In this document: one piece after another, positions 1 to 50,819 of the stretch
How positions within the stretch are numbered: position 1 is the first letter of the stretch
Layout: every line of letters begins with the position of its first letter
Assembly: GCA_036986175.1 (NCBI GenBank)
Contig: BTRB01000001.1
Span: 1 to 50,819, forward strand
Source: Gammaproteobacteria bacterium
GTDB taxonomy: Bacteria; Pseudomonadota; Gammaproteobacteria; Xanthomonadales; SZUA-36
Length of the DNA: 50,819 nucleotides
Direction: 5' to 3'
Notes under the pieces: generated by a model
The model's input: the letters and a program-made list of their open reading frames with translations, nothing else
Told to the model about the DNA's origin: nothing
The model's database searches: none
Position numbers and translations under genes: made by a program

Positions 1-56
1 AGGGCTTAATAAAGCCATACAATAGAGCTCCAAAACCGTATACCGAAACCCTGTGA

Positions 57-1028
57 ATGAAAACCGATCTGAAGTTTATGGCAAAGAAAATCAGTCTTGA
101 CCAGCATGTACCTGAACATCTTGCCGGGTTGCGGCTGGATCAGGCTGCTGCGGCGTTGTTTCCAGACTATTCGCGCGCCCGTTTACAGCAATGGATCAAG
201 CAAGGTGAGTTGACGGTCGATGGCGCACGGGCCAAGCCAAGCGTTCGTCTTGCCGGTGGTGAGATTCTGTGTATTGAGGCACAAATGCTACTCGCGGGCG
301 AGGTTTTACCCGAGGATATACCGCTGGATATCCTCTACGAAGATGATCACCTTCTGGTTGTCAACAAACCGGCCGGTCTGGTGGTTCATCCGGCTGCCGG
401 TAACTGGGATGGTACCCTGCAGAATGCATTGTTGAATTTCGACCAGGATATGGACGCATTGCCGCGTTCAGGGATCGTGCATCGCCTGGATAAAGACACC
501 AGTGGCATCATGGTCGTTGCGCGCAGCCTCAAAGCGCATGCCAGCCTCGTCGATCAGTTGCAGACACGCAGCATGGGTCGCATTTACGAGGCCGTCGTCA
601 AGGGCGAAACGCCTCCCGCCGGTACAGTTGCAGCACCGATTGACCGCAATCCGCGTGAGCGTAAGAAAATGGCGGTCGTGGAGGGTGGCCGGGCAGCTAC
701 CAGCCATTACCGGCTAATCCAGCGTTTGCCGGGTAGCAGCCACATCGAGGTGTCGCTGGAATCGGGCAGAACTCACCAGATTCGCGTGCATATGACGCAT
801 ATTGGCTACCCCATCGTCGCTGACCTGCTTTATGGCCGTGGCCCAATCAGACAAAAAGGCCTGTCAACAGCAGCCGTCGTGGCCATCAACGGCTTCCCAC
901 GCCAGGCTTTGCATGCCCGGACATTGAAATTGGTCCACCCCGACAGTACCGAAAAATGCGAATTTCACGCACCACTGGCTGAAGATATCAAAGGCCTGAT
1001 TGAAACACTAAAAGGATCTTATGATTGA
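57..1028 (+). CDS. rluD: 23S rRNA pseudouridine synthase RluD
   Basis: 323-aa ORF with an S4-like N-terminus (LRLDQAAAALFPDYSRARLQQWIKQGELTVDG). It carries the RluA-family catalytic motif HRLDKDTSG and GRTHQIRVH. It is collinear with E. coli RluD as I recall it and is followed by pgeF as in E. coli. ATG at 78 (MAKKISL) is an alternative start. Confidence 0.9.
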   Translation: MKTDLKFMAKKISLDQHVPEHLAGLRLDQAAAALFPDYSRARLQQWIKQGELTVDGARAKPSVRLAGGEILCIEAQMLLAGEVLPEDIPLDILYEDDHLLVVNKPAGLVVHPAAGNWDGTLQNALLNFDQDMDALPRSGIVHRLDKDTSGIMVVARSLKAHASLVDQLQTRSMGRIYEAVVKGETPPAGTVAAPIDRNPRERKKMAVVEGGRAATSHYRLIQRLPGSSHIEVSLESGRTHQIRVHMTHIGYPIVADLLYGRGPIRQKGLSTAAVVAINGFPRQALHARTLKLVHPDSTEKCEFHAPLAEDIKGLIETLKGSYD

Positions 1029-1749
1029 TCTCATTCAGCCCGATTGGCCGGCACCCACGAATGTCCGGGCATTCTCAACCACGCGAAATGGTGGCTTCAG
1101 CCAGGCTCCGTGGAGCAGCCTGAACCTGGGTGGCAACTGCGGGGATGACCCTCAACACGTGAGGAAAAACCGGCAGCTATTGCAAACACTGTTACCGTCG
1201 GAGCCTCACTGGCTCAGGCAGGTTCACGGAATCCGCGTACTTGCTTTGGATTGTCATCGTGAACCGGCATCTGAGGCTGATGCCTCTACAAGTACGAATG
1301 CCGGACAGGTCTGTGCCATTATGAGCGCCGACTGTCTGCCCGTTCTTTTCTGCAACAGGGCCGGCACAAAAATCGCCGCAGCCCATGCCGGTTGGCGAGG
1401 CCTCGCTGATGGGGTACTTGAAGCCACGGTATCAGCCATGGATTGCAAACCGGATGAATTGCTGGCCTGGCTGGGTCCGGCCATCGGGCCCCAGGCATTT
1501 GAGGTCGACCGGGACGTGTTTGACGTATTTACACAAACACAGTTTGAAAACACTACTGCCTTCAAGCCGCACTGCGACCGCTGGCTGGCTGACCTGTATG
1601 AATTAGCCAGGCTGGCGCTGAGAAGGGTAGGTATCGAACAGGTTTCGGGTGGTCAATATTGTACCCACACGCAGCAGGACAAATTCTTCTCTTACCGGCG
1701 TGATGGCGAGACCGGGAGAATGGCCACAGTAATCTGGTTTACAGAGTGA
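1021..1749 (+). CDS. pgeF: YfiH/PgeF family protein (peptidoglycan editing factor / purine nucleoside phosphorylase-like, DUF152)
   Basis: 242-aa ORF whose ATG overlaps the rluD stop by 8 nt. It has YfiH-type motifs SADCLPV and AAAHAGWRG. The rluD-yfiH adjacency is conserved. Confidence 0.85.
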   Translation: MIDLIQPDWPAPTNVRAFSTTRNGGFSQAPWSSLNLGGNCGDDPQHVRKNRQLLQTLLPSEPHWLRQVHGIRVLALDCHREPASEADASTSTNAGQVCAIMSADCLPVLFCNRAGTKIAAAHAGWRGLADGVLEATVSAMDCKPDELLAWLGPAIGPQAFEVDRDVFDVFTQTQFENTTAFKPHCDRWLADLYELARLALRRVGIEQVSGGQYCTHTQQDKFFSYRRDGETGRMATVIWFTE

Positions 1750-1860
1750 TCCGCGTGAATAAAAATTTGCCGGAATTTTGTCAAGCAGTGCAACAGCCGT
1801 TCCTGACCACGCAGGGCGATTAATCCCAACCGGCTCAGCTTATATTCGAGGAAATTAGAG

Positions 1861-3009
1861 ATGCAGATGACTCCCCGGGAACGTGTGCTAACCGCAATCA
1901 ATCATGAGCAACCCGACCGAATTCCCGTGGTTATCGGAGTCAACAACGCTACCGGGATAAAAATGAAGCCTTACCAGGGCATCAAAGACATCGCCGGAAT
2001 ACAGGCCTCCGATAACTACATTTACGACTGGCCGGAGTTGGGGACCGCAGAAATTGACGAAGAAACCATGTGTCGTTTGCACAGTGACGTTCGTGGTGTG
2101 TTGGACCTGGAACCTGAGAAGGTGCGAACGCGGAATCGTGAGCGTAATCCCCATAGCGACTATACGGATTCATGGGGTAGTGGGCAGACAGAAATAACTC
2201 CGGGGGACTGGTTTCCCGGTATCCATCCCCTTGCCGGGGCCCGAACTTCAGAGGACCTGGAGCGTTACCAGGGCTGGCCCGACATGAGTGATCCAAGCCG
2301 TATTGCCCATGTACGGGAAACCGCCAGGCAACTGGCCCAGGAGAACCGATATGCAATCCTGGCGACACCCTGGCTGTTGTTTCCCTTCGAACGGGCCCAT
2401 GCGATGCAGGGGATGGAGGCATTCCTGCTCAACATGGCCATGGATCCGGATTTTGCCCGTGCCCTGCTGGAAAAAATTGCACACTACTGCAAACAGTTGA
2501 TGGGGCGGTTTCTGGAAGAACTGGGCGGCAATGCAGATATTATCAAGATCGGTGATGATTTGGGGACCCAAAATAGCCTCATGATTTCACCCCAAATGTA
2601 TCGTGACATCCTCAAACCCGTGCACGCGGATTTCATCAGCTTTATTAAATCCCGGACCAGGGCCAAAATAATGTTTCACTCTTGTGGTGACGTAGGGCCA
2701 TTGATCGGGGATTTTATCGATATCGGTGTCGATATTCTGAACCCCATTCAAACCTCGACAGGCTCGATTTCCGACCTGCCCGCACTTAAAAAGCGTTTTG
2801 GGAAAAACATGGTTTTTTGTGGCGGTATCGATTCACATCGTATTTTGCCCTTCGGCAGCGTTGCAGACGTACGTGAGGAAGTGCGGCGTGTAATGCAAAT
2901 CCTCGGTCCCGGGGGCGGTTGCATGATTGGTCCTGTACACACGGTGATGAACGATGTCCCCCCTGAAAACGTCCTGGCCATGGTGGATGCCGTGGAAGAA
3001 TTCGGCTGA
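1861..3009 (+). CDS. Uroporphyrinogen decarboxylase (URO-D) family protein, MtaA/CmuA-like methyltransferase type
   Basis: 382-aa ORF. The N-terminus MTPRERVLTAINHEQPDRIPV and the internal FHSCGDV (HxCG metal-ligand-like motif) are typical of URO-D-fold methyltransferases. The substrate cannot be told from sequence. Confidence 0.6.
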   Translation: MQMTPRERVLTAINHEQPDRIPVVIGVNNATGIKMKPYQGIKDIAGIQASDNYIYDWPELGTAEIDEETMCRLHSDVRGVLDLEPEKVRTRNRERNPHSDYTDSWGSGQTEITPGDWFPGIHPLAGARTSEDLERYQGWPDMSDPSRIAHVRETARQLAQENRYAILATPWLLFPFERAHAMQGMEAFLLNMAMDPDFARALLEKIAHYCKQLMGRFLEELGGNADIIKIGDDLGTQNSLMISPQMYRDILKPVHADFISFIKSRTRAKIMFHSCGDVGPLIGDFIDIGVDILNPIQTSTGSISDLPALKKRFGKNMVFCGGIDSHRILPFGSVADVREEVRRVMQILGPGGGCMIGPVHTVMNDVPPENVLAMVDAVEEFG

Positions 3010-3016
3010 TGCCGAA

Positions 3017-3045
3017 AAAACCGGGCAGGTTAAGGTCCTGGTTTT
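3017..3045. terminator. Weak bidirectional hairpin between convergent URO-D-like and ltaE genes
   Basis: AAAACCGGG (3017-3025) pairs with CCTGGTTTT (3037-3045): 9 bp with one G-U and an 11-nt loop. An A-run lies on one side and a T-run on the other. The hairpin overlaps the last ltaE codons. Confidence 0.3.
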
Positions 3046-4079
3046 GGTATTTGATCGAGGGCGCTAATTAGAAACCGGGTTTCCTGGTCTGTAGTTGAAT
3101 GCCCAAAAACAAACCGCGCCAAATCATCCCTTCCCGGCCAGCGTTGGAACAGGATGTTTTGAGATTCAAGCTGTGTAAACCCTTCTGTGGTCCACTTTAC
3201 GAATACTTCATTGGCCTGGACCGGGTATTCTAGGCTGGCCTGCGGGTGGGCTTGAACAACATCTGCGAACTTCGCTGCGTGCCGGTTGGCGTGCGTCGCC
3301 ATATCCAGCCAGTGATCGTTCTCTATGTAGGCCAGTAACTGGGCCGAGATGTAACGCATTTTACTCAACAGGTGGCCGGAGCGTTTGCGCAGTCGTTCAG
3401 CGGTTTCACGCCATTGCGGCTGCTTGAAAATCACCAGTGCTTCGGCCGCCATGCAACCATTTTTACTGGCGCCGAAGGAGAGCATATCAATGCCGGCCTC
3501 ACAGGTGATTTCAGCAGGATGGCAGCCAAGGCTGGCGACAGCGTTGGCGAAGCGTGCTCCGTCCATATGTGTTTTCATCTCAAGGCCGTGGGCAAAATCG
3601 CACAAGCCATGGATTTCATCGGCTGTATAAACGGTGCCGCTCTCCGTGCTTTGGGTCAGGCTGAGCGCCGAGGGCAGATAGCTGTGAACGCCGTGCCCCT
3701 GCGTCGCGCGTATGGATTGTTCAAGCGTTTCCAGGTTTAGTTTTCCTGGTTCGCCAGCCACTGGCACCAGCCGCAAACCATTGCCAAAGAATTCCGGGGC
3801 ACCGCTTTCGTCGTTTTGGATATGCGCACTTTGATGACAGTACACGCTGCCCCAGGGTGGCGTGAGGGTGGCCAGCGCAATGGAATTGGCGACGGTTCCT
3901 GTTGAAACCGGCAACACGACAGCCTCCGTGCGAAACAGCTCTGAAAACGCCTGGTCAAGCCTGCCGGACCATTTATCTTCAGCATACGCCGTTGCGGTGC
4001 CCTGGTTGGCTTCGATAATCGCTTCCATCATGGCAGGCGCTACCGGTGTTTCATTGTCGCTACTGAAGTTTGCAGTCAT
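3030..4079 (-). CDS. ltaE: Low-specificity L-threonine aldolase (beta-eliminating lyase / PLP fold type I)
   Basis: 349-aa ORF. The N-terminus FSSDNETPVAPAMMEAIIEANQG is typical of threonine aldolases. The PLP-lysine context is SFGASKNG (GxxKNG type). Confidence 0.7.
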   Translation of the reverse strand: MTANFSSDNETPVAPAMMEAIIEANQGTATAYAEDKWSGRLDQAFSELFRTEAVVLPVSTGTVANSIALATLTPPWGSVYCHQSAHIQNDESGAPEFFGNGLRLVPVAGEPGKLNLETLEQSIRATQGHGVHSYLPSALSLTQSTESGTVYTADEIHGLCDFAHGLEMKTHMDGARFANAVASLGCHPAEITCEAGIDMLSFGASKNGCMAAEALVIFKQPQWRETAERLRKRSGHLLSKMRYISAQLLAYIENDHWLDMATHANRHAAKFADVVQAHPQASLEYPVQANEVFVKWTTEGFTQLESQNILFQRWPGRDDLARFVFGHSTTDQETRFLISALDQIPKPGP

Positions 4080-4122
4080 TTTGCCTTGTCCTGATTCTCT
4101 GACCCCATATTATAATGCGTGA

Positions 4123-6315
4123 ATGGACAGCAAAGCTCACAAGGCCCTCATTAGCTGGCTACAGGCTTACCGTGACTCGGTGGGCAGCCCGGCGGAAGAG
4201 TGTTTACAGCTATTTGAAAAGCTGCAGGCGGATAAACCGGGCGCTGGAAATACGCTGCATCTTTTACAGGATTTGCTGAACGTGATGTCCGGCCTGTCAC
4301 CCGACCCGCATACGGTCAGTTGTGCCATGTTGTTTGTGGCCTCGGAGTGTGGCGAGGATCTCGCGCCGCTACGCGCCGATTTATCTCCCGAGGTGGGAGA
4401 CCAGCTTGATCAGCTGCTTTACCTGATCAAGCTCGAAACCGAGCACTTGCCGGCCAGCACAGCGCATAGTGCCGAAGGCTTGCGGCGTCTGTTGCTGGCA
4501 ATGATCAAAGACGTGCGTGTTGTGCTGATTGCGCTGGCCTGGCAACTGGTAAAGCTGCACCAGGCGAAGAACAAAAAGAAGACGGAGGCCGAATTACTCG
4601 CTCGGGAGGTCTTGCTGATTCATGCACCTCTGGCCAACCGGCTTGGCGTATGGCAATTGAAATGGGAATTGGAAGACCTGGCCTTTCGCTTTGACCAGCC
4701 GGAAGACTATCGGCGTATTGCCAGCCTGGTATCTGAACGGCGTTCTGACCGGGAGAGGTTCATTCTCAGTTTCATTGAGAAACTGGAAGCGGCCATTGCT
4801 GGCGCCGGCATCAGCGGCGAGGTCAGGGGCCGCCCCAAGCATATCTACAGTATTTACAAAAAAATGCAGCGCAAAGGCCTGGATTTCCACGAGCTGTTTG
4901 ATGTCAGGGCGGTGCGCGTACTGGTGGATGAATTACCGGATTGTTACAGCGTGCTTGGGCTGGTCCATACCCTTTGGCAACCCGTCCCGGGCGAGTTTGA
5001 TGATTACATTACCATGCCCAAAGGTAATAACTACCAGTCCCTGCATACGGCAGTTGTTGGACCCCAGGGCAAGGTCGTTGAAGTGCAAATCCGCACGTTC
5101 CAGATGAATGAACATGCCGAACTGGGTGTGGCAGCACACTGGCGTTACAAGGAAGGTGGTCCGAACGATCCGGCGTTTGATAACAAGATTGCACTCATGC
5201 GGCAGTTACTGGATACCGGTGAAGACAAGCTGGATGATGAAGGCCTGCTGGAAAGTTTCCAGACAGCAGCCTCTGAGGACCGTGTTTATGTGCTGACACC
5301 GAAGGGTCAGGTGATTGACCTGGCGCTGGGTGCGACGGTGCTGGATTTCGCCTATCACGTACATACCGAGGTTGGCCATCGTTGCCAGGGTGCGAAGGTC
5401 AACGGTCGTATTGTGCCGTTGACCTGCCATTTAGAGACCGGCAACCGGGTGGAGATCCTGACCGGAAAACATCCCCGGCCCAGCCGCGACTGGCTCAATC
5501 CGCGTCTTGGCTTCATTCACGGGGCAAGGGCGCGCTCCAAGGTACGCCAGTGGTTCCGGCGTGAGAGCCACGCAGACAACCTGCATCAGGGCAAAGACCT
5601 GGTAGAAGCGGATCTTAAACGCCTTGGCTTGGTGCCATCAGATCTGGAAGGCGTACCTGAGCGGTTCAATTTCAATTCTGTTGAAGATCTCTATGCAGCT
5701 GTGGGTAATGGTGATCTGACGGTTGGACAGGTGGTGCACGCCGTTGAGCGCGACAAGGCAAAAGAGGTAGAGCCAACTGTTGCCGACCTGATCAGACGAA
5801 CACCGAAACGTCGTCGTACACCTGGCCGGCAAGAGGGCAGCGATATCGTCATTGAGGGTGTGGGCAACCTGATGACCAGCATGGCCCGTTGCTGTCAGCC
5901 GGTGCCTGGAGACCCTGTACTTGGTTACATTACGCGTGGTCGCGGCGTCACCATACATCGTGATGACTGCCCAAACGTGCTGCGCTGGTCGCGGGAAGAT
6001 AACCCCAGGTTGATCCAGGTGCGCTGGAGGAAGCAGGCTGATGCAGGCTACCGGGTCAATCTGTTGTTGAGGGCTTACAACCGGCGCGAACTGATCACGG
6101 ACATTTCTTCCATGCTGGCGGCTTCAGATGTTTCCGTAACCGATATTCACAGCCACCAGGATGAGCTGACAGAAGAGGTCAGTATACGCTTGCAGCTTAC
6201 GGTCAGAGACTACCAGCAGCTCAGTGAGTTGTTAAATCGCCTGAACAAGATTCCGAATGTGTTTGAAGCCCGCAGGCTGAGAGAGAAGGTTGACGGTGCA
6301 CTAGTCAGAAAATGA
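4123..6315 (+). CDS. relA: GTP pyrophosphokinase RelA ((p)ppGpp synthetase I)
   Basis: 730-aa ORF. The RelA/SpoT synthetase core is present (GRPKHIYSIYKKMQRKG, YQSLHTAVVGPQGKVVEVQIRT, HWRYKEG). The TGS domain is present (VYVLTPKGQVIDLALGATVLDFAY) with an ACT-like C-terminus. The N-terminal region has no recognisable HD hydrolase motif, so I call RelA rather than SpoT. Confidence 0.9.
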   Translation: MDSKAHKALISWLQAYRDSVGSPAEECLQLFEKLQADKPGAGNTLHLLQDLLNVMSGLSPDPHTVSCAMLFVASECGEDLAPLRADLSPEVGDQLDQLLYLIKLETEHLPASTAHSAEGLRRLLLAMIKDVRVVLIALAWQLVKLHQAKNKKKTEAELLAREVLLIHAPLANRLGVWQLKWELEDLAFRFDQPEDYRRIASLVSERRSDRERFILSFIEKLEAAIAGAGISGEVRGRPKHIYSIYKKMQRKGLDFHELFDVRAVRVLVDELPDCYSVLGLVHTLWQPVPGEFDDYITMPKGNNYQSLHTAVVGPQGKVVEVQIRTFQMNEHAELGVAAHWRYKEGGPNDPAFDNKIALMRQLLDTGEDKLDDEGLLESFQTAASEDRVYVLTPKGQVIDLALGATVLDFAYHVHTEVGHRCQGAKVNGRIVPLTCHLETGNRVEILTGKHPRPSRDWLNPRLGFIHGARARSKVRQWFRRESHADNLHQGKDLVEADLKRLGLVPSDLEGVPERFNFNSVEDLYAAVGNGDLTVGQVVHAVERDKAKEVEPTVADLIRRTPKRRRTPGRQEGSDIVIEGVGNLMTSMARCCQPVPGDPVLGYITRGRGVTIHRDDCPNVLRWSREDNPRLIQVRWRKQADAGYRVNLLLRAYNRRELITDISSMLAASDVSVTDIHSHQDELTEEVSIRLQLTVRDYQQLSELLNRLNKIPNVFEARRLREKVDGALVRK

Positions 6316-9300
6316 ATTGAATAATGCAGTGAGACTCTTGCGTGCCGCGGCGATGGAAAAATGTTCTTCAACATTTCTCACGGATGCGTCTGACAGGCGG
6401 TTCCATAATTCTTCGTCCTGGTAAAGCCGGACGACTTCACGGGCGAACGCGGGCGCATCTTCCGCTACCAGCAATTCTCTTTCATGTACCGCAAACAGGC
6501 CTTCGGCTGCCGCAGGTGTAGCGACTACGGGTTGCCCATGGGCCATGCTCATGTTGACTTTGCCTTTCACACCGGCGCCGTAACGCAATGGTGCCACGGC
6601 AATGCGACAGTCACTGAGAAATGTTTGTAGTGATTCCACAAAGCCGTGAAATATCACCCCATCCCCACTCAATGAGCGAACCCGTCCGGGTGCCCTGCTA
6701 CCGATCAGGTGGAAGCGCATTTGTGGCACACATGCGTGGATTAGCGGCCAGACATCGTTGACGAACCAGCAGGCTGCATCAATATTCGGTGGGTGTTGAT
6801 AGCCACCGACAAAATAAATGTCCTGTCTGTCTGCAAAGTCTTTGTCGCGACCCGCCACCTGGTGAATATTGGACAATATGTGAACTTTCTCACCGGGGGC
6901 ATCTTGTGCCAGCACCTCTTTTTCGACACTGCTGACAACCAGCGTTGCATCTGCTGCTTTGATAACCGACATCTCAGAGCGACGGGTTTGCTGAGCCGTG
7001 CGTTTCAGCGGCAGGCTTTGCTCCAGCTCCGCAAGACGTTGCTCACGCAGATAGTGCAGGTCAACCGTATCAAAGATAAAGCGGGCCTCGGGGCAATAGC
7101 GCTTGAGCAGGGAAACGTAGTTGGTAGCGATGTAGTGACGGCTGATAAAGACATAGTCAAAATCACGTCCCCTGTCACGGAAGAAGTCATGCAGGGACTC
7201 CAGCCACGGACGGTACAGGACCTCGATGCCGGCTTTTTGCAGGTCACGGGTATAGCTTCCCGCGTAGTCGCGGTTGTCAGCAAAGAATGTAACGGCATAG
7301 CCTAAATCCCGGCAGCATTGCATCATATTCGTCAGGCGAACGCTGCCGGAATCCTTATCGGGTTCCGGTGTGGTGGCGTCGACTATCAGGATGCGCCCCT
7401 TTATGCGGTGTTGGCTGGCGCAGAGAACTGCTGCACGGTCGTTCGGGTTAGCTATTTTTTCTGGTTGGGATGCGAGTTCGGCTTGCCAGCGATCTACAAA
7501 TTTCTTCTGGTTGATCAGCTGGTACTTCTTGATGCCGCTGGAGGTATCCGTACCGGAAGTGACCCCTTCATGATGAATGACTGCCGACAACGGCTGGATC
7601 AATACTTTCAAGCCTGATTCCCGTACCCGGAAAGCCAGGTCAGTATCCTCAAAGTAGGCTGGCGTGTAGCGTTCGTCAAGCGCACCTATCTTATGAAAAT
7701 ACTTTGTTTTCAATGCAATACAGGCACCGGAGCAATAATCCACTTCGCGCAGGAATTGGTATTGAGGTTGCTCCGCATCTTCCCCGCGGCCGTAATTCCA
7801 GCCTGAGCCATCGCTGAATACAATGCCGCCGGATTCCTGCAGACTGCCGTCGGGATAGACCAGCCGGGCACCCACCAGTCCAGCTTGCGGTTCGCGTTCA
7901 AAAGTATCGATTAACTCATCCAACCAGCCTTCTGTTACCTGGGTGTCATTGTTCAGCAGCACCAGGTATTCCCCTCTTGCGTCCTTGGCTCCCCGGTTGC
8001 AACTGCCCACAAAACCGAGATTTTCGTCATTTCTAAGATATTTTAAACCCCCAATCTGTGCCAGGTAGCCAGCTGTCTCATCGCTGGACTGGTCATCCAC
8101 GACAATGACCTCGAAAGAGTACTTGCCCGCTGTTACCAGCAGGCTGCGCAGGCAGGCAGCTGTGTAAACCCATTGGTTATACACGGGGAGAATGATGCTG
8201 ACATCGGGTTGATCTGATACTGGGAATGCGTCAGGTGGTTGGGGGTCGCCGATGGATTCCACGTCTGCCATGGGACGGGGCACCGGTATCGCCTCTGCAC
8301 CAGTGTATTGCAATCTTTGCAGCGTTCCTGCAAATCCCAGGGTGGTCAGGTTTCTTGTCAATTGTGCCAGCAGCCACGGCCATCGCGCTGGATTCCAGAC
8401 GCGTGCCAGCATGAAATTCTTAGCGACTCGCCGGCCGGCCCGCAACGGCCGGGTGATTTTCCAGGACGTGCTTGCCAGTATCAGCGTATTTTGTTCCTCA
8501 ACGTGTTGGTAATCTGACTCAAGCTGGTCCAGGCGTGCCTGCAGCCTGCCGATTTCAGATTCAAGCTGTTCAACCCATTCCTTGCGTCGCTTCTGTTCCA
8601 GCTTCAGTTGTTTGCCGGTTTCCAGTGCCCATTCCGTCCTGCGCGTGATTTCCTTCTTCAAATCACGGTGTTGACCAAGGGTTCTATTCAGATCGTTACC
8701 GGTTAGCGTCTGTTGAAGGTCTGCAGCCCCTTTCTGGGCTTCGTTCAGACTGGCCTCTTTGGGCGTAAACGGTTTGAGTTCACCGGCTAAGATGCAAAGC
8801 CTGTTGTAGGCTTTAACCATTTCTTCGAGCGTATCCGATTTTGTTGCCGGCAGGTTCTGGCGTACTGCTTTGATCTGCTTAGGTGAACCGCACAGTGCTG
8901 CTACCTGGTCAACCAGCGCTTGCGGGTCGGGGTCTATCAGCCAGCCGGTTTTCCCGTGTTGGATGCGATCGGGGAAACTTCCGACGCGGGTAGCGATGGC
9001 CGGTATCCGCAATTGTTGCAATTCTGACAGGGTAAAACTGAAAGTTTCGGGTACGACCGACAACAGAGCTGCAAAGTCCGGTCCGATGGTCGCCAGCATG
9101 GACGATAGCTTGTTTCGGTCGTACTCAAGGACGACATCCACCCCGGGAATACCAAAAAATGCTTCTCCCGACTGGCCGGCCCCCAACAGATAAATTTGCA
9201 CGTATCTGGTCAGTTCGGGCAGCGCGTTCAATAGTAATGTTTGCCCTTTGCCGGTTTGCAGACGCCCCAGGATTACCATACGGAGGCGTCCATCTGTACG

Positions 9301-10725
9301 TGGCCGGGGTGATATTGCCTGCAGGCTCTCCAGCACCGGAAAGCCATGCGGGATAACCTGCGCAAACAATGCTGCAAACGCGGGGGCAAGTCGATTTTGC
9401 AAATCCAGTACCGATTGCCCTGGTGCAACAATATTTACCTCAAATTCTGCCATGGCCTGCAAATATGCCATGCTGGTTTTTGACCAGGCTGCTGCGTCTT
9501 TATCCGGGAACTCCCGGTTTTTTATATGTTCCTTTAGTGCCTGCTCCAGATTCACGGATTCATCGGCCCTCAGGTAGGGCTCGGGATTCACACTGAGCAA
9601 TGGCCAGATTGGAAAATGATCATGCAGGATTTGTAGTGTGGGCAAACCACTGCGCAGGGCATCAAGGCTGTGGCCGACCAGGGATGAAACAAATATACGG
9701 CCGATGCCATATCGGCGACAGATTTCAGCAAGGATTTTTTGATAGCTCAAGTTGCTGTCATCAACAGATTGTATGGCTGGCTGCAGCCACCAGCTGGCAA
9801 CCGGGCAGCGCAACTCATTGCCGGCGTACAGGGACAATTTTTGCCCGTATCCACGACCCGACTGTGGATTCTCAGAGCGTAGCTGGAAATGCTTGTACCG
9901 GCTGTCAGTTTCAACAAAAGATTTCAGCCATTGGGCAACGCCCCCACCCCAGCTATGAGTAATGTGCAAGGTGGCGGGTTTGTCTTCAGCCAGGGTAAGT
10001 GGAAGACACGGGTTTCCAGCCTTGAACCATTCCTGCAGTCGGGCACTTAGTTCACTGAAAGGCGGCGGGTAGCTGGATTCATGTGGCTGCAGTTTCAGAG
10101 GTTCAAAAACCCTGTGATCCGGATCCGGCAGAAATAGTTGATCGGGTACTTTGAGTGAGCCGCCGACAGCCATGAGCTGTTGCATCATAGTGCCGCCTGA
10201 AGGGTTGGCAGACAGGCACTCGAGCACTTCGGTTGACAGCATTACGAAATGCTCGACCCAGGTAGTCAAAGTGTGTACATGCCCGGGTGCCAGCAGGCTG
10301 ACCAGCCCGGCAAGATCTTCGCCGGCAAGAACATCGTCGGGGTCGTGCTCAGGTCCCAAAAGCCCGGCAAACGGATTGACAGTCATTTCAGCATTAGAAA
10401 GCAACGTCAGTGCCACGGGCCGATCAGCCTGTTCCAGCATTGATGTCAGTTGGTCAAGTTGGTGTTTTGATGGTTGTAAGCCGGCACGCAGAAAAATAAC
10501 CGGCCTGCCGGGAAACCTTTCGGCAAGCTCGGCCAGCAACAGATCCTGCTGGTCAAAACCGTTTGCCGTTTGTACCATGCCATCATCGGCAAGCCGGCTG
10601 CACAATGGCAAACCCAGTCCCAACAGGCCCTGGATATGCACTTTACTTGCTTGCTCACAACCTCTGGCATGCACGTAAATTACGGGTGCCAGGGATGGAT
10701 TGCAGGGCATTTTCTTATCAGTCAT
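6301..10725 (-). CDS. Giant multidomain glycosyltransferase (unknown N-domain, GT-B/GT4-like, coiled coil, GT2, second GT-B-like domain)
   Basis: The ORF track gives 6301-11028 (1575 aa). I trim the start to ATG 10725 (or 10710) because the upstream part is antisense to the mrcB N-terminus. GT4-like part is approx 9970-8790 (HITHSWGGGV ... SELQQLRIPAIATRVGSFPDRIQHGKTGWL). The heptad-rich segment is approx 8760-8490 (EWVEQLESEIGRLQARLDQLESDYQ). GT2 is approx 8202-7560 (VSIILPVYNQ ... VVDDQSSDET ... LLNNDT ... FEDTDLAFR). The C-terminal GT-B-like part is approx 7400-6304 (GRILIVDATTPEPDKDSGS). Confidence 0.7.
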   Translation of the reverse strand: MTDKKMPCNPSLAPVIYVHARGCEQASKVHIQGLLGLGLPLCSRLADDGMVQTANGFDQQDLLLAELAERFPGRPVIFLRAGLQPSKHQLDQLTSMLEQADRPVALTLLSNAEMTVNPFAGLLGPEHDPDDVLAGEDLAGLVSLLAPGHVHTLTTWVEHFVMLSTEVLECLSANPSGGTMMQQLMAVGGSLKVPDQLFLPDPDHRVFEPLKLQPHESSYPPPFSELSARLQEWFKAGNPCLPLTLAEDKPATLHITHSWGGGVAQWLKSFVETDSRYKHFQLRSENPQSGRGYGQKLSLYAGNELRCPVASWWLQPAIQSVDDSNLSYQKILAEICRRYGIGRIFVSSLVGHSLDALRSGLPTLQILHDHFPIWPLLSVNPEPYLRADESVNLEQALKEHIKNREFPDKDAAAWSKTSMAYLQAMAEFEVNIVAPGQSVLDLQNRLAPAFAALFAQVIPHGFPVLESLQAISPRPRTDGRLRMVILGRLQTGKGQTLLLNALPELTRYVQIYLLGAGQSGEAFFGIPGVDVVLEYDRNKLSSMLATIGPDFAALLSVVPETFSFTLSELQQLRIPAIATRVGSFPDRIQHGKTGWLIDPDPQALVDQVAALCGSPKQIKAVRQNLPATKSDTLEEMVKAYNRLCILAGELKPFTPKEASLNEAQKGAADLQQTLTGNDLNRTLGQHRDLKKEITRRTEWALETGKQLKLEQKRRKEWVEQLESEIGRLQARLDQLESDYQHVEEQNTLILASTSWKITRPLRAGRRVAKNFMLARVWNPARWPWLLAQLTRNLTTLGFAGTLQRLQYTGAEAIPVPRPMADVESIGDPQPPDAFPVSDQPDVSIILPVYNQWVYTAACLRSLLVTAGKYSFEVIVVDDQSSDETAGYLAQIGGLKYLRNDENLGFVGSCNRGAKDARGEYLVLLNNDTQVTEGWLDELIDTFEREPQAGLVGARLVYPDGSLQESGGIVFSDGSGWNYGRGEDAEQPQYQFLREVDYCSGACIALKTKYFHKIGALDERYTPAYFEDTDLAFRVRESGLKVLIQPLSAVIHHEGVTSGTDTSSGIKKYQLINQKKFVDRWQAELASQPEKIANPNDRAAVLCASQHRIKGRILIVDATTPEPDKDSGSVRLTNMMQCCRDLGYAVTFFADNRDYAGSYTRDLQKAGIEVLYRPWLESLHDFFRDRGRDFDYVFISRHYIATNYVSLLKRYCPEARFIFDTVDLHYLREQRLAELEQSLPLKRTAQQTRRSEMSVIKAADATLVVSSVEKEVLAQDAPGEKVHILSNIHQVAGRDKDFADRQDIYFVGGYQHPPNIDAACWFVNDVWPLIHACVPQMRFHLIGSRAPGRVRSLSGDGVIFHGFVESLQTFLSDCRIAVAPLRYGAGVKGKVNMSMAHGQPVVATPAAAEGLFAVHERELLVAEDAPAFAREVVRLYQDEELWNRLSDASVRNVEEHFSIAAARKSLTALFNSFSD

Positions 10726-10787
10726 TTTATCCGGCACGAAGCTCAATGGCTGCAGTGAGTGGTCCTTCGTTGGTATTTTAATGTACC

Positions 10788-10800
10788 AGGGCCTGTTAAC
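10788..10800. repeat. Third copy (reverse orientation) of the GTTAACAGGCCCT core motif
   Basis: AGGGCCTGTTAAC is the reverse complement of the 13-nt core of the 19-mer found at 19503 and 35686. It lies in the 115-bp divergent region between the giant GT (start 10725) and mrcB (start 10841). Confidence 0.6.
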
Positions 10801-10840
10801 CGGTAGATTATACCAAGACAACGCGCGGTCATTATGGATA

Positions 10841-13237
10841 ATGGTTGAAATGGCCAAGAAAGCAAAAACTAGTGTAAGCAAGACCGGTGTAAAGAAAGCC
10901 AGGACGGCGCGGCGCAACAAGGGACGCAAAAAGGCAGCACAGAAAAAGCCGGGTTTGCCGCATCGTTTGTTACGCATTTCAATGCTGTTGCTGGGTCTTG
11001 GCATTGGTTTGGGCGCGCCGTGGGTCATTTGGCTCGATGTTCAGGTCCGTAGTGAATTTGACGGCCGCAAATGGGACTTACCCAGTCGTGTGTACGCACG
11101 TCCGCTTAGCTTGTATGAAGGTAAAGCCATTTCCAGACGATCCCTGCTGGCGGAACTGAAAGCAGCGGGTTACCGACAGTCTTCAGGTGCCGGTGAGCCC
11201 GGGAGTTTTTCTGTTGACGGTTATCGGTTTGATATCCATCGCCGCGCATTCAGATTTGAAGATGGCGCAAAGCCGGCAGCACGCATTAAGTTGCGACTGA
11301 GCAACGATTCTGTCGTTTACTTACGTGGCGATTCCACTGTTGCAGAGCAGGGCTTGGTACGCCTGGATCCGGCTGAGATAGCCTCGATTTACCCCCTGCA
11401 CGATGAAGATCGCACGTTGGTCGTTCTGCAGGATGTACCGGAATTGCTGGTAACCGGGCTTCAAGCCGTGGAAGACAGGCAATTCAAAAATCATCACGGT
11501 GTCGTGTTACGCAGTATCGGTCGTGCAATGCTGGCCAATGTCAGAGCCGGACGGACGGTGCAGGGTGGCAGTACACTGACCCAGCAACTGGTCAAGAACT
11601 ACTTTCTGACCAGTGAACGTACGCTGGTACGCAAAGTCAACGAAGCGATCATGGCGGTGCTGCTTGAATGGCACTACGACAAGACACAAATTCTCGAGGC
11701 CTATATCAACGAAATTTTCCTCGGCCAGCAGGGCAAATATTCAATCCATGGCTTTGGCCGGGCCAGCGAGTTCTATTTTGACCGGCCATTGAAGGATCTG
11801 GATGTTCAGCAAATAGCTTTACTGGTCGGTATGGTGCGAGGTGCGTCCCTGTATAACCCGAGACGCAACCCGGAACGCTCCCTGCAACGCCGCAACCAGG
11901 TGCTTGATATTTTTGGCAGCACCGGGTTATTGAGTGACAGCGAAGTTGAGATAGCAAAATCACGACCATTGGGCGTAACAGACAAGCCACGTTCCGGTGG
12001 CAGTCGTTACCCCGCTTTTGTAGATATGGTCCGGCGTCAGCTAAAACGTGATTACCGGTCATCCGATTTACGTAGTGCGGGCTTGCGAATTTTTACTACG
12101 CTGGCACCTTCCGAACAGGATTATGCCCAACAGGCAGTATCCGGAGGATTGGACGACTTGCAGCGCCGCGGTTTGCCTGCAGAATTGCAGGGCGCGCTGG
12201 TGCTGGTTGATGTTGCAAGCGGAGAAGTTCGCGCGCTGGTTGGCGATCGTGTGGCCGGGCGTAACTATTTCAACCGTGCGCTGGATGCGCGCAGACAGAT
12301 CGGTTCGGTCATTAAGCCGCTGATTTACCTGCTGGCCCTGGAGCATGTTGATGACTACAACTTGATCACACCGGTAAGAGATGAGCCAGTTTCCTTGCGG
12401 CAAGCGGATGGTTCTGTCTGGTCACCGGTGAACTATGACCACAAATCCCGTGGAGAAATACCACTGTTGGAAGCCCTGGTTCACTCGTATAATCAGGCAA
12501 CCGTAAAGGTGGGCTTTAAGGTCGGTGTTGTTAACCTGATCAGGAAGATCCGGCAACTGGGCGTGAATGCAGAAGTTCCGGCAGTTCCGGCAACGCTTTT
12601 GGGTGCAGTTGAATTGACGCCCATCGAGGTTACTCAGATGTACCAGTCCCTGGCAGCAGGTGGCTACAGCGTGCCGTTGCGCTCGGTTACGGCAGTGCAA
12701 ACACCACAAGGTGAATTGCTCAACCGTTATCCGTTGAGGTTGATGCCATTGGAGCAACGTGAAGCGGTTGCGGTGCTGAACTTTGCCATGACCCAGGTGG
12801 TTGAACAGGGTACTGCGCGGAATTTGCACGACTTGCTGGGAAATGACACATTGATTGCAGGCAAAACCGGCACAACCAATGAACGGCGCGACAGCTGGTT
12901 TGTCGGATATACTCGTGACCGTGTGGCCGTAGCATGGGTGGGGCGCGACGACAATAAACCGGCAGGTGTGACTGGCAGTAACGCAGCGATGCGTGTGTGG
13001 GCGGCCTTGTTCAGGCAATTGCCCATTTTTGCCATTGATTTACGTATGCCCGATGGCGTAAATTTTGTTTGGGTGGATATGCAGCAAAATGCACTCACCG
13101 ATCCGTCATGTCCCGCTGCAGTGCAACTCCCGTTTATAGACGCAAGCGAGCCAGAATCAACGACAGCATGTCTGGACAAACTGGACAGGAAAAACAGAAA
13201 GTCCCTATGGAGAAAGTGGTTTGAAAGTGATGATTAG
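10841..13237 (+). CDS. mrcB: Penicillin-binding protein 1B (bifunctional glycosyltransferase/transpeptidase)
   Basis: A basic N-terminal tail and TM segment come first (KKARTARRNKGRKKAAQKK, LLRISMLLLGLGIGLG). GT51 motifs are AVEDRQFKNHHGV and GGSTLTQQL. Transpeptidase motifs are SVIKP (SxxK), HSYN (SxN) and KTGTT. The start is ATG 10841 or 10850; the ORF-track TTG at 10700 is probably too far upstream. Confidence 0.9.
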   Translation: MVEMAKKAKTSVSKTGVKKARTARRNKGRKKAAQKKPGLPHRLLRISMLLLGLGIGLGAPWVIWLDVQVRSEFDGRKWDLPSRVYARPLSLYEGKAISRRSLLAELKAAGYRQSSGAGEPGSFSVDGYRFDIHRRAFRFEDGAKPAARIKLRLSNDSVVYLRGDSTVAEQGLVRLDPAEIASIYPLHDEDRTLVVLQDVPELLVTGLQAVEDRQFKNHHGVVLRSIGRAMLANVRAGRTVQGGSTLTQQLVKNYFLTSERTLVRKVNEAIMAVLLEWHYDKTQILEAYINEIFLGQQGKYSIHGFGRASEFYFDRPLKDLDVQQIALLVGMVRGASLYNPRRNPERSLQRRNQVLDIFGSTGLLSDSEVEIAKSRPLGVTDKPRSGGSRYPAFVDMVRRQLKRDYRSSDLRSAGLRIFTTLAPSEQDYAQQAVSGGLDDLQRRGLPAELQGALVLVDVASGEVRALVGDRVAGRNYFNRALDARRQIGSVIKPLIYLLALEHVDDYNLITPVRDEPVSLRQADGSVWSPVNYDHKSRGEIPLLEALVHSYNQATVKVGFKVGVVNLIRKIRQLGVNAEVPAVPATLLGAVELTPIEVTQMYQSLAAGGYSVPLRSVTAVQTPQGELLNRYPLRLMPLEQREAVAVLNFAMTQVVEQGTARNLHDLLGNDTLIAGKTGTTNERRDSWFVGYTRDRVAVAWVGRDDNKPAGVTGSNAAMRVWAALFRQLPIFAIDLRMPDGVNFVWVDMQQNALTDPSCPAAVQLPFIDASEPESTTACLDKLDRKNRKSLWRKWFESDD

Positions 13238-13721
13238 GACTCTCTGCTTGTTATTCCCCTTAGTGCTTGTCGCTTGTAGCAGCCAAACCCATATACGGGT
13301 TGACGACCGGGAGGTAACCACGCGCGTCAGGGCACCAGCCAGCGAGGAAAGTGCCGGCGTGCAGGTCTATTCGTTGCAAAGCCCGGCAGTCAGGCAGCTG
13401 ACAGCGCAGGCCGAAGATGCCGAACGCACGGGAGACCTGGATTTGGCCACTGGCTACCTTGAACGCGCATTGCGTATACAGCCGCAGGATCCGCAGTTAC
13501 TGCAGCACATGGCCGAGCTCAAGTTGCAGATAGAAGACTATCAGCAGGCGCTGAATTTTGCCTTCCGTTCTTATGACACGGGTCCCCGTGTCGGGGAAAT
13601 TTGCAGCAGGAACTGGCGTACCATCAGTGTCGCACGGGAGCATCTAAGGGATGTCAGTGGCGCCAATGAAGCACAAGCACGTGCGACGCAATGCATGAAT
13701 ACGCGGCCAAAGGGGTTTTGA
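13221..13721 (+). CDS. lpoP: TPR-containing outer-membrane lipoprotein, LpoP-like candidate PBP1B activator
   Basis: 166-aa ORF overlapping the mrcB stop (13235-13237). Start candidates are TTG 13221, GTG 13227 and ATG 13230. It has a lipobox LVAC followed by SSQ, a linker, then a TPR-like region (GDLDLATGYLERALRIQPQDPQLLQHMAELKLQIEDYQQALNF). Its position directly downstream of mrcB matches Pseudomonas LpoP as I recall it. Confidence 0.5.
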   Translation: MKVMIRTLCLLFPLVLVACSSQTHIRVDDREVTTRVRAPASEESAGVQVYSLQSPAVRQLTAQAEDAERTGDLDLATGYLERALRIQPQDPQLLQHMAELKLQIEDYQQALNFAFRSYDTGPRVGEICSRNWRTISVAREHLRDVSGANEAQARATQCMNTRPKGF

Positions 13722-13757
13722 GCAGCAAAGTGACAGGTTTGGAGTGACAGATTTGCG

Positions 13758-15716
13758 ATGAAAAATTTGTCGGGCACCAGCGCGCAGTTACTTGATGCAG
13801 GCGGACCGTTTGAAGCGGTATTACCGGGTTTTGCACCGCGCCAGGAACAACTGCAACTCGCTGCAGCAATTGAGCAGACAATTTCCGCCGGCGGTACGCT
13901 GGTGGCCGAAGCGGGAACCGGGATTGGCAAAACCCTTGCCTATCTTGTGCCGGTACTGGAAAGCCGTGAGCGAACAATTATTTCAACCGGTACCAAGACC
14001 CTGCAAGATCAGTTGTACTTCCGCGACTTGCCAATCGTCAAAAAGGCGCTTGGCAGTTCGCTGAAAACAGCGTTGTTGAAGGGACGGGCAAATTACCTTT
14101 GCCTGTATCGCATGGAGCAGGCCCGTACCGAAGGCAGGCTGCCCTGCAGGGAATCTGTATCCGAGTTGGAGAACATCAGGCAGTGGGTGCCTGTTACTGA
14201 AGACGGCGACCTGTCAATTTCGTCCGTTATTGGCGAAGACAGTGAGCTATGGCCACTGGTGACATCGACGGCTGAGAACTGCCTTGGATCTGACTGCCCG
14301 CAATTTGAAGAATGTTTTGTTGCCCGGGCCCGGGGTGCAGCCCAGGATGCCGATGTGGTGGTTGTCAACCATCACCTGTTGTTTGCGGACATGGCCATCA
14401 AGCAAAGTGGCTTCGGTGAAGTCCTGCCCGGTGCTTCGGTGTTCATCGTTGATGAGGCACACCAGGCACCGGAAACTGCTTCGCAGTTTTTCAGTACATC
14501 CCTGTCTTCGAGGCAGATCAGCGATTTATGCGGTGACATCCTGGTTGAAGCAGCGGAAACCAGTGGTGGTTTGGCCGCGGTGCGCAACGTGGTTGCGCAT
14601 TGCCGCCAAACGCTTAAAGAATTTCAGGCCGCTTGCGCCGATACGCTCGAAGAACGTGGTGCATGGCAGGAGATGCTGGATCAGGCGGGGGTAAGAGATG
14701 CATTGCAGTCCCTGGATGCTGCGATTGTAGCACTCAAGCCAGTTATCGAGCCCTTGAACGGTACCAGCAGGGGAATGGATGCCTGTATTCAGAGATTCGC
14801 CGAAATCCAGGCACACTTTGATCATCTCGACAAACCTGTGCCGGTAACTGAAGTACGCTGGTTCGAGCGCCGTGGCCGCGGTGTTGCAATCCACACCACA
14901 CCGCTGGACGTGTCGAGTATATTTTCCAGTTTTCGTGAGCAATTGGATGCAGCCTGGGTATTTACCTCGGCAACCTTATCGGTCAAAGGTGAATTCGATC
15001 ACTTTATACAGCAACTGGGCTTGCAGGATGCCGATACCTTAAATCTGGATTCGCCATTTGATTATCAAAAGCACGCTCTATTGTGGTTGCCCGAAGGCCT
15101 GCCGGAGCCCCGTGAGCATTCATTCGTACCTGAATTACTGGAGCAGGTTCGGCCGGTCCTTGAGGCCAGTCGGGGTCGCGCTTTTATGCTGTTTACCTCG
15201 CACAGGGCATTGCGTCAGGCAGCCGAGCTGCTGGACGGCGAGACCGGTCATCCGCTTTTTGTTCAGGGTGAAATGCCGCGTAGCATGTTGCTGGAAGAAT
15301 TTCGTAAGTCAGGCGAAGGAATCCTGTTGGGTTCAGCCAGTTTCTGGGGCGGTGTGGATGTGATGGGCGAAGCCCTGTCACTGGTGATTATTGACAAGTT
15401 GCCGTTCGCACCGCCCAACGACCCGGTCCTGGTTGCACGCAGCGACGAGTTGCGCCAGCATGGAGGCAACCCATTCATGGAATTGTTTTTGCCGCAGGCG
15501 GTTATCGCTTTGAAACAGGGTGCAGGCCGCCTGATACGTGACGTCAATGACCGGGGTGTACTGGTAATTTGTGATCGCAGGTTGCGCAGCAAGGGCTATG
15601 GCAGTGTTTTTCTGGACAGCCTTCCCCCAATGCAGCAAACCACAGAACGGGACCACGTAGTGGAGTTTTTCAAAAATACAGGCGGTAGCAAGCAGCGTGA
15701 ATCTACTGGCAATTGA
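13758..15716 (+). CDS. yoaA: ATP-dependent DNA helicase YoaA (DinG/Rad3 family, Fe-S)
   Basis: 652-aa ORF with Walker A AEAGTGIGKTLAYLVP and DEAH box VDEAHQ. A cysteine cluster is present (YLCLYRME, NCLGSDCPQFEECF). The N-terminal region is collinear with E. coli YoaA (ISTGTKTLQDQLYFRDLP, LLKGRANYLC). Confidence 0.85.
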   Translation: MKNLSGTSAQLLDAGGPFEAVLPGFAPRQEQLQLAAAIEQTISAGGTLVAEAGTGIGKTLAYLVPVLESRERTIISTGTKTLQDQLYFRDLPIVKKALGSSLKTALLKGRANYLCLYRMEQARTEGRLPCRESVSELENIRQWVPVTEDGDLSISSVIGEDSELWPLVTSTAENCLGSDCPQFEECFVARARGAAQDADVVVVNHHLLFADMAIKQSGFGEVLPGASVFIVDEAHQAPETASQFFSTSLSSRQISDLCGDILVEAAETSGGLAAVRNVVAHCRQTLKEFQAACADTLEERGAWQEMLDQAGVRDALQSLDAAIVALKPVIEPLNGTSRGMDACIQRFAEIQAHFDHLDKPVPVTEVRWFERRGRGVAIHTTPLDVSSIFSSFREQLDAAWVFTSATLSVKGEFDHFIQQLGLQDADTLNLDSPFDYQKHALLWLPEGLPEPREHSFVPELLEQVRPVLEASRGRAFMLFTSHRALRQAAELLDGETGHPLFVQGEMPRSMLLEEFRKSGEGILLGSASFWGGVDVMGEALSLVIIDKLPFAPPNDPVLVARSDELRQHGGNPFMELFLPQAVIALKQGAGRLIRDVNDRGVLVICDRRLRSKGYGSVFLDSLPPMQQTTERDHVVEFFKNTGGSKQRESTGN

Positions 15717-16371
15717 AACAGCAACCGAAACCTGTTCCGTTGCCCTGGCAGTAGAGGGTGAAGTTCGGCACCGCTACCGGCATGCGCCAAGACAACATGC
15801 CGAACTGCTGTTGCCCTGGGTCCAGGACTTACTGGCAGAAGCCGGTATCAGCTTTGGGTCTGTAGATGCTATTGCATTCAGTCGCGGGCCCGGAAGCTTT
15901 ACCAGCCTGCGCATAGGTATCGGCGTTGTGCAGGGTTTGGCGTGGGCGTCAGATTGCCCGGTGATACCCGTTTCCAGTCTTGCTGCAACGGCGCAAACCG
16001 TAGCAGACAAAGGGATCCAGACCGCACTGGTGGCCCTGGATGCGCGCATGAACGAAGTTTTCACGGGCTTGTTCCGGCTCAACGACAACGGCATCATGAC
16101 AGCGGATGGTGAAGAAAGGGTTTGCGGACCTGGCCAGGTTCAACCGCCGGATGAACCTGAAATCTATGCTGTCGGCGCAGGCTTTGAACGCTATCCCGAA
16201 TTGCAGGAATTAGCCGGGCGCCTGGCTGGAATCCGGGCGGATACCTGGCCTGGCGCTTTATCTGTCCTCAAGCTGGCCGAGGAGTGGTTGCTGGTCCACG
16301 AGGCCCTGCCTGCTGAGATGGCGCAACCCGTATACCTGCGCGACAACGTGGCGCAAAAATCAAAAAAATGA
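15697..16371 (+). CDS. tsaB: tRNA threonylcarbamoyladenosine (t6A) biosynthesis protein TsaB
   Basis: 224-aa ORF overlapping the yoaA end by 20 nt. The N-terminus is MNLLAIETATETCSVAL, followed by SRGPGSFTSLRIG, both typical of TsaB/YeaZ. Confidence 0.85.
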   Translation: MNLLAIETATETCSVALAVEGEVRHRYRHAPRQHAELLLPWVQDLLAEAGISFGSVDAIAFSRGPGSFTSLRIGIGVVQGLAWASDCPVIPVSSLAATAQTVADKGIQTALVALDARMNEVFTGLFRLNDNGIMTADGEERVCGPGQVQPPDEPEIYAVGAGFERYPELQELAGRLAGIRADTWPGALSVLKLAEEWLLVHEALPAEMAQPVYLRDNVAQKSKK

Positions 16372-16791
16372 ATAGCAACTCTCTCCACGCTAAACAGAGC
16401 ACGTTAAAAAATATCAATTAACAGGCTAAATCAAGCCGTACGCAGGTAACAAATTATCAAGTGAACAGCACGGCAACTCCTATTAGAATCGTTCGAAGAT
16501 TAGAGAAGGTGTGGCAATGGGGCACAAAAAAATCACTGAAAATCGGCTTTCAAGAGCATTTTTTGTTAGAATCAGTCCTGCTATGTCAGTCTAGAAGGTA
16601 AATTTGTGGCACAAAAAACAGGTAATTTACAATTAATTAACGATTTCTTTTGTCAGTTCTGCGAGAATTACCTGCTATAAGCATGGGTGGGGAAAAACCA
16701 GGCTTGTGAATGTTGACGGACCAGCAGCCTATCAAACAAAAGCAGAGGCCATTTGGCTAATGAAAAATTGCTACGAACCAGCGAGTTGCAT
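16372..16791. promoter_or_regulatory. Long AT-rich non-coding leader upstream of the lipid operon
   Basis: About 420 bp without a credible ORF and visibly more AT-rich than the flanks. It contains an imperfect direct repeat AGAAGGT-N8/9-GGCACAAAAAA. The exact 11-mer GGCACAAAAAA lies at 16521-16531 and 16608-16618. TTAGAATC occurs twice. An inverted repeat CAGGTAATT / AATTACCTG lies at about 16620 and 16665. A 9-nt partial match TTAACAGGC to the GTTAACAGGCCCT motif lies at 16418-16426. Confidence 0.4.
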
Positions 16792-18561
16792 ATGAATACC
16801 GTGCAACCAACGCCCACTAACGAATCATTGCCGGTAAAAATTGCGGGATACACCAATCTTGTAGATGTGCTTGAGTATGCTGCGCAGGGCGACACCGGTT
16901 ATAACTTCTATGATGGCCGCGGTCGTCTTGGAGACGTACTGTCCTATGCAGATTTGCGTGACCAGGCAAAGGTGCTGGCGCGAAAATTGCTCGGCATGGG
17001 TTGTGAGCGCGGTGCGCGGGTCGGTATTATTGCCGAAACCGAGCCGATGTTTCATCGTTTCTTTTTTGCCTGCCAGTATGCTGGCTTGATCCCCGTTGCT
17101 TTGCCGGCCGGCATTCAACTTGGAGCACACGGCGCGTATGTCGGTCAGGTGCGGCGTATGTTGAAAAGCTGTGGTGCATCAATCGTCGTTGCGCCGGATA
17201 CGCACTCTGGTTTTATGGCGGAGGCCGTGCAAGGTCTTGATTTACTGATGGCTGGTAAGCAGGAAGATTTTGATGCGTTGCCAGAGGCAGTAGTGGAATT
17301 TGTACCACTCGGCGCAGATGATCCAGCTTATCTGCAATATACCTCGGGTAGCACCAGTTTCCCGCGTGGGGTGGAGATAACCCAGCAAACCGTATTGAAC
17401 AACCTGGTGGAGATTGCCCTTTACGGACTGAAGTTGACTGCCGAGGACCGTTTTGTATCGTGGTTGCCTTTTTATCATGACATGGGCCTGGTCGGTTTTA
17501 TCCTGGTTCCGTTGATTGGCCAGTTATCCGTGGATTATCTGGGTTCACGTACATTTGCGATGCGTCCAAGACTTTGGCTGAAAATCCTGTCTGATAACAA
17601 GGGTACGATTTCCTCAGCCCCGACATTCGGTTACGCATTGTGTGCAAAGCGTTTGCGGGCTTCAGACGTTGAAACCTATGACCTCAGTAACTGGCGGGCT
17701 GCGTGTGTAGGCGCCGAGAGAATCAGCCCGGAACCTCTGCAGGAATTTGCAGAAATCCTGCAGCCCAGTGGCTTTGATCAGAATGCGTTTGTTGCTTGCT
17801 ACGGCATGGCCGAATGTGTGCTGGCCACCAGTTTCGCACCGTTGGGGGGAGGGCTGAAAGTCGATGTGGTGGACAGGAGTTTGATGGCTGCTACAGGTGA
17901 AGCCAAACCTTCTGACGGAGATATGCTTTCCACTTCACACTATGTTGATTGCGGCAAGCTTTTACCCGGTTTTGAATTTGCAATTATCAATGATGATGGC
18001 GATATACTGGAAGATCGGCACTGCGGCCATATCTTTCTAAAGGGCTCCAGTGTGATGCGCGGATACTACAACGATGAAGAATCCACACGTAAAGTCCTGT
18101 CTGAGGATGGCTGGTTGAATACCGGTGATATTGGGTATCGCATTGGCGATCACCTGGTCATTACCTCCCGTAGCAAGGATGTCATTATCATCAAGGGGCG
18201 TAATATCTGGCCCTATGACCTCGAAGTGCTGGCCCAGCAGACCGATGGTGTCAAGCTCGGGGGCGTGGCGGCGTTTTCAGTAACTGCCGATGGTGAGGAA
18301 GAACAGGCCATACTCGTGGTAGAAACCAAGGAAAGGGATTTACAAAAGCGCCGGCATATCATTGAAGATATCAGTCGCTCCATTCACGCTCATTTTGGAA
18401 TTAGTGTACTGATTGATCTGACCCGGCGTGGGACACTGCCAAGGACGTCTTCCGGTAAGCTTTCCAGATCCCAATCCAAGCAGGATTATCTGGCACGCCA
18501 GACCTTGCAGAAAGTAGAACAGTCAGCGGCCAGGGCCAAGTCCGACAGGCTGACGGCCTGA
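16792..18561 (+). CDS. Fatty acyl-AMP ligase (FAAL) / acyl-ACP synthetase-like adenylating enzyme
   Basis: AMP-binding core motifs are of FAAL flavour: YLQYTSGSTSFPRGVEITQ, WLPFYHDMGLVGF, NTGDIGY, SRSKDVIIIKGRNIWPYDLE. The ORF-track start is TTG 16753; ATG 16792 (MNTVQPT) is more likely. The stop TGA 18559-18561 lies 1 nt before the next gene. Confidence 0.8.
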   Translation: MNTVQPTPTNESLPVKIAGYTNLVDVLEYAAQGDTGYNFYDGRGRLGDVLSYADLRDQAKVLARKLLGMGCERGARVGIIAETEPMFHRFFFACQYAGLIPVALPAGIQLGAHGAYVGQVRRMLKSCGASIVVAPDTHSGFMAEAVQGLDLLMAGKQEDFDALPEAVVEFVPLGADDPAYLQYTSGSTSFPRGVEITQQTVLNNLVEIALYGLKLTAEDRFVSWLPFYHDMGLVGFILVPLIGQLSVDYLGSRTFAMRPRLWLKILSDNKGTISSAPTFGYALCAKRLRASDVETYDLSNWRAACVGAERISPEPLQEFAEILQPSGFDQNAFVACYGMAECVLATSFAPLGGGLKVDVVDRSLMAATGEAKPSDGDMLSTSHYVDCGKLLPGFEFAIINDDGDILEDRHCGHIFLKGSSVMRGYYNDEESTRKVLSEDGWLNTGDIGYRIGDHLVITSRSKDVIIIKGRNIWPYDLEVLAQQTDGVKLGGVAAFSVTADGEEEQAILVVETKERDLQKRRHIIEDISRSIHAHFGISVLIDLTRRGTLPRTSSGKLSRSQSKQDYLARQTLQKVEQSAARAKSDRLTA

Positions 18562-18562
18562 C

Positions 18563-19489
18563 TTGCCGGTACCTCTTTCATCCGTATTCATCACCGGGGC
18601 AACCGGTTTTATCGGGCAACACCTTGTCACCACCCTGCTGGAACAGGGCTATACCGTGCGGGCAATGGTCCGCCCGGGGAAAGTCACGGATGAACGGATA
18701 CCTGCTCTTTGTGAGCAGTTCCCCGTCGGTTTGACCGATGTAGATGGCCTGACAGCCATCGTAGGTGGTTGCGATGCAGTCATTTATTGCGCAGGCAGCG
18801 TCAGGGGCAGAAACCCGGATGATTTTTCAATTGCTAACATCAACGGTGTCAGGGCGATGCTGGAAGCCCTGGGGCGTGTGCCTGAGGCACCGCCATTGCT
18901 GCTGGTATCATCATTGGCCGCGGGTCGCCCACAACTTTCAGACTATTCCTTCAGCAAGCATGCAGGTGAACAGCTGTTGCTGGACAGGCCTTCGCTGGCC
19001 TGGACCATACTTCGCCCGCCAGCTGTTTATGGACCAGGCGACAGGGAAATGCTGCCGGTATTGAAAATGGCGCGCCGCGGTCTGTTGGTTTATGCCGGCC
19101 CGGCTGATCAACGCTTGTCGCTGCTACACGTCGATGATCTTGCCAGGGCAGTGCTAGCCTGGTTGGCGTCATGGCAAAAATGCCTGCACAAGATATACGC
19201 CATTGATGATGGCAGACCCAACGGCTACGACTGGCCGGCCATTGGGGAAGCGGTAAGCGCCGGAAAATATCGGCAACTTAAATTACCCCGCTTATTGCTG
19301 GATGTCACAGCAAGATCAAACTTGATGGTTGCGAAATTAATGGGCTACCGACCCATGCTGACACCAGGGAAAGTCAGGGAGCTGGTGCAAACGGATTGGC
19401 TGGGTGACAACAGTGATTTCACGGCGGCTACGGGATGGAAACCGAATCTGGATTTGCGCGCCGGGGCAGAGCAACTATTTGGAGCATGA
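18563..19489 (+). CDS. NAD(P)-dependent epimerase/dehydratase-family SDR (CerR-like candidate 3-keto reductase)
   Basis: 308-aa ORF with a TTG start 1 nt after the FAAL stop. It has the Rossmann motif VFITGATGFIGQHLV and catalytic YSFSK (YxxxK). It holds the same position between acyl-ACP synthetase and ACP as Caulobacter CerR, as I recall. Confidence 0.65.
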   Translation: MPVPLSSVFITGATGFIGQHLVTTLLEQGYTVRAMVRPGKVTDERIPALCEQFPVGLTDVDGLTAIVGGCDAVIYCAGSVRGRNPDDFSIANINGVRAMLEALGRVPEAPPLLLVSSLAAGRPQLSDYSFSKHAGEQLLLDRPSLAWTILRPPAVYGPGDREMLPVLKMARRGLLVYAGPADQRLSLLHVDDLARAVLAWLASWQKCLHKIYAIDDGRPNGYDWPAIGEAVSAGKYRQLKLPRLLLDVTARSNLMVAKLMGYRPMLTPGKVRELVQTDWLGDNSDFTAATGWKPNLDLRAGAEQLFGA

Positions 19490-19491
19490 AC

Positions 19492-19520
19492 TAGGGCCTG
19501 ATAAGTGTTAACAGGCCCTA
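19492..19520 (+). terminator. Hairpin after the SDR gene (attenuator/terminator-like or REP-like)
   Basis: TAGGGCCTG (19492-19500) pairs with CAGGCCCTA (19512-19520): a 9-bp stem with an 11-nt loop. No U-run follows. The 3' arm is part of the 19-nt repeat. Confidence 0.3.
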
Positions 19521-19521
19521 A
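19503..19521 (+). repeat. 19-nt exact repeat AAGTGTTAACAGGCCCTAA, copy 1
   Basis: It is identical to 35686-35704 in the same orientation, and the flanking bases differ on both sides. It contains the 8-bp palindrome TGTTAACA. Confidence 0.9.
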
Positions 19522-19626
19522 CACAAAATTGACGTGCATTCCTGTCAACCTGCGCTACAATTCCCCAACCTGCAGGTTCCAAGCCTGCGGCTCCAAAACT
19601 GTAGATAGGTCCTGGTGGAGGATTTT

Positions 19627-19899
19627 TTGAAATTATCGACTGAAGCAGTGGGTAGCAAGCTTGCGGAGATCCTGGCTCAATACCTCAGGAAAAACTGGAT
19701 TGACACACCGGCGATCGAGCGGGAAATTACACCGGCGACCAATATGGTGTCTGATTTGCAACTGGATTCATTCCAGGTAATGGAGTTCATGCTGGAGGTG
19801 GAAGATCATTACGATATCGCTATTGACCTCGAAAGCTTGTCCAATGTCCAGACCATTCTAGACCTTGCCGGCGTGGTCATCGCTGTGCATAACGAATGA
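19627..19899 (+). CDS. Acyl carrier protein (phosphopantetheine attachment site)
   Basis: 90-aa ORF from TTG 19627, preceded by GGAGG (19617-19621); the ORF-track start is GTG 19615. The PP-binding motif is DLQLDSFQVMEFMLEVE, with Ser in LDS. The stop at 19897-19899 lies 4 nt before the next ATG. Confidence 0.8.
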   Translation: MKLSTEAVGSKLAEILAQYLRKNWIDTPAIEREITPATNMVSDLQLDSFQVMEFMLEVEDHYDIAIDLESLSNVQTILDLAGVVIAVHNE

Positions 19900-19903
19900 C
19901 GAT

Positions 19904-21073
19904 ATGTCACTTTTTGAGAAATTTGCCGCTGCGAAGCAGCTTAGAGCAGGCCTTGCCAGTGCAGGCGTGGACCCGACCGGCGTCGTGTTTGATACCCTCA
20001 ACTCGGCAACTGAAGGTGTCGTCAAAGGGCGCAGGACAATACTCGCAGGCACCAACAATTACCTTGGCCTGACTTTTAACCAGGAATGTATTGCTGCCGG
20101 CGTGGCTGCGCTTGAATCACAGGGTACCGGCACGACTGGTTCGCGTATGGCCAATGGCAGTTACGCAGCCCACGGTGCGCTCGAAGCAGAACTGGCTGAT
20201 TTTTTCCAGTGTCCCCATGCCATGGTCTTTTCAACGGGTTATACCGCCAATCTGGGCGTACTCACTGCACTACTGGGCAGGGATGATGCAGTCCTGCTGG
20301 ATTCTGATGCCCACGCGAGTCTTTACGATGGCTGCTACATGAGTGGGGCTGGTATTTTCCGCTTCAAGCACAATGATCTGCAAAGCCTGGAACGTCGTCT
20401 CGTACGGCTCAAGGACCGTGCCAGCGGTTGCCTGATCGTTGTTGAAGGTATGTACAGCGTGCTGGGAGATTGTGCTCCTTTGGCAGAATTTGTTGCACTC
20501 AAGGAACGTTTTGGCGCCAGCCTGCTGGTCGATGAGGCACACTCCCTCGGTGTCTACGGTGAGCGTGGTCGTGGAGTCGCCGAGGCGCAGGGCGTACTGG
20601 ATAAGGTTGATTTCATTGTTGGAACGTTCAGCAAAAGTCTGGGTGCAATGGGTGGATTCTGTGCCAGCAGGCACAATGTGTTGGGATTGTTCCGCTATGT
20701 TTCCCGACCATTCATGTTTACCGCGTCCCCCAGCCCGGCAGTGGTGGCTACCACCCGTGAGGCCCTGAGGCAGTTACGCGCGCGCCCTGAGTTAAAAGAA
20801 ACCTTGTGGGCAAATGCAAGACAGCTTTATAGCGGTTTACAGGACCTTGGCTTTGAGCTCGGGCCGGAAGTCAGCCCGGTTGTGGCAGTGCGGTGTAAGG
20901 ACAGGGAAACAGCACTTGCAAACTGGAACCAACTGTTGGAAGCCGGTGTTTACGTCAACATGATGCTGCCCCCGGCAACACCTGACGGTGGCAGCTTCCT
21001 GCGCAGCAGTGTCAGTGCAGCACACACCCCAGAGCAAATCAAAACCATCATCAGCGCATTTAAAGACCTGTAG
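19904..21073 (+). CDS. spt: Serine palmitoyltransferase-like alpha-oxoamine synthase (PLP-dependent)
   Basis: 389 aa from ATG 19904. The motifs NNYLGLTFNQECIAAGVAALESQGTGTTGSRMANGS and the PLP-lysine context GTFSKSLGAMGGF resemble the Sphingomonas SPT motifs as I recall them (GSRMLNGT, GTFSKSVGTVGGF) more than BioF or Kbl. It is linked to FAAL, SDR and ACP. Confidence 0.75.
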   Translation: MSLFEKFAAAKQLRAGLASAGVDPTGVVFDTLNSATEGVVKGRRTILAGTNNYLGLTFNQECIAAGVAALESQGTGTTGSRMANGSYAAHGALEAELADFFQCPHAMVFSTGYTANLGVLTALLGRDDAVLLDSDAHASLYDGCYMSGAGIFRFKHNDLQSLERRLVRLKDRASGCLIVVEGMYSVLGDCAPLAEFVALKERFGASLLVDEAHSLGVYGERGRGVAEAQGVLDKVDFIVGTFSKSLGAMGGFCASRHNVLGLFRYVSRPFMFTASPSPAVVATTREALRQLRARPELKETLWANARQLYSGLQDLGFELGPEVSPVVAVRCKDRETALANWNQLLEAGVYVNMMLPPATPDGGSFLRSSVSAAHTPEQIKTIISAFKDL

Positions 21074-21077
21074 GAGG

Positions 21078-21094
21078 GAGCAGCTTTGCTGCTC
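21078..21094 (+). terminator. Short hairpin just after the spt stop
   Basis: GAGCAGC-TTT-GCTGCTC has a 7-bp stem and begins 5 nt after TAG 21071-21073. There is no U-tract, so it is weak as an intrinsic terminator. Confidence 0.3.
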
Positions 21095-21096
21095 GC

Positions 21097-21469
21097 GATT
21101 CTATAAGATTTGCACCATCCGAACGCGGCGACACGGGGTACCTGCCCTCTGAGACACGCATGAACCCATCCATGGGGCTCGGGGCCTGCTCCCGGCAGGC
21201 CACGGTCCCAGAGGGCAGGTACCCCATATCCCCGCTTGGTGTTGGGGATTCTGATGGGGTGGGCAATTGCAAGCAGCGGGCCCGCTTCTCCAACACGAGT
21301 CCGCCCCCAACAAGAATCTACTGAGCCCAGCGGGGATACGGGGGGTGTACTCCCTGAGACCGTGGCCTGCCGGGAGCAGGCCCCGAGCCTACAGGACGTA
21401 CTCGTGGCGTGTCTCTGGGGGTACACCCCCCGTGTCCCCGCAGCAGGATGGTGCAAATCTTATAGAATC
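21097..21469. repeat. 373-bp nested giant imperfect palindrome (MITE-like or structured-RNA-like element)
   Basis: Perfect 24-bp terminal inverted repeats are GATTCTATAAGATTTGCACCATCC (21097-21120) and its reverse complement (21446-21469). A perfect 32-bp internal inverted repeat is GGCTCGGGGCCTGCTCCCGGCAGGCCACGGTC (21176-21207) and its reverse complement (21358-21389). The centre is the 12-bp palindrome AGCGGGCCCGCT (21275-21286). Each arm is itself a hairpin. Confidence 0.85.
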
Positions 21470-21487
21470 GTGTCCAGCGGAACTGAT

Positions 21488-21551
21488 GGCCCAGGCCATG
21501 CTCCCCACCGGTTCCCGGTGGCCCAGGCCAGCTTCTCGACCGGTTCCCGGT
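21488..21551. repeat. Tandem direct repeat, 2 x 32 bp
   Basis: GGCCCAGGCCATGCTCCCCACCGGTTCCCGGT (21488-21519) is followed directly by GGCCCAGGCCAGCTTCTCGACCGGTTCCCGGT (21520-21551). Each unit ends in the small hairpin ACCGG-TTC-CCGGT. The second is followed by the T-rich TTACCTTCTTTC. Confidence 0.8.
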
Positions 21552-21586
21552 CTTACCTTCTTTCACCATCTCTCACTTCCTCCCTC

Positions 21587-22864
21587 CTACATTTTCCGTA
21601 CCAACCCCAACATCAATAGCAGGGTCAGCAATGTGCCCACACTTGCTGCTACACCCGGTCCCGGCAAACCCATAACCGGTGTCAGCACGTAAAACAGGCC
21701 GAGGTAAACCACAACACTTAGCATATAAATGCGCAGGATCTGTGCAACCTTGCCCATGGCGTACGCAGCGGCGCGTAATGGTGAACCCGCGAGCTCGAAG
21801 GTCGCCGCCAACAGCATAAGGGTCAGGAGAGATGCGGCCTCGGTATATTCAGGTCCGATGATTTCAAGAATCGGTGCCGCAGCGGGGATTGACAGCAATA
21901 CGAGCAAGAGTCCTGCAGCTCCCGCTGTCTTGACAGCACGGAAACCGAGTTCATGAAACCCTGCTGCTTTGTTGTGCAAAATACGGGTCAGATCAGGGAA
22001 CAGCACTTCACGCAACATCATGGCCGGTTTGCTTAAGATACTTGAGAAATCGCGCGCCAGCCGGAACATGCCTGCGGCAGCCGGTCCCAGCAGATTGCCT
22101 GCGAGCAGAACGGCAAGATGTTTCGGCAGCAGGTCAATATTGGTCTGCCAGTACACCACGGCAATGAAATGACGGAACTCCCCGCTGGTTTTACCAATCT
22201 CCTTCCAACTGCCTCCTTTCCAGATACTACTGTTGAGATGTCTGTAGAATTCAAGGTGGCCCCGTATGAACAACCATGTATTTTCCAGTACGAACGCGGC
22301 TGCCCAAATGGCGATGAAAATACGTATGTCGGCATCCATGGTCCAGGCAATGGCTACACCGGTGATGCGGATCGCCGGACCTACGGTGTAGAAGACACTG
22401 AGCGCATCAAAGCGGTCATACAGCCGCAAAATTCCATTGGGCGTGTTGCTGACAGTGGTCAGCATCACCAGGCTGTACAGGCTCGCCAGCGATATCATCT
22501 CTGCGTCCCAGTACAGGAAACTACCCGCGAAAGACGCTGCTGAAATGCCCAAAAGCGTGGCTGCCGCGGCGGATGTGAGGTCAATCGCTGTAGTGGTGCG
22601 GAACAGTTGTTTCAGGCCTTCATCTTCACCATTTTCATGCTGTGGAACACCGAACCGTACAATCGCCTCGTAGGTTCTGAAATTCAGGATGCCCCTTACT
22701 GCCAGTACATAGGTGTGTAACAGGATGACCAGTCCAAATTCGGTTGCGGACAAGGCATTTGCCATCAGCGCAGTTGCCGCCAGGTTGAAAATTGCCGCAA
22801 TTCCGCGTCCGCGCAAAACCACACCGAAATTTCTCAACACGCGTCCGGAAACAGCTTTATCCAT
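21587..22864 (-). CDS. MOP/Wzx-type polysaccharide or lipid flippase family membrane protein
   Basis: A polytopic hydrophobic ORF with a Wzx-like N-terminus (VLRNFGVVLRGRGIAAIFNLAATALMANALSATEFG). I place the start at ATG 22864, which overlaps the upstream stop as TGATG. The ORF track extends to 22909. Confidence 0.6.
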   Translation of the reverse strand: MDKAVSGRVLRNFGVVLRGRGIAAIFNLAATALMANALSATEFGLVILLHTYVLAVRGILNFRTYEAIVRFGVPQHENGEDEGLKQLFRTTTAIDLTSAAAATLLGISAASFAGSFLYWDAEMISLASLYSLVMLTTVSNTPNGILRLYDRFDALSVFYTVGPAIRITGVAIAWTMDADIRIFIAIWAAAFVLENTWLFIRGHLEFYRHLNSSIWKGGSWKEIGKTSGEFRHFIAVVYWQTNIDLLPKHLAVLLAGNLLGPAAAGMFRLARDFSSILSKPAMMLREVLFPDLTRILHNKAAGFHELGFRAVKTAGAAGLLLVLLSIPAAAPILEIIGPEYTEAASLLTLMLLAATFELAGSPLRAAAYAMGKVAQILRIYMLSVVVYLGLFYVLTPVMGLPGPGVAASVGTLLTLLLMLGLVRKM

Positions 22865-23835
22865 CAGCGGAAAGCCCCCTGCCGGTGGAGCTTCCACAAC
22901 AATGGCCAAGCGAAGATCAAAGGGTGTTTAAGCTGCCGGGCACTTGGCTCGATATAAATACCGGTATGCCGTTCAACTTTCCATAGCAGGTACTGTAGTG
23001 GTCCATTGAAGGTGAACGCAGCTTTGAAAAGCCGTAGCATGGATAACAACTTGCCCTGCACACGGCGTAGCCACCAGCTAACTGAGGAGAATTTCCTGGC
23101 GACGGTACTGCTTTGGTTGCAATACACATCGTGCTGCGTGGTGGTTGACAGGTTTGCGCCGCTCCCGGCCAGCGACCGGGCAATCCCGTCATACCAGGCA
23201 GGATTAAAGTCGTATAGTGATTCAGCACGATTGCTGCTTTCCGTACGCAGCTCACAACGGTAGGTCTGTGAAAGGCCACTGGTCCATAATTCCCGGCTAC
23301 TGAACCGGTCGGGCAGGGAGGGTATCACGTGTTTCACAAAAGTAGCTGAGGCTGTTCCAAATGCATTGACCAAGGCCATTTTGGTTGCCTCGTCACGGGC
23401 AAACAGTACCTCGCAGGGCTGTGCAAAACGTGCCCAGAAATAGGAGTGAAAATCATGCGCCATGGCGTGGCAAAACCGGTCCAGCGTCAGCAGTGCATAT
23501 TTTGCCCGCATATCACTACTTTCTGTACCGGGTCCTGTTACCTTGTGGTGGATGTGGTACACATTGGGTGGAAGCAAGCGGCACATCCATCCTTGCCAGG
23601 GAGAATCCAGCGTACGGTAATCCTCCACCAGCACATAGAAATCCAGCATGGTGTCGCGCTTGCCGCGCAGCCAGGAGCCGTAGACCAGTATGGCCAGCAA
23701 AGCATCACCGTGTTGCTGTTTTATTTTGCTGAGAAGAGGTTCGAGACTGGCATAATCGTCCAGGTTTGCCTGGCACCCGTGGTCCACGCCGCTACCCAGT
23801 TCCACGGGTTTTTGTGGCTTATCATTTGGGTGCAT
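22864..23835 (-). CDS. Tam41/Mmp37-like nucleotidyltransferase (candidate lipid-phosphate cytidylyltransferase)
   Basis: The NTase signature is ILVYGSWLRGKRDTMLDFYVLV (GS ... DxD). Downstream blocks resemble my memory of the Tam41/Mmp37 profile: NVYHI, AKYALLTLDRF, YFWARFAQPCEVLF, SRELWTSGLSQTYRCELR. The start is uncertain: ATG 23835 overlaps the upstream gene by 14 nt, and other in-frame ATGs occur up to 23904. Confidence 0.5.
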   Translation of the reverse strand: MHPNDKPQKPVELGSGVDHGCQANLDDYASLEPLLSKIKQQHGDALLAILVYGSWLRGKRDTMLDFYVLVEDYRTLDSPWQGWMCRLLPPNVYHIHHKVTGPGTESSDMRAKYALLTLDRFCHAMAHDFHSYFWARFAQPCEVLFARDEATKMALVNAFGTASATFVKHVIPSLPDRFSSRELWTSGLSQTYRCELRTESSNRAESLYDFNPAWYDGIARSLAGSGANLSTTTQHDVYCNQSSTVARKFSSVSWWLRRVQGKLLSMLRLFKAAFTFNGPLQYLLWKVERHTGIYIEPSARQLKHPLIFAWPLLWKLHRQGAFR

Positions 23836-25051
23836 AAGCCCCCCGGGTGGCGCCGAAAATGGCATAAGCCCTGGCGTTCGGACCGGTTGCGACATCATCT
23901 TCACTCAGCCACGAGGTCAACGGCCCCCGCGTTAATCTGACCACAAGCGCAAACAACAGACGGAGCACAAGAATCACTGTGGTAAAAACAGTCCAGAACG
24001 TGACGGCAACAAAGCCCCAGTCAGGTCTGGCAATAACGATGCTCAGGGTCAGCAGGATCAGATTGGGATTGCGCCTCGCGGTGATCAGCCTGAACCATGC
24101 ATCGGAAGGACGCCAGGTGAAAATACTACAGTTTCCAAGCAGTGGAAAAATCCCTTCAACAACCCTTCCGACGATGTAAGCAACAATGATAAGCCAGTAC
24201 ATCTGACCCTGGTCAAAACCTATCACTGGTTGAAAATCTTGCAGTGACATACCCCAGTAAATGTACCAGAACGGTGGGTGAAACAGGTCAATGGCATGGT
24301 CGAACAGATGGCCAAACTTGCTGGATTTAATGGTTACACGGGCCAGTTTTCCATCAACGGTGTCGAGAAACGTCATCAACCAACCAGCCAGCAAGCCCCA
24401 GCCGTACTGTCCTTTCCAGAAGAAGTAAGCAGCAGCGATAACCAGCAATAGTCCCGTGCTGGTGACCATATTTGGCGTTATACCGGTATTTGCACACACA
24501 TGTACCATGCGTTTGGCCGGGCGGGGCCAGACAAATTTGGTGACCAGGTCGGTGATTCCACGGTAAGCATTGCCGTACAACTTATTTTCAAGTTCGGTTT
24601 TTCGTTGCGCAGAAATGGTTTCCAGCAAGGGTGTTGTCGACCTGCGCAGGCTTTCATCAAAGGCCGCCATGTCGCCGGGATGAATCCTCTGCAGGCCATG
24701 GGGCATCTCCCGGCTTCGTTCACGGAAATACGCCAGCATCGCGGGCAGGCGATGGCTATCGATAAAAGCTGCTGCAGCAGAATTATCACCCGGATGTGAC
24801 AACACGGCATCCGGGTGGGCTAAAACACCACTGAGGGTGCGGTTCTCGAACAGAAAATTTCCATTGATCAACAATATTCGGCTGTCTTGGGGAATGTTGT
24901 CTTTGTCTATATCATCCAGCCATCGGATGTCGCTCAAATCACCGCTGGATCCCATGCTGATCTCCAGCAACTGACGTTGCAGGCGGCGGGTAGAATCCAG
25001 TCCCCAAAGACGGGTGGAGGAGAGTTCAGAAACAGCTGCGTAGACGGTCAT
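23822..25051 (-). CDS. CDP-alcohol phosphatidyltransferase-family membrane enzyme with a ~190-aa cytoplasmic N-terminal extension
   Basis: It has a perfect family motif DxxDGxxARx8GxxxDxxxD: FLDTVDGKLARVTIKSSKFGHLFDHAIDLF. Several TM segments follow. The N-terminal domain (VYAAVSELSSTRLWGL...) looks like a degenerate NTP-transferase fold lacking the GxGxR loop. Confidence 0.85.
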   Translation of the reverse strand: MTVYAAVSELSSTRLWGLDSTRRLQRQLLEISMGSSGDLSDIRWLDDIDKDNIPQDSRILLINGNFLFENRTLSGVLAHPDAVLSHPGDNSAAAAFIDSHRLPAMLAYFRERSREMPHGLQRIHPGDMAAFDESLRRSTTPLLETISAQRKTELENKLYGNAYRGITDLVTKFVWPRPAKRMVHVCANTGITPNMVTSTGLLLVIAAAYFFWKGQYGWGLLAGWLMTFLDTVDGKLARVTIKSSKFGHLFDHAIDLFHPPFWYIYWGMSLQDFQPVIGFDQGQMYWLIIVAYIVGRVVEGIFPLLGNCSIFTWRPSDAWFRLITARRNPNLILLTLSIVIARPDWGFVAVTFWTVFTTVILVLRLLFALVVRLTRGPLTSWLSEDDVATGPNARAYAIFGATRGAYAPK

Positions 25052-25149
25052 GCTATATTGCGGCTCATATCAAAGATGGGAGTGGTTGGATGGCGGGTTT
25101 TCGATGCCAACGCCAGCATGGATTATACATTGACCGGTAAAAAAAACAG

Positions 25150-26022
25150 ATGCGTCTGATTCACCTGACCGATCCACATCTCAGCAACCTTGACGGGCTA
25201 AAGCTCTCAGCGTTATGGGGCAAGCGCTGGTCCGGTTATGTCTCGTGGCGCAAGAATCGGCAAAAGAAATACCTGCCGGGTGTGCTGGAAAAACTGTGTG
25301 CCGCTGTGAAAGCTGAAAATGCGGATCAGATCCTGTTGACCGGGGACCTGGTCCAAATCGGCCTGGAAAGCGAGATTGGGCAGGCAGCGGAGTGGCTTGC
25401 GGATCTCGGCTCTGCAGACCGGGTTATGCTGGTGCCGGGTAACCATGATGTATATGCCCGGGGAAGCGCTGCAGTGGTTTGTGATTCCTGGGCTGAATAT
25501 CTGTTTCATGGCGGGCAGCCCGGCCACTTCCCGGTGCTGCGAAAACTGGGAAAGCTTAGTCTGATCGGGCTGTCTACCGCCTGTGCCAGCCCGCTGTTCA
25601 TGGCCACTGGAAAACTCGATACGGGTCAGCTTAAAGAACTGGCCCGGTTGCTGGAGACCGCCGCCGCTGAGCAACAACTGACCTGTTTACTGATCCATCA
25701 CCCACCGTTGCCGCGAATGACCAAGTGGCGCAAGGCCCTTGCCAATGCACAGGCTTTGCAGGATGTCCTCGAACGCTTTGTGCCGCCGTTGATTTTTCAC
25801 GGCCACCTGCACCATAACCGTGAGCAGCAATGGGGGAGTTCACGCATTTTTTGTACCGCTGCAGCATCCAGTGTCAGTGATGCTTCATACCGTGTGATCG
25901 ATATTGAAGACGCTGGTGAATGTTGGTCCTTACACATGGCACTGAAGTCAATTGCTGTTGAAAGCGCGGGTGGGGTGGAGTTTCCGGCGGTTGATGAGCA
26001 GAATTGGTTGGTACCCAAATAA
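25150..26022 (+). CDS. Calcineurin-like metallophosphoesterase (CpdA/GpdQ-like)
   Basis: All the canonical blocks are present: LIHLTDPHL, LLTGDLVQIG, LVPGNHD, LIHHPP, FHGHLHHN. Confidence 0.8.
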   Translation: MRLIHLTDPHLSNLDGLKLSALWGKRWSGYVSWRKNRQKKYLPGVLEKLCAAVKAENADQILLTGDLVQIGLESEIGQAAEWLADLGSADRVMLVPGNHDVYARGSAAVVCDSWAEYLFHGGQPGHFPVLRKLGKLSLIGLSTACASPLFMATGKLDTGQLKELARLLETAAAEQQLTCLLIHHPPLPRMTKWRKALANAQALQDVLERFVPPLIFHGHLHHNREQQWGSSRIFCTAAASSVSDASYRVIDIEDAGECWSLHMALKSIAVESAGGVEFPAVDEQNWLVPK

Positions 26023-26040
26023 ACAGCTTGAATCCCGGCC

Positions 26041-27114
26041 TCACAAGCTCCGGTGGCGAATCGCTGCTATCGCCAGCGCGAGCAGGATAAATGGTGGTGT
26101 AAGGATGACCAGTGAAGGGTTCATACCCAATATTCCGGCCAGTTGGCCACTCAGCTGCTGCACCAGGTAAAAACCGATTCCTATCAAACCCCCAAGCATA
26201 ACCCGCTGGCTTGCGGAAACCGACCGGACTGAATTGAGCACGAAAGGCAGCGCCAACAAAGCCATTGCCAACAGGCTGGGCAACAGGCTGATCTGCTGCC
26301 AGAGAACAATCTCATATTCATGGGTATCAAGTTGATTGCGTCTGAGGTTCGCAATGGTTCTGACCAGGTCATTGGGTGCCAACGCCTCAAGCGGCAACAC
26401 CAGGACAGATGCTTGTTCGGCGGACAGCAGGCCTTTCCATAACATGCTTTCCTGCGTCGTCTCCTGTACGGTCGTTTTCTGCAGTTCGCTAAGCACCACG
26501 CCGTTTAACAGCCAGTTATTATCGCCGGCATAATCTGCACTGGATGCCTGTGTTAATTGTGATAAACGGCCTTTGGAATCGGCGGTATAGATTTCGATAT
26601 CAGCCAACGTGCGGTCAAACCTCACTTCATTGACACGGATGAAAAAAGAGCCGTTGCGGGTCCAGAATGCACCTGTACTGCCGGGGCCTTTTTCCGTGCC
26701 CTGCAGGGACTTGCCACGCAGCTGTGCAGCTTCTCTTTCAAACCTGGGCACGACAGAAAACTGCAGGATTGTGATAGAAATACCGAGAAACACCGCCAGC
26801 ACTGTTACGGTTTGCGCAATACGCCGCTTGGACAGGCCGCTGGTGCGAATAGCAATCAGCTCGCGACTATTGGCCATGGCACCCAAACCCAATAACCCGC
26901 CCAGCAGTGCGGTGACCGGCAGCAGTTCAACAATGCGTTTGGGTGTGGTCAAAAAAACGACCATAAAGGCGTCCGGCAAGTTGAAGTTGCCGCTGCCGAC
27001 TTGCTCCAGTTCTTCAGCAAGTGCCATGAAGCTGAACAAGGCGAGTAATAGCAACAAAACCGGTAGGATGCCGGCCAGGAACTGCTGCATGATGTAGCGG
27101 TCAATCTTCAGCAT
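26041..27114 (-). CDS. lptG: LPS export ABC transporter permease LptG
   Basis: 357 aa from ATG 27114 (MLKIDRYIMQQFLAGILP), of the YjgP/YjgQ family. It overlaps the lptF stop by 14 nt. The ORF-track extension to 27291 is unlikely to be translated. Confidence 0.85.
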   Translation of the reverse strand: MLKIDRYIMQQFLAGILPVLLLLLALFSFMALAEELEQVGSGNFNLPDAFMVVFLTTPKRIVELLPVTALLGGLLGLGAMANSRELIAIRTSGLSKRRIAQTVTVLAVFLGISITILQFSVVPRFEREAAQLRGKSLQGTEKGPGSTGAFWTRNGSFFIRVNEVRFDRTLADIEIYTADSKGRLSQLTQASSADYAGDNNWLLNGVVLSELQKTTVQETTQESMLWKGLLSAEQASVLVLPLEALAPNDLVRTIANLRRNQLDTHEYEIVLWQQISLLPSLLAMALLALPFVLNSVRSVSASQRVMLGGLIGIGFYLVQQLSGQLAGILGMNPSLVILTPPFILLALAIAAIRHRSL

Positions 27115-28174
27115 GATCCTTCCTGCTCTTCCTGCGGATGACCGGAAAGTACAGCCCGGCCACGAGCAGGCCAAGCAATCCGGACACCCACCAGATAGAG
27201 TCGGCGCTGCCCTGTTCCACCCAGCTGCGGCTGACATCCAGCAAGTTGAAGTAAACGGCATATATCCCAAGCGCCAACAACATCTTGGCATAACGCCCCT
27301 GCCGCGGGCGACTGCGGCTCAGCGGAATGGCCGCCAACGCCAGTAACAGGGCAGACAGGGGCGTGGATATACGCCATTGAAATTCTGCCCGCTCTTCTGC
27401 GGCGGGAGATCGCCTTAATGCGCTGGTTGGCGCCGATTTGACCTTGTAGCCCGGTGCTTGTGGGGTTTGTACGGGTATCCACAAAATAAAAGAGCCGAAT
27501 TGTGCCGAAAAGTCAGTGCCATCCCGAACCTTCTTGAACACCTGTGCATCAATGAGTTGCAGGCTGTGAAACTCCGGTTTGGCAAAATAGTTGAAAACAC
27601 CCTTCGAGGCTGTTATTACCTGCAGGTCGTTACCCTTGCGCGTACGGATAAAGATACCGTCCAGATCACTGCCGTTTTCAGCAATGTTTTCAATGAAAAC
27701 CGTACGCTCGCTCTCGCTGAATGTGTAAAACCGCGCTTCCCGAATGCGGCCAGTTTCCGCAGAGACCTCGGCGGCGGCCTTGACCTTGTACGATTGCGCA
27801 TATGCCCACGGCCGCACCCAGCCCGATAACAATGCAACCACGACGGCGACTACAAGCGACAGACGCATAAGCGGGCGCAGCAGGCGGGCCTCGGAGATAC
27901 CGCCTGCACGCATGGCGTAGATTTCTGAATCGGTGTATAAGCGTCCCAGGCCGGTCATGACGGCCAGGAACAGGCTGAGTGGCAGCAATACGTCGAGTGA
28001 TATCAGGGATTTGAGAACAGTCAGTTGTGCGACCTCACCGACTTGTAAAAGGCCCGCATCGGCATCTACAAGAAACCGGCTGAGGCTGTAGGTGATGAAA
28101 ATAACCAGCAGCGCTGTGCAAATCACCAGCAATGGTTGCACAACCTCCCTGATCAGGTAACGGTCAATAATCAT
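27101..28174 (-). CDS. lptF: LPS export ABC transporter permease LptF
   Basis: 357-aa ORF starting MIIDRYLIREVVQPLLVICTALLVIF, of the YjgP/YjgQ family. It sits directly upstream of lptG as in E. coli. Confidence 0.85.
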   Translation of the reverse strand: MIIDRYLIREVVQPLLVICTALLVIFITYSLSRFLVDADAGLLQVGEVAQLTVLKSLISLDVLLPLSLFLAVMTGLGRLYTDSEIYAMRAGGISEARLLRPLMRLSLVVAVVVALLSGWVRPWAYAQSYKVKAAAEVSAETGRIREARFYTFSESERTVFIENIAENGSDLDGIFIRTRKGNDLQVITASKGVFNYFAKPEFHSLQLIDAQVFKKVRDGTDFSAQFGSFILWIPVQTPQAPGYKVKSAPTSALRRSPAAEERAEFQWRISTPLSALLLALAAIPLSRSRPRQGRYAKMLLALGIYAVYFNLLDVSRSWVEQGSADSIWWVSGLLGLLVAGLYFPVIRRKSRKDHAED

Positions 28175-28265
28175 ATTTGTGCAGGTTTCGGCTTTTCATT
28201 TCACACTGTGGTTGCCAGTAGTTGTTATGATCGGGCAGCTTGGTACCTTTCAGCAAGAGTTTTGT

Positions 28266-28760
28266 ATGCTAAAAACACTCCTTCGTTGTCAAATTGTACT
28301 ACTTGCCGTGATGGCCCCTCCCGCCGGTGCATCATCGCCGGCAAACCTCGTCATCGAAACGGTCAGTATCAGCGCAGATGAAGCTTACGAGGATATTCAG
28401 CCCGGTATCCTGCATTTTAACGGTAATTTCACTATGCATAGTCGCGACTGGCAACTGGAATCCGTGCACGCAACAGTTTATGGCCAGCCTGACAGACCGG
28501 ACGAAGTATATCTTAAAGGTTCGCCCGCGCGTTTTCTGATCAACCGCAATCAGGGTGATGGGCAAAGCACGGTGGAAGCTGCGGCTCCGGCGGTGGAATA
28601 TCAGCGTTCCACAAATATGCTGAAATTATCCGGTGGCGCTGTGCTCAAGCTGGACCGTGAAGAAATCAGGAGTGAGGTAATCGAATATAATATCAGCACT
28701 GACCGCTACCGGGCCGCCGGCGCTGATGGGGTGATAATTGAAGTCCCGCCCAGAAACTGA
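28266..28760 (+). CDS. Secreted OstA/LptA-fold protein (second LptA-like paralogue)
   Basis: 164 aa from ATG 28266 with a signal peptide MLKTLLRCQIVLLAVMAPPAGA. The mature part aligns by eye with E. coli LptA block by block: ISADEA...LHFNGNFTM, VYLKGSPARFL, AAPAVEYQRSTNMLKLSGGAVL, IRSEVIEYNI. It is divergent from lptF. The canonical lptA is at 41347-42006. Confidence 0.6.
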   Translation: MLKTLLRCQIVLLAVMAPPAGASSPANLVIETVSISADEAYEDIQPGILHFNGNFTMHSRDWQLESVHATVYGQPDRPDEVYLKGSPARFLINRNQGDGQSTVEAAAPAVEYQRSTNMLKLSGGAVLKLDREEIRSEVIEYNISTDRYRAAGADGVIIEVPPRN

Positions 28761-28784
28761 TTGTGACTAATTGAGAACGCCCCC

Positions 28785-29513
28785 CTAGGTCGGCCACTGA
28801 CTAACGACATCTGGCGCAGCAGCGAAATCGTTCGCATCATCGACTTCGCACCAGCTTAACCCGTGGATAGGACAAATGCCGACAATGCCCTCACTGGCAA
28901 GCTGGTCAATAGCGGACAAGTACCAGAGTTTTAGAGCATTTACCTGGTCCATCATTTCCTCGAGTTTAAGTGCAAAAGCCTCTGCACCCGCCTGGTTGAA
29001 TACCATCAGGCCAATACTTTCACCGTTCACCAGACTGATATCCAGTTGTTTGCTTACTTTTATCAGGCGATCTCCATCCGCGATGATCTTCATATCGTCC
29101 AGGTCAAAATGAGGCTTGGTGTCGGTAGCGAGGGTGATCGGATAGCCTTTGTCGCAGGCCAACAGGCGCTGTAAAACGGCTGCTTCGAACAGCGTATCAC
29201 CATTCATCAGCACAAATGGCCCGTCCATTTCAGAACGCGCTTCCCAACAGGTACCAAGGTTATCTGTGTGGGCGTACATCGGATTATGCAGTGTCCACAC
29301 CTTGATGCCGGTAACTTTGTCCACGATCGCATCGACCATTTCATAGGCAAACCCGGTAACAACGACCACTTCATCAATATCGCACTGCGCAATCTGGCTC
29401 AATTGCCATTCCAGTATGGAAATGCCGTGAAGTGGCAGGCAGCATTTGGCCAGGTTTGATGTTAGAGGCATCAGTCGACGACCCTGGCCTGCACTCAAAA
29501 TGATAGCTTTCAA
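28785..29513 (-). CDS. LicC/IPCT-type phospho-alcohol (or sugar-phosphate) nucleotidyltransferase
   Basis: 242-aa ORF with a TTG start preceded by AAGGA. The N-terminus is KAIILSAGQGRRLMPLT (GxGxRL loop). Overall length and the C-terminal WCEVDDANDF resemble small cytidylyltransferases of the NTP_transf_3 type. Confidence 0.65.
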   Translation of the reverse strand: MKAIILSAGQGRRLMPLTSNLAKCCLPLHGISILEWQLSQIAQCDIDEVVVVTGFAYEMVDAIVDKVTGIKVWTLHNPMYAHTDNLGTCWEARSEMDGPFVLMNGDTLFEAAVLQRLLACDKGYPITLATDTKPHFDLDDMKIIADGDRLIKVSKQLDISLVNGESIGLMVFNQAGAEAFALKLEEMMDQVNALKLWYLSAIDQLASEGIVGICPIHGLSWCEVDDANDFAAAPDVVSQWPT

Positions 29514-29566
29514 TCAGGAGTTCCTTTTTTACGGGAAAAAGTGCTGCATTAAAACACGATTTCAGC

Positions 29567-29585
29567 ATTCTGCAAAATGCAGAAT
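29567..29585. promoter_or_regulatory. Perfect 19-bp palindrome, candidate operator
   Basis: ATTCTGCA-AAA-TGCAGAAT lies in the 134-bp divergent region between the NTP-transferase (start 29513, minus strand) and the GMC oxidoreductase (start 29648, plus strand). Confidence 0.4.
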
Positions 29586-29647
29586 TGATATACTCACGAA
29601 TGCGTCTGTGCTTTTGTTCAAGGCCCTGGAAACGCAAGGACCCGAGT

Positions 29648-31252
29648 ATGTTGATCGATCTGGAAAAATTCGCTCAGGATATGATGCTTGATGCAGAGGT
29701 TTGCATTGTTGGCGCTGGCGCTGCGGGTGTAGCTCTTGCCCGGGACCTGATGCATGCCGGTCGTGATATATGCCTGCTGGAAGGCGGAGGCATGGACTAT
29801 GAAGACGCCACCCAATCGTTGTTTGACGGCAAAAATATCGGTATGGAATATTACGATCTGGACCATGCCCGCTTGCGTTTTTTCGGCGGCACAACCAATA
29901 TCTGGGGCGGCCGCAACATTCCACTGGATCCAATCGATTTTGAGAAACGTGATTGGGTGCCACACAGTGGCTGGCCAATCACATTCGATGATCTGCAGGC
30001 TTATTACCGTATTGCACACAATTCGCTTGAACTGGGTGAGTTTGACTACGAGGCCGGCAATTGGCAGAAGCTGGGACTGCAACCCATTGGATTTGACCCG
30101 CAAGAGATCACAACGCGGTTTTGGCGCTTTGATGATCTTGCCGAGCGCTTCAACAGTCGCCGCAGTGATGACCTGATCAAATCTGAGAATGTGCGTATTG
30201 TCCTGCATGCCAATACGGTCGGTTTGCAGGCGGCTGAGAATGCTGCAAGCGTCACCCGCCTGGATGCGACTACCCTGCAGGGCAGAAAGTTGCAGGTTAC
30301 CGCGCGTCATTTTGTGCTCGCCTGCGGTGCGATTGAAAATGCCCGTTTGCTGCTGGCTTCCAATACGGTTGAGGCTTCTGGAATCGGCAATCAGCACGAT
30401 CAGCTTGGGCGTTATTTCATGGAGCACCCCCATGGCAGAGTTGCCCATATCGAAACAGAAGATCCGGCAGCCTTCTGGGCATTGTATCGCAAGCGTTATC
30501 CGGCAACTGATGTGCCGGTTGCGCCGGCACTGGTATTGCCGCCGTCTTTACAGAAACGCCTCGGCATTCTTAACAGTGCAGCCACATTCAAACTTCAGAA
30601 AGACCCGGCCAGGGGTGCCACAGTAAGCAAACGGGTGTACCTGAATCTGAAACACAGTTTGTCACCATCTCGATCCGGAAGGCGCTTGTGGCATGCCTGG
30701 CGGGGTACGCAAGATTGGTTGCAGCGCCACGTATCAATGCCCCTGTTGCGTTTTGGTACCAGGGTAAACCGTATGGGCCTGTACGTGATTGCCCGCGCTG
30801 AGCAGGCGCCTAACCCGCACAGCCGGGTATGCCTTTCTAGTGAAATGGATGCACTTGGCTACCCCAGGGCAGACCTGGACTGGCAGCTTTGTGACCTGGA
30901 TAAGGAGACCATGTTGCAGTTTGGCAAAACGCTGGAGCGGGAGTTTGACCGGCTTGGCTTGGGCAAGGTAACAACTTACCAGTGGCTGGAGGACGGTACA
31001 CCTGAGTGGCCGGTTGATGCCAGTGTGGGTAATCACCCCATTGGCGGCTATCACCACATGGGTACAACCCGCATGAGTAACTCCCCGAAGACCGGCGTTG
31101 TGGATGCCAACTGCACAGTCCATGGCTACCAGAACCTGCATATCGCCGGTAGCTCGGTGTTTACAACCGGTGGCTGGGCTAATCCTACTTTAACGCTGCT
31201 GGCGTTGACGCACAGGCTCGGGGATCATCTGAACAGTTTATTGACCCGATAA
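29648..31252 (+). CDS. GMC-family FAD-dependent oxidoreductase
   Basis: 534 aa from ATG 29648. The FAD fingerprint is VCIVGAGAAGVALA. The C-terminal GMC blocks are HPIGGYHHMGTTRMS, VVDANCTVHGYQNLHIAGSSVFTTGGWANPTLT. Confidence 0.8.
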   Translation: MLIDLEKFAQDMMLDAEVCIVGAGAAGVALARDLMHAGRDICLLEGGGMDYEDATQSLFDGKNIGMEYYDLDHARLRFFGGTTNIWGGRNIPLDPIDFEKRDWVPHSGWPITFDDLQAYYRIAHNSLELGEFDYEAGNWQKLGLQPIGFDPQEITTRFWRFDDLAERFNSRRSDDLIKSENVRIVLHANTVGLQAAENAASVTRLDATTLQGRKLQVTARHFVLACGAIENARLLLASNTVEASGIGNQHDQLGRYFMEHPHGRVAHIETEDPAAFWALYRKRYPATDVPVAPALVLPPSLQKRLGILNSAATFKLQKDPARGATVSKRVYLNLKHSLSPSRSGRRLWHAWRGTQDWLQRHVSMPLLRFGTRVNRMGLYVIARAEQAPNPHSRVCLSSEMDALGYPRADLDWQLCDLDKETMLQFGKTLEREFDRLGLGKVTTYQWLEDGTPEWPVDASVGNHPIGGYHHMGTTRMSNSPKTGVVDANCTVHGYQNLHIAGSSVFTTGGWANPTLTLLALTHRLGDHLNSLLTR

Positions 31253-32044
31253 AATCTTCTCGGCCAATTTCTGGTCTGCGATGGAGTCGACATCTACTGC
31301 AGCCCTGGCATGGTCAAGTCGCACGTAGCCGATACTGCAACCGGCAGCTGTTGACAGTGCCTGTAGCGCATCATCCAGGGTCAGTCGTCTGAACACATAG
31401 CGCAGTAAGGCGACGAAGCCAAAGCGGCGTGCGATCCGCCAGGGATGTTTGCGGTCAGCTTCTGCCTGGCGCCAGAAAGACAGTGCCTTCATACCGTTCG
31501 GATTCAGTGCGGCGAACAGGTTACTGCCACAAAACTGTCCGTTCGAGAATTTTAAAACAGTGCGCTTCGATTCCGGCCAGGCAGCCTTGACCAGGGAATA
31601 TGGCACCAGGCCTATGACAAAATCGTGCTTTGATTTGAGTGCCTGAGCCTGTGCCTGTGTGCAGAAATCATCCACGATTTCGCCTGTCACCAGTGCATGG
31701 TCGCCGGCAGTCAGCAGTGCGGGGTAGTGGTTGAGCTTCTCAAGCGCCAACAATGCGCTGGAGGCAGGTCCCGTCGCCGGTGCCAGCCATTGAAAATCCG
31801 GGTCTTGCAGAAGTTGTTGTAAAGCCTGGCTTTGGTTGAGCACATTGGCTGATGGCCCACAGATCACCCCGCCTTGTGCATGTCTGCTGTTATTGATGGC
31901 CTCCATCACACGCCGTAGGGAAGGTTTGCCTGCGACCGGCACCAGCACGCTGGCCGGAATCGCGAAAGCGTGGCTCAGTGCGCTACCGCCGGGGCGCTCC
32001 CCTGCGAGAATGATCGAGCGGAACGGTGCGTTTTGTTTGGTCAT
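31238..32044 (-). CDS. MobA-like NTP-transferase family protein
   Basis: 268-aa ORF with N-terminus RSIILAGERPGGSALSHAFAIPASVLVPVAGKPSL, typical of the NTP_transf_3 / MobA-like fold. It is the last gene of the GT, GNAT-like, NTP-transferase operon. Its end overlaps the GMC gene end by 15 nt (convergent). Confidence 0.55.
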   Translation of the reverse strand: MTKQNAPFRSIILAGERPGGSALSHAFAIPASVLVPVAGKPSLRRVMEAINNSRHAQGGVICGPSANVLNQSQALQQLLQDPDFQWLAPATGPASSALLALEKLNHYPALLTAGDHALVTGEIVDDFCTQAQAQALKSKHDFVIGLVPYSLVKAAWPESKRTVLKFSNGQFCGSNLFAALNPNGMKALSFWRQAEADRKHPWRIARRFGFVALLRYVFRRLTLDDALQALSTAAGCSIGYVRLDHARAAVDVDSIADQKLAEKILSGQ

Positions 32045-32056
32045 GCGATAGTCGGG

Positions 32057-33202
32057 CTAAAGGTCTTTCTCATACATCCGATAGCGTTTTGAAATTTCGC
32101 CACCGATGCTTTCAATAATATTCCTGGTGGCCTGGTTATGATCCAGTACCCAGGACATTTCAGCGCGCTCGAGTCCTTTGGCCGTACCGGCATCCATTGC
32201 ATTCTTGATGACCATGTAAGCAAGTGCCGGCCCAAAACGCGTGTTCTGGTACTTTTGCCTGACACCCATCAGGGCTACCCTGGCTGATTTTGGAAATTTT
32301 ATTTTCAGACGCCATAGCAGCCTGGCCCAACCGAATGGTAACAGGCGTCCGTTGAGGTCTGCGATGGCTTCGTTAATATTGGGGATCAACACAACAAAGG
32401 CGACAGCTTCACCATCGAGCTCAGCGATCTGAATAAACTCATCGGGTAACAGCATCATCAGCTCCTTGCCAATCGCTGCAAACTCTGCGCGCGTAAACGG
32501 TACAAAATTCCAGTTGTTTTCCCACGCGTCGTTGAAAATACTGCGCATGACTTCCAGTTCGGCTTTTTTTTGTTTGCGCTGCAAAGGTCTGACGTTGACG
32601 CGGTCGGCACTTCTCTTTAGCAATGCTTGCATTACCCTGGGAATAGTAAGGGTCGTAGAGTCCAGTTCATAGGCGAGCAGGTCCTGTGACGGTTGATACC
32701 CACACTGCTCAATAGCTTTACCGTAATAAGGTAGTGAATGCGGTGTCATGACATAAGGTGGGGAATCAAACCCTTCGATCAGAATGCCGATCTCCTGGTT
32801 AATGCTAAGGTTGAACGGGCCAACAACCTGACGCATACCCCGGTCCCGCAGCCAGCTTTCAGCGGCATTAAACAGGGCTTTGAAAACCTCATTGTCATCG
32901 GTTGCTTCAAGCATGCCGAAAAAACCGGTTTTGCTGTCGTACTGTTGTTGATGCAGTTCATCGACCTGCGCAGAAATACGCCCGACAGGCTTGCCATCCC
33001 GCCAGGCAACCCAGGCCTGCCATTCGGCGTGTTCGAAATAGGGATGCTTGCTTGAGAAAGCTTCTTTGCGCTCGGCGATCAGTGGCGGGACCCAGTTAGG
33101 ATCATTTTGGTAAAGTTCCCAGGGAACCCGGATAAAGGTATCCATTGCTTTCTTCCCGGAAACCTCGGTGATTTTCACAGCCGTATCAAGATGGTTATTC
33201 AC
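32057..33202 (-). CDS. Large GNAT-like N-acyltransferase (candidate bacterial ceramide synthase, speculative)
   Basis: 381-aa soluble ORF. The N-terminal block FIRVPWELYQNDPNWVPPLIAERKEAF...WVAWRDGKPVGRISAQVD matches a widespread ~380-aa acyl-CoA N-acyltransferase-like family as I recall it. It lies 26 nt after the GT and 12 nt before the NTP-transferase gene. Confidence 0.4.
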   Translation of the reverse strand: MNNHLDTAVKITEVSGKKAMDTFIRVPWELYQNDPNWVPPLIAERKEAFSSKHPYFEHAEWQAWVAWRDGKPVGRISAQVDELHQQQYDSKTGFFGMLEATDDNEVFKALFNAAESWLRDRGMRQVVGPFNLSINQEIGILIEGFDSPPYVMTPHSLPYYGKAIEQCGYQPSQDLLAYELDSTTLTIPRVMQALLKRSADRVNVRPLQRKQKKAELEVMRSIFNDAWENNWNFVPFTRAEFAAIGKELMMLLPDEFIQIAELDGEAVAFVVLIPNINEAIADLNGRLLPFGWARLLWRLKIKFPKSARVALMGVRQKYQNTRFGPALAYMVIKNAMDAGTAKGLERAEMSWVLDHNQATRNIIESIGGEISKRYRMYEKDL

Positions 33203-33228
33203 TAATATTTTCCCGTGTGGTTTTGCAA

Positions 33229-35679
33229 TTATTTGCTTGTCAGTCGGATCGCAGAAAATACGCCGAGATAGCGTTTGGTAATGCTTTTCCAGTCCATTTC
33301 GGAGACAAATTCCAGTGCAGCGGCGGATAATCGATCACGGTGTTCCCTGGATTCCGCCAGGTCAATGATTTCATTCAGCATGTTAACCCAGTCATTACTG
33401 ATGATTGCTTCACGCTGATTGACAACTGGAATACCCTCCATGCCTTTGGAGGTACTGACGACGGGTAAGCCAGCAGCAAAACAATCGATAATTTTCAACC
33501 TGGTACCTCCACCGTCACGTAACGGAATGACTGCCATATCACAGGCTTTCAACCAGGGACCAACCTCTTCAACGCTGCCGGTGAAGTGAATGTTGGGATG
33601 CAGGCCGTCAGCGGGCGGATTGCGGCCTATCGCGATGACGTGGAACGGCAGATTAGCACTTTCGAGTTGCGGCAGCAGTGTTTCTGCGAATACCTTTAGT
33701 GCATCGCGGTTAGGCGGGTAGGAAAATGTACCATGGAAAGCCATCAGCACGGCATTATCCGGCAGTCCGAATTCTTCTCTGAGGCCGTCTTTTGCAGGCA
33801 GGGTGTAAGGCACAGGATCAAAGCCGTGAGGTATGGTGTTCAGCAATTCCGGCTTGACACCGTCGTTGAGCAGTTGCTGGCGGTCGTTGTCCGACACACA
33901 GATGACGGCGTCGGAACGATTGCACAGATCAATTTCAATAGCTTGAAAATTTCGAAACTGCGCATTGGTCAGTTCGGCCACCTGTGCCTTGAGCCGCGTG
34001 TATTCGACATTGTGCTCCACCAGCACCACCGCAGCATTCAGAATCTCCCTCGCCTCAATACAGGGCTTTGCATAGGCGGGAAATTCAGCCTGCAAGATAC
34101 CGGCGTTCAGCTTCCTGCCAGCGTACAGGCAATGCCAGAAGAAACTGTTATCGGTCAGGGGCAGGTAAAGAAAAGCATTGCTTTCCGGTAATTCCTTACT
34201 TAAATGCAGACTGTGGGTCAGCGAACGCGGCAGGCTTAACAGGCGCAACCAGAAAGGTAGCCGGCAGCGTTGTTTTTGGCCGTCTTCGAACAACCACCAG
34301 TGTTTCCGGTCATCGCTGACGATACCAACTTTACGGCCGTGCTGTGATAGCGCCCGGGCGGTTTCAATGATCTTGACTGCAGCACCATGGTCGTCAGGAA
34401 ACAGGTCGCTGCGGGTAATGATCAGGACATTGTCACCGGGCCGGGAGTGAAAAATCCGGCTGAGGCAGAGACGCCTGAGTAGCCTGGCCTGCCGTTTCAG
34501 CCGTTTTGGCCAGGGTGGTTTAACAAGAACCACTGGCGCAGGCTGCTGTAGTATTGCGGGCAATTGGGGGGCTTTTGCCGGTAGTTCAAGCCAGTCAAGT
34601 AGTGGTGCGGCCGCGATATCGGGGTTCAGCGCCTCTTCTACCAGGCGAATTGCATTTTCTGAACGGCTTTTCCATTCCCCGGGCATCGTCATGATGCTGC
34701 GCAACAAATCGGTAAGCTCTTCCGGTCCGCGGACAGTCCAGCCAGCCTTATATTGTTTAACCAGTCCGGCAATTGGCAGGTAATCATTGCATATCAACGG
34801 TAAACCATGGCGCAGAAACTCCAGTGAACGGAAAGACTGGCTGTATTTCCTTTCTATATTCCAATGTGCAACTTCAAGGCCAATATGGGCAGATTCCAGC
34901 AAAAAGCGGCTGAAAAGGGAATAGGCTGCAAGCCCCTGGGTTTGATTGCCTGGTGCCGTCTTCCACAGGTTTTCCTGTTGCAGCTCATTTGGTTGGGAAG
35001 CGTCTTCATGCCAGCGATATTGCCCGCCAAACAGTACCAGGCGGGGCGCTTCCGAAGCCAGATCCTGTTGCATGGAATGGATGGCCTGCCAATATTCATC
35101 AGATTTTCGCCATGGCCAGCTGACGCCACCGCTGACCAGGGTCCAGCCATCGGATTCCGGGTCAGACTCAGGTTTGCCGGCGGGCTTTGCGGCTAAAGGC
35201 ACGACCAGTACAGGTTCACATCCGCGCAAGTCAAAGCCTGCCTGCAGCAGGGTAAACCAGAGCAGGTCTCTTTGCACCTCGTTGCCGGTCAGCAGTAAAT
35301 CGCACTTTGACAGGTTATTCTGCAATCGTTGCAGTTCTGAACGGACTTGCTCCGGATGCTCATAAAGGGCTTCCAACGGCCTGGGTGCAACAAAATCAAC
35401 GATTACCGGTTGTGGCAATTCAAACGGGAGTAATTCCAGCAGTTCCCAATATGCAACCAGGATGGCGTCCGGACGTTGCCTGGTAATTATTGCCTGTAAC
35501 TCATCCCGGTTGCGAAAGGCATCTTTGTGCGGGCTGTGTTGCGTATCCGGCCACGTTTGCGATAGTGTATGCCCCCCACGGCGCAGCGCGCCATCAAGCT
35601 GGGCAGTGCGAATGGCATTGCCGGTTGCGACTGCGTTTGGCGTTAGCGGCGGCTCCTGTGTGATCAGAAGTATCAGCAT
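33229..35679 (-). CDS. Two-domain glycosyltransferase (C-terminal GT4/GT-B)
   Basis: 816-aa ORF. The C-terminal half has GT4 features (NVLIITRSDLFPDDHGAAVKIIETARAL, GGGTRLKIIDCFAAGLPVVSTSKGMEGI). The N-terminal ~400 aa is GT-B-like but unassigned. Confidence 0.7.
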   Translation of the reverse strand: MLILLITQEPPLTPNAVATGNAIRTAQLDGALRRGGHTLSQTWPDTQHSPHKDAFRNRDELQAIITRQRPDAILVAYWELLELLPFELPQPVIVDFVAPRPLEALYEHPEQVRSELQRLQNNLSKCDLLLTGNEVQRDLLWFTLLQAGFDLRGCEPVLVVPLAAKPAGKPESDPESDGWTLVSGGVSWPWRKSDEYWQAIHSMQQDLASEAPRLVLFGGQYRWHEDASQPNELQQENLWKTAPGNQTQGLAAYSLFSRFLLESAHIGLEVAHWNIERKYSQSFRSLEFLRHGLPLICNDYLPIAGLVKQYKAGWTVRGPEELTDLLRSIMTMPGEWKSRSENAIRLVEEALNPDIAAAPLLDWLELPAKAPQLPAILQQPAPVVLVKPPWPKRLKRQARLLRRLCLSRIFHSRPGDNVLIITRSDLFPDDHGAAVKIIETARALSQHGRKVGIVSDDRKHWWLFEDGQKQRCRLPFWLRLLSLPRSLTHSLHLSKELPESNAFLYLPLTDNSFFWHCLYAGRKLNAGILQAEFPAYAKPCIEAREILNAAVVLVEHNVEYTRLKAQVAELTNAQFRNFQAIEIDLCNRSDAVICVSDNDRQQLLNDGVKPELLNTIPHGFDPVPYTLPAKDGLREEFGLPDNAVLMAFHGTFSYPPNRDALKVFAETLLPQLESANLPFHVIAIGRNPPADGLHPNIHFTGSVEEVGPWLKACDMAVIPLRDGGGTRLKIIDCFAAGLPVVSTSKGMEGIPVVNQREAIISNDWVNMLNEIIDLAESREHRDRLSAAALEFVSEMDWKSITKRYLGVFSAIRLTSK

Positions 35680-35685
35680 GCTGGC

Positions 35686-35704
35686 AAGTGTTAACAGGCC
35701 CTAA
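35686..35704 (+). repeat. 19-nt exact repeat AAGTGTTAACAGGCCCTAA, copy 2
   Basis: It is identical to 19503-19521. It fills almost the whole 21-nt spacer between the mgtE stop and the ATG of the 816-aa GT (35679). The mgtE stop (CTA at 35701-35703, TAG on the minus strand) lies inside the repeat. Confidence 0.9.
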
Positions 35705-37077
35705 TTCGCGAGCAGCAAATAGCTGGCCAGCCCGATGAAGGCCAGGATGCCAATAACATCGGTCACGGTGGTCAATACAACACCACCTGCGAGCGCTGGA
35801 TCTATTGACATACGTTTCAGAATAACCGGGATCAAGGCCCCCGCCAGGGCACCGACTACCAGGTTTACAATGATCGCGATGCCCATAACCAGTCCCAGCC
35901 CCGGGTTTCCATACCAAAGGTAGGCGATGGCCGCTACCACTATAGAAAACACGATGCCATTGAGTATGCCTACCGCCAGTTCCTTACGCAGAATATCCCT
36001 GGAGTTGCGGGGATTGACTTGTCCGGTGGCCATACCCCGGATCACCAATGTCAGTGTTTGGGTACCAGCGATACCGCCCATGCTCATGACCACCGGAAAC
36101 AAAACGGCGAGTTCCACCAACTGATCCAATGTTGGTTCGAAAGCGTACAGGACAGAGGCAGCCAGCAGCGCCGTAATCAGGTTCACACCCAACCAGACCC
36201 AACGCTTGCGCGCGGATTGCACAACAGGTGCAAACATGTCATCTTCTTCATCCAGGCCGGCAGCGGTCAGGACCATGTGGTCGCTGTCTTCACGAATAAC
36301 GTCAACCACATCATCGATTGTGATCCGGCCAAGCAGGTATCCATCCTGGTCGGTCACCGGTGCTGATACGAGGTCATGATGTTCAAACTCAATGGCTACC
36401 TGATGGTCAGGCATATTCACCGGGATGGCGTTGGTCGAGGTATCGATTAACTCTGCTACCGGGCTGGCAGGATCTTTGGTCAAGACATCAGCAAGCCTCA
36501 ACTGACCCAGGTATTTCCCGGTACGATTGACAACGAACAACTGATCAAAGACCTTGGGCAGATCGGCCCTGAGCCGCAAATAGCGTAAAACCACGTCCAG
36601 GCTGACATCCGGGCGCACCGTCACAACATCGGGGTTCATCAGCCCACCGGCTGAATCCTCCGGGTAGGACATGACCTGTGCCAACCGTTCACGGTCCTGG
36701 CGGTCCATGGCGTGCAGGACTTCGGTGATGACGTCGTCCGGCAGATCGTTGAGGATATCCGCAAGGTCATCAATATCCAGCTCACCCACTGCCTGTACAA
36801 GGTCGGTCGGTGAGCTGTCACGAATGAGGCCGGCACGCACTTCATCGTTTACTTCTACCAATACCTCGCCGTCAAGATCGGTGTCTACCAGTTCCCATAC
36901 AACCTGGCGCTTGGCCTGTGGCAAAGACTCGAGCAAATCACCGATTTCAGCGCCATTGAGGCTGTTGATCAGTTGCTTGACCTGTGACTGAACACCGCTG
37001 TCCAGCGCTTCAGATAAGCGGTCGAGTTGACGGGCAGTTTTTTTTTCGTGCTGCTGTTCCCGCATCGTTTTCGTCAA
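35701..37077 (-). CDS. mgtE: Magnesium transporter MgtE
   Basis: It has the MgtE N-domain, a CBS pair and a TM domain with DPALAGGVVLTTVTDVIGILAFIGLA. The ORF-track start is TTG 37077; ATG 37065 (MREQQHE) is an alternative. Confidence 0.9.
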   Translation of the reverse strand: MTKTMREQQHEKKTARQLDRLSEALDSGVQSQVKQLINSLNGAEIGDLLESLPQAKRQVVWELVDTDLDGEVLVEVNDEVRAGLIRDSSPTDLVQAVGELDIDDLADILNDLPDDVITEVLHAMDRQDRERLAQVMSYPEDSAGGLMNPDVVTVRPDVSLDVVLRYLRLRADLPKVFDQLFVVNRTGKYLGQLRLADVLTKDPASPVAELIDTSTNAIPVNMPDHQVAIEFEHHDLVSAPVTDQDGYLLGRITIDDVVDVIREDSDHMVLTAAGLDEEDDMFAPVVQSARKRWVWLGVNLITALLAASVLYAFEPTLDQLVELAVLFPVVMSMGGIAGTQTLTLVIRGMATGQVNPRNSRDILRKELAVGILNGIVFSIVVAAIAYLWYGNPGLGLVMGIAIIVNLVVGALAGALIPVILKRMSIDPALAGGVVLTTVTDVIGILAFIGLASYLLLAN

Positions 37078-37133
37078 CCTTCTGATGGGATTGGAGGGTG
37101 GCCTTTAAAAAGGCCCGGGTAAACTGGTGCTCT

Positions 37134-37139
37134 ATTATA
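37134..37139 (-). promoter_or_regulatory. Candidate sigma70 -10 box (TATAAT) for mgtE
   Basis: On the minus strand there is a perfect TATAAT about 55 nt upstream of the mgtE start, with TTAGGA 17 nt further upstream as a poor -35. A small hairpin GGCCTT-TTTA-AAGGCC (minus-strand reading; plus-strand 37101-37116) lies in the putative leader. Confidence 0.3.
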
Positions 37140-37179
37140 AAGAGTCCGGGGAGAATTCCTAAGGAACTCTGTTCCTGCT

Positions 37180-38085
37180 TTACGGGGTTGGCAGAGCACT
37201 GGCGTTCCAGGAAGGTGCTTCACGATGATGAACCAGTACGTTTTCATGGTCAACACAAAGGGAGGCCGCCAGCTTTTCTGTAAGGTAGACGGAGCGGTGT
37301 TTCCCCCCCGTACAGCCTATGCCGATGGTGACATAACTGCGTTGCGCATCCTGAAATGCGGGTAGCCAGTGGTGCATAAACGCCTGGATATCCTTTGTCA
37401 TACTGACGACTGCCGGGTTGCTTTCGAGCCATTGCCGGACAGCCTCGTCCTTGCCGGTTAGTGGCCTGAGGTCTTTCTCCCAGTAAGGGTTGGGAAGGAT
37501 CCGTGCGTCAAACATAAAATCCACGTCCTGCGGTACACCTCGCTTGAACGCAAATGATTGCAGCACAATGGTCATACCGCTCGCGCGGCTGTCTACGCAG
37601 CTCCAAACCTGGCGTCTGAGTTGATGAATGTTGCTATTGCTGCTTTCAATAACCTGGTCTGCATAACGCCGCAATGGCTCCAGTAGTTCTTTCTCTGTTT
37701 CTATTGCTTCAGGCAGAACCTGGTCCCGACGGGTAAGCGGATGACGCCGGCGTGTTTCGCTGAAACGTTTGATCAGGACCGGCTTGTCTGCCGTGACAAA
37801 AATAAGTTTGCAATTAAAATTGTTAGCCCGCAGCCACTCTATCCAGTCGATCACCACCTGCAGGTCGGATTCACGTGAGCGGGCGTCGATACCCAGGGCA
37901 ACTTTCTTGTACAACTCCGGGTTGGCAGAAATATGCGGCCCAAAATCAGGCAACATGGCAGCAGGGAGGTTGTCAATGCAGTAATAACCGAGGTCTTCAA
38001 GGGCATTGAGGGCGGTAGACTTGCCGCCACCGGAAAGGCCACTGACGATCACGACATCCTGTACGGGCTTATCTTTACTGCCCAT
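37180..38085 (-). CDS. rapZ: RNase adapter protein RapZ (YhbJ)
   Basis: It has Walker A VSGLSGGGKSTALNALEDLGYYCIDNLP and the C-terminal block GCTGGKHRSV. It follows ptsN as in E. coli. Confidence 0.9.
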   Translation of the reverse strand: MGSKDKPVQDVVIVSGLSGGGKSTALNALEDLGYYCIDNLPAAMLPDFGPHISANPELYKKVALGIDARSRESDLQVVIDWIEWLRANNFNCKLIFVTADKPVLIKRFSETRRRHPLTRRDQVLPEAIETEKELLEPLRRYADQVIESSNSNIHQLRRQVWSCVDSRASGMTIVLQSFAFKRGVPQDVDFMFDARILPNPYWEKDLRPLTGKDEAVRQWLESNPAVVSMTKDIQAFMHHWLPAFQDAQRSYVTIGIGCTGGKHRSVYLTEKLAASLCVDHENVLVHHREAPSWNASALPTP

Positions 38086-38096
38086 AATTCAATGCC

Positions 38097-38552
38097 TCAT
38101 GGATGAGGACTGGAAAGCAACTGCCAGATCTCATTGGCGTCCTCAGCGCTGCGAATCTGTTCCAGCAATTCCTGGTCACTGAAGCGCTCAGCTATGCTTG
38201 CAAGCAATTTTGTATGATCTTCAGTACAGTTTTTCGGAACGGTGAGTGCAAACAGCAAATCTACCGGGTTGCCATCTTCGGCATCGAAGGGCAGGGGTTT
38301 TGGCAGTCGCAAAAAAAGTGCTTCCACCCCATCTGTGCCACTGACGCGCCCATGTGGAATTGCAACGCCATGGCCAAGACCTGTACTGCCAAGATGCTCC
38401 CTGGCGCACAGGCTTTCAAAGATTTCCCTTGCACTCAGGTCCTTGTTTTTTTTAGCCAGTGTTATGCTGATCAGCTCAAGTAACCGCTTCTTGCTTTTAA
38501 TCCTGACGCCGGCAAGAATGCGGTCTGGGCTTAGTAAGTCACTATCAAGCAT
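38097..38552 (-). CDS. ptsN: Nitrogen-regulatory PTS protein IIA-Ntr (PtsN)
   Basis: 151-aa ORF with the phosphorylatable-His context GLGHGVAIPHGR. It sits in the rpoN-hpf-ptsN order. Confidence 0.9.
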   Translation of the reverse strand: MLDSDLLSPDRILAGVRIKSKKRLLELISITLAKKNKDLSAREIFESLCAREHLGSTGLGHGVAIPHGRVSGTDGVEALFLRLPKPLPFDAEDGNPVDLLFALTVPKNCTEDHTKLLASIAERFSDQELLEQIRSAEDANEIWQLLSSPHP

Positions 38553-38582
38553 GGCAGGTCGTCAATATCCGGGTAGCAGGTG

Positions 38583-38915
38583 TCAGTATTCGCCGCCCGG
38601 TACGATTTGATCGGGCCTGGAATGGTGATGGCTGGTGATACGGTCTTTGTAATGCCGGACCTGGCGGTCCAGTTTGTCTACCAGGCCGTCGATAGAGGCA
38701 TACATGTCCATTGCGCTTTCGGTCGCGAACAGCGTGCGTCCACTGGTTTTTACTGTGGCTTCAGCCTGTTGTTGCAGTTTTTCAACATTCAAAATGACAT
38801 GGATAGAGTTCACGCGGTCAAAGTGACGAGCCAGCTTTTGCATTTTTTCGGTAACGTATGCACGCAGTGCGGGTGTTACTTCAACGTGATGACCGGTAAT
38901 ATTGATCTGCATCAA
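38583..38915 (-). CDS. hpf: Ribosome hibernation promoting factor HPF
   Basis: The ORF starts MMQINITGHHVEVTPALRAYVTEKMQKL with AAGGAG upstream. It lies downstream of rpoN. Confidence 0.9.
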   Translation of the reverse strand: MMQINITGHHVEVTPALRAYVTEKMQKLARHFDRVNSIHVILNVEKLQQQAEATVKTSGRTLFATESAMDMYASIDGLVDKLDRQVRHYKDRITSHHHSRPDQIVPGGEY

Positions 38916-39122
38916 TTATCTCCTTGTATAGGTATCGCTTACTACTGAATATAAGGCTGATGTGACTTACATCAATGGGTTTGGGGTAGGCTTTGGTGTT
39001 GATAAATGAACCTGATATATGCATTGATTTCCATACCTGTTACGGGTGATGTGTTTACCGGTAACACTCACAGTTTATACTTCAAGCTATGAATTTTCTA
39101 TCACCTTGAAGGAGTACGGACA

Positions 39123-40601
39123 CTAAAACTCAACGTTTCTTCGATACGCTCGTCGACGTTCGCTGGATGAGCCCAGCCCCAGGGATTCACGGTATTTTGC
39201 AACCGTGCGCCGGGCTGCAAGAATCCCGGTCTCACGCAAAAGTTCAGAAATTTCCTGATCGCTCAAAGGTTGTTTCTGTGGTTCGTTTTCAATCAGTATC
39301 TGGATCCGGGCTTTGGTGGCGGTGGCGCTCACCTGGCCGCCGCCGATGGTCCGAACGTGACTGGAGAAGAAATATTTCAGTTCAAAAATACCTCTTGGAG
39401 TCAGCATATACTTGCGTGTGGTGGCCCTGGATACAGTTGACTCGTGTACACCGACACGTTTGGCTACATATTTGAGTATCAGCGGTTTCATTGCGATTTC
39501 ACCGTCAGCCAGAAAGCCCTTCTGGGCGTCAACGATGCACTGGGATACTTTCAATAGCGTACGGTTGCGTAGTTCCAGGCTGGAGAGCAACCAGCGTGCT
39601 TCCTGCAAACGCCCACGCAGATATTCGGCGTCTTTACCGCCTGATTTACGTAGCAGGGACACATAGTATTTGTTCAGGCACAGACTCGGGTTGTTGTCCG
39701 GACTCAGCGTGGTCACCCATTCGTCACCGTCCAGGCGAACATAAACATCGGGTAACAGGTATTCATCCTGACGATTGTCGAAGCGGGCTCCCGGCCGTGG
39801 CTCGAGCCCACGGATCAGTTCCAGTGCCTGTTTGAGATTTTCCGAAGAAGCCTTGGTTTCCCGCAACATTTCCTCGTAGGCGTTGGCTGCGACCAGGTCA
39901 AGGAAATCCCTCGCAAGCCTCAGGGCCAGGTCACTCCCGGGGGTACCGGAGGGCTGGGCCAACAACTGGATCACGATACACTCGCCAGTGTCGCGGCTGG
40001 CAACGCCTACCGGTTCCAGGCGTTGCACCCGGTGTAGTACGGCGAGGACTTCGTCGTCTTCAGCCAGCACTTCCGGTAACAGGCTCATGCGGATTTCCTG
40101 GATGTTGTCGATCAGGAAACCATCATCATCAAGTGCATACACAATGGCCGTGGCGATGGCCGCATCCACTTCGCTGAAGTGGGCAAGGCGGATTTGTGCC
40201 AGCAAATGTTCACGCAACGAAGCAGAACTGGTATCAACAATCTGGCGCTCGGAATAGTCATTGGTCCAGGCGGAATTATCTGACCATTGCTCCAGCCCCG
40301 CATCCGCTTGCCACTGGTCGGACTCGTAGTCATCGGTTTGGTAATTCTGATCATCCTGGGCGCGATGCTCTTCGGATTTTCGGGTTTCGGCCATCTCGCT
40401 TTCAAGGGATACATCTGAGCGCTCCCGTTCGCTCTGGTTGGCGTCCTCCTGGTGATCAAGTAAGGGATTTTCATCGACCAGTTCCTGGATATAGTCACGT
40501 AACTCGATACGATTGAGTTGCAACAAGCGAATAGCCTGCTGCAACTGCGGTGCCAGCGCCAGTTTTTGCGTTAGCCTCAGTTGCAGTGAAGGATTTGCCA
40601 T
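39123..40601 (-). CDS. rpoN: RNA polymerase sigma-54 factor RpoN
   Basis: 492-aa ORF. The Gln/Leu-rich region I is LRLTQKLALAPQLQQAIRLLQL. An acidic region II follows. The HTH is ESTVSRATTRKYM and the RpoN box is ARRTVAKYRE. Confidence 0.95.
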   Translation of the reverse strand: MANPSLQLRLTQKLALAPQLQQAIRLLQLNRIELRDYIQELVDENPLLDHQEDANQSERERSDVSLESEMAETRKSEEHRAQDDQNYQTDDYESDQWQADAGLEQWSDNSAWTNDYSERQIVDTSSASLREHLLAQIRLAHFSEVDAAIATAIVYALDDDGFLIDNIQEIRMSLLPEVLAEDDEVLAVLHRVQRLEPVGVASRDTGECIVIQLLAQPSGTPGSDLALRLARDFLDLVAANAYEEMLRETKASSENLKQALELIRGLEPRPGARFDNRQDEYLLPDVYVRLDGDEWVTTLSPDNNPSLCLNKYYVSLLRKSGGKDAEYLRGRLQEARWLLSSLELRNRTLLKVSQCIVDAQKGFLADGEIAMKPLILKYVAKRVGVHESTVSRATTRKYMLTPRGIFELKYFFSSHVRTIGGGQVSATATKARIQILIENEPQKQPLSDQEISELLRETGILAARRTVAKYRESLGLGSSSERRRAYRRNVEF

Positions 40602-40625
40602 TGCTATCGCTTGCAGGCCCTGTAG

Positions 40626-41357
40626 TCAGAGCCGGAATTCTGTGCCGAGATAAACATCGCGTACATCTTTATTTGCAAGGATGATCTCCGGACTGCCCTG
40701 TGCCAAAACCTGCCCTTCATTCAGAATATACGCATGGTGACATATACCGAGCGTTTCCCTGACATTGTGGTCGGTGATCAACACACCAATATCCTGGTCT
40801 ATCAGGTGTTTTACGATTTCCTGGATTTCCCTGACAGAAATCGGATCTACACCTGCGAATGGCTCATCCAGAAGGATAAAGCGCGGCCTGGCAGCCAGTG
40901 CACGGGCAATTTCAACCCTGCGCCGTTCTCCACCTGACAGCACTTGGCCCATCTGGTCGGACAGGTGTGCAACTCCCAGTTCTTCCATCAGTGTTTGCAG
41001 CAACTCATTGCGCTCATCCACGTCCAGGTCGCGATGCAATTCCAGGATAGCCAGGATGTTGTCACGCACCGAAAGTTTGCGAAATACAGAAGCCTCCTGC
41101 GGCAGGTAACCGACGCCGAGGCTGGAGCGGATATTCACCGGTTTGTGGGTAATGTCCACGTCATCCACGGTAATACTCCCTTTGTCGGTCGGGACCAGCC
41201 CTACGATCATGTAAAAGCAGGTTGTTTTGCCGGCGCCATTCGGGCCAAGCAGACCAACGACCTGGCCCGGCTCCACCTCGATGGTTACCCCGCGTACTAC
41301 CTCTTTTTTACGGTAGGATTTGTGTAGGTTGGTAGCCTTGAGCATGTCAGTCGCCAT
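40626..41357 (-). CDS. lptB: LPS export ABC transporter ATPase LptB
   Basis: 243 aa from ATG 41357 ([15 protein letters not shown], matching E. coli MATLTAKNLAKAY). Walker A is GPNGAGKTT, the signature is [15 protein letters not shown] and Walker B is [11 protein letters not shown]. The ORF-track extension to 41555 is rejected. Confidence 0.9.
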
Positions 41358-42006
41358 CCCCTTCGGAATTGTCCTTGCCGGAATTGTCAGAATTTGATTC
41401 CGCTGCAGGTACCGGAGAGTCTGATATTTTGCTTCCTGGCTGCTTGCTTTCCTCATCGCTGGTTTTGTTGAGAACTTCCGGGTCCAGGCGGATACGAATT
41501 CTGCCATTGCCATTATCAGCGCTGCTGCCTTTAAAATGCTGGATTTTGAGATCATAGATCAGCAATTCACCGGAGATCTGGTACTGAGGATGCTGAACGT
41601 CGGCATCACCTTTCAGTGTCACCAGGCCATTGGCAACCTGGTAGTCAATAACCCTGGCGGTCGCCTTGACCATTCCCTGTTTTTCAATCTCCTGTTCAAG
41701 AAATGCCGGTTGGCCCCGGAATATCACGGATTGTACCCGTCCGTCGACTTTCTTTACCTCGGCCTCATCGGCCGTTATGTGCAAGGTTCCCTGGCGGATT
41801 TCAACATCCCCGCGCATAGTGGTTATGCCATCACCCAGCATGCCGTCAGTGGAACTGGCGTTGATCTCCAGGGGTTGTTGCCGATCGGACTCCAGAGCCT
41901 GCGAAGACGAACTTAGAATCAGGCTGAAAGTCAACAGACACAACATTAGCCAAAGGCGGAATTGCGTGATGGGCTGGCGGTTAATCAACTGCATAAATAG
42001 CTTCAA
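41347..42006 (-). CDS. lptA: LPS transport periplasmic protein LptA (canonical copy) with an acidic Ser-rich C-terminal tail
   Basis: A signal peptide is followed by an OstA fold ([60 protein letters not shown]). It sits between lptC and lptB. ATG 41994 is an alternative start. Confidence 0.85.
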
Positions 42007-42544
42007 CCTGTTGTTTTAATTGAAATGTATCGTTCATCATGTCCAGGTATAAACCCACAGCATCCATGTGGTTGCGCCCGTCAAATAAACTGACCGGCTG
42101 TGCTGTGCTGGCAGTTTGCGGTGTGACCTCTACCATGATCTCACTGGTATTGAACTCAGCGTGGTTACCGGTCAGTACCTCAAGCCTTTGCACATACACC
42201 CTGCCTGATAAATCAACATGCTCCTTATCGGCCGTAATCGTGGCTGAATCCGCTGTCAGTTCCCAGGTAATATCCTGTTGTTGCAGGACCAGCAGCGGAT
42301 TCTCAACAATGCCCAATCCCAACACGGGATCATTGCTCAGAACAGGTGCTTGCATATTTAATGTTACCTTGCCGTTCGTGTCATAAACCTGTAGTTCAAA
42401 GTCGCGTAGTACGTAGTCAAGTTTGGGATCCAGGCCAGCAACCAGTTCGACTGCATCATCTTGCTGTTCGCGGGTGGCCCAAAAGCTGACACTGGTCAGC
42501 AGTACTAATGCAAATATTCCGCGTTGTGTTTTACGACTGATCAT
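41981..42544 (-). CDS. lptC: LPS export system protein LptC
   Basis: 187-aa ORF with an N-terminal TM anchor (GIFALVLLTSVSFWA) and a beta-jellyroll-like remainder. Its ATG overlaps the kdsC stop (ATGA). The order is kdsC-lptC-lptA-lptB. Confidence 0.8.
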   Translation of the reverse strand: MISRKTQRGIFALVLLTSVSFWATREQQDDAVELVAGLDPKLDYVLRDFELQVYDTNGKVTLNMQAPVLSNDPVLGLGIVENPLLVLQQQDITWELTADSATITADKEHVDLSGRVYVQRLEVLTGNHAEFNTSEIMVEVTPQTASTAQPVSLFDGRNHMDAVGLYLDMMNDTFQLKQQVEAIYAVD

Positions 42545-43080
42545 GATGCCAGAATTGCATCCAGAATGATTTTGTCTTTACCTTGTGCGGCCAGTATCAG
42601 GTTGCAAATTTCCCTGACCGCACCCTCACCACCGTTGCGCTGTGTGACCCAGTGGACATGCGCTTTGACATGTTCATCGGCGTCTGCCACCGTGATCGCC
42701 AGCCCGACCCTCAATAAGACCGGTAAATCGATCCAGTCATCACCGGCGAAACATACCTGTTCCGCGTCGAAGCCGGTGGCTTCCAGCAAATGTGTGAAAG
42801 CGTTCAGTTTGTCTTCACGGCCTTGATAGACATGCCGGATGTCCAGCTGGGCCATGCGTTGTGAAACAATCGCAGATTTCCTGCCGGTGATAACTGCCAC
42901 CTCGATTCCACAGCGTTGCAACGCTTTCATACCCAGTCCGTCGCGGGTGTTAAAAGCCTTCATTTCATTGCCGGCGTTATCGAAAAACAACCTGCCATCG
43001 GTCAGAACGCCGTCAACATCCAGCACCAGCAAGCGAATTTTTCCGGCACGTTCCTGCAATGCTGGGTCCATTACTGACAT
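42541..43080 (-). CDS. kdsC: 3-deoxy-D-manno-octulosonate 8-phosphate phosphatase KdsC
   Basis: The HAD motif is LLVLDVDGVLTDG, followed by AFNTRDGLGMKAL and GDDWIDLP. It lies directly after kdsD. Confidence 0.9.
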   Translation of the reverse strand: MSVMDPALQERAGKIRLLVLDVDGVLTDGRLFFDNAGNEMKAFNTRDGLGMKALQRCGIEVAVITGRKSAIVSQRMAQLDIRHVYQGREDKLNAFTHLLEATGFDAEQVCFAGDDWIDLPVLLRVGLAITVADADEHVKAHVHWVTQRNGGEGAVREICNLILAAQGKDKIILDAILAS

Positions 43081-44052
43081 TCAGACCACGCCTGCCTGTA
43101 ACAGATCATGAAAATTAAGCACACCCTGCAAGCGGGATTGTTCATCGACCACCAGCAGTCCCTGGATCTTGTGTTTTTGCAGTAGTTCCACTGCTTCTAC
43201 TGCCAGTGCCGTTGCCAGTATGGATCTGCCGTTGTGGGTCATAACCTCGCTGATAGACGTACTGTGGGGGTCCAGTGCCTGTTCCATGGTGCGGCGAAGA
43301 TCACCGTCGGTATACACACCCAGGACTTTCATGTCGCCAGCGGTGATGGCAACCATACCCAGGCGTTTTCTCGTCATCTCCATGATGGCTTGTGAGAGAC
43401 TGGCGGATTCTGATACGACGGGCATCTCATCACCGCTGTGCATGATGTCCCTGATATGCAAAAGCAGGCGCCTGCCAAGCCGGCCGGCCGGGTGTGAACG
43501 CGCAAAATCTTCCGCGGTAAACCCCCTTGTTTCCAGCAGCGAAACTGCCAGTGCATCACCCATGACCAACGCTGCGGTGGTGCTGGAGGTTGGCGCCAGG
43601 CCCAACGGGCAGGCTTCGGTAGAAACCTCGACATTGATATTTACATTTGCATGCCTGGCCAGTGTAGAAGTGGGCTTGCCGGTCATGGCAATGATACCTA
43701 CGCCGAGGCGTTTGAGTAGCGGAAGTATTTGTTTGACCTCATCGGTTTCACCGGAATTGGATAGTACCAGCACGACATCATCGCCGGTAATCATGCCAAG
43801 GTCACCATGGGAGGCCTCTGCCGGATGAACAAAAAAAGCGGGTGTTCCTGTGCTGGCCAGTGTCGCGGCGATCTTACCGGCAATGTGACCTGATTTTCCC
43901 ATGCCCAGAACGACGACCCGCCCACGGCAGGCGAGAATGGTCTCGCAGGCGCTAACAAATGTATCGTCAATGCGGCTTTCGAGGCTGGCAACGGCGGCGG
44001 CTTCGGTACTGACAACGGCCCGGGCCAGGCTTTTCAGGGCAGTGCTTTCCAT
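43081..44052 (-). CDS. kdsD: Arabinose-5-phosphate isomerase KdsD
   Basis: The SIS domain is VVVLGMGKSGHIAGKIAATLASTGTPAFFVHPAEASHGDLG, and a C-terminal CBS pair follows. Confidence 0.9.
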   Translation of the reverse strand: MESTALKSLARAVVSTEAAAVASLESRIDDTFVSACETILACRGRVVVLGMGKSGHIAGKIAATLASTGTPAFFVHPAEASHGDLGMITGDDVVLVLSNSGETDEVKQILPLLKRLGVGIIAMTGKPTSTLARHANVNINVEVSTEACPLGLAPTSSTTAALVMGDALAVSLLETRGFTAEDFARSHPAGRLGRRLLLHIRDIMHSGDEMPVVSESASLSQAIMEMTRKRLGMVAITAGDMKVLGVYTDGDLRRTMEQALDPHSTSISEVMTHNGRSILATALAVEAVELLQKHKIQGLLVVDEQSRLQGVLNFHDLLQAGVV

Positions 44053-44061
44053 GTGCGTATT

Positions 44062-45051
44062 CTAACCCATTGCTGGCAGGTCTACGCTGCCGGAACTCAT
44101 CCAGACCAGGACAATATAACCGATAAACATGGCCAGCAACACACTGCCAGAGCGTCGGCCGATGCGGCCCGGGCCGCGAAAATCTGAAGCCAACAGGTAC
44201 AACGCACCTGTAATCAGGAACATCGCCGGGAAATCACGTGCCAGGATAATGGGATATATTTGCACCGGGCGCAGCACGGCAGCAATGCCAAGCACACCCA
44301 GCAGATTGAATATGTTGGACCCGATAATATTGCCGATCGCGAGGTCGTCTTCTTTGCGCAAGGCGGCAGTGATAGCGGTTGCGAGTTCCGGCAGACTGGT
44401 TCCGAGAGCCACGATAGTCAAGCCGACAACCACATCCGTTACACCCAGCATCAGGGCGACATGGATTGCACCGTCAACCAGGAACTTCGAACTGACAGGC
44501 AGGACGATCAATCCTACAACGAGCCAGAACAAGGCGACTTTGGGCGGCGTATCCGTTGGGATTTCTGCCTCAAATTCCTCAGCCAGAGGGTCTGAAGGCG
44601 GGCGGCGTAAGCCAATGCGAATAATCCAGAGGATGACTACCAGCAACCCGCCGAGCAAAACCCATCCTTCCGTGCGGCTGTATCCACCGTTGAGACCCAT
44701 CAAAAAAGTCACCAGCATAATCAGCAGCAGCATCGGATATTCGCGTTTCAGTGCTGTGGATTCCAGCCGTAGTGGATATATTAATGCAGTCGCACCTAAC
44801 ACCAGGCCTATATTGGCGATATTTGATCCTATGGCATTACCCACAGCGAGTCCCGAATTTCCTTGCAGGGTCGCAACGGCCGAAACAACCAATTCGGGTG
44901 CTGAAGTGCCAAAGCCGATAATGGTCAGGCCAATAACCAGCGGAGACACGCCAAGGTTGCGTGCGGTTGCAGATGCACCTGCAACCAGTCGGTCTGCGCC
45001 CCAAACCAGCAAAAGGAATCCAGCGGCCAATTGTATGACGGCTGTCAGCAT
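44062..45051 (-). CDS. yrbG: CaCA-family sodium/calcium antiporter (YrbG-like)
   Basis: Two alpha-repeats are present, GFGTSAPELVVS and ALGTSLPELATA, in a polytopic protein. It lies upstream of kdsD as in E. coli. Confidence 0.85.
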   Translation of the reverse strand: MLTAVIQLAAGFLLLVWGADRLVAGASATARNLGVSPLVIGLTIIGFGTSAPELVVSAVATLQGNSGLAVGNAIGSNIANIGLVLGATALIYPLRLESTALKREYPMLLLIMLVTFLMGLNGGYSRTEGWVLLGGLLVVILWIIRIGLRRPPSDPLAEEFEAEIPTDTPPKVALFWLVVGLIVLPVSSKFLVDGAIHVALMLGVTDVVVGLTIVALGTSLPELATAITAALRKEDDLAIGNIIGSNIFNLLGVLGIAAVLRPVQIYPIILARDFPAMFLITGALYLLASDFRGPGRIGRRSGSVLLAMFIGYIVLVWMSSGSVDLPAMG

Positions 45052-45268
45052 ACCGGCTGATGGCCCAAATCGGTATTTCTCTGGCGGGTCTTAAGCGCAA
45101 TTAACATATACGGGGAGTTCTTAATGACGATAGAATCCACTATTATAGTCGCTCCTGAAAGTTCAATACCGTTCGTCCACCGGACAATCGGTCAATGGTC
45201 ATTAGACGGTTTTCCAGCCCGATGATTCTTTGCAGTGAGCAACTGCTTAATATAGAGGATGATAGTCT

Positions 45269-45493
45269 ATGGATAGCACAACAATAGCGCAAATAATACG
45301 TGCAGGTATTCCTGATGCCGAAGTCGATGTCAGTGGCAGTGATGGCGTTCATTATGAAGCCGTGGTCCGCAGCGGTTCATTTGCAGGCAAGTCCACGCTG
45401 CAGCGGCACCGACTGGTTTTTGCGACACTGGGCGAGTTGATGGGAAATGAGATTCATGCGCTCAGCTTGCGCACGGAGTTGCCTGATACTTGA
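45269..45493 (+). CDS. ibaG: BolA-family protein IbaG (YrbA)
   Basis: 74-aa ORF. DGVHYEAVVRSGSFAGKSTLQRHRLVFATLGELMGNEIHALSLRT is a BolA-like fold signature. It is divergent from yrbG. Confidence 0.75.
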   Translation: MDSTTIAQIIRAGIPDAEVDVSGSDGVHYEAVVRSGSFAGKSTLQRHRLVFATLGELMGNEIHALSLRTELPDT

Positions 45494-45519
45494 ACAAAAC
45501 TGATAAGGTGTAAACGAAT

Positions 45520-46200
45520 TTACTGAAACGTGCCATCGTGGTTCATTTGCAGCGGTTGTTTCAGCACGTGATTCTCATACATCAAGTCACCGGCGTCGAA
45601 GCGGACTTTACCTTTGCAGAATTGATCAACGGTTGCCACCAGTAGTTTATGCTCCAGCGGGCCCAGTCTTTTGCCCAGTGATGTGGCATCATCGCCGGTC
45701 TTGACAGGTATCCTGACTTGCGAGATGACCGGGCCCGCATCCAGACCAGGCGTAACAAGGTGGATGCTGGCACCGGTTTCCTGATCGTCTGCCTTTAGAA
45801 CTCGAGCATAGGTGTCAAGGCCTTTATACAACGGTAAAAGCGAAGGGTGCAGGTTGATCATGCAGCCATTGAACCTGGCGGTGAAGATTTCTCCGAGGAT
45901 GCGCATGTAGCCGGCCAGGATGACAAGTTCTGCCTGATCCTTGTCAAGGACACGGACAACCGCGTCATCGTGTGCCTGGCGGTCAGGGTAAGCATTATGG
46001 CTGATGATGCTGACCGGTATGGCTGCCGCCCTGGCATACTTAATACCGCCGGCCAGGGCGCGGTTAGAAACGACCCGCACAATATCCAGTTCAAGCTTAC
46101 CGGACTTTACGGCATCAATTAGCGCTTTGAGGTTGCTGCCGGTACCGGAAATGAGCACGGCAGCTTTCAGGTTGCCCTGCTCTGTCGACGTGTGCTTCAT
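45520..46200 (-). CDS. purN: Phosphoribosylglycinamide formyltransferase PurN
   Basis: Motifs are AVLISGTGSNLKALIDA and INLHPSLLPLYKG. Its ATG overlaps the purM stop (ATGA). Confidence 0.9.
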   Translation of the reverse strand: MKHTSTEQGNLKAAVLISGTGSNLKALIDAVKSGKLELDIVRVVSNRALAGGIKYARAAAIPVSIISHNAYPDRQAHDDAVVRVLDKDQAELVILAGYMRILGEIFTARFNGCMINLHPSLLPLYKGLDTYARVLKADDQETGASIHLVTPGLDAGPVISQVRIPVKTGDDATSLGKRLGPLEHKLLVATVDQFCKGKVRFDAGDLMYENHVLKQPLQMNHDGTFQ

Positions 46201-47267
46201 GAGCGAATATAGGTGACGCGCGATTCACCCTCATCACGTTTGACCACCCTGCCGAGGCGGTAGACCGCTTCCCCCGCTGACGTCAGCGTATGAAAAATAT
46301 CATCTGCGGAATCCTCGTTCATCAGTATCGCCATGCCAATGCCGCAGTTGAATGTACGTAACATCTCTGCTTCATCAATTTGGCCGATATTTTGTAACCA
46401 CTTGAATACTGTAGGAAAGGCCCACGCGGACAGGTCAATTTCCAGCCCCAACTCATCGGGTATTACCCGAATGATGTTTTCGCTGATACCACCGCCGGTA
46501 ATATGCGCCAGGCCATCTAGCGTGTACCGTTCGATCAACGGCAGCAGTGCGTTTACATAAATCCTGGTCGGCGCCAGCAATGCTTCGCAAAGCGATTGTC
46601 CATCATGGGTGCCATCAAGAGACATACCCGGATCACCCCCGAATCGCTCCAGCACTTTGCGGATGAGAGAATAGCCATTGGAGTGCGGCCCGGAAGATTG
46701 TAGCCCCAGAACACAATGGCCAGCCTTGATACGGCTGCCGTCGATCAACTGTGGCCGGTCAACAACACCCACTGCAAACCCCGCCAGGTCATATTCGTCC
46801 TCGCCATACATACCTGGCATTTCAGCCGTTTCGCCACCGATCAGCGCACAGCCGGCCTGTCGGCAGCCTTCGGCAATGCCCTCAATGACTTCCAGGGCAT
46901 TGTCAATTCTCAGTTTTCCAGTGGCGTAGTAATCCAGAAAAAACAATGGCTCTGCGCCGCATGTGAGAATGTCATTGACACACATGGCAACCAGGTCGAT
47001 ACCGATCGTGTCATGGATATTAAGTTGCCTGGCCAGCAGCAGCTTGGTACCGACACCGTCTGTGCCGGAGACCAGCAAGGGTTCTTTGTAACGCCGGGTG
47101 TCGAGTTGGAACAGGCCGCCAAAGCCACCCAGTCCGGTGACCACGCCGCTGCGGTTGGTAGACTTGACCGCAGGCTTTATCCGCTCCACCAATTCATTGC
47201 CGGCGTCAATGTCTACACCTGCGTCAAGGTAACTCAATGGCGAAGTATTTTCCGGTTTAGTATTCAA
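46197..47267 (-). CDS. purM: Phosphoribosylformylglycinamidine cyclo-ligase (AIR synthetase) PurM
   Basis: 356-aa ORF with YLDAGVDIDAGN, SGTDGVGTKLLLA and the AIRS C-terminal domain. Confidence 0.95.
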   Translation of the reverse strand: MNTKPENTSPLSYLDAGVDIDAGNELVERIKPAVKSTNRSGVVTGLGGFGGLFQLDTRRYKEPLLVSGTDGVGTKLLLARQLNIHDTIGIDLVAMCVNDILTCGAEPLFFLDYYATGKLRIDNALEVIEGIAEGCRQAGCALIGGETAEMPGMYGEDEYDLAGFAVGVVDRPQLIDGSRIKAGHCVLGLQSSGPHSNGYSLIRKVLERFGGDPGMSLDGTHDGQSLCEALLAPTRIYVNALLPLIERYTLDGLAHITGGGISENIIRVIPDELGLEIDLSAWAFPTVFKWLQNIGQIDEAEMLRTFNCGIGMAILMNEDSADDIFHTLTSAGEAVYRLGRVVKRDEGESRVTYIRS

Positions 47268-47388
47268 TGCCGGGTCCGTTTATGCATGCGAATTCATAAC
47301 GTCCTATGGTATCTTATAAAGGAGTTCATGATCTATTTGTAAGTGAACAATTAGCTCTCACAGGGCCTGTTCCCGCCCGGTAATACAG

Positions 47389-48420
47389 ATGAAAAAAATA
47401 TTGCTGACAATTCTTATCCTGTATCTGGTAACGGGTGATGCAGTTGCTGAATTCGACCTGTATTCCGGCGAGGTTGTTGTGCCAAGTCAAAGTGAAGATG
47501 ATCGCAATGAGGCGATACCCGAAGCACTGATCCAGGTTTTGCAGAAACTCAGTGGCCAGCGTGAAATGCCGATCTCGCTATCACTGGATGAGGCACTCGA
47601 TAATGCTGACCGTATACTGCTTTCATTCCGCTATAAAAATGTCGAGCGGGTCGGGTCTGATGGCAGCATCAAACAGGAGTTACGGTTAGTAGCGAGTTTC
47701 ATGCAGCATGAAATTGACAGGGTTGTGCAGCAAATCGGTCTGCCCCGCTGGCAGCAGGAACGGCCACCGGTACAGATCTGGGTGATCCTTGATGATGGCC
47801 GCGGCAGGCAGTTAAAGCCGGTCGAGTACGAATATGCCTGGGAGGCGATGGAAGATGTGGCGGCGTTGCGGGGATTGCCTGTCATATGGCCTGATCTGGA
47901 CGAGGAAGAGGTACAATTGATCGATATGGGCCTGGTTTGGGGTGGCTTTACCGACTACCTGGTTGAACGGGGCGCTCCGGAAGACGGCGTCGCGATCATT
48001 GCTGCCCGGCGCGAAGGACCGCAGTGGACATTGCGCTGGAACCTGGCCGCCGGAGGGCAATTCTGGAGTTGGCGGAATGCTGACCCTGAGCTGATATTCG
48101 CATTGGTGGATGGCATCCACGAAATGACCGACCAGATTGCGGCCGCCAATACGATTACGGCCTCGCAACAGGAACAATGGACTGTCGGTATCACGGTTGG
48201 TAAATTGCTCAGCGCCGGTGATTACGCACGTGCGCTGGAGTATTTGCAGGGCCTGAACCTGGTTACTGCTGTAGATATCCTTGGGGCAGAGCCCGGTGTC
48301 GTGCATTTTCGCCTGCAGCTCAATGCTTCGCCAGAGTACCTGATTGAAGTATTCAACCGCGGTTCTGTATTGATGCCTGCAAGATTCGGGAGTAACTATG
48401 AATATGAGTTTTTACCCTGA
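47389..48420 (+). CDS. Secreted DUF2066-like protein
   Basis: 343-aa ORF with a signal peptide MKKILLTILILYLVTGDAVA. Its position divergent from purM and upstream of perM-hda matches the DUF2066 genes of Pseudomonas-type genomes, from memory. Confidence 0.5.
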   Translation: MKKILLTILILYLVTGDAVAEFDLYSGEVVVPSQSEDDRNEAIPEALIQVLQKLSGQREMPISLSLDEALDNADRILLSFRYKNVERVGSDGSIKQELRLVASFMQHEIDRVVQQIGLPRWQQERPPVQIWVILDDGRGRQLKPVEYEYAWEAMEDVAALRGLPVIWPDLDEEEVQLIDMGLVWGGFTDYLVERGAPEDGVAIIAARREGPQWTLRWNLAAGGQFWSWRNADPELIFALVDGIHEMTDQIAAANTITASQQEQWTVGITVGKLLSAGDYARALEYLQGLNLVTAVDILGAEPGVVHFRLQLNASPEYLIEVFNRGSVLMPARFGSNYEYEFLP

Positions 48421-49508
48421 TGATAACTGACTCACGCAGTTGGCTTTTACTGGCATTGCTGGTTGGTGGTGGCTGGCTGGTTTATTTGCTGGCACCGGTG
48501 ATCACACCTTTTGCCGTTTCAGCCGTTCTGGCCTATTTTGGTGATCCGCTGGTTGACCGCCTGGAGAAGGTATCCATATGGCGCTGGAAAGTGGGCAGAA
48601 CCCTGGCCGTCAGTAGTGTATTTATTCTGTTGTTGTCGCTACTGACCGTGGTCTTGTTGATCCTGATTCCATTGCTGGCTGATCAGATCCGCCTGCTGGT
48701 TGAACGCCTGCCGGAATGGATTGAATGGTTCTCCGGTACGGTGTTGCCCTGGCTCGCAAGCAAGGTGGGATTGGAGTTGCAGGGTTTTGATCCGGCCCAG
48801 TTTTCCGACATGCTGAAGGAATACTGGAAAGAAATTGGTTCGGCTACTTTTAACGTTATTGACTTTATCTCACGCGGCAGCATGGCCGTGGCGACCTGGC
48901 TGACGCACCTCGTGCTGATTCCGGTCGTCACGTTTTACCTGTTGCGGGACTGGGATTTACTTGTCCGGGGCATACACGACTTATTGCCACGTAATGTGGA
49001 AGGTGAAATCAGTGCTCTGGCGGCCGAAGTGGATGAAGTACTGGGCGCGTTCTTCCGTGGACAATTGATGGTCATGCTCGCGCTGGGGGCGATTTATTCT
49101 ATCGGCTTGTCCATGGTCGGCATCGAACTGGCGGTGCTGATTGGAATAGGAGCCGGCCTGCTCAGTATTGTGCCTTACCTGGGGTCAATTGTCGGTGTGT
49201 TGGTCGCGGCCGGCGCGGCCGTTTTTCAGTTTCAGGACTGGTTCCACCTGCTTATGGTACTGGTCGTTTTTGCTGTCGGCCAGTCTGCTGAAGGAATGTA
49301 CCTGACGCCGAAACTGGTTGGTGACCGGATCGGTCTGCATCCGGTGACCGTTATCTTTGCGGTGTTGGCCGGAGGGCAGTTATTTGGATTCCTGGGAATT
49401 TTGCTGGCCTTGCCGGTGGCAGCAGCACTCAACGTCCTGGTTCGCCACGCACATAAAAAATACCGGCAAAGTGATATCTATAACCTGTCCTCAGGCGGAG
49501 ATGGTTGA
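48420..49508 (+). CDS. AI-2E family transporter (PerM/YdiK-like)
   Basis: 362-aa polytopic ORF whose ATG overlaps the previous stop (TGATG). The conserved C-terminal blocks are GLLSIVPYLGSIVG and LHPVTVIFAVLAGGQLFGFLGILLALP. Confidence 0.75.
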   Translation: MITDSRSWLLLALLVGGGWLVYLLAPVITPFAVSAVLAYFGDPLVDRLEKVSIWRWKVGRTLAVSSVFILLLSLLTVVLLILIPLLADQIRLLVERLPEWIEWFSGTVLPWLASKVGLELQGFDPAQFSDMLKEYWKEIGSATFNVIDFISRGSMAVATWLTHLVLIPVVTFYLLRDWDLLVRGIHDLLPRNVEGEISALAAEVDEVLGAFFRGQLMVMLALGAIYSIGLSMVGIELAVLIGIGAGLLSIVPYLGSIVGVLVAAGAAVFQFQDWFHLLMVLVVFAVGQSAEGMYLTPKLVGDRIGLHPVTVIFAVLAGGQLFGFLGILLALPVAAALNVLVRHAHKKYRQSDIYNLSSGGDG

Positions 49509-49514
49509 ACAGAC

Positions 49515-50231
49515 ATGTTGTTCTCGCCACAAATCCCGTTGCAACTGATACCCCGGCACGATTGTCGTTTTGACGACTATATTGCAGGGCCGAATGAGGC
49601 GGTCGTCAAGGCTTTGAAGCAGTTAGCGGATGATCCTGGCTCGCATGTTTTTCTGTTTGGTGACCAGGGCAGTGGCAAGACCCACTTACTCAACGCCTTG
49701 TGCCATGAGACCCGAGAGCAGCAGGGGCGTGCTTTTTACCTTGCTTTAAAGCGCTTACCCAAAGATGCGATTGCATCCTTGCAAGGCCTGGAGGAACTGG
49801 ATCTCGTGTGCGTGGATGACCTGCATGTCATTGCCGGCGATGAGGCCTGGGAAGAGGCTCTGTTCCATTGTTTCAACCGCATCAGGGAGGCCAATGGGCG
49901 GTTGGTCATTAGCAGCCGTGAACGCCTGTCTGCTTTGAATCTTGGCCTGCCCGACCTGGCCTCAAGACTGGCCTGGGGTTTACGCCTGCAACTGATGCCG
50001 CTTGAGGATCAGGATAAGCTGGCAGTCATTAAGTTACGCAGCGACGCCCTGGGTATCAGCTTGCCTTTTGAAATTCGGCAGTATTTACTGAAACGCCATG
50101 ACCGGAGCATGGCCGCATTGATGGAAACCGTGGAAAACCTGCAGCGTGCAGCTTTAATCCATAAACGGCGAATTACCGTGCCGTTCGTTCGTGAAGTGCT
50201 TAAAGTAGCAAGCCTGGCAAAGGAACAATAG
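49515..50231 (+). CDS. hda: DnaA regulatory inactivator Hda
   Basis: 238-aa ORF with the AAA+ Walker A LFGDQGSGKTHLLNALCHE and DDLH (box II). Size and context are typical of Hda. Confidence 0.8.
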   Translation: MLFSPQIPLQLIPRHDCRFDDYIAGPNEAVVKALKQLADDPGSHVFLFGDQGSGKTHLLNALCHETREQQGRAFYLALKRLPKDAIASLQGLEELDLVCVDDLHVIAGDEAWEEALFHCFNRIREANGRLVISSRERLSALNLGLPDLASRLAWGLRLQLMPLEDQDKLAVIKLRSDALGISLPFEIRQYLLKRHDRSMAALMETVENLQRAALIHKRRITVPFVREVLKVASLAKEQ

Positions 50232-50232
50232 T

Positions 50233-50819
50233 ATGCTGACAAAGTCCCAGATAACCCGCAACTGGCTGCCGCGTTATACCGGCATGCCATTGAATGAGTT
50301 TGGCAAATATATACTGCTCACCAATTTTGGAAATTATGTACGTCACTTTGCAAAGAAGTTCGACTGCAAAATTTATGGCGAAGACCGTGGGATGCAAGCC
50401 GCTACCAACACGAATGGGTTGACCATCATTAATTTCGGTATTGGTTCAAGTAATGCGGCAACCATCATGGATCTACTCACAGCAGTGTCGCCAAAAGGTG
50501 TGCTGTTCCTGGGTAAATGCGGTGGCCTGAAGAAATCCACTGAAATTGGCCATTTCATACTACCGATAGCTGCCATCCGCGGCGAGGGCACCAGCGACGA
50601 TTATTTTCCACCCGCAGTACCGGCCTTGCCTTCGTTCAAATTGCATAAGTTTGTTTCGGACAAAATACTGGCCCACGGTGTCGACTACCGGACCGGTGTG
50701 ATTTACACCACTAACCGGAGGGTGTGGGAGCATGACGAGGAGTTCCATCAGAGGTTGCACGACATGACATGCATCGGTATTGATATGGAAACCGCAACGC
50801 TGTTCATCGTCGGCCACGC
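50233..50819 (+). CDS. amn: AMP nucleosidase-like PNP/UDP-family nucleosidase (3' end outside the window)
   Basis: The reading frame is open from ATG 50233 to the window end and is absent from the ORF track because no stop is reached. My translation is MLTKSQITRNWLPRYTGMPLNEFGKYILLTNFGNYVRHF ... INFGIGSSNAATIMDLL ... LGKCGGLKK ... AAIRGEGTSDDY ... GIDMETATLF. These are blocks typical of the AMP nucleosidase catalytic domain. Confidence 0.6.
   Translation, partial: MLTKSQITRNWLPRYTGMPLNEFGKYILLTNFGNYVRHFAKKFDCKIYGEDRGMQAATNTNGLTIINFGIGSSNAATIMDLLTAVSPKGVLFLGKCGGLKKSTEIGHFILPIAAIRGEGTSDDYFPPAVPALPSFKLHKFVSDKILAHGVDYRTGVIYTTNRRVWEHDEEFHQRLHDMTCIGIDMETATLFIVGH

Follow-up and report, generated by a model that had tools for sequence, protein, structure and literature searches.

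The passage of bacterial sphingolipids across the periplasm is explicitly an open question, on which the locus described here may bear. In the stretch of gammaproteobacterial DNA analysed (50.8 kb of the genome, hereafter the window), tsaB and mgtE enclose a 19-kb block in which genes of ceramide synthesis, head-group formation, flipping and Lpt-type transport lie together, and the question arises whether they constitute one pathway and which of their products may act in the periplasm. The original prediction had presented the block as a new envelope-lipid system whose product had no established route to the outer membrane. Its functional part, namely that a sphingolipid-type lipid is made, decorated, flipped and exported by an Lpt-linked route, is supported by family matches and conserved linkage, whereas its framing has been outdated by work on Caulobacter crescentus from 2024 and 2026.

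A flippase and LptC2, LptF2 and LptG2 have been described in the Caulobacter sphingolipid locus, a role of the three Lpt proteins in sphingolipid loci was proposed, and A. vinelandii and P. luteola, both gammaproteobacteria, were listed as having orthologous loci (Olea-Ozuna et al., PLoS Pathog 2024, PMC11324152). Pull-down evidence further indicates that LptF2 and LptG2 bind LptB, deletion of lptF2, lptG2 and lptC2 in Caulobacter is reported to succeed only in backgrounds that cannot produce the anionic lipid, and LptB-F2-G2 has been identified as the inner-membrane step, the periplasmic step being listed as unknown (Uchendu, Isom and Klein, bioRxiv 10.64898/2026.04.12.717747). The present block is a gammaproteobacterial version of this known Caulobacter-type cluster and not a new system. 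Judged from its gene content, it probably directs sphingolipid synthesis and export in an uncultured gammaproteobacterium of the Xanthomonadales/Lysobacterales type and is homologous in design to the Caulobacter locus for CPG2; Caulobacter-type phosphosphingolipid gene sets would then occur in uncultured gammaproteobacterial lineages.

Layout of the block and its ceramide-synthesis genes

The ORFs between 16792 and 35679 were annotated with Pfam and NCBIfam profiles (Table 1), and each of the families originally named was recovered at, or within a few codons of, its predicted position. The canonical lptCAB genes, expected about 5 kb further on, were also located there, the start of lptB being about 4.9 kb past the block. 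Both junctions predicted for the minus-strand operon of head-group genes, a 14-nt overlap (ATGCACCCAAATGA) and a TGATG in which the start of the flippase gene overlaps the stop of the upstream gene, are read in the sequence. The plus-strand operon had been described as translationally coupled, which fits the FAAL/SDR junction (a gap of 1 nt after the FAAL stop, followed by a TTG start codon) and the ACP/spt junction (4 nt) but not the SDR/ACP junction, where the gap is 125 nt. The spacer between spt and the flippase gene is palindromic, with hairpin arms; it has no credible match in Rfam, and a degenerate motif derived from the arms has no other match within the window. At the opposite edge of the block lies the two-module GT4 gene, which is absent from one relative (L006) according to the gene maps of the relatives.

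Table 1. Genes of the block, its flanks and the canonical lpt genes, with positions in the window
Feature	Position	Strand	Supporting match	Remark
tsaB	ends 16371			left flank of block
Fatty acyl-AMP ligase (FAAL)	16792..18561	+	NF006624, 697 bits	AasR counterpart
NAD-dependent epimerase/SDR	18563..19489	+	PF01370	CerR (ceramide reductase) counterpart
Acyl carrier protein (ACP)	19615..19899	+	PF00550	dedicated, AcpR-like
Serine palmitoyltransferase (Spt)	19904..21073	+	NF047599, 600 bits	389 aa
MOP/Wzx-type flippase candidate	21587..22864	-	PF01943, E 1.6e-5, below gathering score	425 aa
Tam41-like nucleotidyltransferase	22864..23835	-	fold similarity, G-S...D-x-D motif	323 aa, CpgC/CC_1161 counterpart
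CDP-alcohol phosphotransferase	23822..25051	-	PF01066 at residues 192-296	CpgA/CC_1159 counterpart
Calcineurin-type metallophosphoesterase	25150..26022	+	PF00149	CC_1158 counterpart
LptG-family ABC permease	26041..27114	-	TIGR04408, 300 bits	
LptF-family ABC permease	27101..28174	-	TIGR04407, 308 bits	
LptA2, secreted LptA paralogue (predicted)	28266..28760	+	PF03968 (OstA/LptD_N)	164 aa
LicC-type cytidylyltransferase	28785..29513	-	PF12804 + PF00483	CpgD/CC_1152 counterpart
GMC-family FAD oxidoreductase	29585..31252	+	PF05199, PF00732	
MobA-like nucleotidyltransferase	31238..32044	-	PF12804 only	CC_1153 counterpart
GNAT-type N-acyltransferase	32057..33202	-	PF00583	bCerS/YghO homologue
GT4 glycosyltransferase	33229..35679	-	PF13692, PF13439, PF13524	two-module, 816 aa
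mgtE	35701-37077			right flank of block
Canonical lptB-lptA-lptC	40626..42544	-		outside block; kdsC next
Canonical lptB	40626-41555		TIGR04406, 369 bits	
Canonical lptA	41347-42006		TIGR03002, 101.9 bits	
Canonical lptC	41981-42544		TIGR04409, 99.9 bits	

The rhodobacterial ceramide set consists of AasR (a specialised acyl-ACP synthetase), AcpR, Spt, CerR and bCerS; the ACP gene lies directly upstream of spt in all rhodobacterial spt loci, and YghO of E. coli is a homologue of CC_1154, the bCerS of Caulobacter (PMC9386255, from which the roles of the five genes are taken). In the block, the ACP gene also directly precedes spt, with the FAAL gene in the same operon. The alpha-oxoamine synthase had been predicted to be Spt and not BioF, Kbl or CqsA, and it passes the NCBIfam Spt equivalog (cut-off 500 bits) while remaining below the cut-offs of the BioF, Kbl, HemA and CqsA models; with the annotated Spt of E. 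coli it shares 57% identity. The FAAL is 44% identical to that of the E. coli spt locus, the SDR 36% identical to the SDR at the same position there and the GNAT protein 49% identical to YghO. Because YghO is a bCerS homologue, this last identity completes the set, and by homology all five ceramide-synthesis genes are present in the block, in agreement with the assignment first made for the plus-strand operon.

Alpha-oxoamine synthases are hard to assign by sequence, and this family scores on the BioF and Kbl models too, so that the operon might be imagined to make a sulfonolipid, an aminolipid or a CAI-1-type signal beside unrelated envelope genes. Such a product is very improbable, given that the Spt equivalog alone is passed and that a dedicated ACP, a FAAL, a CerR-type SDR and a bCerS-type GNAT, all homologous to the E. 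coli/Caulobacter set, accompany the enzyme. In the sphingolipid pathway favoured here, the FAAL would load a fatty acid on the dedicated ACP, Spt would condense the acyl-ACP with serine, and N-acylation by the YghO/bCerS-type GNAT and reduction of the 3-keto group by the SDR would yield dihydroceramide.

Predicted head-group genes and the flippase candidate

Seven further genes of the block match, family for family, CC_1159, CC_1161, CC_1152, CC_1153, CC_1158, CC_1166 and CC_1155/56 of Caulobacter, genes whose mutants have lost or reduced CPG/CPG2 (only partly for CC_1158) or for which a role in transport was proposed. The correspondence with the Caulobacter locus (CC_1152-CC_1168), which makes ceramide diphosphoglycerate, and with CpgA-D lies at the level of family and architecture. 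Both loci contain the five ceramide genes, and in both the CDP-alcohol phosphotransferase has a cytoplasmic domain at its N-terminus; the Tam41-like candidate, the nucleotidyltransferases of LicC-like and MobA-like type and the calcineurin-type phosphoesterase would correspond at the level of family or fold. The loci further share a PF01943 flippase (CC_1166) and an LptF/LptG pair placed among the lipid genes with no lptB in the locus. The block differs in its rearranged gene order, in lacking the CpgB ceramide kinase, the HIT protein (CC_1157), a CC_1167-type glycerophosphotransferase and the membrane-anchored LptC2 (PF06835), and in adding a secreted LptA-like protein, a GMC oxidoreductase and the large GT4; a HIT protein was found nowhere in the window.

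The phosphotransferase carries a soluble domain of about 190 residues N-terminal to PF01066 and C-terminal membrane helices by hydropathy, the hydrophobic segments starting at residue 284, which is the architecture of CC_1159 (N-terminal cytoplasmic domain plus transferase). The designation of its neighbour as Tam41-like is suggested by structure, the best folds for its AF2 model (pLDDT 70, moderate confidence) being those of Tam41 (6ig2, 6ig4 and 7ecd; E 2e-8 to 1e-6, TM 0.43-0.52 only), and by the conserved G-S...D-x-D motif, but not by a significant Pfam match (PF09139, E 0.068, sub-threshold). CC_1158 has a calcineurin-like phosphoesterase InterPro domain (printed IPF004843 in S1 Text), CpgD was reported as LicC-like and CC_1153 was described as MobA/CofC-like; the closest solved relative of the MobA-like enzyme of the block is TTHA0179. 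The GMC oxidoreductase shows no signal peptide and is apparently cytoplasmic. The flippase candidate has multiple hydrophobic segments in a hydropathy scan and is homologous to E. coli yghQ (127 bits).

Domain searches across the ORFs of the window detected no ceramide kinase of the CpgB type (DAGK/LCB5); the head-group route thus cannot be identical to that of Caulobacter, although such a gene could lie in another part of the genome. The absence lends some weight to a variant of the preferred explanation, differing in chemistry only, in which ceramide is made but its head group is not phosphoglycerate-like and CDP-choline, CDP-ethanolamine, CDP-inositol or a phosphonate donates it directly through the CDP-alcohol phosphotransferase, without ceramide-1-phosphate. 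The LicC-like enzyme points the same way, its nearest relatives of known structure being 6pd1, a phosphonate-type cytidylyltransferase fusion, and LicC (1jyk), a cytidylyltransferase of phosphocholine; so do the inositol-phosphate-type synthases that are the nearest NCBIfam models of the phosphotransferase and the GMC oxidoreductase, of the choline dehydrogenase family, whose gene is conserved beside the cytidylyltransferase gene among relatives. None of these similarities goes beyond the family level or specifies a substrate, and the full complement of Tam41-like, MobA-like and phosphoesterase genes recalls the CPG2 pathway of Caulobacter rather than a one-step transfer; direct donation is considered somewhat unlikely.

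For the host, we infer a head-group chemistry and a flipping step along the following lines. In the preferred pathway, a phospho-alcohol head group would be assembled at the cytoplasmic face, where the LicC-like cytidylyltransferase may supply a CDP-activated donor to the membrane phosphotransferase, the Tam41-like and MobA-like enzymes and the metallophosphoesterase may carry out further activation or trimming, and the GMC oxidoreductase and the GT4 may modify the head group. The lipid would then be flipped across the inner membrane by the MOP protein or by MsbA. Head-group cassettes of this kind are modular, in that the phosphotransferase and flippase genes are variably present between relatives while the Tam41-like gene is retained even in loci without these two neighbours, GMC and GT4 genes occur in addition and a linked ceramide kinase is absent.

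The LptF-LptG pair inside the probable sphingolipid locus

The two PF03739 permeases, whose genes overlap by 14 nt, lie between spt and the bCerS-type GNAT gene and score above the cut-offs of the LptF and LptG equivalogs of NCBIfam. Fifteen related genomes retain the entire block, and its arrangement recurs in dozens of metagenome contigs (related contigs being viewed to 10 kb on either side), so that the arrangement is not due to chance. The pair stands between the spt operon and the GNAT gene in every close relative and beside spt in distant loci, which bears out the view that its adjacency to spt is not incidental. This conserved linkage, together with the family and fold assignments, forms the demonstrated part of the proposal. 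Shared between the block and the loci of A. vinelandii, P. luteola and E. coli (yghO-yghS) are a FAAL-SDR-ACP-spt operon followed by convergent lptG-lptF and a bCerS of the YghO type, and the E. coli locus also has a MOP flippase (yghQ); the proteins of the block are 26-57% identical to those of the E. coli locus. In contrast to the block, lptF is followed in the E. coli locus by a gene of the YtfJ family, the CpgB kinase is retained in the loci of Pseudomonadaceae, and none of the three has an LptA-like gene.

Alternatively, the pair could be the genome's only, housekeeping LPS exporter, having come to be situated inside a sphingolipid locus and perhaps exporting the sphingolipid as well, with LptA2 as an accessory LPS bridge. 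Both permeases exceed the equivalog cut-offs. The score of LptF against P. aeruginosa LptF, 153 bits, does not discriminate it from E. coli LptF2 (145 bits), and LptG aligns no worse with Vibrio LptG (160 bits) than with E. coli LptG2 (125 bits). A single lptFG has been noted in some producers of sphingolipids (bioRxiv 10.64898/2026.04.12.717747), as in Bacteroidetes and Myxococcus, where export of both LPS and sphingolipid has been suggested. Neighbour-joining trees (200 bootstraps) were built for the window family, the contig L020 (labelled Pseudomonadales), E. coli LptF2/G2 and canonical sequences from PDB alignments. In these, LptF and LptG of the window and L020 cluster with 96% and 90% bootstrap support, apart from the canonical proteins of P. 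aeruginosa, Vibrio and Klebsiella; E. coli LptF2/G2 fall outside this group, the shallow clades being robust and the deep nodes having 16-60% support. This placement of L020 LptF with the window clade, away from the P. aeruginosa protein, argues against a sole exporter. Moreover, the module is enclosed by spt and bCerS and flanked on either side by head-group genes, with which it travels across two taxonomic labels, and a nested lineage (L047) has lost exactly the three-gene lptG-lptF-lptA2 module, a loss easier for an accessory set than for an essential exporter. A second lptFG copy is encoded in the sphingolipid loci of Caulobacter, E. coli, P. luteola and A. vinelandii alike, and on balance the role of sole exporter is unlikely.

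The only LptB-type ATPase gene in the window is the canonical lptB, about 12 kb from lptF-lptG. In the pathway favoured here, LptF-LptG would extract the flipped lipid, powered by this single LptB, and LptA2 would take it over in the periplasm for passage towards LptD/E.

The LptA-like protein beside lptF

The gene of LptA2 is divergent from lptF across 91 bp and lies apart from lptC-lptA-lptB, the canonical lptA also being present in the window. LptA2 scores 50.8 bits on the LptA equivalog TIGR03002, short of the cut-off of 71.7 that the canonical copy exceeds. The AF2 model (pLDDT 85) finds E. coli LptA (2r1a) as its best fold (E 8e-9, target-normalised TM 0.84), and hhalign gives 96.5% to the window's canonical LptA against 0.7% to its LptC; PF06835, the LptC domain, has no match in LptA2, and a search of the window for a membrane-anchored LptC2 found none. 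The N-terminal stretch remains below the transmembrane threshold by hydropathy and ends in an Ala-x-Ala-type site, and a short signal-type hydrophobic segment is seen in the orthologues with a readable N-terminus. From sequence and model, LptA2 is LptA-like rather than LptC-like and is predicted to be secreted. It shares with canonical LptA (E. coli YhbN, P. aeruginosa LptH) the beta-jellyroll, a cleavable signal peptide, about 140 mature residues and a profile match to the window's own LptA, and differs in an identity of 22-26% only and in its location next to lptF in a sphingolipid locus.

The lptG-lptF pair with a divergent LptA2 gene adjoining lptF is found in 31 non-redundant spt loci, all in one Spt clade, with Spt identity down to 56%; L020 is one of them. 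L047 keeps the same gene order without the module, and three loci have lptFG without LptA2, which indicates that LptA2 is not universally needed. Weaker LptA-like ORFs were sought, without success, in the locus of E. coli and in those that lack LptA2. The Caulobacter work reported that sphingolipid loci had yielded no duplicate of LptA, LptD or LptE and that LptC2 is restricted to Caulobacter (bioRxiv 10.64898/2026.04.12.717747). Our literature search returned Caulobacter work only, with no report of an LptA paralogue in sphingolipid loci and nothing on the sphingolipids of Wenzhouxiangella or marine-sediment Gammaproteobacteria. The second LptA-like protein, which had formed part of the strongest original lead, still looks new and is apparently the one unreported feature of the block.

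A conserved, secreted LptA paralogue beside lptF in 31 spt loci provides a concrete candidate for the periplasmic step. We tentatively propose, as a possibility that falls somewhat short of an even chance, that LptA2 acts in the periplasm as a carrier or bridge dedicated to sphingolipids: it would dock on the LptF/LptG of the locus, replace or follow LptC, take the phosphosphingolipid at the periplasmic side and hand it to LptD/E. Were this so, the clade would run a second, partly separate Lpt conveyor that has only LptB, and perhaps LptDE, in common with LPS export, and LptA2 would be the first protein put forward for the periplasmic step in the transport of bacterial sphingolipids. The relatives of the block are all uncultured, and the 31 loci with LptA2 come from environmental metagenomes and MAGs, several of them marine or from marine sediment.

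Gene content of the block and its ceramide synthesis set

The 19-kb block between tsaB and mgtE had been proposed to combine ceramide synthesis, head-group, flippase and Lpt genes, and an ORF map supplemented with Pfam and NCBIfam scans confirmed the presence of every gene listed there. The opposing operon is followed by a metallophosphoesterase and the lptG-lptF pair. Next come a PF03968 gene that diverges from lptF and encodes an LptA-like protein (hereafter referred to as LptA2), and a GMC oxidoreductase between two nucleotidyltransferases; the block then ends with GNAT (381 aa) and GT4 (816 aa) proteins. The canonical lptB-lptA-lptC-kdsC-kdsD string is found past mgtE, rapZ, ptsN, hpf and rpoN, housekeeping genes make up the remainder of the window, and the block is not set apart by GC content within the window. 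Direct reading of the sequence bore out the two links reported for the opposing operon, an overlap of 14 nt and a TGATG junction. Translational coupling, suggested for the whole plus-strand operon, holds for the FAAL/SDR and ACP/Spt pairs and fails for SDR/ACP; tight coupling is limited to the two former pairs since SDR and ACP are separated by a gap of 125 nt.

Features of the block and its surroundings in the window
Feature	Coordinates	Strand	Remarks
Multi-domain glycosyltransferase	6301-11028		1575 aa; GT4 + GT2 + GT4 modules; upstream of the block, adjoins the PBP1B gene
tsaB	ends 16371		left flank of the block
Fatty acyl-AMP ligase (FAAL)	16792-18561	+	NF006624, 697 bits
Epimerase-type SDR	18563-19489	+	plus-strand operon
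Acyl carrier protein (ACP)	19615-19899	+	plus-strand operon
Alpha-oxoamine synthase (Spt)	19904-21073	+	plus-strand operon
spt-MOP convergent spacer	21074-21586		513 bp; nested imperfect palindrome
Palindrome arms	21081-21159/21407-21485		77% complementary
Palindrome arms	21176-21259/21306-21389		77% complementary
MOP/Polysacc_synt-like membrane protein	21587-22864	-	opposing operon
323-aa protein	22864-23835	-	opposing operon; no significant Pfam match
CDP-alcohol phosphotransferase	23822-25051	-	opposing operon
LptA2	28266-28760		164 aa; PF03968
mgtE	35701-37077		right flank of the block

The alpha-oxoamine synthase scores 600 bits on the NCBI Spt equivalog NF047599 (cut-off 500) and does not reach the thresholds that NCBIfam sets for the BioF, Kbl, HemA and CqsA types; it is thus of the Spt type, as predicted, rather than of the BioF, Kbl or CqsA type. 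A distant DNA search retrieved an annotated E. coli spt locus, in which yghO, FAAL, SDR, ACP and spt are followed by lptG-lptF in convergent orientation and then by a YtfJ-family gene, a hypothetical gene and MOP (yghQ), and to whose products the window proteins show identities of 49% (GNAT with YghO), 44% (FAAL), 36% (SDR), 57% (Spt), 32% (LptF) and 26% (LptG). YghO is listed as homologous to the Caulobacter N-acyltransferase bCerS (CC_1154), and a FAAL-type enzyme and ACP form a dedicated acyl-ACP system for Spt (Padilla-Gomez et al., PMC9386255). The Spt model match, these homologies and the published roles together indicate that the full five-gene dihydroceramide set is encoded in the block.

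Besides the palindrome arms, the spt-MOP spacer holds two 31-nt hairpins (87-90%). It gave no credible Rfam match, a degenerate motif derived from its hairpin arms matched nowhere else in the window, and only about 86 bp occupy the same position in the closest relative (L005); the spacer thus resembles a MITE-like insertion peculiar to the genome of the window. The tsaB-FAAL interval, only a 420-bp spacer in the window, holds a LysE-family exporter in some relatives (L003 5886-6527), and in L003 a fatty-acid hydroxylase as well. The large glycosyltransferase upstream of the block is also kept in relatives, the version in L001 being 1476 aa long.

Linkage of the lipid genes to lptFG and LptA2

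Sixteen loci, each from an uncultured MAG, were recovered by searching species-representative genomes with an LptF alignment; they are labelled as Lysobacterales, Xanthomonadales, Wenzhouxiangellaceae or Gammaproteobacteria, with one Pseudomonadales (L020). Searching metagenomes with an alignment of Spt added 80 more (Spt identity 56-89%). Non-redundant loci with enough flanking sequence were classified by local profile searches. In thirty-one loci, including L020, an LptA-like ORF lies next to lptF and diverges from the lptG-lptF pair; seven match lptFG without an LptA-like ORF, and three (L047, L073, L082) lack lpt genes over a distance of about 7-10 kb. The absence of the LptA-like gene is genuine in three of the seven (L076, L080, L084), which have the order GNAT, MobA-like, LicC-like / LptF-LptG, an order whose gene families also occur in the loci of P. 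luteola and A. vinelandii (PMC11324152); the remaining four (L015, L057, L063, L093) are truncated at contig ends or apparently disrupted.

The topology of the Spt tree (bootstrap values not shown) places the loci bearing the LptA-like gene in one clade. Nested inside it is the Spt of L047, a 112-kb metagenome contig with the same gene order minus exactly lptG-lptF-lptA2 (13484-15659, with the phosphoesterase on one side and the LicC-like gene on the other). The single clade and the nested loss of precisely this module imply that the adjacency of lptFG to the locus is old and conserved, and lptG-lptF-lptA2 behave as a single unit. Incidental adjacency, which would have counted against the original prediction, is thus not what the neighbourhood survey reveals.

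The LptA paralogue and the lptFG pair

The view that bacterial sphingolipids have no established route to the outer membrane is out of date. LptC2, LptF2, LptG2 and CC_1166 of Caulobacter were proposed to move phosphosphingolipids (Olea-Ozuna et al. 2024, PMC11324152), and a recent preprint (Uchendu, Isom and Klein, bioRxiv 10.64898/2026.04.12.717747) reports that the three lpt paralogues are deletable only in strains without spt or cpgB, that LptF2 and LptG2 co-purify and that both bind the single LptB. According to the same preprint, lptF2/G2 are common across alpha- and gammaproteobacterial sphingolipid loci, lptC2 is apparently confined to Caulobacter, and no LptA, LptD or LptE duplicate is found in any sphingolipid locus. 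As a predicted sphingolipid synthesis and export locus the block is real and conserved, and overall it belongs to an already known type; the new element would be a locus-encoded secreted LptA paralogue. The predicted LptA-like genes of the window and 30 further loci contradict the statement on LptA duplicates, and no other description of such a gene in sphingolipid loci was found in the literature.

LptA2 probably begins with the ATG at 28266, separated by 91 bp from the start of lptF. All orthologues with a readable N-terminus begin with a short basic and a short hydrophobic stretch, most have an Ala-x-Ala-type site, and a conserved lipobox is absent; with such a signal-type N-terminus, LptA2 is predicted to be secreted and soluble, not anchored like LptC. 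Its score on the LptA equivalog is 50.8 bits, under the cut-off of 71.7, where the window's canonical LptA reaches 101.9. These two proteins share 26% identity over 94 residues, and LptA2 has no significant match to LptC. The family profile assigns a probability of 96.5% to canonical LptA and 0.7% to LptC. The AlphaFold model is a beta-jellyroll (pLDDT 85) that best matches E. coli LptA (2r1a, E 8e-9, target-normalised TM 0.84) and P. aeruginosa LptH; its matches to LptC and to the N-terminal domain of LptD are weaker by three to four orders of magnitude. The family is small, with 221 matches in a word-indexed search, and 23 clusters at E <= 1e-30 and 235 at E <= 1e-10 in an exhaustive representative search.

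The permeases might alternatively be the sole lptFG pair of the genome. Both pass the LptF and LptG equivalog models and resemble the canonical P. aeruginosa, Vibrio and Klebsiella proteins at least as closely as they do E. coli LptF2/G2; however, the pair is embedded within the sphingolipid locus and accompanied by a dedicated LptA-like partner, the module is cleanly lost in L047, the LptF of L020 clusters with the window clade and not with P. aeruginosa despite its Pseudomonadales label, and second copies are already known from E. coli, Azotobacter, P. luteola and Caulobacter. In trees that include canonical sequences taken from PDB alignments, the window family and L020 form a clade (96% for LptF, 90% for LptG) and the canonical proteins group at 99-100%, with deep nodes poorly supported. 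On these comparisons a dedicated second copy is judged roughly twice as probable as a sole pair. The LptA paralogue is a candidate for the periplasmic step of bacterial sphingolipid transport, an interest tempered by the uncultured status of the hosts and by the only moderate preference for a second lptFG copy.

In the E. coli spt locus (L004, strain L26), the region past lptF (18250-22544) holds the periplasmic YtfJ-family gene, two hypotheticals, yghQ (MOP) and yghS/yghT, which are P-loop kinase-like; the YtfJ protein is a candidate periplasmic partner in the E. coli lineage.

Head-group genes and their variation

The phosphosphingolipid locus of Caulobacter (PMC11324152 with its S1 Text, and PMC13228409) includes CC_1161/CpgC with a Tam41/Mmp37 InterPro domain, CC_1152/CpgD, a LicC-fold CTP:phosphoglycerate cytidylyltransferase (PF00483 + PF12804), the MobA/CofC-like CC_1153, the calcineurin-type phosphoesterase CC_1158 and the PF01943 flippase CC_1166, each of which has a putative window counterpart by family and architecture, not by measured identity. 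A nucleotidyltransferase motif, G-S...D-x-D, is conserved in the 323-aa protein; Tam41_Mmp37 is its sole Pfam family at a relaxed threshold (E 0.068), and its AlphaFold model (pLDDT 70) best matches the Tam41 structures 6ig2, 6ig4 and 7ecd (E 2e-8 to 1e-6, TM 0.43-0.52). The 242-aa transferase has PF12804 and PF00483, with LicC among its best solved relatives, and the 268-aa transferase PF12804 only. The CDP-alcohol transferase comprises a soluble N-terminal region, PF01066 at residues 192-296 and then hydrophobic segments, an architecture that it shares with CC_1159/CpgA of Caulobacter. The head group is probably a phospho-alcohol. A second difference from the Caulobacter locus is a head-group set without a linked ceramide kinase: no CpgB-type kinase, HIT protein or CC_1167 counterpart was found within the window, whereas an apparently cytoplasmic GMC oxidoreductase and the GT4 protein are added.

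Mapping of the window proteins onto the related loci showed that the whole block is kept in 15 close relatives with three differences: the CDP-alcohol transferase and the flippase are missing from several, the Tam41-like gene being always retained; a TonB-dependent receptor, absent from the window, lies between the LptA-like and LicC-like genes in some (L001 16469-18916; L002 16787-18763); and GT4 is absent from L006. The transferase and the flippase form a variable cassette (L001, L002, L013, L014, L016, L022, L038, L047, L050, L056), with several relatives retaining the Tam41-like gene alone, L022, L038 and L050 the flippase without the transferase, and L047 and L056-L060 the transferase without the flippase. 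Such variation suggests head-group diversity inside one clade.

The L020 locus has the order LptA-like / LptF-LptG-FAAL-SDR-ACP-Spt-hydroxylase, and its neighbours (2649-9462, 16795-17388), unlike those of the other loci, encode a CMP-sugar-type cytidylyltransferase, an ELM1-like transferase, a 2OG-Fe(II) oxygenase and a sulfotransferase. These flanks, which also include the fatty-acid hydroxylase, hint that the sphingolipid of this locus bears another kind of head group, perhaps sulfated or glycosylated.

Follow-up and report, generated by a model that had tools for sequence, protein, structure and literature searches.

Four co-directional genes at positions 16792-21073 of the window, the whole 50,819-nt stretch of DNA analysed here, specify a fatty acyl-AMP ligase (FAAL), a reductase of the extended SDR family, a small acyl carrier protein (ACP) and an alpha-oxoamine synthase. 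We assign these genes, with a probability of about 0.88, as the proteobacterial ceramide-synthesis core, aasR-cerR-acpR-spt, and the first unit of a ~19-kb head-group and export island. The core comprises the following genes.

16792..18561, + strand: aasR, predicted acyl-ACP synthetase of the fatty acyl-AMP ligase type, 589 aa; matches NF006624, ECD_02851 and 3pbk
18563..19489, + strand: cerR, predicted reductase of the extended-SDR (epimerase/dehydratase) family, 308 aa, TTG start; matches Pfam Epimerase and ECD_02852
19627..19899, + strand: acpR, predicted specialised acyl carrier protein, 90 aa (GTG 19615 as alternative start); matches Pfam PP-binding and ECD_02853
19904..21073, + strand: spt, predicted serine palmitoyltransferase, 389 aa, ATG start; matches NF047599, Sphingomonas SPT structures and E. 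coli Spt

Profile searches gave family E-values of 1e-209 to 1e-11 across the four core proteins, the four-gene order recurs in at least 12 related MAG loci, and dN/dS is low (0.04-0.13 across aasR, cerR, acpR and spt; 0.04-0.07 for aasR), so the arrangement is far beyond chance. The core genes are under purifying selection.

Sequence comparisons support assignment of the oxoamine synthase as a serine palmitoyltransferase (SPT) rather than a BioF- or Kbl-type enzyme, as the original prediction had proposed from two motifs, GSRMANGS and GTFSKSLGAMGGF, both of which are found in the Spt translation. Spt scored 600.5 bits against the NCBIfam equivalog NF047599 'serine palmitoyltransferase' (cutoff 500), while the BioF, Kbl, HemA and CqsA/LqsA-type models gave 325, 310, 226 and 203 bits, each under its curated cutoff; by NCBIfam model name, SerpalmtaseBetaP was best, with 600 bits versus 460 for SerpalmtaseAlphaP. 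The best solved structures were the SPTs of Sphingomonas paucimobilis and S. wittichii (2jg2, 2x8u), of the same fold family and aligned over the full length at E 1e-119, ahead of Kbl (1e-66), cysteate-C-fatty acyltransferase (8e-53), BioF (1e-47) and CqsA (1e-35). The His/Asp/His/Lys/Arg catalytic set is retained, with H137, D210, H213, K244 and R367 corresponding to S. paucimobilis H159, D231, H234, K265 and R390. In contrast, the position of S. paucimobilis R378, in the PPATP loop, is Leu in the window Spt, a change also present in E. coli Spt, which is enzymatically active and 56% identical to the window protein (E 2e-158). Another kind of oxoamine synthase, whether of the BioF, Kbl, HemA or CqsA/LqsA type or a cysteate acyltransferase for sulfonolipid (capnine), is very unlikely. 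Many close homologues do bear the JGI pipeline name '8-amino-7-oxononanoate synthase', and the matches to BioF (E 5e-97) and Kbl (E 1e-92) are those expected within one superfamily, but HMM comparison and comparison with the S. paucimobilis enzyme both place the protein with the SPTs, its best matches not being BioF, glycine C-acetyltransferase or CqsA/LqsA. No biotin genes were found in the spt neighbourhood, which instead holds bCerS-like, CerR-like, AcpR-like and AasR-like genes.

AasR exceeded the cutoff of NCBIfam NF006624 'fatty acyl-AMP ligase' (697.6 versus 600 bits), shares 43% identity with AasR of E. coli BL21 (ECD_02851; E 9e-154) and finds its best PDB match in 3pbk, an entry deposited under the name 'Fatty Acyl-Adenylate Ligase' (E 6e-143). 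AcpR contains the DLQLDS serine attachment motif and matches Pfam PP-binding (E 1.6e-8) and E. coli AcpR ECD_02853 (41% over 44 aa, E 2e-9). Natural-product clusters commonly carry FAAL-ACP loading modules, and the window FAAL also matches NRPS/PKS loading domains. A secondary-metabolite pathway leading to a lipo-amino alcohol or polyketide-like product, and not to a membrane sphingolipid, is nonetheless improbable: no PKS, NRPS, thioesterase or typical tailoring genes were found in the window, the closest FAAL relatives are the E. coli spt-cluster AasR and 3pbk, Lpt-type exporters and lipid head-group enzymes surround the core, and its chromosomal position is conserved in many species. Within the ceramide core, CerR matches Pfam Epimerase (E 2e-24), carries GATGFIG (Rossmann) at residue 12 and YSFSK at residue 128, and is 35% identical (E 9e-58) to E. 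coli ECD_02852, which has been equated with Caulobacter CC_1164 (PMC9386255).

The tight spacings first reported for the FAAL-SDR and ACP-spt junctions were both recovered. The aasR frame runs from ATG 16792 to TGA 18559-18561 and is separated by the single base c at 18562 from TTG 18563, the sole possible SDR start because GATGFIG begins at codon 12 with no ATG or GTG between. The acpR stop (TGA 19897-19899) is followed by the 4-nt spacer cgat and the spt ATG at 19904. A conserved GGAG Shine-Dalgarno element lies 6-7 nt upstream of TTG 19627 in the alignment of related loci, where the TTG becomes ATG in three relatives; the acpR start is therefore most likely TTG 19627 rather than GTG 19615. 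Three noncoding elements accompany the core.

19495..19517, + strand: hairpin GGCCTG-ataagtgttaa-CAGGCC, immediately 3' of the cerR stop (from sequence)
19548..19561, + strand: conserved motif ACCTGCGCTACAAT with -10-like TACAAT (from the alignment of related loci)
21081..21550, unstranded: nested palindrome of ~400 nt (arms 21081-21259 and 21306-21485) and two 32-nt tandem repeats, in the convergent gap 3' of spt

The first two occupy the ~137-nt gap between the SDR and ACP genes. The hairpin is not conserved among the aligned related loci and has a near-copy at 35681-35704. The 19548-19561 motif, in contrast, is conserved in 8 related loci inside a spacer that otherwise cannot be aligned, occurs at a single site in the window, and is probably an internal promoter for acpR-spt. 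Because of this spacer, the proposed single operon is better described as two tightly coupled pairs, aasR-cerR and acpR-spt, than as demonstrably one four-gene transcript. The gap 3' of spt (21074-21586) has a folding energy of -326 kcal/mol, and the corresponding gap in relatives is only ~85 nt; the palindrome is a genome-specific inserted element and a probable bidirectional terminator.

The core stands at the front of a lipid synthesis and export island (16792-35679), which continues with the following genes.

21587..22909, - strand: MOP/Wzx-type flippase-like membrane protein (CC_1166-like); weak Pfam Polysacc_synt match, E. coli cluster match
22864..23835, - strand: Tam41-like nucleotidyltransferase (CpgC/CC_1161-like), ~323 aa, ORF to 23904; candidate from fold match
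23822..25051, - strand: CDP-alcohol phosphotransferase with N-terminal cytoplasmic domain (CpgA/CC_1159-like), 409 aa; Pfam PF01066
25150..26022, + strand: calcineurin-like metallophosphoesterase (CC_1158-like); Pfam Metallophos E 5e-15, collinear in relatives
26041..27291, - strand: LptG-type ABC permease, real start probably near 27110; TIGR04408
27101..28174, - strand: LptF-type ABC permease; TIGR04407, 308 bits, cutoff 230
28179..28760, + strand: extra LptA/LptC (OstA)-like periplasmic protein; Pfam LptD_N E 4e-7
28785..29513, - strand: nucleotidyltransferase (CC_1152-like); Pfam NTP_transferase, NTP_transf_3, weak IspD match
29585..31252, + strand: GMC-family FAD oxidoreductase; Pfam GMC_oxred_C E 7e-23
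31238..32044, - strand: MobA/CofC-like nucleotidyltransferase (CC_1153-like); Pfam NTP_transf_3 E 3e-7
32057..33202, - strand: bCerS/YghO-type GNAT N-acyltransferase, 381 aa; Pfam Acetyltransf_1 E 2.5e-8
33229..35679, - strand: glycosyltransferase of GT4 type with two modules, 816 aa; variable gene at the island edge

Full-length alignment of the GNAT protein with E. coli YghO shows 49% identity (E 2e-140), and YghO (ECD_02850) has been equated with CC_1154, the Caulobacter bCerS (PMC9386255). The flippase-like protein fell under the Pfam Polysacc_synt gathering score (24.8 versus 28.2 bits) and is 26% identical to the flippase-like gene product of the E. coli spt cluster (E 8e-37). The LptG-type permease scored 300 bits against TIGR04408 (cutoff 240, residues 63-413), and the LptF-type permease scores higher against the E. 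coli spt-cluster LptF (144 bits) than against the canonical LptF of that species (100 bits). The LptA/LptC-like protein, with a likely start at ATG 28266 followed by a signal-peptide-like N-terminus, reached 50.8 bits on the LptA model (cutoff 71.7) and is regarded as a paralogue because the canonical lptC-lptA-lptB operon (kdsDC-lptCAB) lies elsewhere in the window, 10 kb away. The presence of LptF-, LptG- and LptA-like genes at this distance from kdsDC-lptCAB could suggest that the cluster serves LPS or lipid A acylation through an AcpXL-like special ACP system. This explanation is highly improbable, as no Lpx-type acyltransferases were found in the island and the combination of Spt with bCerS-like and CerR-like proteins is specific to sphingolipid synthesis; moreover, LptC2/F2/G2 paralogues are a described feature of the Caulobacter sphingolipid cluster (PMC11324152), and the E. 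coli cluster has lptF/lptG beside spt.

Within the head-group module of the proposed ceramide island, the CDP-alcohol phosphotransferase preserves the unbroken signature DxxDGxxAR-x8-G-x3-D-x3-D (residues 230-255), and its fold resembles AF2299 (4o6n) and IPCT-DIPPS (4mnd) over ~390 columns (E 4e-10). The Tam41-like protein is without a curated family match (Pfam Tam41 only E 0.079), and every one of its 2393 homologues is named hypothetical. A Tam41-like assignment is supported by an AF2 model of moderate confidence (pLDDT 69), for which the CDP-DAG synthases of Tam41 type, 6ig2 and 7ecd, rank first among PDB fold matches (E 9e-6 to 6e-5, TM 0.42-0.54). The two further nucleotidyltransferases resemble CC_1152, reported with PF00483 and, as printed, 'PF1128' and 'PF2804', here read as PF01128 (IspD) and PF12804 (NTP_transf_3) (PMC11324152 S1 Text), and CC_1153, described as MobA/CofC-like (PMC11324152).

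These matches invite comparison with the Caulobacter crescentus cluster CC_1152-CC_1168 (CCNA_01210-01226), which contains aasR, cerR, acpR, spt, bcerS, cpgABC and lptC2/F2/G2. The Caulobacter genes named in the original prediction, spt (CCNA_01220), acp (01221), cerR (01222) and the ACP synthetase (01223), agree with the literature (Zik 2022, PMC9393093; Olea-Ozuna 2024, PMC11324152), and homologues in E. coli, together with domain content and published tables of orthologues, indicate the same four functions in the same order in the window (CC_1165-1164-1163-1162). By domain content rather than direct sequence comparison, ~14 of the 17 Caulobacter genes have a counterpart in the island, those beyond the core being CC_1152, 1153, 1154, 1155, 1156, 1158, 1159, 1161, 1166 and 1168. 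In contrast, the CpgB kinase (CC_1160), the HIT protein (CC_1157) and CC_1167 have no counterpart in the window, the bCerS-like gene lies 11 kb from spt on the opposite strand, and the host is a gammaproteobacterium. Additional to the Caulobacter set are the large glycosyltransferase and the GMC oxidoreductase, the latter also not in the E. coli cluster.

A CpgB-type (LCB5, GGDG) ceramide kinase was found neither in the 50-kb window nor, among 26 related loci, within 10 kb of the cluster; the Caulobacter head-group route is not transferable unchanged. A ceramide core carrying another head group, of glycosyl, phospho-inositol or phospho-glycerol type or an oxidised derivative, made without ceramide kinase, is a tentative alternative with a real chance of being correct; here the CDP-alcohol phosphotransferase would move a phospho-alcohol from an NDP-activated donor straight onto ceramide. 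The GMC oxidoreductase and 816-aa glycosyltransferase point in this direction, as do weak matches of the CDP-alcohol phosphotransferase to PIP-synthase models, its resemblance in fold to AF2299 and IPCT-DIPPS with a cytidylyltransferase-like N-domain, and variation in head-group genes among relatives, with L025 and L026 lacking the CDP-alcohol phosphotransferase and flippase. However, domain-level counterparts exist for five of the six CPG2 genes of Caulobacter (CC_1152, 1153, 1158, 1159 and 1161), and a kinase could lie elsewhere in the genome.

The source organism is an uncultured marine gammaproteobacterium. Collinear copies of the island occur in MAGs from more than 10 uncultured gammaproteobacterial species, and those in L001, L003, L004, L005, L022, L025 and L026 also share its tsaB/yoaA flank. 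The GMC oxidoreductase gene is present in most related loci (missing from L012, L016 and L020), and the glycosyltransferase gene is found in L001 and L005 but missing from L003, where mgtE adjoins the GNAT gene.

Characterised homologues suggest how the ceramide pathway may proceed, including its enzymatic steps, the order of acylation and reduction, how the head group is built and how the lipid is exported. A free long-chain fatty acid would be adenylated by AasR and loaded onto the dedicated AcpR. Spt, a predicted PLP enzyme with K244 as the Schiff-base lysine, would then condense acyl-AcpR with L-serine to give 3-oxosphinganine. The bCerS/YghO-type GNAT encoded 11 kb downstream could N-acylate this intermediate before CerR reduces the 3-oxo group to afford dihydroceramide. 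The Tam41-like nucleotidyltransferase, CDP-alcohol phosphotransferase, two other nucleotidyltransferases and metallophosphoesterase may build a phospho-head group, and the Wzx-like flippase, LptF/LptG-type permeases and extra LptA/C-like protein may export the lipid. Because the island adds these two modules to the core, the product would likely be an anionic ceramide-phosphoglycerate-like outer-membrane lipid, by analogy with Caulobacter.

Each of the four core proteins pairs with an E. coli BL21(DE3) protein as its reciprocal best match. The E. coli B/BL21(DE3) cluster yghO-aasR-epi-acpR-spt-lptG-lptF (ECD_02850-02854) has the same aasR-SDR-ACP-spt order, orientation and tight coupling, with identities to the window of 43% (AasR), 35% (reductase), 41% (AcpR), 56% (Spt) and 49% (YghO), and its LptF/G paralogues and flippase-like gene come after spt. 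E. coli Spt, AcpR and AasR have been validated experimentally; the set makes 3-oxosphinganine, and Spt prefers acyl-AcpR (PMC9386255). In contrast, YtfJ-family and P-loop (yghR/S/T) genes replace the CDP-alcohol, Tam41 and nucleotidyltransferase head-group module of the window, with no homologue in either direction between these E. coli genes and the window or between the window head-group genes and the E. coli cluster. Contiguous spt-acpR-cerR-aasR-cerS clusters also occur in the gammaproteobacteria Azotobacter vinelandii (Avin_44240-44370) and Pseudomonas luteola, together with orthologues of CC_1152, 1153, 1159, 1161 and LptF2/G2 (PMC11324152). According to the published tables, on which this comparison is based, the CC_1160 kinase is part of these clusters but CC_1158 and CC_1166 are not, whereas the window shows the reverse, with phosphoesterase and flippase but no kinase.

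The original prediction regarded sphingolipid synthesis as described from few lineages of gammaproteobacteria. This view is contradicted by the A. vinelandii and P. luteola clusters, by the same four-gene block, which 4068 of the 5426 complete E. coli genomes carry as annotated genes, and by the published association of spt, acp and acyl-ACP synthetase genes, reported to hold generally across alpha-, beta- and gammaproteobacteria (PMC9386255). Overall, the window cluster is a solid but ordinary further example of the described ceramide gene set, whose aasR-cerR-acpR-spt arrangement has already been published.

A fatty acyl-AMP ligase (FAAL), SDR, ACP and Spt operon with the gene set and order of the Caulobacter ceramide core CCNA_01220-01223 had originally been predicted from the sequence, and every coordinate given for it matches our reading of the sequence and its ORFs. 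The aasR ORF extends from ATG 16792 to the TGA at 18559-18561. One base past this stop, the reductase gene cerR opens as a 308-codon ORF with TTG 18563, its sole possible start because the Rossmann motif begins at codon 12. After a spacer 3′ of the reductase gene, a small ACP ORF ends with TGA 19897-19899, leaving 4 bases before the ATG at 19904 of spt, a 389-codon ORF that runs to 21073. An alignment of the spacer across related loci places the most likely ACP start at TTG 19627, which gives a 90-aa protein: the codon follows a conserved GGAG by 6-7 nt, and three relatives have ATG instead. The peptide motifs GSRMANGS and GTFSKSLGAMGGF, cited as characteristic of the synthase, both occur in the Spt translation, and the prediction correctly named the Caulobacter loci as spt (CCNA_01220), acp (01221), cerR (01222) and the ACP synthetase (01223), with bcerS at CCNA_01212 (PMC9393093; PMC11324152).

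Family assignments of the four core products
16792-18561 (+), FAAL (aasR): NF006624 fatty acyl-AMP ligase, 697.6 bits, cutoff 600 (NCBIfam)
18563-19489 (+), reductase (cerR): Pfam Epimerase, extended SDR of the epimerase/dehydratase type, E 2e-24
19627-19899 (+, most likely start), ACP (acpR): Pfam PP-binding, E 1.6e-8
19904-21073 (+), synthase (spt): NF047599 serine palmitoyltransferase, equivalog, 600.5 bits, cutoff 500

The identity of the synthase is central to any assignment of the cluster. On sister models, all scores fell below their cutoffs (in brackets): BioF 324.9 (426), Kbl 310.5 (460), HemA 226 (339) and the CqsA/LqsA type 203 (428). Against all PDB sequences, the serine palmitoyltransferases of Sphingomonas wittichii and S. 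paucimobilis were the best matches (E 1e-119), followed by Sphingobacterium SPT (5e-78), Kbl (1e-66), cysteate acyltransferase (8e-53), BioF (1e-47) and CqsA (1e-35). Residues H137, D210, H213, the PLP-binding K244 and R367 correspond to S. paucimobilis H159, D231, H234, K265 and R390, and all are conserved. The position of S. paucimobilis R378 is Leu, as it is in E. coli Spt, an enzyme with shown activity. Model scores, structural ranking and catalytic residues therefore place the enzyme apart from the BioF, Kbl and CqsA types, the placements named at the outset as counting against the prediction. We assign it to the bacterial serine palmitoyltransferases, the Spt clade of alpha-oxoamine synthases, and predict that it forms 3-oxosphinganine from L-serine and a long-chain acyl thioester.

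The partner proteins carry features of their families. The best PDB match of the FAAL is 3pbk, deposited as ‘Fatty Acyl-Adenylate Ligase’ (E 6e-143), and the reductase has GATGFIG (GxxGxxG) at residue 12 and YSFSK (YxxxK) at residue 128. AcpR contains the phosphopantetheine-attachment serine motif DLQLDS, aligned with DLGLES of E. coli AcpR, and its small specialised gene lies directly upstream of spt, as in the rhodobacterial AasR/AcpR/Spt tripartite system. A GNAT N-acyltransferase of the bCerS/YghO type (Acetyltransf_1, E 2.5e-8) is encoded further along, and its gene is collinear in relatives.

The proteins of E. coli BL21 served as an experimentally anchored stand-in for the Caulobacter sequences. 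In strain BL21(DE3), the spt cluster (NC_012971 2990834-2999842) comprises yghO (-), then FAAL, epimerase/dehydratase, ACP and spt (+), then lptG, lptF and a flippase-like gene (-), with a core gene order exactly equal to that of the window. BLASTP comparison of window and E. coli proteins gave 43% identity for AasR (E 9e-154), 35% for the reductase and ECD_02852 (E 9e-58), 41% over 44 aa for AcpR (E 2e-9) and 56% for Spt (E 2e-158), and the GNAT protein is 49% identical to YghO over 373 aa (E 2e-140). Reverse tblastn with AasR, the reductase and Spt recovered the same window genes; the short AcpR gave no match at E 1e-3. ECD_02852 and yghO are the counterparts of Caulobacter CC_1164 and CC_1154 (PMC9386255). 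E. coli Spt, AcpR and AasR jointly make 3-oxosphinganine, and these SPTs prefer acyl-AcpR (Padilla-Gomez 2022, PMC9386255). By analogy, we predict that the window AasR would be selective for AcpR rather than CoA or AcpP, and that its Spt would prefer acyl-AcpR.

The 137-nt spacer between reductase and ACP genes contains two elements. Directly 3′ of the cerR stop lies a 23-nt hairpin (19495-19517, GGCCTG-ataagtgttaa-CAGGCC), which shows no conservation in relatives and may be a small repeated extragenic palindrome. It recurs with 92% identity at 35681-35704, between a large glycosyltransferase gene and mgtE. The second element, ACCTGCGCTACAAT at 19548-19561, is kept in eight related MAG loci whose spacers otherwise show no conservation, and it is missing from distant relatives with short spacers. 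This conservation suggests that acpR-spt probably has an internal promoter or a regulator site here. Given the hairpin and the conserved motif, the core is best described as two pairs of genes, each translationally coupled, and a probable promoter separates the pairs. Matches to a second copy of the promoter-like motif upstream of aasR were not above chance, and a generic promoter and terminator scan of 16300-21700 returned counts no higher than in shuffled sequence. An ORF of 168 aa at 20950-21456 (-) was rejected as a gene, as relatives match it only antisense to spt (24% coverage) and it has no family match.

Family scans of the neighbouring genes extended the gene content of the island to about 35679. 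Caulobacter counterparts were assigned by domain description from the S1 Text of PMC11324152.

Genes of the island downstream of the core, with Caulobacter counterparts
21587-22909 (-), Wzx/MOP-like flippase: CC_1166
22864-23835 (-), unannotated protein, Tam41-like: CC_1161 (CpgC), moderate confidence
23822-25051 (-), CDP-alcohol phosphotransferase: CC_1159 (CpgA)
25150-26022 (+), metallophosphoesterase: CC_1158
26041-28174 (-), LptG-type and LptF-type permeases: CC_1155 / CC_1156
28179-28760 (+), LptA/C-like protein: CC_1168
28785-29513 (-), nucleotidyltransferase (NTP transferase): CC_1152
29585-31252 (+), GMC oxidoreductase: no Caulobacter counterpart
31238-32044 (-), MobA/CofC-like nucleotidyltransferase: CC_1153
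32057-33202 (-), GNAT N-acyltransferase: CC_1154 (bCerS)
33229-35679 (-), large glycosyltransferase, 816 aa: no Caulobacter counterpart

By domain description, about 14 of the 17 genes of Caulobacter CC_1152-CC_1168 are mirrored in the island; CC_1152, CC_1153 and CC_1158 are matched at the domain level only (same Pfam families). Neither the Caulobacter nor the E. coli cluster has a counterpart of the GMC oxidoreductase or of the 816-aa glycosyltransferase. Only the ceramide core, the LptF/G genes and the flippase are common to window and E. coli, whose cluster also has a YtfJ-family gene, two genes for hypothetical or ATP-binding proteins, yghS and yghT, all without a window homologue.

Two head-group proteins can be related to known folds. 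The CDP-alcohol phosphotransferase (PF01066) carries the full DxxDGxxAR...G...D...D signature at residues 230-255, and its fold, with the N-terminal cytoplasmic domain, matches those of AF2299 and IPCT-DIPPS (E 4e-10). The Tam41-like protein has a Pfam Tam41 match of only E 0.079, and its 2393 homologues are all named ‘hypothetical’ and lack Pfam domains. Its AlphaFold (AF2) model (pLDDT 69) gives Tam41 CDP-DAG synthases as best fold matches (E 9e-6 to 6e-5, TM 0.42-0.54), in agreement with CpgC/CC_1161 being Tam41-like. The modelled fold is thus consistent, with moderate confidence, with a counterpart of CpgC (CCNA_01219; Tam41/Mmp37-like, IPR015222).

The ceramide kinase CpgB, an LCB5-domain protein with a GGDG motif (PMC10331486), is the one member of the set not found here, and a copy may lie elsewhere in the genome. 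None of the island proteins matched a DAGK-type family, and neither the window nor the 10 kb around the cluster in 26 related loci has a plausible ORF with an in-frame GGDG. The N-terminal domain of the phosphotransferase was considered as a hidden kinase and rejected, since it folds like the cytoplasmic domain of AF2299/IPCT instead. Published clusters of Azotobacter and P. luteola have the kinase and lack the phosphoesterase and flippase, whereas the window shows the opposite pattern. By analogy with Caulobacter, the default inference is a ceramide-phosphoglycerate-like lipid, and a kinase-independent route or a different head group is a real possibility. In such a route, the two or three nucleotidyltransferases may make NDP-activated donors from which the CDP-alcohol phosphotransferase would transfer a head group straight to ceramide. 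The product might be further oxidised by the GMC oxidoreductase of the cluster, and export may use LptF/G proteins, either as dedicated paralogues or, a more remarkable case, as the only LptFG of the cell, shared with LPS. Taken as a whole, a kinase-independent anionic phosphosphingolipid with possible GMC oxidation and LptF/G export in a widespread uncultured marine gammaproteobacterial lineage seems to us an unlikely conjunction. Together, the missing CpgB and the unmatched GMC oxidoreductase and glycosyltransferase make head-group chemistry the least certain part of the assignment, for which a ceramide-phosphoglycerate-like product stays the default.

The reference for the export genes is an Lpt-paralogue module of LptC2/F2/G2 plus a flippase. 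Both island permeases score above the canonical TIGRFAM cutoffs for LptF/G, and the LptF is only marginally closer to the copy in the E. coli cluster than to the canonical protein. A canonical kdsD-kdsC-lptC-lptA-lptB-rpoN-(gap)-ptsN-rapZ operon occupies 37180-44052 (-), with lptC and lptA at 41347-42544, so the LptA/C-like gene of the island is an extra copy. This operon begins less than 2 kb past the island end at 35679, with mgtE in between, and genes for LPS transport and putative sphingolipid transport are therefore near neighbours.

Database relatives of Spt are abundant, with more than 8000 at E < 1e-50. At 80-97% identity there are at least 120 protein clusters, the best 120 of which are all metagenomic, several being labelled as Gammaproteobacteria or Xanthomonadales MAGs. 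JGI/IMG names many close Spt homologues ‘8-amino-7-oxononanoate synthase’ (P0014, P0016 and P0021 among them) and the CDP-alcohol phosphotransferase ‘phosphatidylglycerophosphate synthase’; both names probably reflect systematic mis-annotation of metagenome data. Using the CDP-alcohol phosphotransferase as query, chosen for whole-island synteny, we scanned species-representative genomes and found 24 loci, all from uncultured gammaproteobacterial MAGs. Order labels of the related MAGs are inconsistent (Lysobacterales/Xanthomonadales, Oceanospirillales), and a literature search on sphingolipids in Woeseiaceae found nothing relevant, so that we place the lineage in no family.

Synteny analysis by tblastn showed the whole island to be collinear, with a tsaB/yoaA flank in the closer related MAG loci L001, L003, L004, L005 and L022. 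The same flank occurs in L025 and L026, two loci on long contigs in which the head-group module differs: aasR-cerR-acpR-spt and the Tam41-like gene are kept (L025 11696-18916, L026 11975-18763), the CDP-alcohol phosphotransferase and flippase genes are absent, and a TonB-dependent receptor gene lies between the LptA-like and nucleotidyltransferase genes. The lineage is therefore variable in its head-group and export modules. Three more distant loci (L016, L017 and L019) have spt beside lptF/G and the phosphotransferase gene, and the four-gene block is not kept. The four core genes have dN/dS values of 0.04-0.13 against three relatives. GC content is even over the island, which therefore gives no sign of recent horizontal transfer, and no tRNA genes were found in or beside it. 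Collinearity, low dN/dS, even composition and the lack of tRNA genes together indicate that the island appears old and vertically kept in the lineage.

Several other features of the window were recorded. Between the converging spt and flippase genes lies a nested palindrome about 400 nt long, whose arms (21081-21259 and 21306-21485) each contain a 31-nt hairpin. Two 32-nt tandem repeats come next at 21487-21550, and the whole gap (21074-21586) folds with -326 kcal/mol. Related genomes have only about 85 nt here, with a 53-nt partial match in L005 only, so this is an inserted element specific to the genome (MITE- or REP-like). Upstream of PBP1b, a 1575-aa multi-domain glycosyltransferase (6301-11028, -) combines GT4, GT2 and GT4 modules with an stp1-like C-terminus, and L025 has a similar 1476-aa gene at the same position. 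Between pgeF/yfiH and relA lie adjoining genes for an MtaA/CmuA (uroporphyrinogen-decarboxylase-like) methyltransferase homologue (1861-3009, +) and a GntG/threonine-aldolase-like PLP enzyme (3030-4079, -). A 343-aa ORF at 47389-48420 (+) matched no NCBIfam family at E ≤ 1e-5, and no RNA families were found in the window at Rfam gathering thresholds.

Much of this architecture has precedent. That spt goes together with a dedicated ACP and an acyl-ACP synthetase in alpha-, beta- and gammaproteobacteria can be read in the abstract of PMC9386255 (2022), and contiguous ceramide/CPG2/Lpt clusters are known from two gammaproteobacteria (Olea-Ozuna et al. 2024, PMC11324152). Our DNA search of complete E. 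coli genomes returned matches to genes annotated ‘spt’, and an identical four-gene block is present at 80% coverage or more in 4068 of 5426 genomes. All records listed annotate the block as ‘fatty acyl-AMP ligase’, ‘NAD-dependent epimerase/dehydratase family protein’, ‘acyl carrier protein’ and ‘spt: serine palmitoyltransferase’. The NCBI pipeline is expected to name the window Spt a serine palmitoyltransferase because it exceeds the NF047599 cutoff. The locus opens no new mechanism, its four-gene core having been textbook for the pathway since 2021-2022.

What it adds is modest: a lineage, a complete island and a kinase-less variant of the head-group module. These data can help to correct pipeline annotations such as the BioF label of JGI, to read environmental sphingolipid signals, and to compare head-group modules, given that the ceramide core, LptFG and flippase are common to E. 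coli and the head-group genes differ. Overall, an uncultured gammaproteobacterial group well represented in metagenomes joins the likely sphingolipid producers, and the complete Caulobacter-style arrangement of genes for synthesis, head groups and Lpt-like export appears to be vertically maintained in this lineage.

Follow-up and report, generated by a model that had tools for sequence, protein, structure and literature searches.

The two overlapping genes at 22864..25051 are, with roughly three chances in four by our own estimate, the cpgA/cpgC pair for head-group synthesis in a bacterial phosphosphingolipid cluster that is orthologous to Caulobacter CC_1152-CC_1168. The window, that is the whole stretch of 50,819 nucleotides that was analysed, comes from an uncultured marine Lysobacterales-like gammaproteobacterium, and a 19-kb block of it has the content of a Caulobacter-type cluster: the ceramide core, bCerS, a CpgD-like enzyme, a CC_1153-like nucleotidyltransferase, a phosphoesterase, LptF2/G2 and a flippase. 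The comparison with Caulobacter was made via P. luteola and published tables. The features are as follows.

16753..21073, plus strand: ceramide core aasR, cerR, acpR and spt (NCBIfam)
21587..22864, minus strand: MOP/Wzx-type flippase, CC_1166-like (Pfam Polysacc_synt, E=1.7e-5)
22864..23835, minus strand: cpgC-like gene, 323-aa Tam41-fold nucleotidyltransferase, counterpart of Caulobacter CC_1161/CpgC
23822..25051, minus strand: cpgA-like gene, 409-aa two-domain CDP-alcohol phosphotransferase, counterpart of Caulobacter CC_1159/CpgA
24287..24364, minus strand: catalytic motif of CpgA, D230xxD233GxxA237R238x8G247xxxD251xxxD255, read from the translation
24488..25051, minus strand: N-terminal cytoplasmic domain of CpgA (residues ~1-188), a cytidylyltransferase-like fold without the GxGxR signature
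25150..26022, plus strand: metallophosphoesterase, CC_1158-like, divergent from cpgA (Pfam Metallophos, E=5e-15)
26041..28760: predicted export module, with the paralogues LptG2 and LptF2 on the minus strand and a periplasmic LptA-like protein on the plus strand (Pfam LptF_LptG twice and LptD_N)
28785..29513, minus strand: CpgD-like cytidylyltransferase, CC_1152-like (Pfam NTP_transferase, NTP_transf_3)
31238..32044, minus strand: CC_1153-like MobA/CofC-type nucleotidyltransferase (Pfam NTP_transf_3)
32057..33202, minus strand: bCerS-like GNAT ceramide synthase, CC_1154-like (Pfam Acetyltransf_1)

A reading of the sequence made before any database search (the sequence-only reading) had placed the pair in a ceramide-type locus, and the core genes bear this out: NCBIfam models recognised a serine palmitoyltransferase (600 bits) and a fatty acyl-AMP ligase (697 bits), with SDR and ACP matches beside them. 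When the whole P. luteola cluster was compared with the window by tblastn, AasR matched at 46% and LptF2 and LptG2 were also matched. The bCerS-like protein was 50% identical (E=4.5e-130) to a 384-aa gene at the bCerS position, the CC_1153-like nucleotidyltransferase was 40% identical to an NTP_transf_3 gene at the corresponding position, and the CpgD-like protein was 45% identical (E=5e-66) to a counterpart whose 'CpgD' label derives from its NTP_transferase Pfam match and its position in the locus. The CpgD-like protein, which matched LicC (1JYK) and IMPCT (4JD0) in the PDB, is a probable CDP-glycerate synthase by analogy with Caulobacter CpgD, which makes CDP-glycerate (PMC12275187). The window cluster also encodes two extra proteins, a GMC oxidoreductase and a glycosyltransferase of 816 aa, and is without the HIT protein. 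Its finished head group might not be identical to the CPG2 of Caulobacter.

The 323-aa protein is a genuine, though distant, homologue of Tam41. PF09139 was its sole Pfam match (E=0.068), and at 12.9 bits it stayed under the gathering threshold of 24; the Tam41_Mmp37 search suggested earlier therefore failed for the single sequence, whereas two members of the family passed it, P0135 with 34.3 bits and P0209 with 37.2. Furthermore, a CpgC family profile of 82 members matched the Tam41 of S. pombe (6IG2/6IG4, E=4.7e-7) and that of Firmicutes (7ECD, E=1.7e-3). The AlphaFold model (pLDDT 90.7) found only Tam41 structures among its top five Foldseek matches in the PDB (6IG2, 6IG4, 7ECD; E=1e-8 to 5e-7, prob 1.0), so the likeness first suggested held in the profile search and in the structural comparison alike. 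Both proteins have an NTase domain and a helical second domain, a GS...D motif with a single acidic residue, and conserved Lys, Arg, Tyr and Glu positions. The motif in the window reads G53-S54...D65-F-Y67 with one invariant Asp; of the GS...DxD signature proposed at first the GS stands, but the window's CpgC-like nucleotidyltransferase contains no DxD and has one acidic residue in its active site. Of the three acidic residues that are canonical for NTases, Tam41 itself has just one, and it holds CTP with basic residues (PMC11646218). K112, R136, R197, K271 and K286 were invariant in the CpgC family; the invariant K112, R136, Y192, R197 and E199 aligned with identical SpTam41 residues, and E195 with Asp. 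However, the window protein differs from Tam41 in its identity of 11-16%, its TM-score of 0.45-0.57, its score below the Pfam gathering value and an extra conserved C-terminal block (KAAFTF...LWKIERHSG...PLLFAWPLLW).

Sequence comparison assigns the same protein to the CpgC (CC_1161) orthologue group. P. luteola QEU29244.1 matched it by tblastn (E=5e-55), although at only about 33% identity; this protein is FOB45_16340, which table S2F (PMC11324152) gives as the orthologue of CC_1161. The 90% cluster of P0201, which contains QEU29244.1, matched at E=1e-48, and the window protein was placed inside the CpgC family tree. Through QEU29244.1 it shares with Caulobacter CpgC (CC_1161/CCNA_01219) the same family and the same Tam41/Mmp37 relationship (IPR015222), and the neighbourhood is alike in having spt, cpgA, lptF2G2 and cpgD. 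The genetic context points to ceramide phosphate, not phosphatidate, as the substrate.

The 409-aa protein scored 39.1 bits with Pfam PF01066 (gathering score 22). Its motif, D230-TV-D233-G-KL-A237-R238-x8-G247-x3-D251-x3-D255 in the translation, had been described as perfect, and all its residues were indeed invariant among 59 homologues. Residues 1-390 of P. luteola CpgA aligned over the full length at 36% identity (tblastn, E=4e-84), and table S2F (PMC11324152) equates the corresponding gene, FOB45_16330, with CC_1159. By sequence the window phosphotransferase is a member of the CpgA (CC_1159) orthologue group, and the pair is orthologous to the P. luteola genes equated with CC_1159 and CC_1161. 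[quoted passage not shown]

The ~190-aa N-terminal domain had been suspected to be a degenerate NTP-transferase of the IPCT/DIPPS kind, which both profile and structure confirmed. The CpgA family profile matched AF2299 (4O6M) at E=3.4e-13 over query residues 13-283, a span that includes the N-terminal domain. The best Foldseek matches of the AF2 model (pLDDT 90.9) were AF2299 and IPCT-DIPPS, with 4O6N, 4O6M and 4MND matched over the full length; the domain, which is conserved, also matched IPCT 2XME (prob 0.95). AF2299 and IPCT-DIPPS (4O6M, 4MND) share the two-domain architecture of CpgA, in which a cytoplasmic domain resembling a cytidylyltransferase is fused to a CDP-alcohol phosphotransferase of six helices, but the identity is about 16%, and the window encodes its active cytidylyltransferase, the CpgD-like one, in a gene of its own. 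Where GxGTRL is expected, the signature segment reads AAVSELSSTRLWGL in the window and GxSPxxLWGL in the family consensus, with W16 and R23 as its only invariant residues. Lacking the GxGxR nucleotide-binding signature, the domain is probably non-catalytic.

The best NCBIfam matches of CpgA were PIP-, AIP- and DIPP-synthase models. Together with the production of CDP-DAG by bacterial Tam41 (7ECD) and the phosphorylation of DAG by CpgB in vitro, they would fit a pair of housekeeping glycerophospholipid enzymes, a second CDP-diacylglycerol synthase and a PgsA- or PIPS-type phosphotransferase that merely lie beside ceramide genes. We consider this very improbable. The scores were far under the cut-offs (50 and 44 bits for the AIP and PIP synthase models, against 180 and 170), and no PgsA or PssA equivalog model matched the 409-aa ORF at E<=0.01, in keeping with the earlier view that it is neither of these enzymes. 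Moreover, cpgC lay within 10 kb of ceramide genes in 73 of the 80 loci fetched, the operon is coupled to a flippase and Lpt paralogues, and Caulobacter mutants lose only CPG and CPG2.

In Caulobacter, deletion of cpgC kept ceramide-1-phosphate and lost CPG (PMC9393093), while deletion of cpgA kept CPG and lost CPG2 (PMC9393093; PMC11324152). The sequence-only reading had offered two models as alternatives, a CDP-alcohol made by the cytidylyltransferase at 28785..29513 and transferred to ceramide by the phosphotransferase, or activation of a lipid phosphate by the Tam41-like enzyme. Instead, each resembles one step proposed for the Caulobacter CPG2 pathway. The first is like the route from CpgD through CDP-glycerate to CpgA, except that the acceptor in Caulobacter is ceramide phosphoglycerate, not ceramide (PMC12275187); the second agrees with the proposal in the literature that CpgC acts on ceramide-1-phosphate, possibly activating it with CTP. 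The analogy with a ceramide phosphoethanolamine head group did not survive, phosphoglycerate being more likely. Nor is the pair unusual, as had been thought: a 2024 publication had noted the Tam41 domain (IPR015222) in CC_1161 homologues from alpha-, beta-, gamma- and deltaproteobacteria, the ceramide (di)phosphoglycerate pathway with its genes cpgA (CC_1159) and cpgC (CC_1161) is already described, and the window is a sound further example.

By analogy with this genetics and with the CpgD biochemistry, ceramide would first be converted to ceramide-1-phosphate by a kinase encoded outside the window. CpgC, peripherally membrane-bound like Tam41, would then turn ceramide-1-phosphate into ceramide phosphoglycerate, most plausibly through CMP transfer from CTP to give a CDP-ceramide-type intermediate. 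The CpgD-like enzyme would supply CDP-glycerate, from which CpgA would move phosphoglycerate to the lipid, releasing CMP and yielding di-phosphoglycerate ceramide. Finally, the flippase and the LptF2G2/LptA-like proteins would carry the lipid to the outer membrane. We infer the CpgC and CpgA steps.

Both ORFs were found at the positions given earlier, and their 14-nt overlap was confirmed, with the cpgC ATG at 23835 lying within the last cpgA codons (TGA 23824-23822), and the probable flippase start, ATG 22864, overlaps the cpgC stop codon (TGATG); these junctions indicate that cpgA, cpgC and the flippase gene are translationally coupled. A relative was encoded in at least 581 GTDB species, and the cultured Elongatibacter sediminis is one bacterium with a cluster of this type. 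Among the 80 fetched loci cpgA was present in 60, the phosphoesterase in 66 and cpgD in 52, the flippase followed cpgC in 36, and one relative at 72% identity had a gene order identical to that of the window. Furthermore, cpgA was directly upstream of cpgC in 47 loci, a CpgA-CpgC fusion protein was found, and mitochondrial Tam41 supplies CDP-DAG to CDP-alcohol phosphotransferases (PMC7018664). Such coupling would suit a route in which CpgC makes CDP-ceramide and CpgA uses it as donor, passing ceramide-phosphate to glycerate or phosphoglycerate as PgsA does with CDP-diacylglycerol. We regard that route as quite unlikely, since CPG is still made in the Caulobacter cpgA deletion, the lipid-donor synthases PgsA and PSS matched the CpgA model far more poorly (Foldseek E>0.4) than AF2299 and IPCT-DIPPS did, and a dedicated CDP-glycerate synthase is present in the cluster. 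The CDP-alcohol donor in the AF2299 and IPCT-DIPPS studies was reportedly soluble, which also counts against it. In addition, cpgA is missing from several close relatives (64-71% identity) in which cpgC, cpgD and the phosphoesterase are retained, a difference from Caulobacter which indicates that the cpgA/cpgC coupling is not obligatory. The term 'CDP-ceramide' was absent from the literature searched.

The main difference from Caulobacter concerns cpgB. In Caulobacter and P. luteola it lies between cpgA and cpgC, as it does in the deltaproteobacterial, Nitrospirota and Ectothiorhodospiraceae loci fetched with both genes (11 in all). The window cpgC has no adjoining cpgB and is coupled to cpgA upstream and the flippase downstream; the pair thus departs from the cpgA-cpgB-cpgC operon with its adjacent DAGK-type ceramide kinase. 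Neither a DAGK-type kinase (PF00781) nor CpgB was found in the window, as had been observed before, and the CpgB HMM (E<=1) found no match in the window or within ±10 kb of 52 fetched loci from two gammaproteobacterial clades (the window's clade of 37 rows and a second of 15). The named matches of a CpgB homologue search were Pseudomonadales, Gammaproteobacteria or Pseudomonadota MAGs, none labelled Lysobacterales. These absences, with cpgD and cpgA both present, would agree with CpgA placing phosphoglycerate from CDP-glycerate straight on the ceramide 1-OH, like a CPE synthase, and CpgC acting at a later or different step. We give this little credence. CpgC was as strongly conserved in these clades as in the kinase-bearing ones, which argues for the same substrate in both. 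A dedicated kinase may also be dispensable, since DgkA, a membrane kinase found in Gram-negative bacteria, phosphorylates ceramide. Absence within 10 kb is also not absence from the genome; in Sphingomonas and Nitrosomonas the genes for sphingolipids are dispersed (PMC11324152). The ceramide kinase of the window's host could be encoded elsewhere in the genome or be the membrane DgkA.

With the dedicated kinase lost from the cluster in two large gammaproteobacterial clades and cpgA joined directly to cpgC, in at least one case by fusion, the pair could be a self-contained liponucleotide module, in which the Tam41-like enzyme makes CDP-ceramide and the AF2299-type enzyme consumes it, or ceramide could enter without a CpgB-type kinase. 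Either is unlikely in our judgement; if the module were real, CDP-ceramide would be a liponucleotide new to the literature searched. On the preferred cpgA/cpgC reading, the pair corresponds to the Caulobacter genes responsible for the phosphoglycerate head group that an anionic sphingolipid of bacteria carries.

The gene pair at 22864-25051 belongs to the published cpgA/cpgC family, and publications of 2022-2024 had noted both its Tam41 relationship and the link to a CDP-alcohol phosphotransferase. The sequence-only reading was confirmed in what it had observed (the ORFs, the motif, the overlap and the Tam41 homology) and partly supported in its interpretation: the Tam41-like nucleotidyltransferase (NTase) and the degenerate N-terminal domain stood, while the idea that the pair is unusual did not. 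The motif-bearing 409-aa ORF overlaps the next ORF by 14 nt as described, and cpgA, cpgC and the flippase gene follow one another on the minus strand, chained by overlaps of stop and start codons. The cpgC ATG, which follows a GGGGGG run, lies 14 nt ahead of the cpgA end, and an ATG at 22864 overlaps the cpgC stop codon as TGATG. From the sequence, this ATG rather than TTG 22909 is most likely the flippase start, so that the three genes would form a single translationally coupled unit. Taken as a whole, the block 16753-35679 has the same set of genes as the CC_1152-CC_1168 region of Caulobacter crescentus. The window spans the full length of its contig (50,819 nt), which comes from a MAG.

Features of the block, with coordinates in the window
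16753-21073: AasR-type fatty acyl-AMP ligase, CerR-type SDR, AcpR and Spt (NCBIfam serine palmitoyltransferase, 600 bits)
21587-22864, minus strand: MOP-type flippase, 3' of cpgC
22864-25051, minus strand: cpgA/cpgC pair
23835-22864, minus strand: CpgC-like ORF, 323 aa
25051-23822, minus strand: CpgA-like ORF, 409 aa
25150-26022: metallophosphoesterase
26041-28174: LptG and LptF paralogues
28179-28760: LptA-like protein
28785-29513: LicC/IMPCT-like cytidylyltransferase (CpgD-like)
29585-31252: GMC oxidoreductase
31238-32044: MobA/CofC-like NTase
32057-33202: GNAT, bCerS-like
33229-35679: 816-aa glycosyltransferase

In one tblastn alignment the CpgD-like gene seemed to continue 5' of its TTG start, but an in-frame stop directly before TTG 29513 excludes this; a PDB search with the protein matched only LicC, IMPCT and similar proteins. 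Outside the sphingolipid block, upstream of the PBP1b gene, a 1,575-aa protein (6301-11028, minus strand) carries three glycosyltransferase modules (GT1, GT2, GT1). The canonical kdsD-kdsC-lptC-lptA-lptB-rpoN block (39123-44052) begins only ~3.5 kb past the sphingolipid block, making the two Lpt gene sets near neighbours. The gene context of the pair itself makes it very unlikely that the two encode housekeeping glycerophospholipid enzymes.

The CpgC-like protein gave no Pfam match at E<=0.01, and its sole match at any level was Tam41_Mmp37 (E=0.068, 12.9 bits, under the cut-off of 24). A single-sequence phmmer search of the PDB gave no match either, and the Tam41 link was visible only by family profile and structure comparison. 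The family is large and well conserved (3,040 clusters at 90% identity, 1,042 representatives at 50% identity). Nearly all members are annotated as hypothetical, and two other members exceed the Pfam Tam41 threshold alone, with 34 and 37 bits. A profile of 82 diverse members matched Schizosaccharomyces pombe Tam41 (6IG2/6IG4) in the PDB at E=4.7e-7 and Firmicutes Tam41 (7ECD) at E=1.7e-3, with generic NTases coming next. In this alignment the invariant residues K112, R136, Y192, R197 and E199 fall on identical Tam41 residues, and E195 on an Asp. Furthermore, with an AlphaFold model built on the family alignment (pLDDT 90.7, pTM 0.88), the best five Foldseek matches in the PDB were Tam41 structures (E=1e-8 to 5e-7, prob 1.0, TM 0.45-0.57), ahead of aminoglycoside nucleotidyltransferases. 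The resemblance is real, as remote homology. Of the proposed GS...DxD signature, G53-S54-x10-D65-F-Y67 is present, but there is no DxD, only a single invariant Asp. Tam41 is itself reported to have just one acidic residue, CTP being held by basic residues (PMC11646218), and this shared feature strengthens the assignment. The predicted fold and active site argue for binding of CTP and a lipid phosphate; a structural Tam41 relative with the peculiar active site of Tam41 strengthens the hypothesis of activation by CTP and makes it directly testable.

The CpgA-like protein matched Pfam CDP-OH_P_transf with 39.1 bits (curated cut-off 22). Its motif is complete, D230xxD233GxxA237R238x8G247xxxD251xxxD255, each motif residue being invariant in 59 homologues. 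Among NCBIfam models it showed weak, sub-threshold matches to archaetidylinositol-phosphate, PIP and DIPP synthases, and matched none of the PgsA or PssA models. A profile of the 59 homologues matched Archaeoglobus AF2299 (4O6M) at E=3.4e-13, with the N-terminal cytoplasmic and the membrane domains both aligned, and by Foldseek the AlphaFold model (pLDDT 90.9) matched AF2299 over ~390 columns at E=1.5e-10. Further matches of the model were AF2299-N-domain fusions and, at E=3e-8, the bifunctional IPCT-DIPPS 4MND; the N-domain by itself gave a weak match to IPCT 2XME, and PgsA and PSS structures scored far more poorly. The GxGxR signature for nucleotide binding is missing from the N-domain (SELSSTRLWGL in the window, family consensus GxSPxxLWGL). 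These results bear out the earlier suggestion that this domain is a degenerate NTP-transferase resembling that of the fused IPCT/DIPPS enzymes.

The link to Caulobacter was made via Pseudomonas luteola; the table of its cluster in PMC11324152 gives QEU29244.1 (FOB45_16340) as the CC_1161 orthologue. This protein belongs to the 90% cluster of the library homologue P0201, which matched the window NTase at E=1e-48. The cluster proteins of the contig encoding exactly QEU29244.1 (L001) were used as tblastn queries against the window, and eight found a counterpart: CpgC (33% identity, E=5e-55), residues 1-390 of CpgA (36%, 4e-84), CpgD (45%, 5e-66), the CC_1153-like protein (40%, 2.5e-46), bCerS (50%, 4.5e-130), AasR (46%, 1.1e-164), LptF2 (35%, 3.2e-46) and LptG2 (31%, 9.3e-38). 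The P. luteola CpgB, HIT protein, Asp/Arg hydroxylases and Elm1-like glycosyltransferase had no tblastn match in the window. In Caulobacter, CCNA_01218/CC_1160 (CpgB) is a ceramide kinase with a DAGK domain (bioRxiv 10.1101/2023.05.01.538943). Deletion of CCNA_01219/CC_1161 (CpgC) keeps ceramide-1-phosphate and loses ceramide phosphoglycerate (CPG), and deletion of CCNA_01217/CC_1159 (CpgA, 'PgsA domain') keeps CPG and loses its diphosphoglycerate form, CPG2 (PMC9393093; PMC11324152). CCNA_01210/CC_1152 (CpgD) is a CTP:phosphoglycerate cytidylyltransferase forming CDP-glycerate, the presumed CpgA donor (PMC12275187). The Tam41/Mmp37 InterPro domain IPR015222 was reported in alpha-, beta-, gamma- and deltaproteobacterial CC_1161 homologues, and CC_1159 was described as an N-terminal cytoplasmic domain with transmembrane helices (PMC11324152, S1 Text).

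By analogy, a pathway as in Caulobacter is the best-supported reading of the pair. Ceramide would be phosphorylated to ceramide-1-phosphate by a kinase outside the window, and CpgC would turn this into ceramide phosphoglycerate, with a CDP-ceramide-type intermediate made from CTP and the lipid phosphate. The CpgD-like enzyme would supply CDP-glycerate, from which CpgA would add phosphoglycerate, and the flippase and Lpt paralogues would export the lipid. CpgA might instead consume the CpgC product directly, as the coupling of the two genes and a CpgA-CpgC fusion would suggest; the Caulobacter cpgA-deletion phenotype speaks against this, as does the closeness of CpgA to AF2299 and IPCT-DIPPS, which use soluble CDP-alcohol donors.

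With a CpgB profile made from 22 CpgB ORFs of fetched loci (21 loci, both P. luteola contigs counted), neither the window nor the other fetched loci gave a match in any frame at E<=1. Two candidates for the missing kinase were rejected: the 816-aa glycosyltransferase (N-terminal region) on this search, and the CpgA N-domain because it occurs in kinase-bearing clusters too and is folded like a cytidylyltransferase. Only 20 of 80 loci have cpgB within ±10 kb of cpgC; in this range it is absent from every fetched locus of the window's 37-row clade and of a second gammaproteobacterial clade of 15 rows. Among the features of the locus, only the kinase-less, tightly coupled layout in these two large clades goes past what the literature describes. 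In Gram-negative bacteria the membrane DgkA phosphorylates ceramide and is thus a plausible stand-in; alternatively, the route might need no kinase, ceramide itself being the substrate of CpgA. The Caulobacter-like order cpgA-cpgB-cpgC occurred in 11 loci (deltaproteobacteria, Nitrospirota, Ectothiorhodospiraceae and P. luteola). In four gammaproteobacterial clusters, three labelled Pseudomonadales, a CpgB-type kinase is present but moved: directly after the CC_1153-like gene (L042:3002-3949, L064:4477-5382) or ahead of all other genes read in the locus, with the hydroxylase coming next (L051:125-1144, L058:109-1155). The site of cpgB within the cluster is thus fluid. The named homologues of the CpgB in L042 were Pseudomonadales, Gammaproteobacteria or Pseudomonadota MAGs. 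Two Nitrospirales MAGs (L066, L071) have the order cpgA-cpgB-cpgC-cpgA, with two flanking cpgA paralogues.

When one genome of each GTDB species was scanned with an 11-sequence CpgC alignment, a relative was found in at least 581 species, of which the best 80 loci were kept. At 50% identity there are about 1,040 clusters, and the carriers are for the most part uncultured Gammaproteobacteria from marine and sediment sources. In the 10 kb to either side of cpgC, ceramide-synthesis genes were found in 73 of these best 80 loci, the phosphoesterase in 66, cpgA in 60 and cpgD in 52. In the maximum-likelihood CpgC tree the 37-row clade is well supported (99/95) and comprises MAGs labelled Lysobacterales, Wenzhouxiangellaceae and Steroidobacteraceae, together with the cultured Elongatibacter sediminis, whose strain CH-27 (L026) has the same kinase-less cluster. 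GCA_024277815.1, a 72%-identical relative, has the window's exact gene order with a cpgA/cpgC overlap of 17 nt. The cpgA gene is missing from nine loci, among them five close relatives (CpgC 64-71% identical to the window's) in which the flippase is missing as well. In one of these five, an 813-aa TonB-dependent-receptor-like outer-membrane barrel (L006:3665-6106; Plug and TonB_dep_Rec_b-barrel) separates cpgD from the LptA-like gene, where the other four have a gap of similar size, unassigned in L007, L009 and L010; the barrel is possibly an outer-membrane partner for sphingolipid export. P0127 (757 aa) joins CpgA, 49% identical to the window's, to CpgC, and P0250 (594 aa) joins a MobA-like NTP_transf_3 domain to CpgC. 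They are either Rosetta-stone links or, since each was seen in a single representative, possibly frameshift artefacts.

[quoted passage not shown] The window adds nothing categorically new; the module is widespread, in at least 581 GTDB species, and its natural variants (kinase-less, cpgA-less, the CpgA-CpgC fusion and the NTP_transf_3-CpgC fusion) can guide biochemistry.

What the first reader, a model, noticed from the sequence alone, without database searches (positions are those of the whole stretch)
26041..28760. lptFG embedded in the lipid locus with a divergent second LptA-like periplasmic protein
lptF and lptG overlap by 14 nt. They are flanked on both sides by lipid-biosynthesis genes instead of the pepA-type neighbourhood known from E. 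coli. A 164-aa secreted protein is divergent from lptF, with a 91-bp spacer. It aligns block by block with the OstA/LptA beta-jellyroll (FNGN..., GSPARF, YQRSTNMLKLSGGAVL, IEYNI). A canonical lptA with lptC and lptB is present at 40626-42544, so this is an extra paralogue. My inference is that it could form an alternative periplasmic bridge or adaptor giving the Lpt machine, or a variant of it, access to a non-LPS lipid.
Basis: partly seen in the sequence, partly recalled or inferred. Interest (0 to 1): 0.7.

Follow-up and report, generated by a model that had tools for sequence, protein, structure and literature searches.

The report
Extra LptA-like protein in sphingolipid export locus
An uncultured marine gammaproteobacterium has a gene cluster for making bacterial sphingolipids that carries its own copies of the LPS-exporter membrane subunits (LptF/LptG) plus a previously unreported small periplasmic LptA-like protein, a direct candidate for the unknown step that moves sphingolipids across the periplasm.

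Summary
lptF (27101-28174) and lptG (26041-27114) overlap by 14 nt. A 164-aa secreted OstA/LptA-fold protein (28266-28760) is divergent from lptF across a 91-bp spacer. A canonical lptC-lptA-lptB lies 12 kb away.

The surrounding 19 kb is a bacterial sphingolipid locus: serine palmitoyltransferase, ACP, fatty acyl-AMP ligase, CerR-type reductase, YghO-type GNAT and head-group enzymes.

LptF/G copies in sphingolipid loci are already described: "LptF2/G2" in Caulobacter, proposed in 2024 and tested in a 2026 preprint. By tree and HMM score, the window's pair falls with that locus-linked group, not with pepA-linked canonical LptF.

The LptA-like protein is the new part. The preprint says no LptA duplication was found in any sphingolipid locus. 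Here it sits next to lptF2 in 64 of 71 assessable metagenomic loci. It also does so in four distant lineages (LptF about 45% identical) whose outer flanks are unrelated. It is under purifying selection.

It is absent from the E. coli locus and from some sister loci.

Best reading: a dedicated periplasmic jellyroll adaptor for the sphingolipid exporter. The function is inferred, not shown. I could not test whether these genomes also hold a second, canonical lptFG.

The parts
28266..28760 (+). lptA2: 164-aa secreted LptA-like beta-jellyroll protein. Residues 1-22 look like a Sec signal peptide: K3 and R7, a 13-residue hydrophobic core, then A-G-A before S23.
   Evidence: Pfam PF03968 at 31.4 bits. 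NCBIfam LptA equivalog at 51.3 bits, below the 71.7 cut-off. AF2 pLDDT 83, with a helix at residues 2-15 followed by 10 strands. Foldseek best hit is LptA 2r1a, E=9e-9, TM 0.84. dN/dS is 0.13 against L004.
28175..28265 (.). 91-bp divergent spacer between lptF2 and lptA2; presumably a shared regulatory region.
   Evidence: Read from the sequence. The divergent arrangement, with a gap of about 25-190 bp, is kept in related loci. No convincing promoter or terminator consensus was found.
27101..28174 (-). lptF2: LptF-type permease of the sphingolipid locus.
   Evidence: Pfam LptF_LptG at 218 bits. TIGR04407 at 308 bits, inside the locus-linked range of 285-325 and below the pepA-linked range of 373-385. 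The tree places it with the locus-linked group.
26041..27114 (-). lptG2: LptG-type permease; overlaps lptF2 by 14 nt.
   Evidence: Pfam at 218 bits; TIGR04408 at 301 bits.
25150..26022 (+). Calcineurin-like metallophosphoesterase, convergent with lptG2.
   Evidence: Pfam Metallophos. A homologue lies next to lptG2 in distant loci L024-L029.
23822..25051 (-). CDP-alcohol phosphatidyltransferase-family enzyme; likely adds a phospho head group.
   Evidence: Pfam PF01066. Sub-threshold NCBIfam hits to inositol-phosphate-type synthases.
22864..23904 (-). Conserved locus protein of unknown family (346 aa).
   Evidence: No Pfam hit. Conserved in related loci.
21587..22909 (-). MOP/Polysacc_synt-type putative flippase.
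   Evidence: Weak Pfam hit to PF01943. 26% identical to the E. coli locus 'lipopolysaccharide biosynthesis protein'.
19865..21073 (+). spt, serine palmitoyltransferase. The true start is probably the ATG at about 19904.
   Evidence: NCBIfam NF047599 equivalog at 600 bits, above the 500 cut-off. 57% identical to the annotated E. coli spt.
19615..19899 (+). Acyl carrier protein.
   Evidence: Pfam PP-binding.
18563..19489 (+). CerR-type NAD-dependent epimerase/reductase.
   Evidence: Pfam Epimerase. 35% identical to the gene at the same position in the E. coli locus.
16753..18561 (+). Fatty acyl-AMP ligase.
   Evidence: NCBIfam NF006624 at 697 bits, above the 600 cut-off.
28785..29513 (-). Nucleotidyltransferase (head-group activation).
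   Evidence: Pfam NTP_transferase and NTP_transf_3.
29585..31252 (+). GMC-family FAD oxidoreductase.
   Evidence: Pfam GMC_oxred_C.
31238..32044 (-). Second nucleotidyltransferase.
   Evidence: Pfam NTP_transf_3.
32057..33202 (-). YghO-type GNAT; candidate bacterial ceramide synthase.
   Evidence: Pfam Acetyltransf_1. 49% identical to E. coli YghO, which sits in the E. coli spt locus.
33229..35679 (-). 816-aa glycosyltransferase at the end of the locus.
   Evidence: Pfam GT1 and GT4 domains.
40626..42544 (-). Canonical lptC-lptA-lptB. It holds the only Lpt ATPase gene in the window. It is not part of the locus but is the presumed shared partner.
   Evidence: Pfam LptC, LptD_N and ABC_tran. TIGR03002 at 101.9 bits. 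No ABC ATPase gene lies between 16.7 and 35.7 kb.

Best explanation
Positions 16.7-35.7 kb are a sphingolipid synthesis-and-export cassette.

Synthesis (inferred from family assignments). Spt, ACP, the acyl-AMP ligase, the CerR-type reductase and the YghO-type GNAT would make ceramide on the cytoplasmic side. The CDP-alcohol transferase, two nucleotidyltransferases, the oxidoreductase, the phosphoesterase and the glycosyltransferase would build a polar head group, probably a phospho or glyco one. The MOP-type protein would flip the lipid across the inner membrane.

Extraction (inferred, resting on published Caulobacter work). lptF and lptG here are 'LptF2/G2'-type paralogues. They would extract this lipid from the inner membrane, powered by the single LptB encoded 12 kb away.

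The new element. The 164-aa protein, called LptA2 here, is a soluble periplasmic beta-jellyroll. I propose that it docks by edge-strand pairing onto the periplasmic jellyroll of LptF2. There it would take the place that LptC and/or LptA hold in the LPS machine, receive the sphingolipid, and pass it on to the canonical LptA-LptD bridge or directly to an outer-membrane acceptor.

Shown here: gene identities, fold, signal peptide, purifying selection, conserved linkage to lptF2G2 and spt, and cassette-like mobility.

Inferred only: the substrate, the docking partner, the use of LptB, and the direction of lipid hand-over.
For: Locus identity. Spt passes its NCBIfam equivalog cut-off, and the acyl-AMP ligase passes a subfamily-model cut-off. 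ACP, the reductase, the GNAT and the flippase-like gene match the E. coli yghO-spt locus gene for gene at 26-57% identity.

F2-type permeases.
- In a neighbour-joining tree of 150 LptF cluster representatives plus references, the window LptF groups with E. coli and Enterobacterales locus-linked LptF and with L023-L029. pepA-linked LptF falls outside (bootstrap 67%).
- All eight contexts looked up on that side of the tree are spt-type or partial lipid loci.
- Both contexts sampled on the other side are valS-holC-pepA<>lptFG.
- TIGR04407 scores separate the two groups: 285-325 against 373-385 bits. The window scores 308.
- No ATPase gene lies in the locus. This matches the report that LptB is shared with F2G2 (bioRxiv 10.64898/2026.04.12.717747).

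LptA2.
- It has an OstA HMM hit, a confident jellyroll model and LptA as best structural match.
- It has a cleavable-looking signal peptide and no LptC HMM hit.
- dN/dS is 0.13.
- It is divergent from lptF2 in 64 of 71 assessable JGI metagenome loci and in 15 of 15 genome loci with enough sequence.
- Family members lie next to lptF2 in four lineages whose LptF is only 45-47% identical and whose outer flanks are unrelated. They score 47-112 bits on the family HMM, against 36 bits for the canonical LptA.
- The LptA2-bearing LptF subclade has 84% bootstrap support.
Against: No interaction, lipid or localisation was tested.

LptA2 is missing from 7 of 71 sister loci. In those, a flippase gene or a TonB-dependent-receptor gene abuts lptF2 instead. 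It is also missing from other lptF2G2 sphingolipid loci: E. coli, L028, L029 and L112. The F2G2 exporter can therefore evidently exist without it.

LptA2 is the least conserved gene of the locus, at 51-63% identity against 59-89% for its neighbours.

I could not show that these genomes also carry a canonical pepA-linked lptFG. The F2 clade has only moderate bootstrap support (67%). Pairwise LptF/G scores do not discriminate.

One LptA2-lptF2G2 locus (L026) has no spt within 10 kb.
Confidence: 0.6

Rival explanations
1. The lptFG pair in this locus is the organism's only LptFG. It exports LPS, perhaps both lipids. LptA2 would then be an accessory LptA paralogue of the ordinary LPS bridge, and the position among sphingolipid genes close to lptCAB would be historical accident.
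For: In the window's clade the locus lies 5 kb from lptB, in the same chromosomal neighbourhood as lptCAB-rpoN. Both permeases pass the NCBIfam LptF and LptG equivalog cut-offs. Pairwise scores to E. coli F2 and to canonical F are similar. No second lptFG could be looked for. The preprint reports that Sphingomonas wittichii has a sole lptFG inside its sphingolipid locus.
Against: The same lptA2-lptF2G2-lipid module occurs with entirely different outer flanks in lineages with 45-47% LptF identity. This fits a mobile accessory cassette better than a housekeeping gene pair. The tree and the TIGR04407 score gap place the window's LptF with locus-linked copies that are known second copies in E. coli and other Enterobacterales. 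pepA-linked canonical lptFG is found in other uncultured gammaproteobacteria.
Confidence: 0.17
2. LptA2 acts as the counterpart of Caulobacter LptC2. It would be the first jellyroll bound to LptF2 and would simply hand the lipid to the canonical LptA, rather than forming any separate bridge. On this reading it is an LptC substitute that has lost its membrane anchor.
For: The locus has no lptC-like gene. Foldseek also matches LptC at E=7e-5 and TM 0.76. From established knowledge, not tested here: E. coli LptC works without its transmembrane helix, and LptF suppressor mutations allow loss of LptC. Caulobacter has LptC2 and no LptA2.
Against: By sequence and structure it is closer to LptA than to LptC. 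The LptA equivalog HMM gives 51 bits and there is no PF06835 hit. TM is 0.84 against 0.76, and identity is 21-22% against 10%. This rival overlaps the best explanation and differs only in the downstream partner.
Confidence: 0.15
3. LptA2 does not transport lipid. It would be a regulator or cap that binds a jellyroll edge, for example to keep LptF2G2 from engaging the LPS bridge, or it would be a decaying duplicate.
For: It is the fastest-evolving gene in the locus. It has been lost repeatedly within the clade. It is absent from other F2G2 loci.
Against: dN/dS is 0.13. The full-length jellyroll model is confident. Linkage is conserved across LptF identities from 45% to 97%. There are 10 invariant and 11 nearly invariant positions across subclades that are 21-30% identical.
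Confidence: 0.07

Closest known systems
LptF2/LptG2/LptC2 sphingolipid transport proteins of Caulobacter crescentus (CCNA_01214, CCNA_01213, CCNA_01226). Proposed in PMC11324152 (2024); tested in bioRxiv 10.64898/2026.04.12.717747 (2026).
   Same: LptF and LptG paralogues are encoded inside the spt/ACP/CerR/ceramide-synthase locus. The locus has no ATPase gene of its own. A flippase-like gene is present. An extra Lpt-type periplasmic jellyroll gene is encoded in the locus.
   Different: The extra jellyroll here is a soluble, signal-peptide-bearing, LptA-type protein (PF03968). It is not a membrane-anchored LptC homologue. The preprint states that lptC2 seems restricted to Caulobacter and that no LptA or LptD/E duplication was found in any sphingolipid locus. 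No direct sequence comparison with CCNA_01226 was possible here. The host is an uncultured gammaproteobacterium.
Canonical LptA (E. coli YhbN, PDB 2r19/2r1a; P. aeruginosa LptH, PDB 4uu4).
   Same: Same beta-jellyroll fold over the whole mature protein (TM 0.79-0.84). It is periplasmic, of similar size, and has the N-terminal I-x-I-x-A-D-type edge strand.
   Different: Only 18-26% identical to LptA: about 26% to the window's own LptA over a local match, 18% over the full alignment, and 18-22% to E. coli LptA and LptH. It scores below the LptA equivalog cut-off, 51.3 against 71.7. It is not in the lptC-lptA-lptB operon. It lacks the C-terminal tail of the window's LptA. It has its own invariant signature, for example W62.
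E. coli yghO-spt locus with a second lptF-lptG (for example strain L26, NZ_CP146250.1; the UTI89 locus is cited in the preprint).
   Same: The core gene set is the same: YghO GNAT, acyl-AMP ligase, epimerase, ACP, spt, lptG, lptF and a flippase-like gene.
   Different: The E. coli locus has no OstA-family gene. A YtfJ-family periplasmic protein (PF09695) follows lptF instead. LptF and LptG are only 27-32% identical to the window's.

Membership tests
OstA / LptA-LptD_N beta-jellyroll family (Pfam PF03968) | Profile HMM match above the gathering score. | tested here: met
   31.4 bits against a cut-off of 20.4, E=2.5e-7. All 19 homologues match, with a best E-value of 4.5e-11.
OstA / LptA-LptD_N beta-jellyroll family (Pfam PF03968) | Twisted beta-jellyroll fold. 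| tested here: met
   The AF2 model has pLDDT 83.3 and 10 strands. Foldseek gives LptA 2r1a at E=9e-9 and TM 0.84, and LptH 4uu4 at TM 0.79.
OstA / LptA-LptD_N beta-jellyroll family (Pfam PF03968) | Binds lipid acyl chains in the groove. | not testable with these tools
   Needs crosslinking or binding assays.
LptA proper (NCBIfam TIGR03002 equivalog) | Score at or above the equivalog cut-off. | tested here: not met
   51.3 bits against a cut-off of 71.7. The window's canonical LptA scores 101.9.
LptA proper (NCBIfam TIGR03002 equivalog) | Encoded in the lptC-lptA-lptB operon. | tested here: not met
   It is divergent from lptF at 28266. The canonical operon is at 40626-42544.
LptC (Pfam PF06835) | LptC profile match. 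| tested here: not met
   No PF06835 hit at E<=1 for any of 19 members. The window's LptC scores 95 bits.
LptC (Pfam PF06835) | Uncleaved N-terminal transmembrane anchor. | tested here: not met
   The N-terminus has a short (about 13-residue) hydrophobic core, P-P, then A-G-A before S. The AF2 helix covers residues 2-15 only. No dedicated signal-peptide predictor was available.
LptF2/LptG2 sphingolipid-locus permeases (Uchendu et al. 2026; Olea-Ozuna et al. 2024) | LptF and LptG homologues encoded inside the spt/ceramide locus. | tested here: met
   The same holds in related loci.
LptF2/LptG2 sphingolipid-locus permeases (Uchendu et al. 2026; Olea-Ozuna et al. 2024) | A second pair, in addition to a canonical lptFG in the same genome. 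| not tested
   The window is the whole 50.8-kb contig. Coexistence was seen only for the E. coli species: strain L26 holds the locus pair and MG1655 holds the pepA-linked pair. Coexistence in a single strain was not checked.
LptF2/LptG2 sphingolipid-locus permeases (Uchendu et al. 2026; Olea-Ozuna et al. 2024) | Groups with other locus-linked copies rather than with pepA-linked LptF. | tested here: inconclusive
   The neighbour-joining tree places it there, but bootstrap support is only 67%. The TIGR04407 score gap is consistent: 308 bits, against 285-325 for locus-linked and 373-385 for canonical copies.
LptF2/LptG2 sphingolipid-locus permeases (Uchendu et al. 2026; Olea-Ozuna et al. 2024) | No dedicated ATPase; uses LptB. 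| tested here: inconclusive
   No ABC ATPase gene lies in the locus, and there is a single lptB in the window. The interaction itself is not testable here.
Bacterial sphingolipid biosynthesis locus | Serine palmitoyltransferase equivalog together with ACP, acyl-AMP ligase, CerR-type reductase and GNAT ceramide synthase. | tested here: met
   NF047599 at 600 bits against 500. NF006624 at 697 bits against 600. PP-binding hit for the ACP. 35% identity to the E. coli locus reductase and 49% to YghO. Enzyme activities were not tested.

The most novel reading that the evidence does not exclude
LptA2 is the first dedicated periplasmic carrier or bridge subunit for a bacterial sphingolipid. Together with LptB2F2G2 it would form a route insulated from the LPS bridge. 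That route might end at an outer-membrane protein other than LptD, such as the TonB-dependent-receptor-like barrel that abuts lptA2 or lptF2 in about half of the related genome loci.
Probability: 0.2. Interest if true: 0.8.

Novelty: new variant of a known kind. Interest (0 to 1): 0.6.

Why it matters
How Gram-negative bacteria move sphingolipids from the inner to the outer membrane is an open question. The 2026 Caulobacter preprint identifies the inner-membrane step (LptB2F2G2). It states that the periplasmic and outer-membrane steps are unknown and that no LptA or LptD/E duplicate had been found in any sphingolipid locus.

This family supplies such a duplicate. It is a conserved, selected, locus-encoded LptA-type jellyroll that lies divergent from lptF2.

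That turns an open question into specific experiments: which partner it docks to, and which lipid it binds. It also offers natural comparison sets, because sister loci occur both with and without the gene.

It would also show that the Lpt bridge architecture has been re-used modularly for a second class of outer-membrane lipid.

Tried and rejected
1. Pairwise BLAST of the window's LptF/G against E. coli canonical and locus-linked copies. All pairs are 27-32% identical, so this is not decisive for orthology.
2. PDB sequence scores (93-154 bits to canonical LptF/G of several orders) also do not discriminate.
3. Finding a second lptFG in the same genomes. The homologue search lists only the best 120 hits, all 73% identical or more. 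Cluster look-ups gave no contig-length match.
A scan with the distant subclade found nothing.
5. A homologue search with the L025 LptA2 returned only itself. The breadth of the distant subclades and the existence of cultured carriers therefore remain unknown.
6. L020, a Desulfobacterales contig end with a 42-residue match, has no lptF neighbour. I treated it as spurious.
7. The small no-Pfam ORFs next to lptF2 in L025, L027 and L028 are not OstA-like. They carry an HxHxH motif and look HIT-like.
8. The promoter and terminator scan of the spacer was uninformative.
9. I considered and rejected a lipoprotein reading. No member has a lipobox, and the residue before the Cys is P or L in those that have a Cys.
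10. I considered using the basic lipid-A-binding residues of LptG as a substrate discriminator. I dropped it because I could not verify that they are conserved among canonical LptG proteins.


Full report
**Observation**

- lptF occupies 27101-28174 on the minus strand.
- lptG occupies 26041-27114 when started at the MLKIDRY methionine, which gives a 14-nt overlap.
- A 164-aa ORF runs from the ATG at 28266 to 28760 on the plus strand, 91 bp from the lptF start.
- That ATG is the invariant first residue of 19 aligned homologues.

Both permeases hit Pfam LptF_LptG at 218 bits and pass the NCBIfam LptF and LptG equivalog cut-offs. The small protein hits Pfam PF03968 (LptA/LptD_N) at 31.4 bits, above the gathering score of 20.4. 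The window also holds a complete kdsD-kdsC-lptC-lptA-lptB-rpoN-ptsN-rapZ cluster at 37.2-44.1 kb. The small protein is therefore an additional paralogue. BLAST against the window's own LptA gives 26% identity over 94 residues.

**What the surroundings are**

The genes from 16.7 to 35.7 kb are, in order:
- a fatty acyl-AMP ligase (NF006624, 697 bits, above cut-off);
- an NAD-dependent epimerase/reductase;
- an acyl carrier protein;
- a serine palmitoyltransferase (NF047599 equivalog, 600 bits against a 500 cut-off);
- a MOP-type flippase-like protein;
- a conserved unknown protein;
- a CDP-alcohol phosphatidyltransferase-family enzyme;
- a metallophosphoesterase;
- lptG, lptF and the LptA-like gene;
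- two nucleotidyltransferases and a GMC oxidoreductase;
- a GNAT protein;
- a large glycosyltransferase.

The E. coli yghO-spt locus was retrieved with the window's spt DNA. It holds the same core: YghO GNAT, acyl-AMP ligase, epimerase, ACP, spt, lptG, lptF and a flippase-like gene. Protein identities to the window are 26-57%. The window region is therefore a bacterial sphingolipid synthesis locus with head-group genes. No ABC ATPase gene lies in it.

**What is already known**

PMC11324152 (2024) labelled CC_1168, CC_1156 and CC_1155 of Caulobacter as LptC2, LptF2 and LptG2. It suggested that, with a flippase, they export phosphosphingolipids.

The bioRxiv preprint 10.64898/2026.04.12.717747 (April 2026) reports the following:
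- lptF2, lptG2 and lptC2 can only be deleted when sphingolipid synthesis, or synthesis of the anionic head group, is abolished.
- LptF2 and LptG2 co-purify with each other and with the single LptB.
- lptF2G2 occur in many alpha- and gammaproteobacterial sphingolipid loci.
- lptC2 seems restricted to Caulobacter.
[quoted passage not shown]"

The lptFG half of the finding is therefore a described kind of system. By that statement, the LptA-like gene is not described.

**Is the window's lptFG of the locus-linked (F2) kind?**

Pairwise scores do not decide this. I therefore ran an exhaustive HMMER search with the window's LptF against 1.84 billion cluster representatives. It returned a graded series from 50% down to 31% identity.

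I looked up genomic contexts for twelve of these lineages.
- Eight fall on the window's side of a neighbour-joining tree: L023-L029 and L112. All eight lie in spt-type or partial lipid loci.
- Two fall on the other side: P0292 and P0286. Both lie in the classical valS-holC-pepA<>lptF-lptG arrangement, as in E. coli K-12.

The E. coli locus-linked LptF and an Enterobacterales cluster (Erwinia, Raoultella) also fall on the window's side. Bootstrap support for the locus-linked group excluding the canonical copies is 67%.

The NCBIfam LptF model separates the two sets cleanly. pepA-linked copies score 373-385 bits. Locus-linked copies score 285-325 bits. The window scores 308.

The lipid module also sits between unrelated flanking genes in different lineages: rapZ/mgtE, a transposase and TauD, ECH and SDR genes, uvrC, or rpsF/rpsR and RNase R. 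This is the behaviour of a transferable cassette, not of a housekeeping gene pair.

I rate the F2 assignment at about 0.8. I could not check directly whether the same genomes also hold a canonical pair.

**The LptA-like protein (LptA2)**

Sequence and structure:
- The N-terminus has two basic residues, a hydrophobic core of about 13 residues, P-P, and A-G-A before Ser23. This is a Sec signal peptide, not an LptC-type anchor. No homologue has a lipobox.
- The AlphaFold2 model built from 19 sequences has mean pLDDT 83 and is an all-beta jellyroll.
- Foldseek ranks E. coli LptA first (E=9e-9, TM 0.84, 21-22% identity), then P. aeruginosa LptH. LptC follows (E=7e-5, 10% identity), then the LptD N-terminal domain.
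- PDB sequence search finds only LptA entries.
- No member matches the LptC Pfam model.
- On the NCBIfam LptA equivalog it scores 51 bits, below the 71.7 cut-off that the window's true LptA passes.

It is therefore an LptA-type member of the OstA family but not an LptA orthologue.

Selection:
- dN/dS against an 81%-identical relative is 0.13.
- It is nevertheless the least conserved gene of the locus, at 51-63% identity against 59-89% for its neighbours.

**Distribution**

- A database search found 221 homologues. All but one of the 120 listed carry PF03968, and almost all come from metagenomes.
- A scan of 185,579 species genomes found the gene in 16 uncultured gammaproteobacterial MAGs, labelled Xanthomonadales, Lysobacterales or Wenzhouxiangellaceae. 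In each it is divergent from lptF2 wherever the contig allows, and spt is present wherever the contig is long enough.
- An independent JGI metagenome scan was keyed on LptF2, not on LptA2. It returned 80 loci at 58-97% LptF identity. Of the 71 loci with enough upstream sequence, 64 have LptA2 divergent from lptF2.
- The seven loci without it are of two types. Five have flippase-lptF-lptG, as does the 3.5-Mb contig L023. Two have a TonB-dependent-receptor gene abutting lptF.
- Four lineages with only 45-47% LptF identity (L024-L027) also carry a PF03968 gene divergent from lptF2. These proteins score 47-112 bits on the LptA2 family HMM, whereas the window's canonical LptA scores 36.
- Across these distant members, 10 positions are invariant, including W62, G85-x-P87-A88 and S136-x-x-I139.
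- The LptA2-bearing LptF subclade has 84% bootstrap support.
- LptA2 is absent from the E. coli locus, which has a YtfJ-family protein there, and from L028, L029 and L112.

**Mechanism**

Shown here: a selected, secreted, LptA-fold protein whose gene is tightly and anciently linked to lptF2G2 inside sphingolipid cassettes that lack their own ATPase and their own LptC.

Inferred: LptB2F2G2 extracts the flipped sphingolipid. LptA2 docks by beta-strand augmentation on the LptF2 periplasmic jellyroll and receives the lipid. It then passes the lipid to the canonical LptA/LptD bridge or to another outer-membrane acceptor.

Established knowledge of the LPS system makes a machine without LptC plausible. 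E. coli LptC functions without its transmembrane helix, and LptF suppressor mutations allow loss of LptC. I did not test either point here.

The natural loss variants show that LptA2 is not indispensable to every F2G2 system. This fits an adaptor that improves or insulates hand-over better than it fits an obligatory core subunit.

**Rivals**

- The pair could be the only LptFG in the cell, serving both lipids. I rate this at about 0.17.
- LptA2 could be a pure LptC substitute feeding the canonical LptA. This overlaps the best explanation; I rate it at about 0.15.
- LptA2 could be a regulator or a decaying duplicate. I rate this at about 0.07.

**Novelty and verdict**

The system is a new variant of a known kind. 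The lptF2G2-in-sphingolipid-locus theme is published. A locus-encoded LptA-type periplasmic component is not, and the most recent paper explicitly reports not finding one.

Interest is moderate to high (0.6). The finding bears directly on a stated open question and is testable. However, all carriers found are uncultured, the function is inferred, and the gene is not universal among such loci.

Noticed in passing
L010:10454-12904 (-); L092:7-2103 (+); also L008, L011-L013, L015, L017, L019, L094: An approximately 700-816-aa TonB-dependent-receptor-like outer-membrane protein (Plug plus beta-barrel) is inserted next to lptA2 in 8 of the 17 related genome loci. In two metagenome loci it abuts lptF2 directly, with a 6-bp gap and on the same strand, where lptA2 is missing. 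It is absent from the window. It could be an outer-membrane partner or could be unrelated.
   Followed up: partly
L023:8731-13105; L043, L048, L052, L056, L058: A natural variant of the same locus (LptF 74-80% identical) has flippase-lptF-lptG-unknown as one co-directional block and no LptA2 within 10 kb. This could serve as a natural minus-LptA2 comparison.
   Followed up: partly
window 25150-26022; L024-L029 next to lptG2: A calcineurin-like metallophosphoesterase lies immediately beside lptG2, mostly convergent with it, in the window and in six distant lptF2G2 loci. It is missing from four close relatives (L001, L002, L007, L009). Its role is unknown; it may process the head group.
   Followed up: no
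window 35701-44052: In the window's clade the sphingolipid cassette is inserted directly beside mgtE-rapZ-ptsN-rpoN-lptB-lptA-lptC-kdsC-kdsD. The accessory and canonical Lpt genes are therefore 5-12 kb apart. In more distant lineages the cassette sits in unrelated neighbourhoods.
   Followed up: partly
L021:17250-17810 (-), E. coli strain L26: In the E. coli yghO-spt locus a YtfJ-family periplasmic protein (PF09695) directly follows lptF2. It occupies the slot adjacent to lptF2 that LptA2 holds here.
   Followed up: no
L025:8803-9231; L027:8996-9436; L028:9533-9976: A conserved 142-147-aa protein with an H-V-H-F-H-V motif (HIT-like, no Pfam hit on record) lies next to lptA2 or lptF2 in distant loci. 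It has no counterpart in the window.
   Followed up: no
L029:1239-3059 (-): An MsbA-like fused ABC exporter (ABC_membrane plus ABC_tran) lies beside spt in one lptF2G2 locus that lacks both LptA2 and the MOP-type flippase. It may be an alternative flippase.
   Followed up: no
window 6301-11028 (-): A 1575-aa protein combines two GT1-type and one GT2-type glycosyltransferase domains. It lies upstream of a PBP1A gene and outside the sphingolipid locus.
   Followed up: no
L026:9478-16553: A locus on a 4.3-Mb contig (the record name suggests it is circular) has lptA2-lptF2-lptG2, the phosphoesterase, the CDP-alcohol transferase and a flippase-like gene, but no spt, ACP or CerR within 10 kb. Either the synthesis genes lie elsewhere in that genome or the module serves another lipid.
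   Followed up: no
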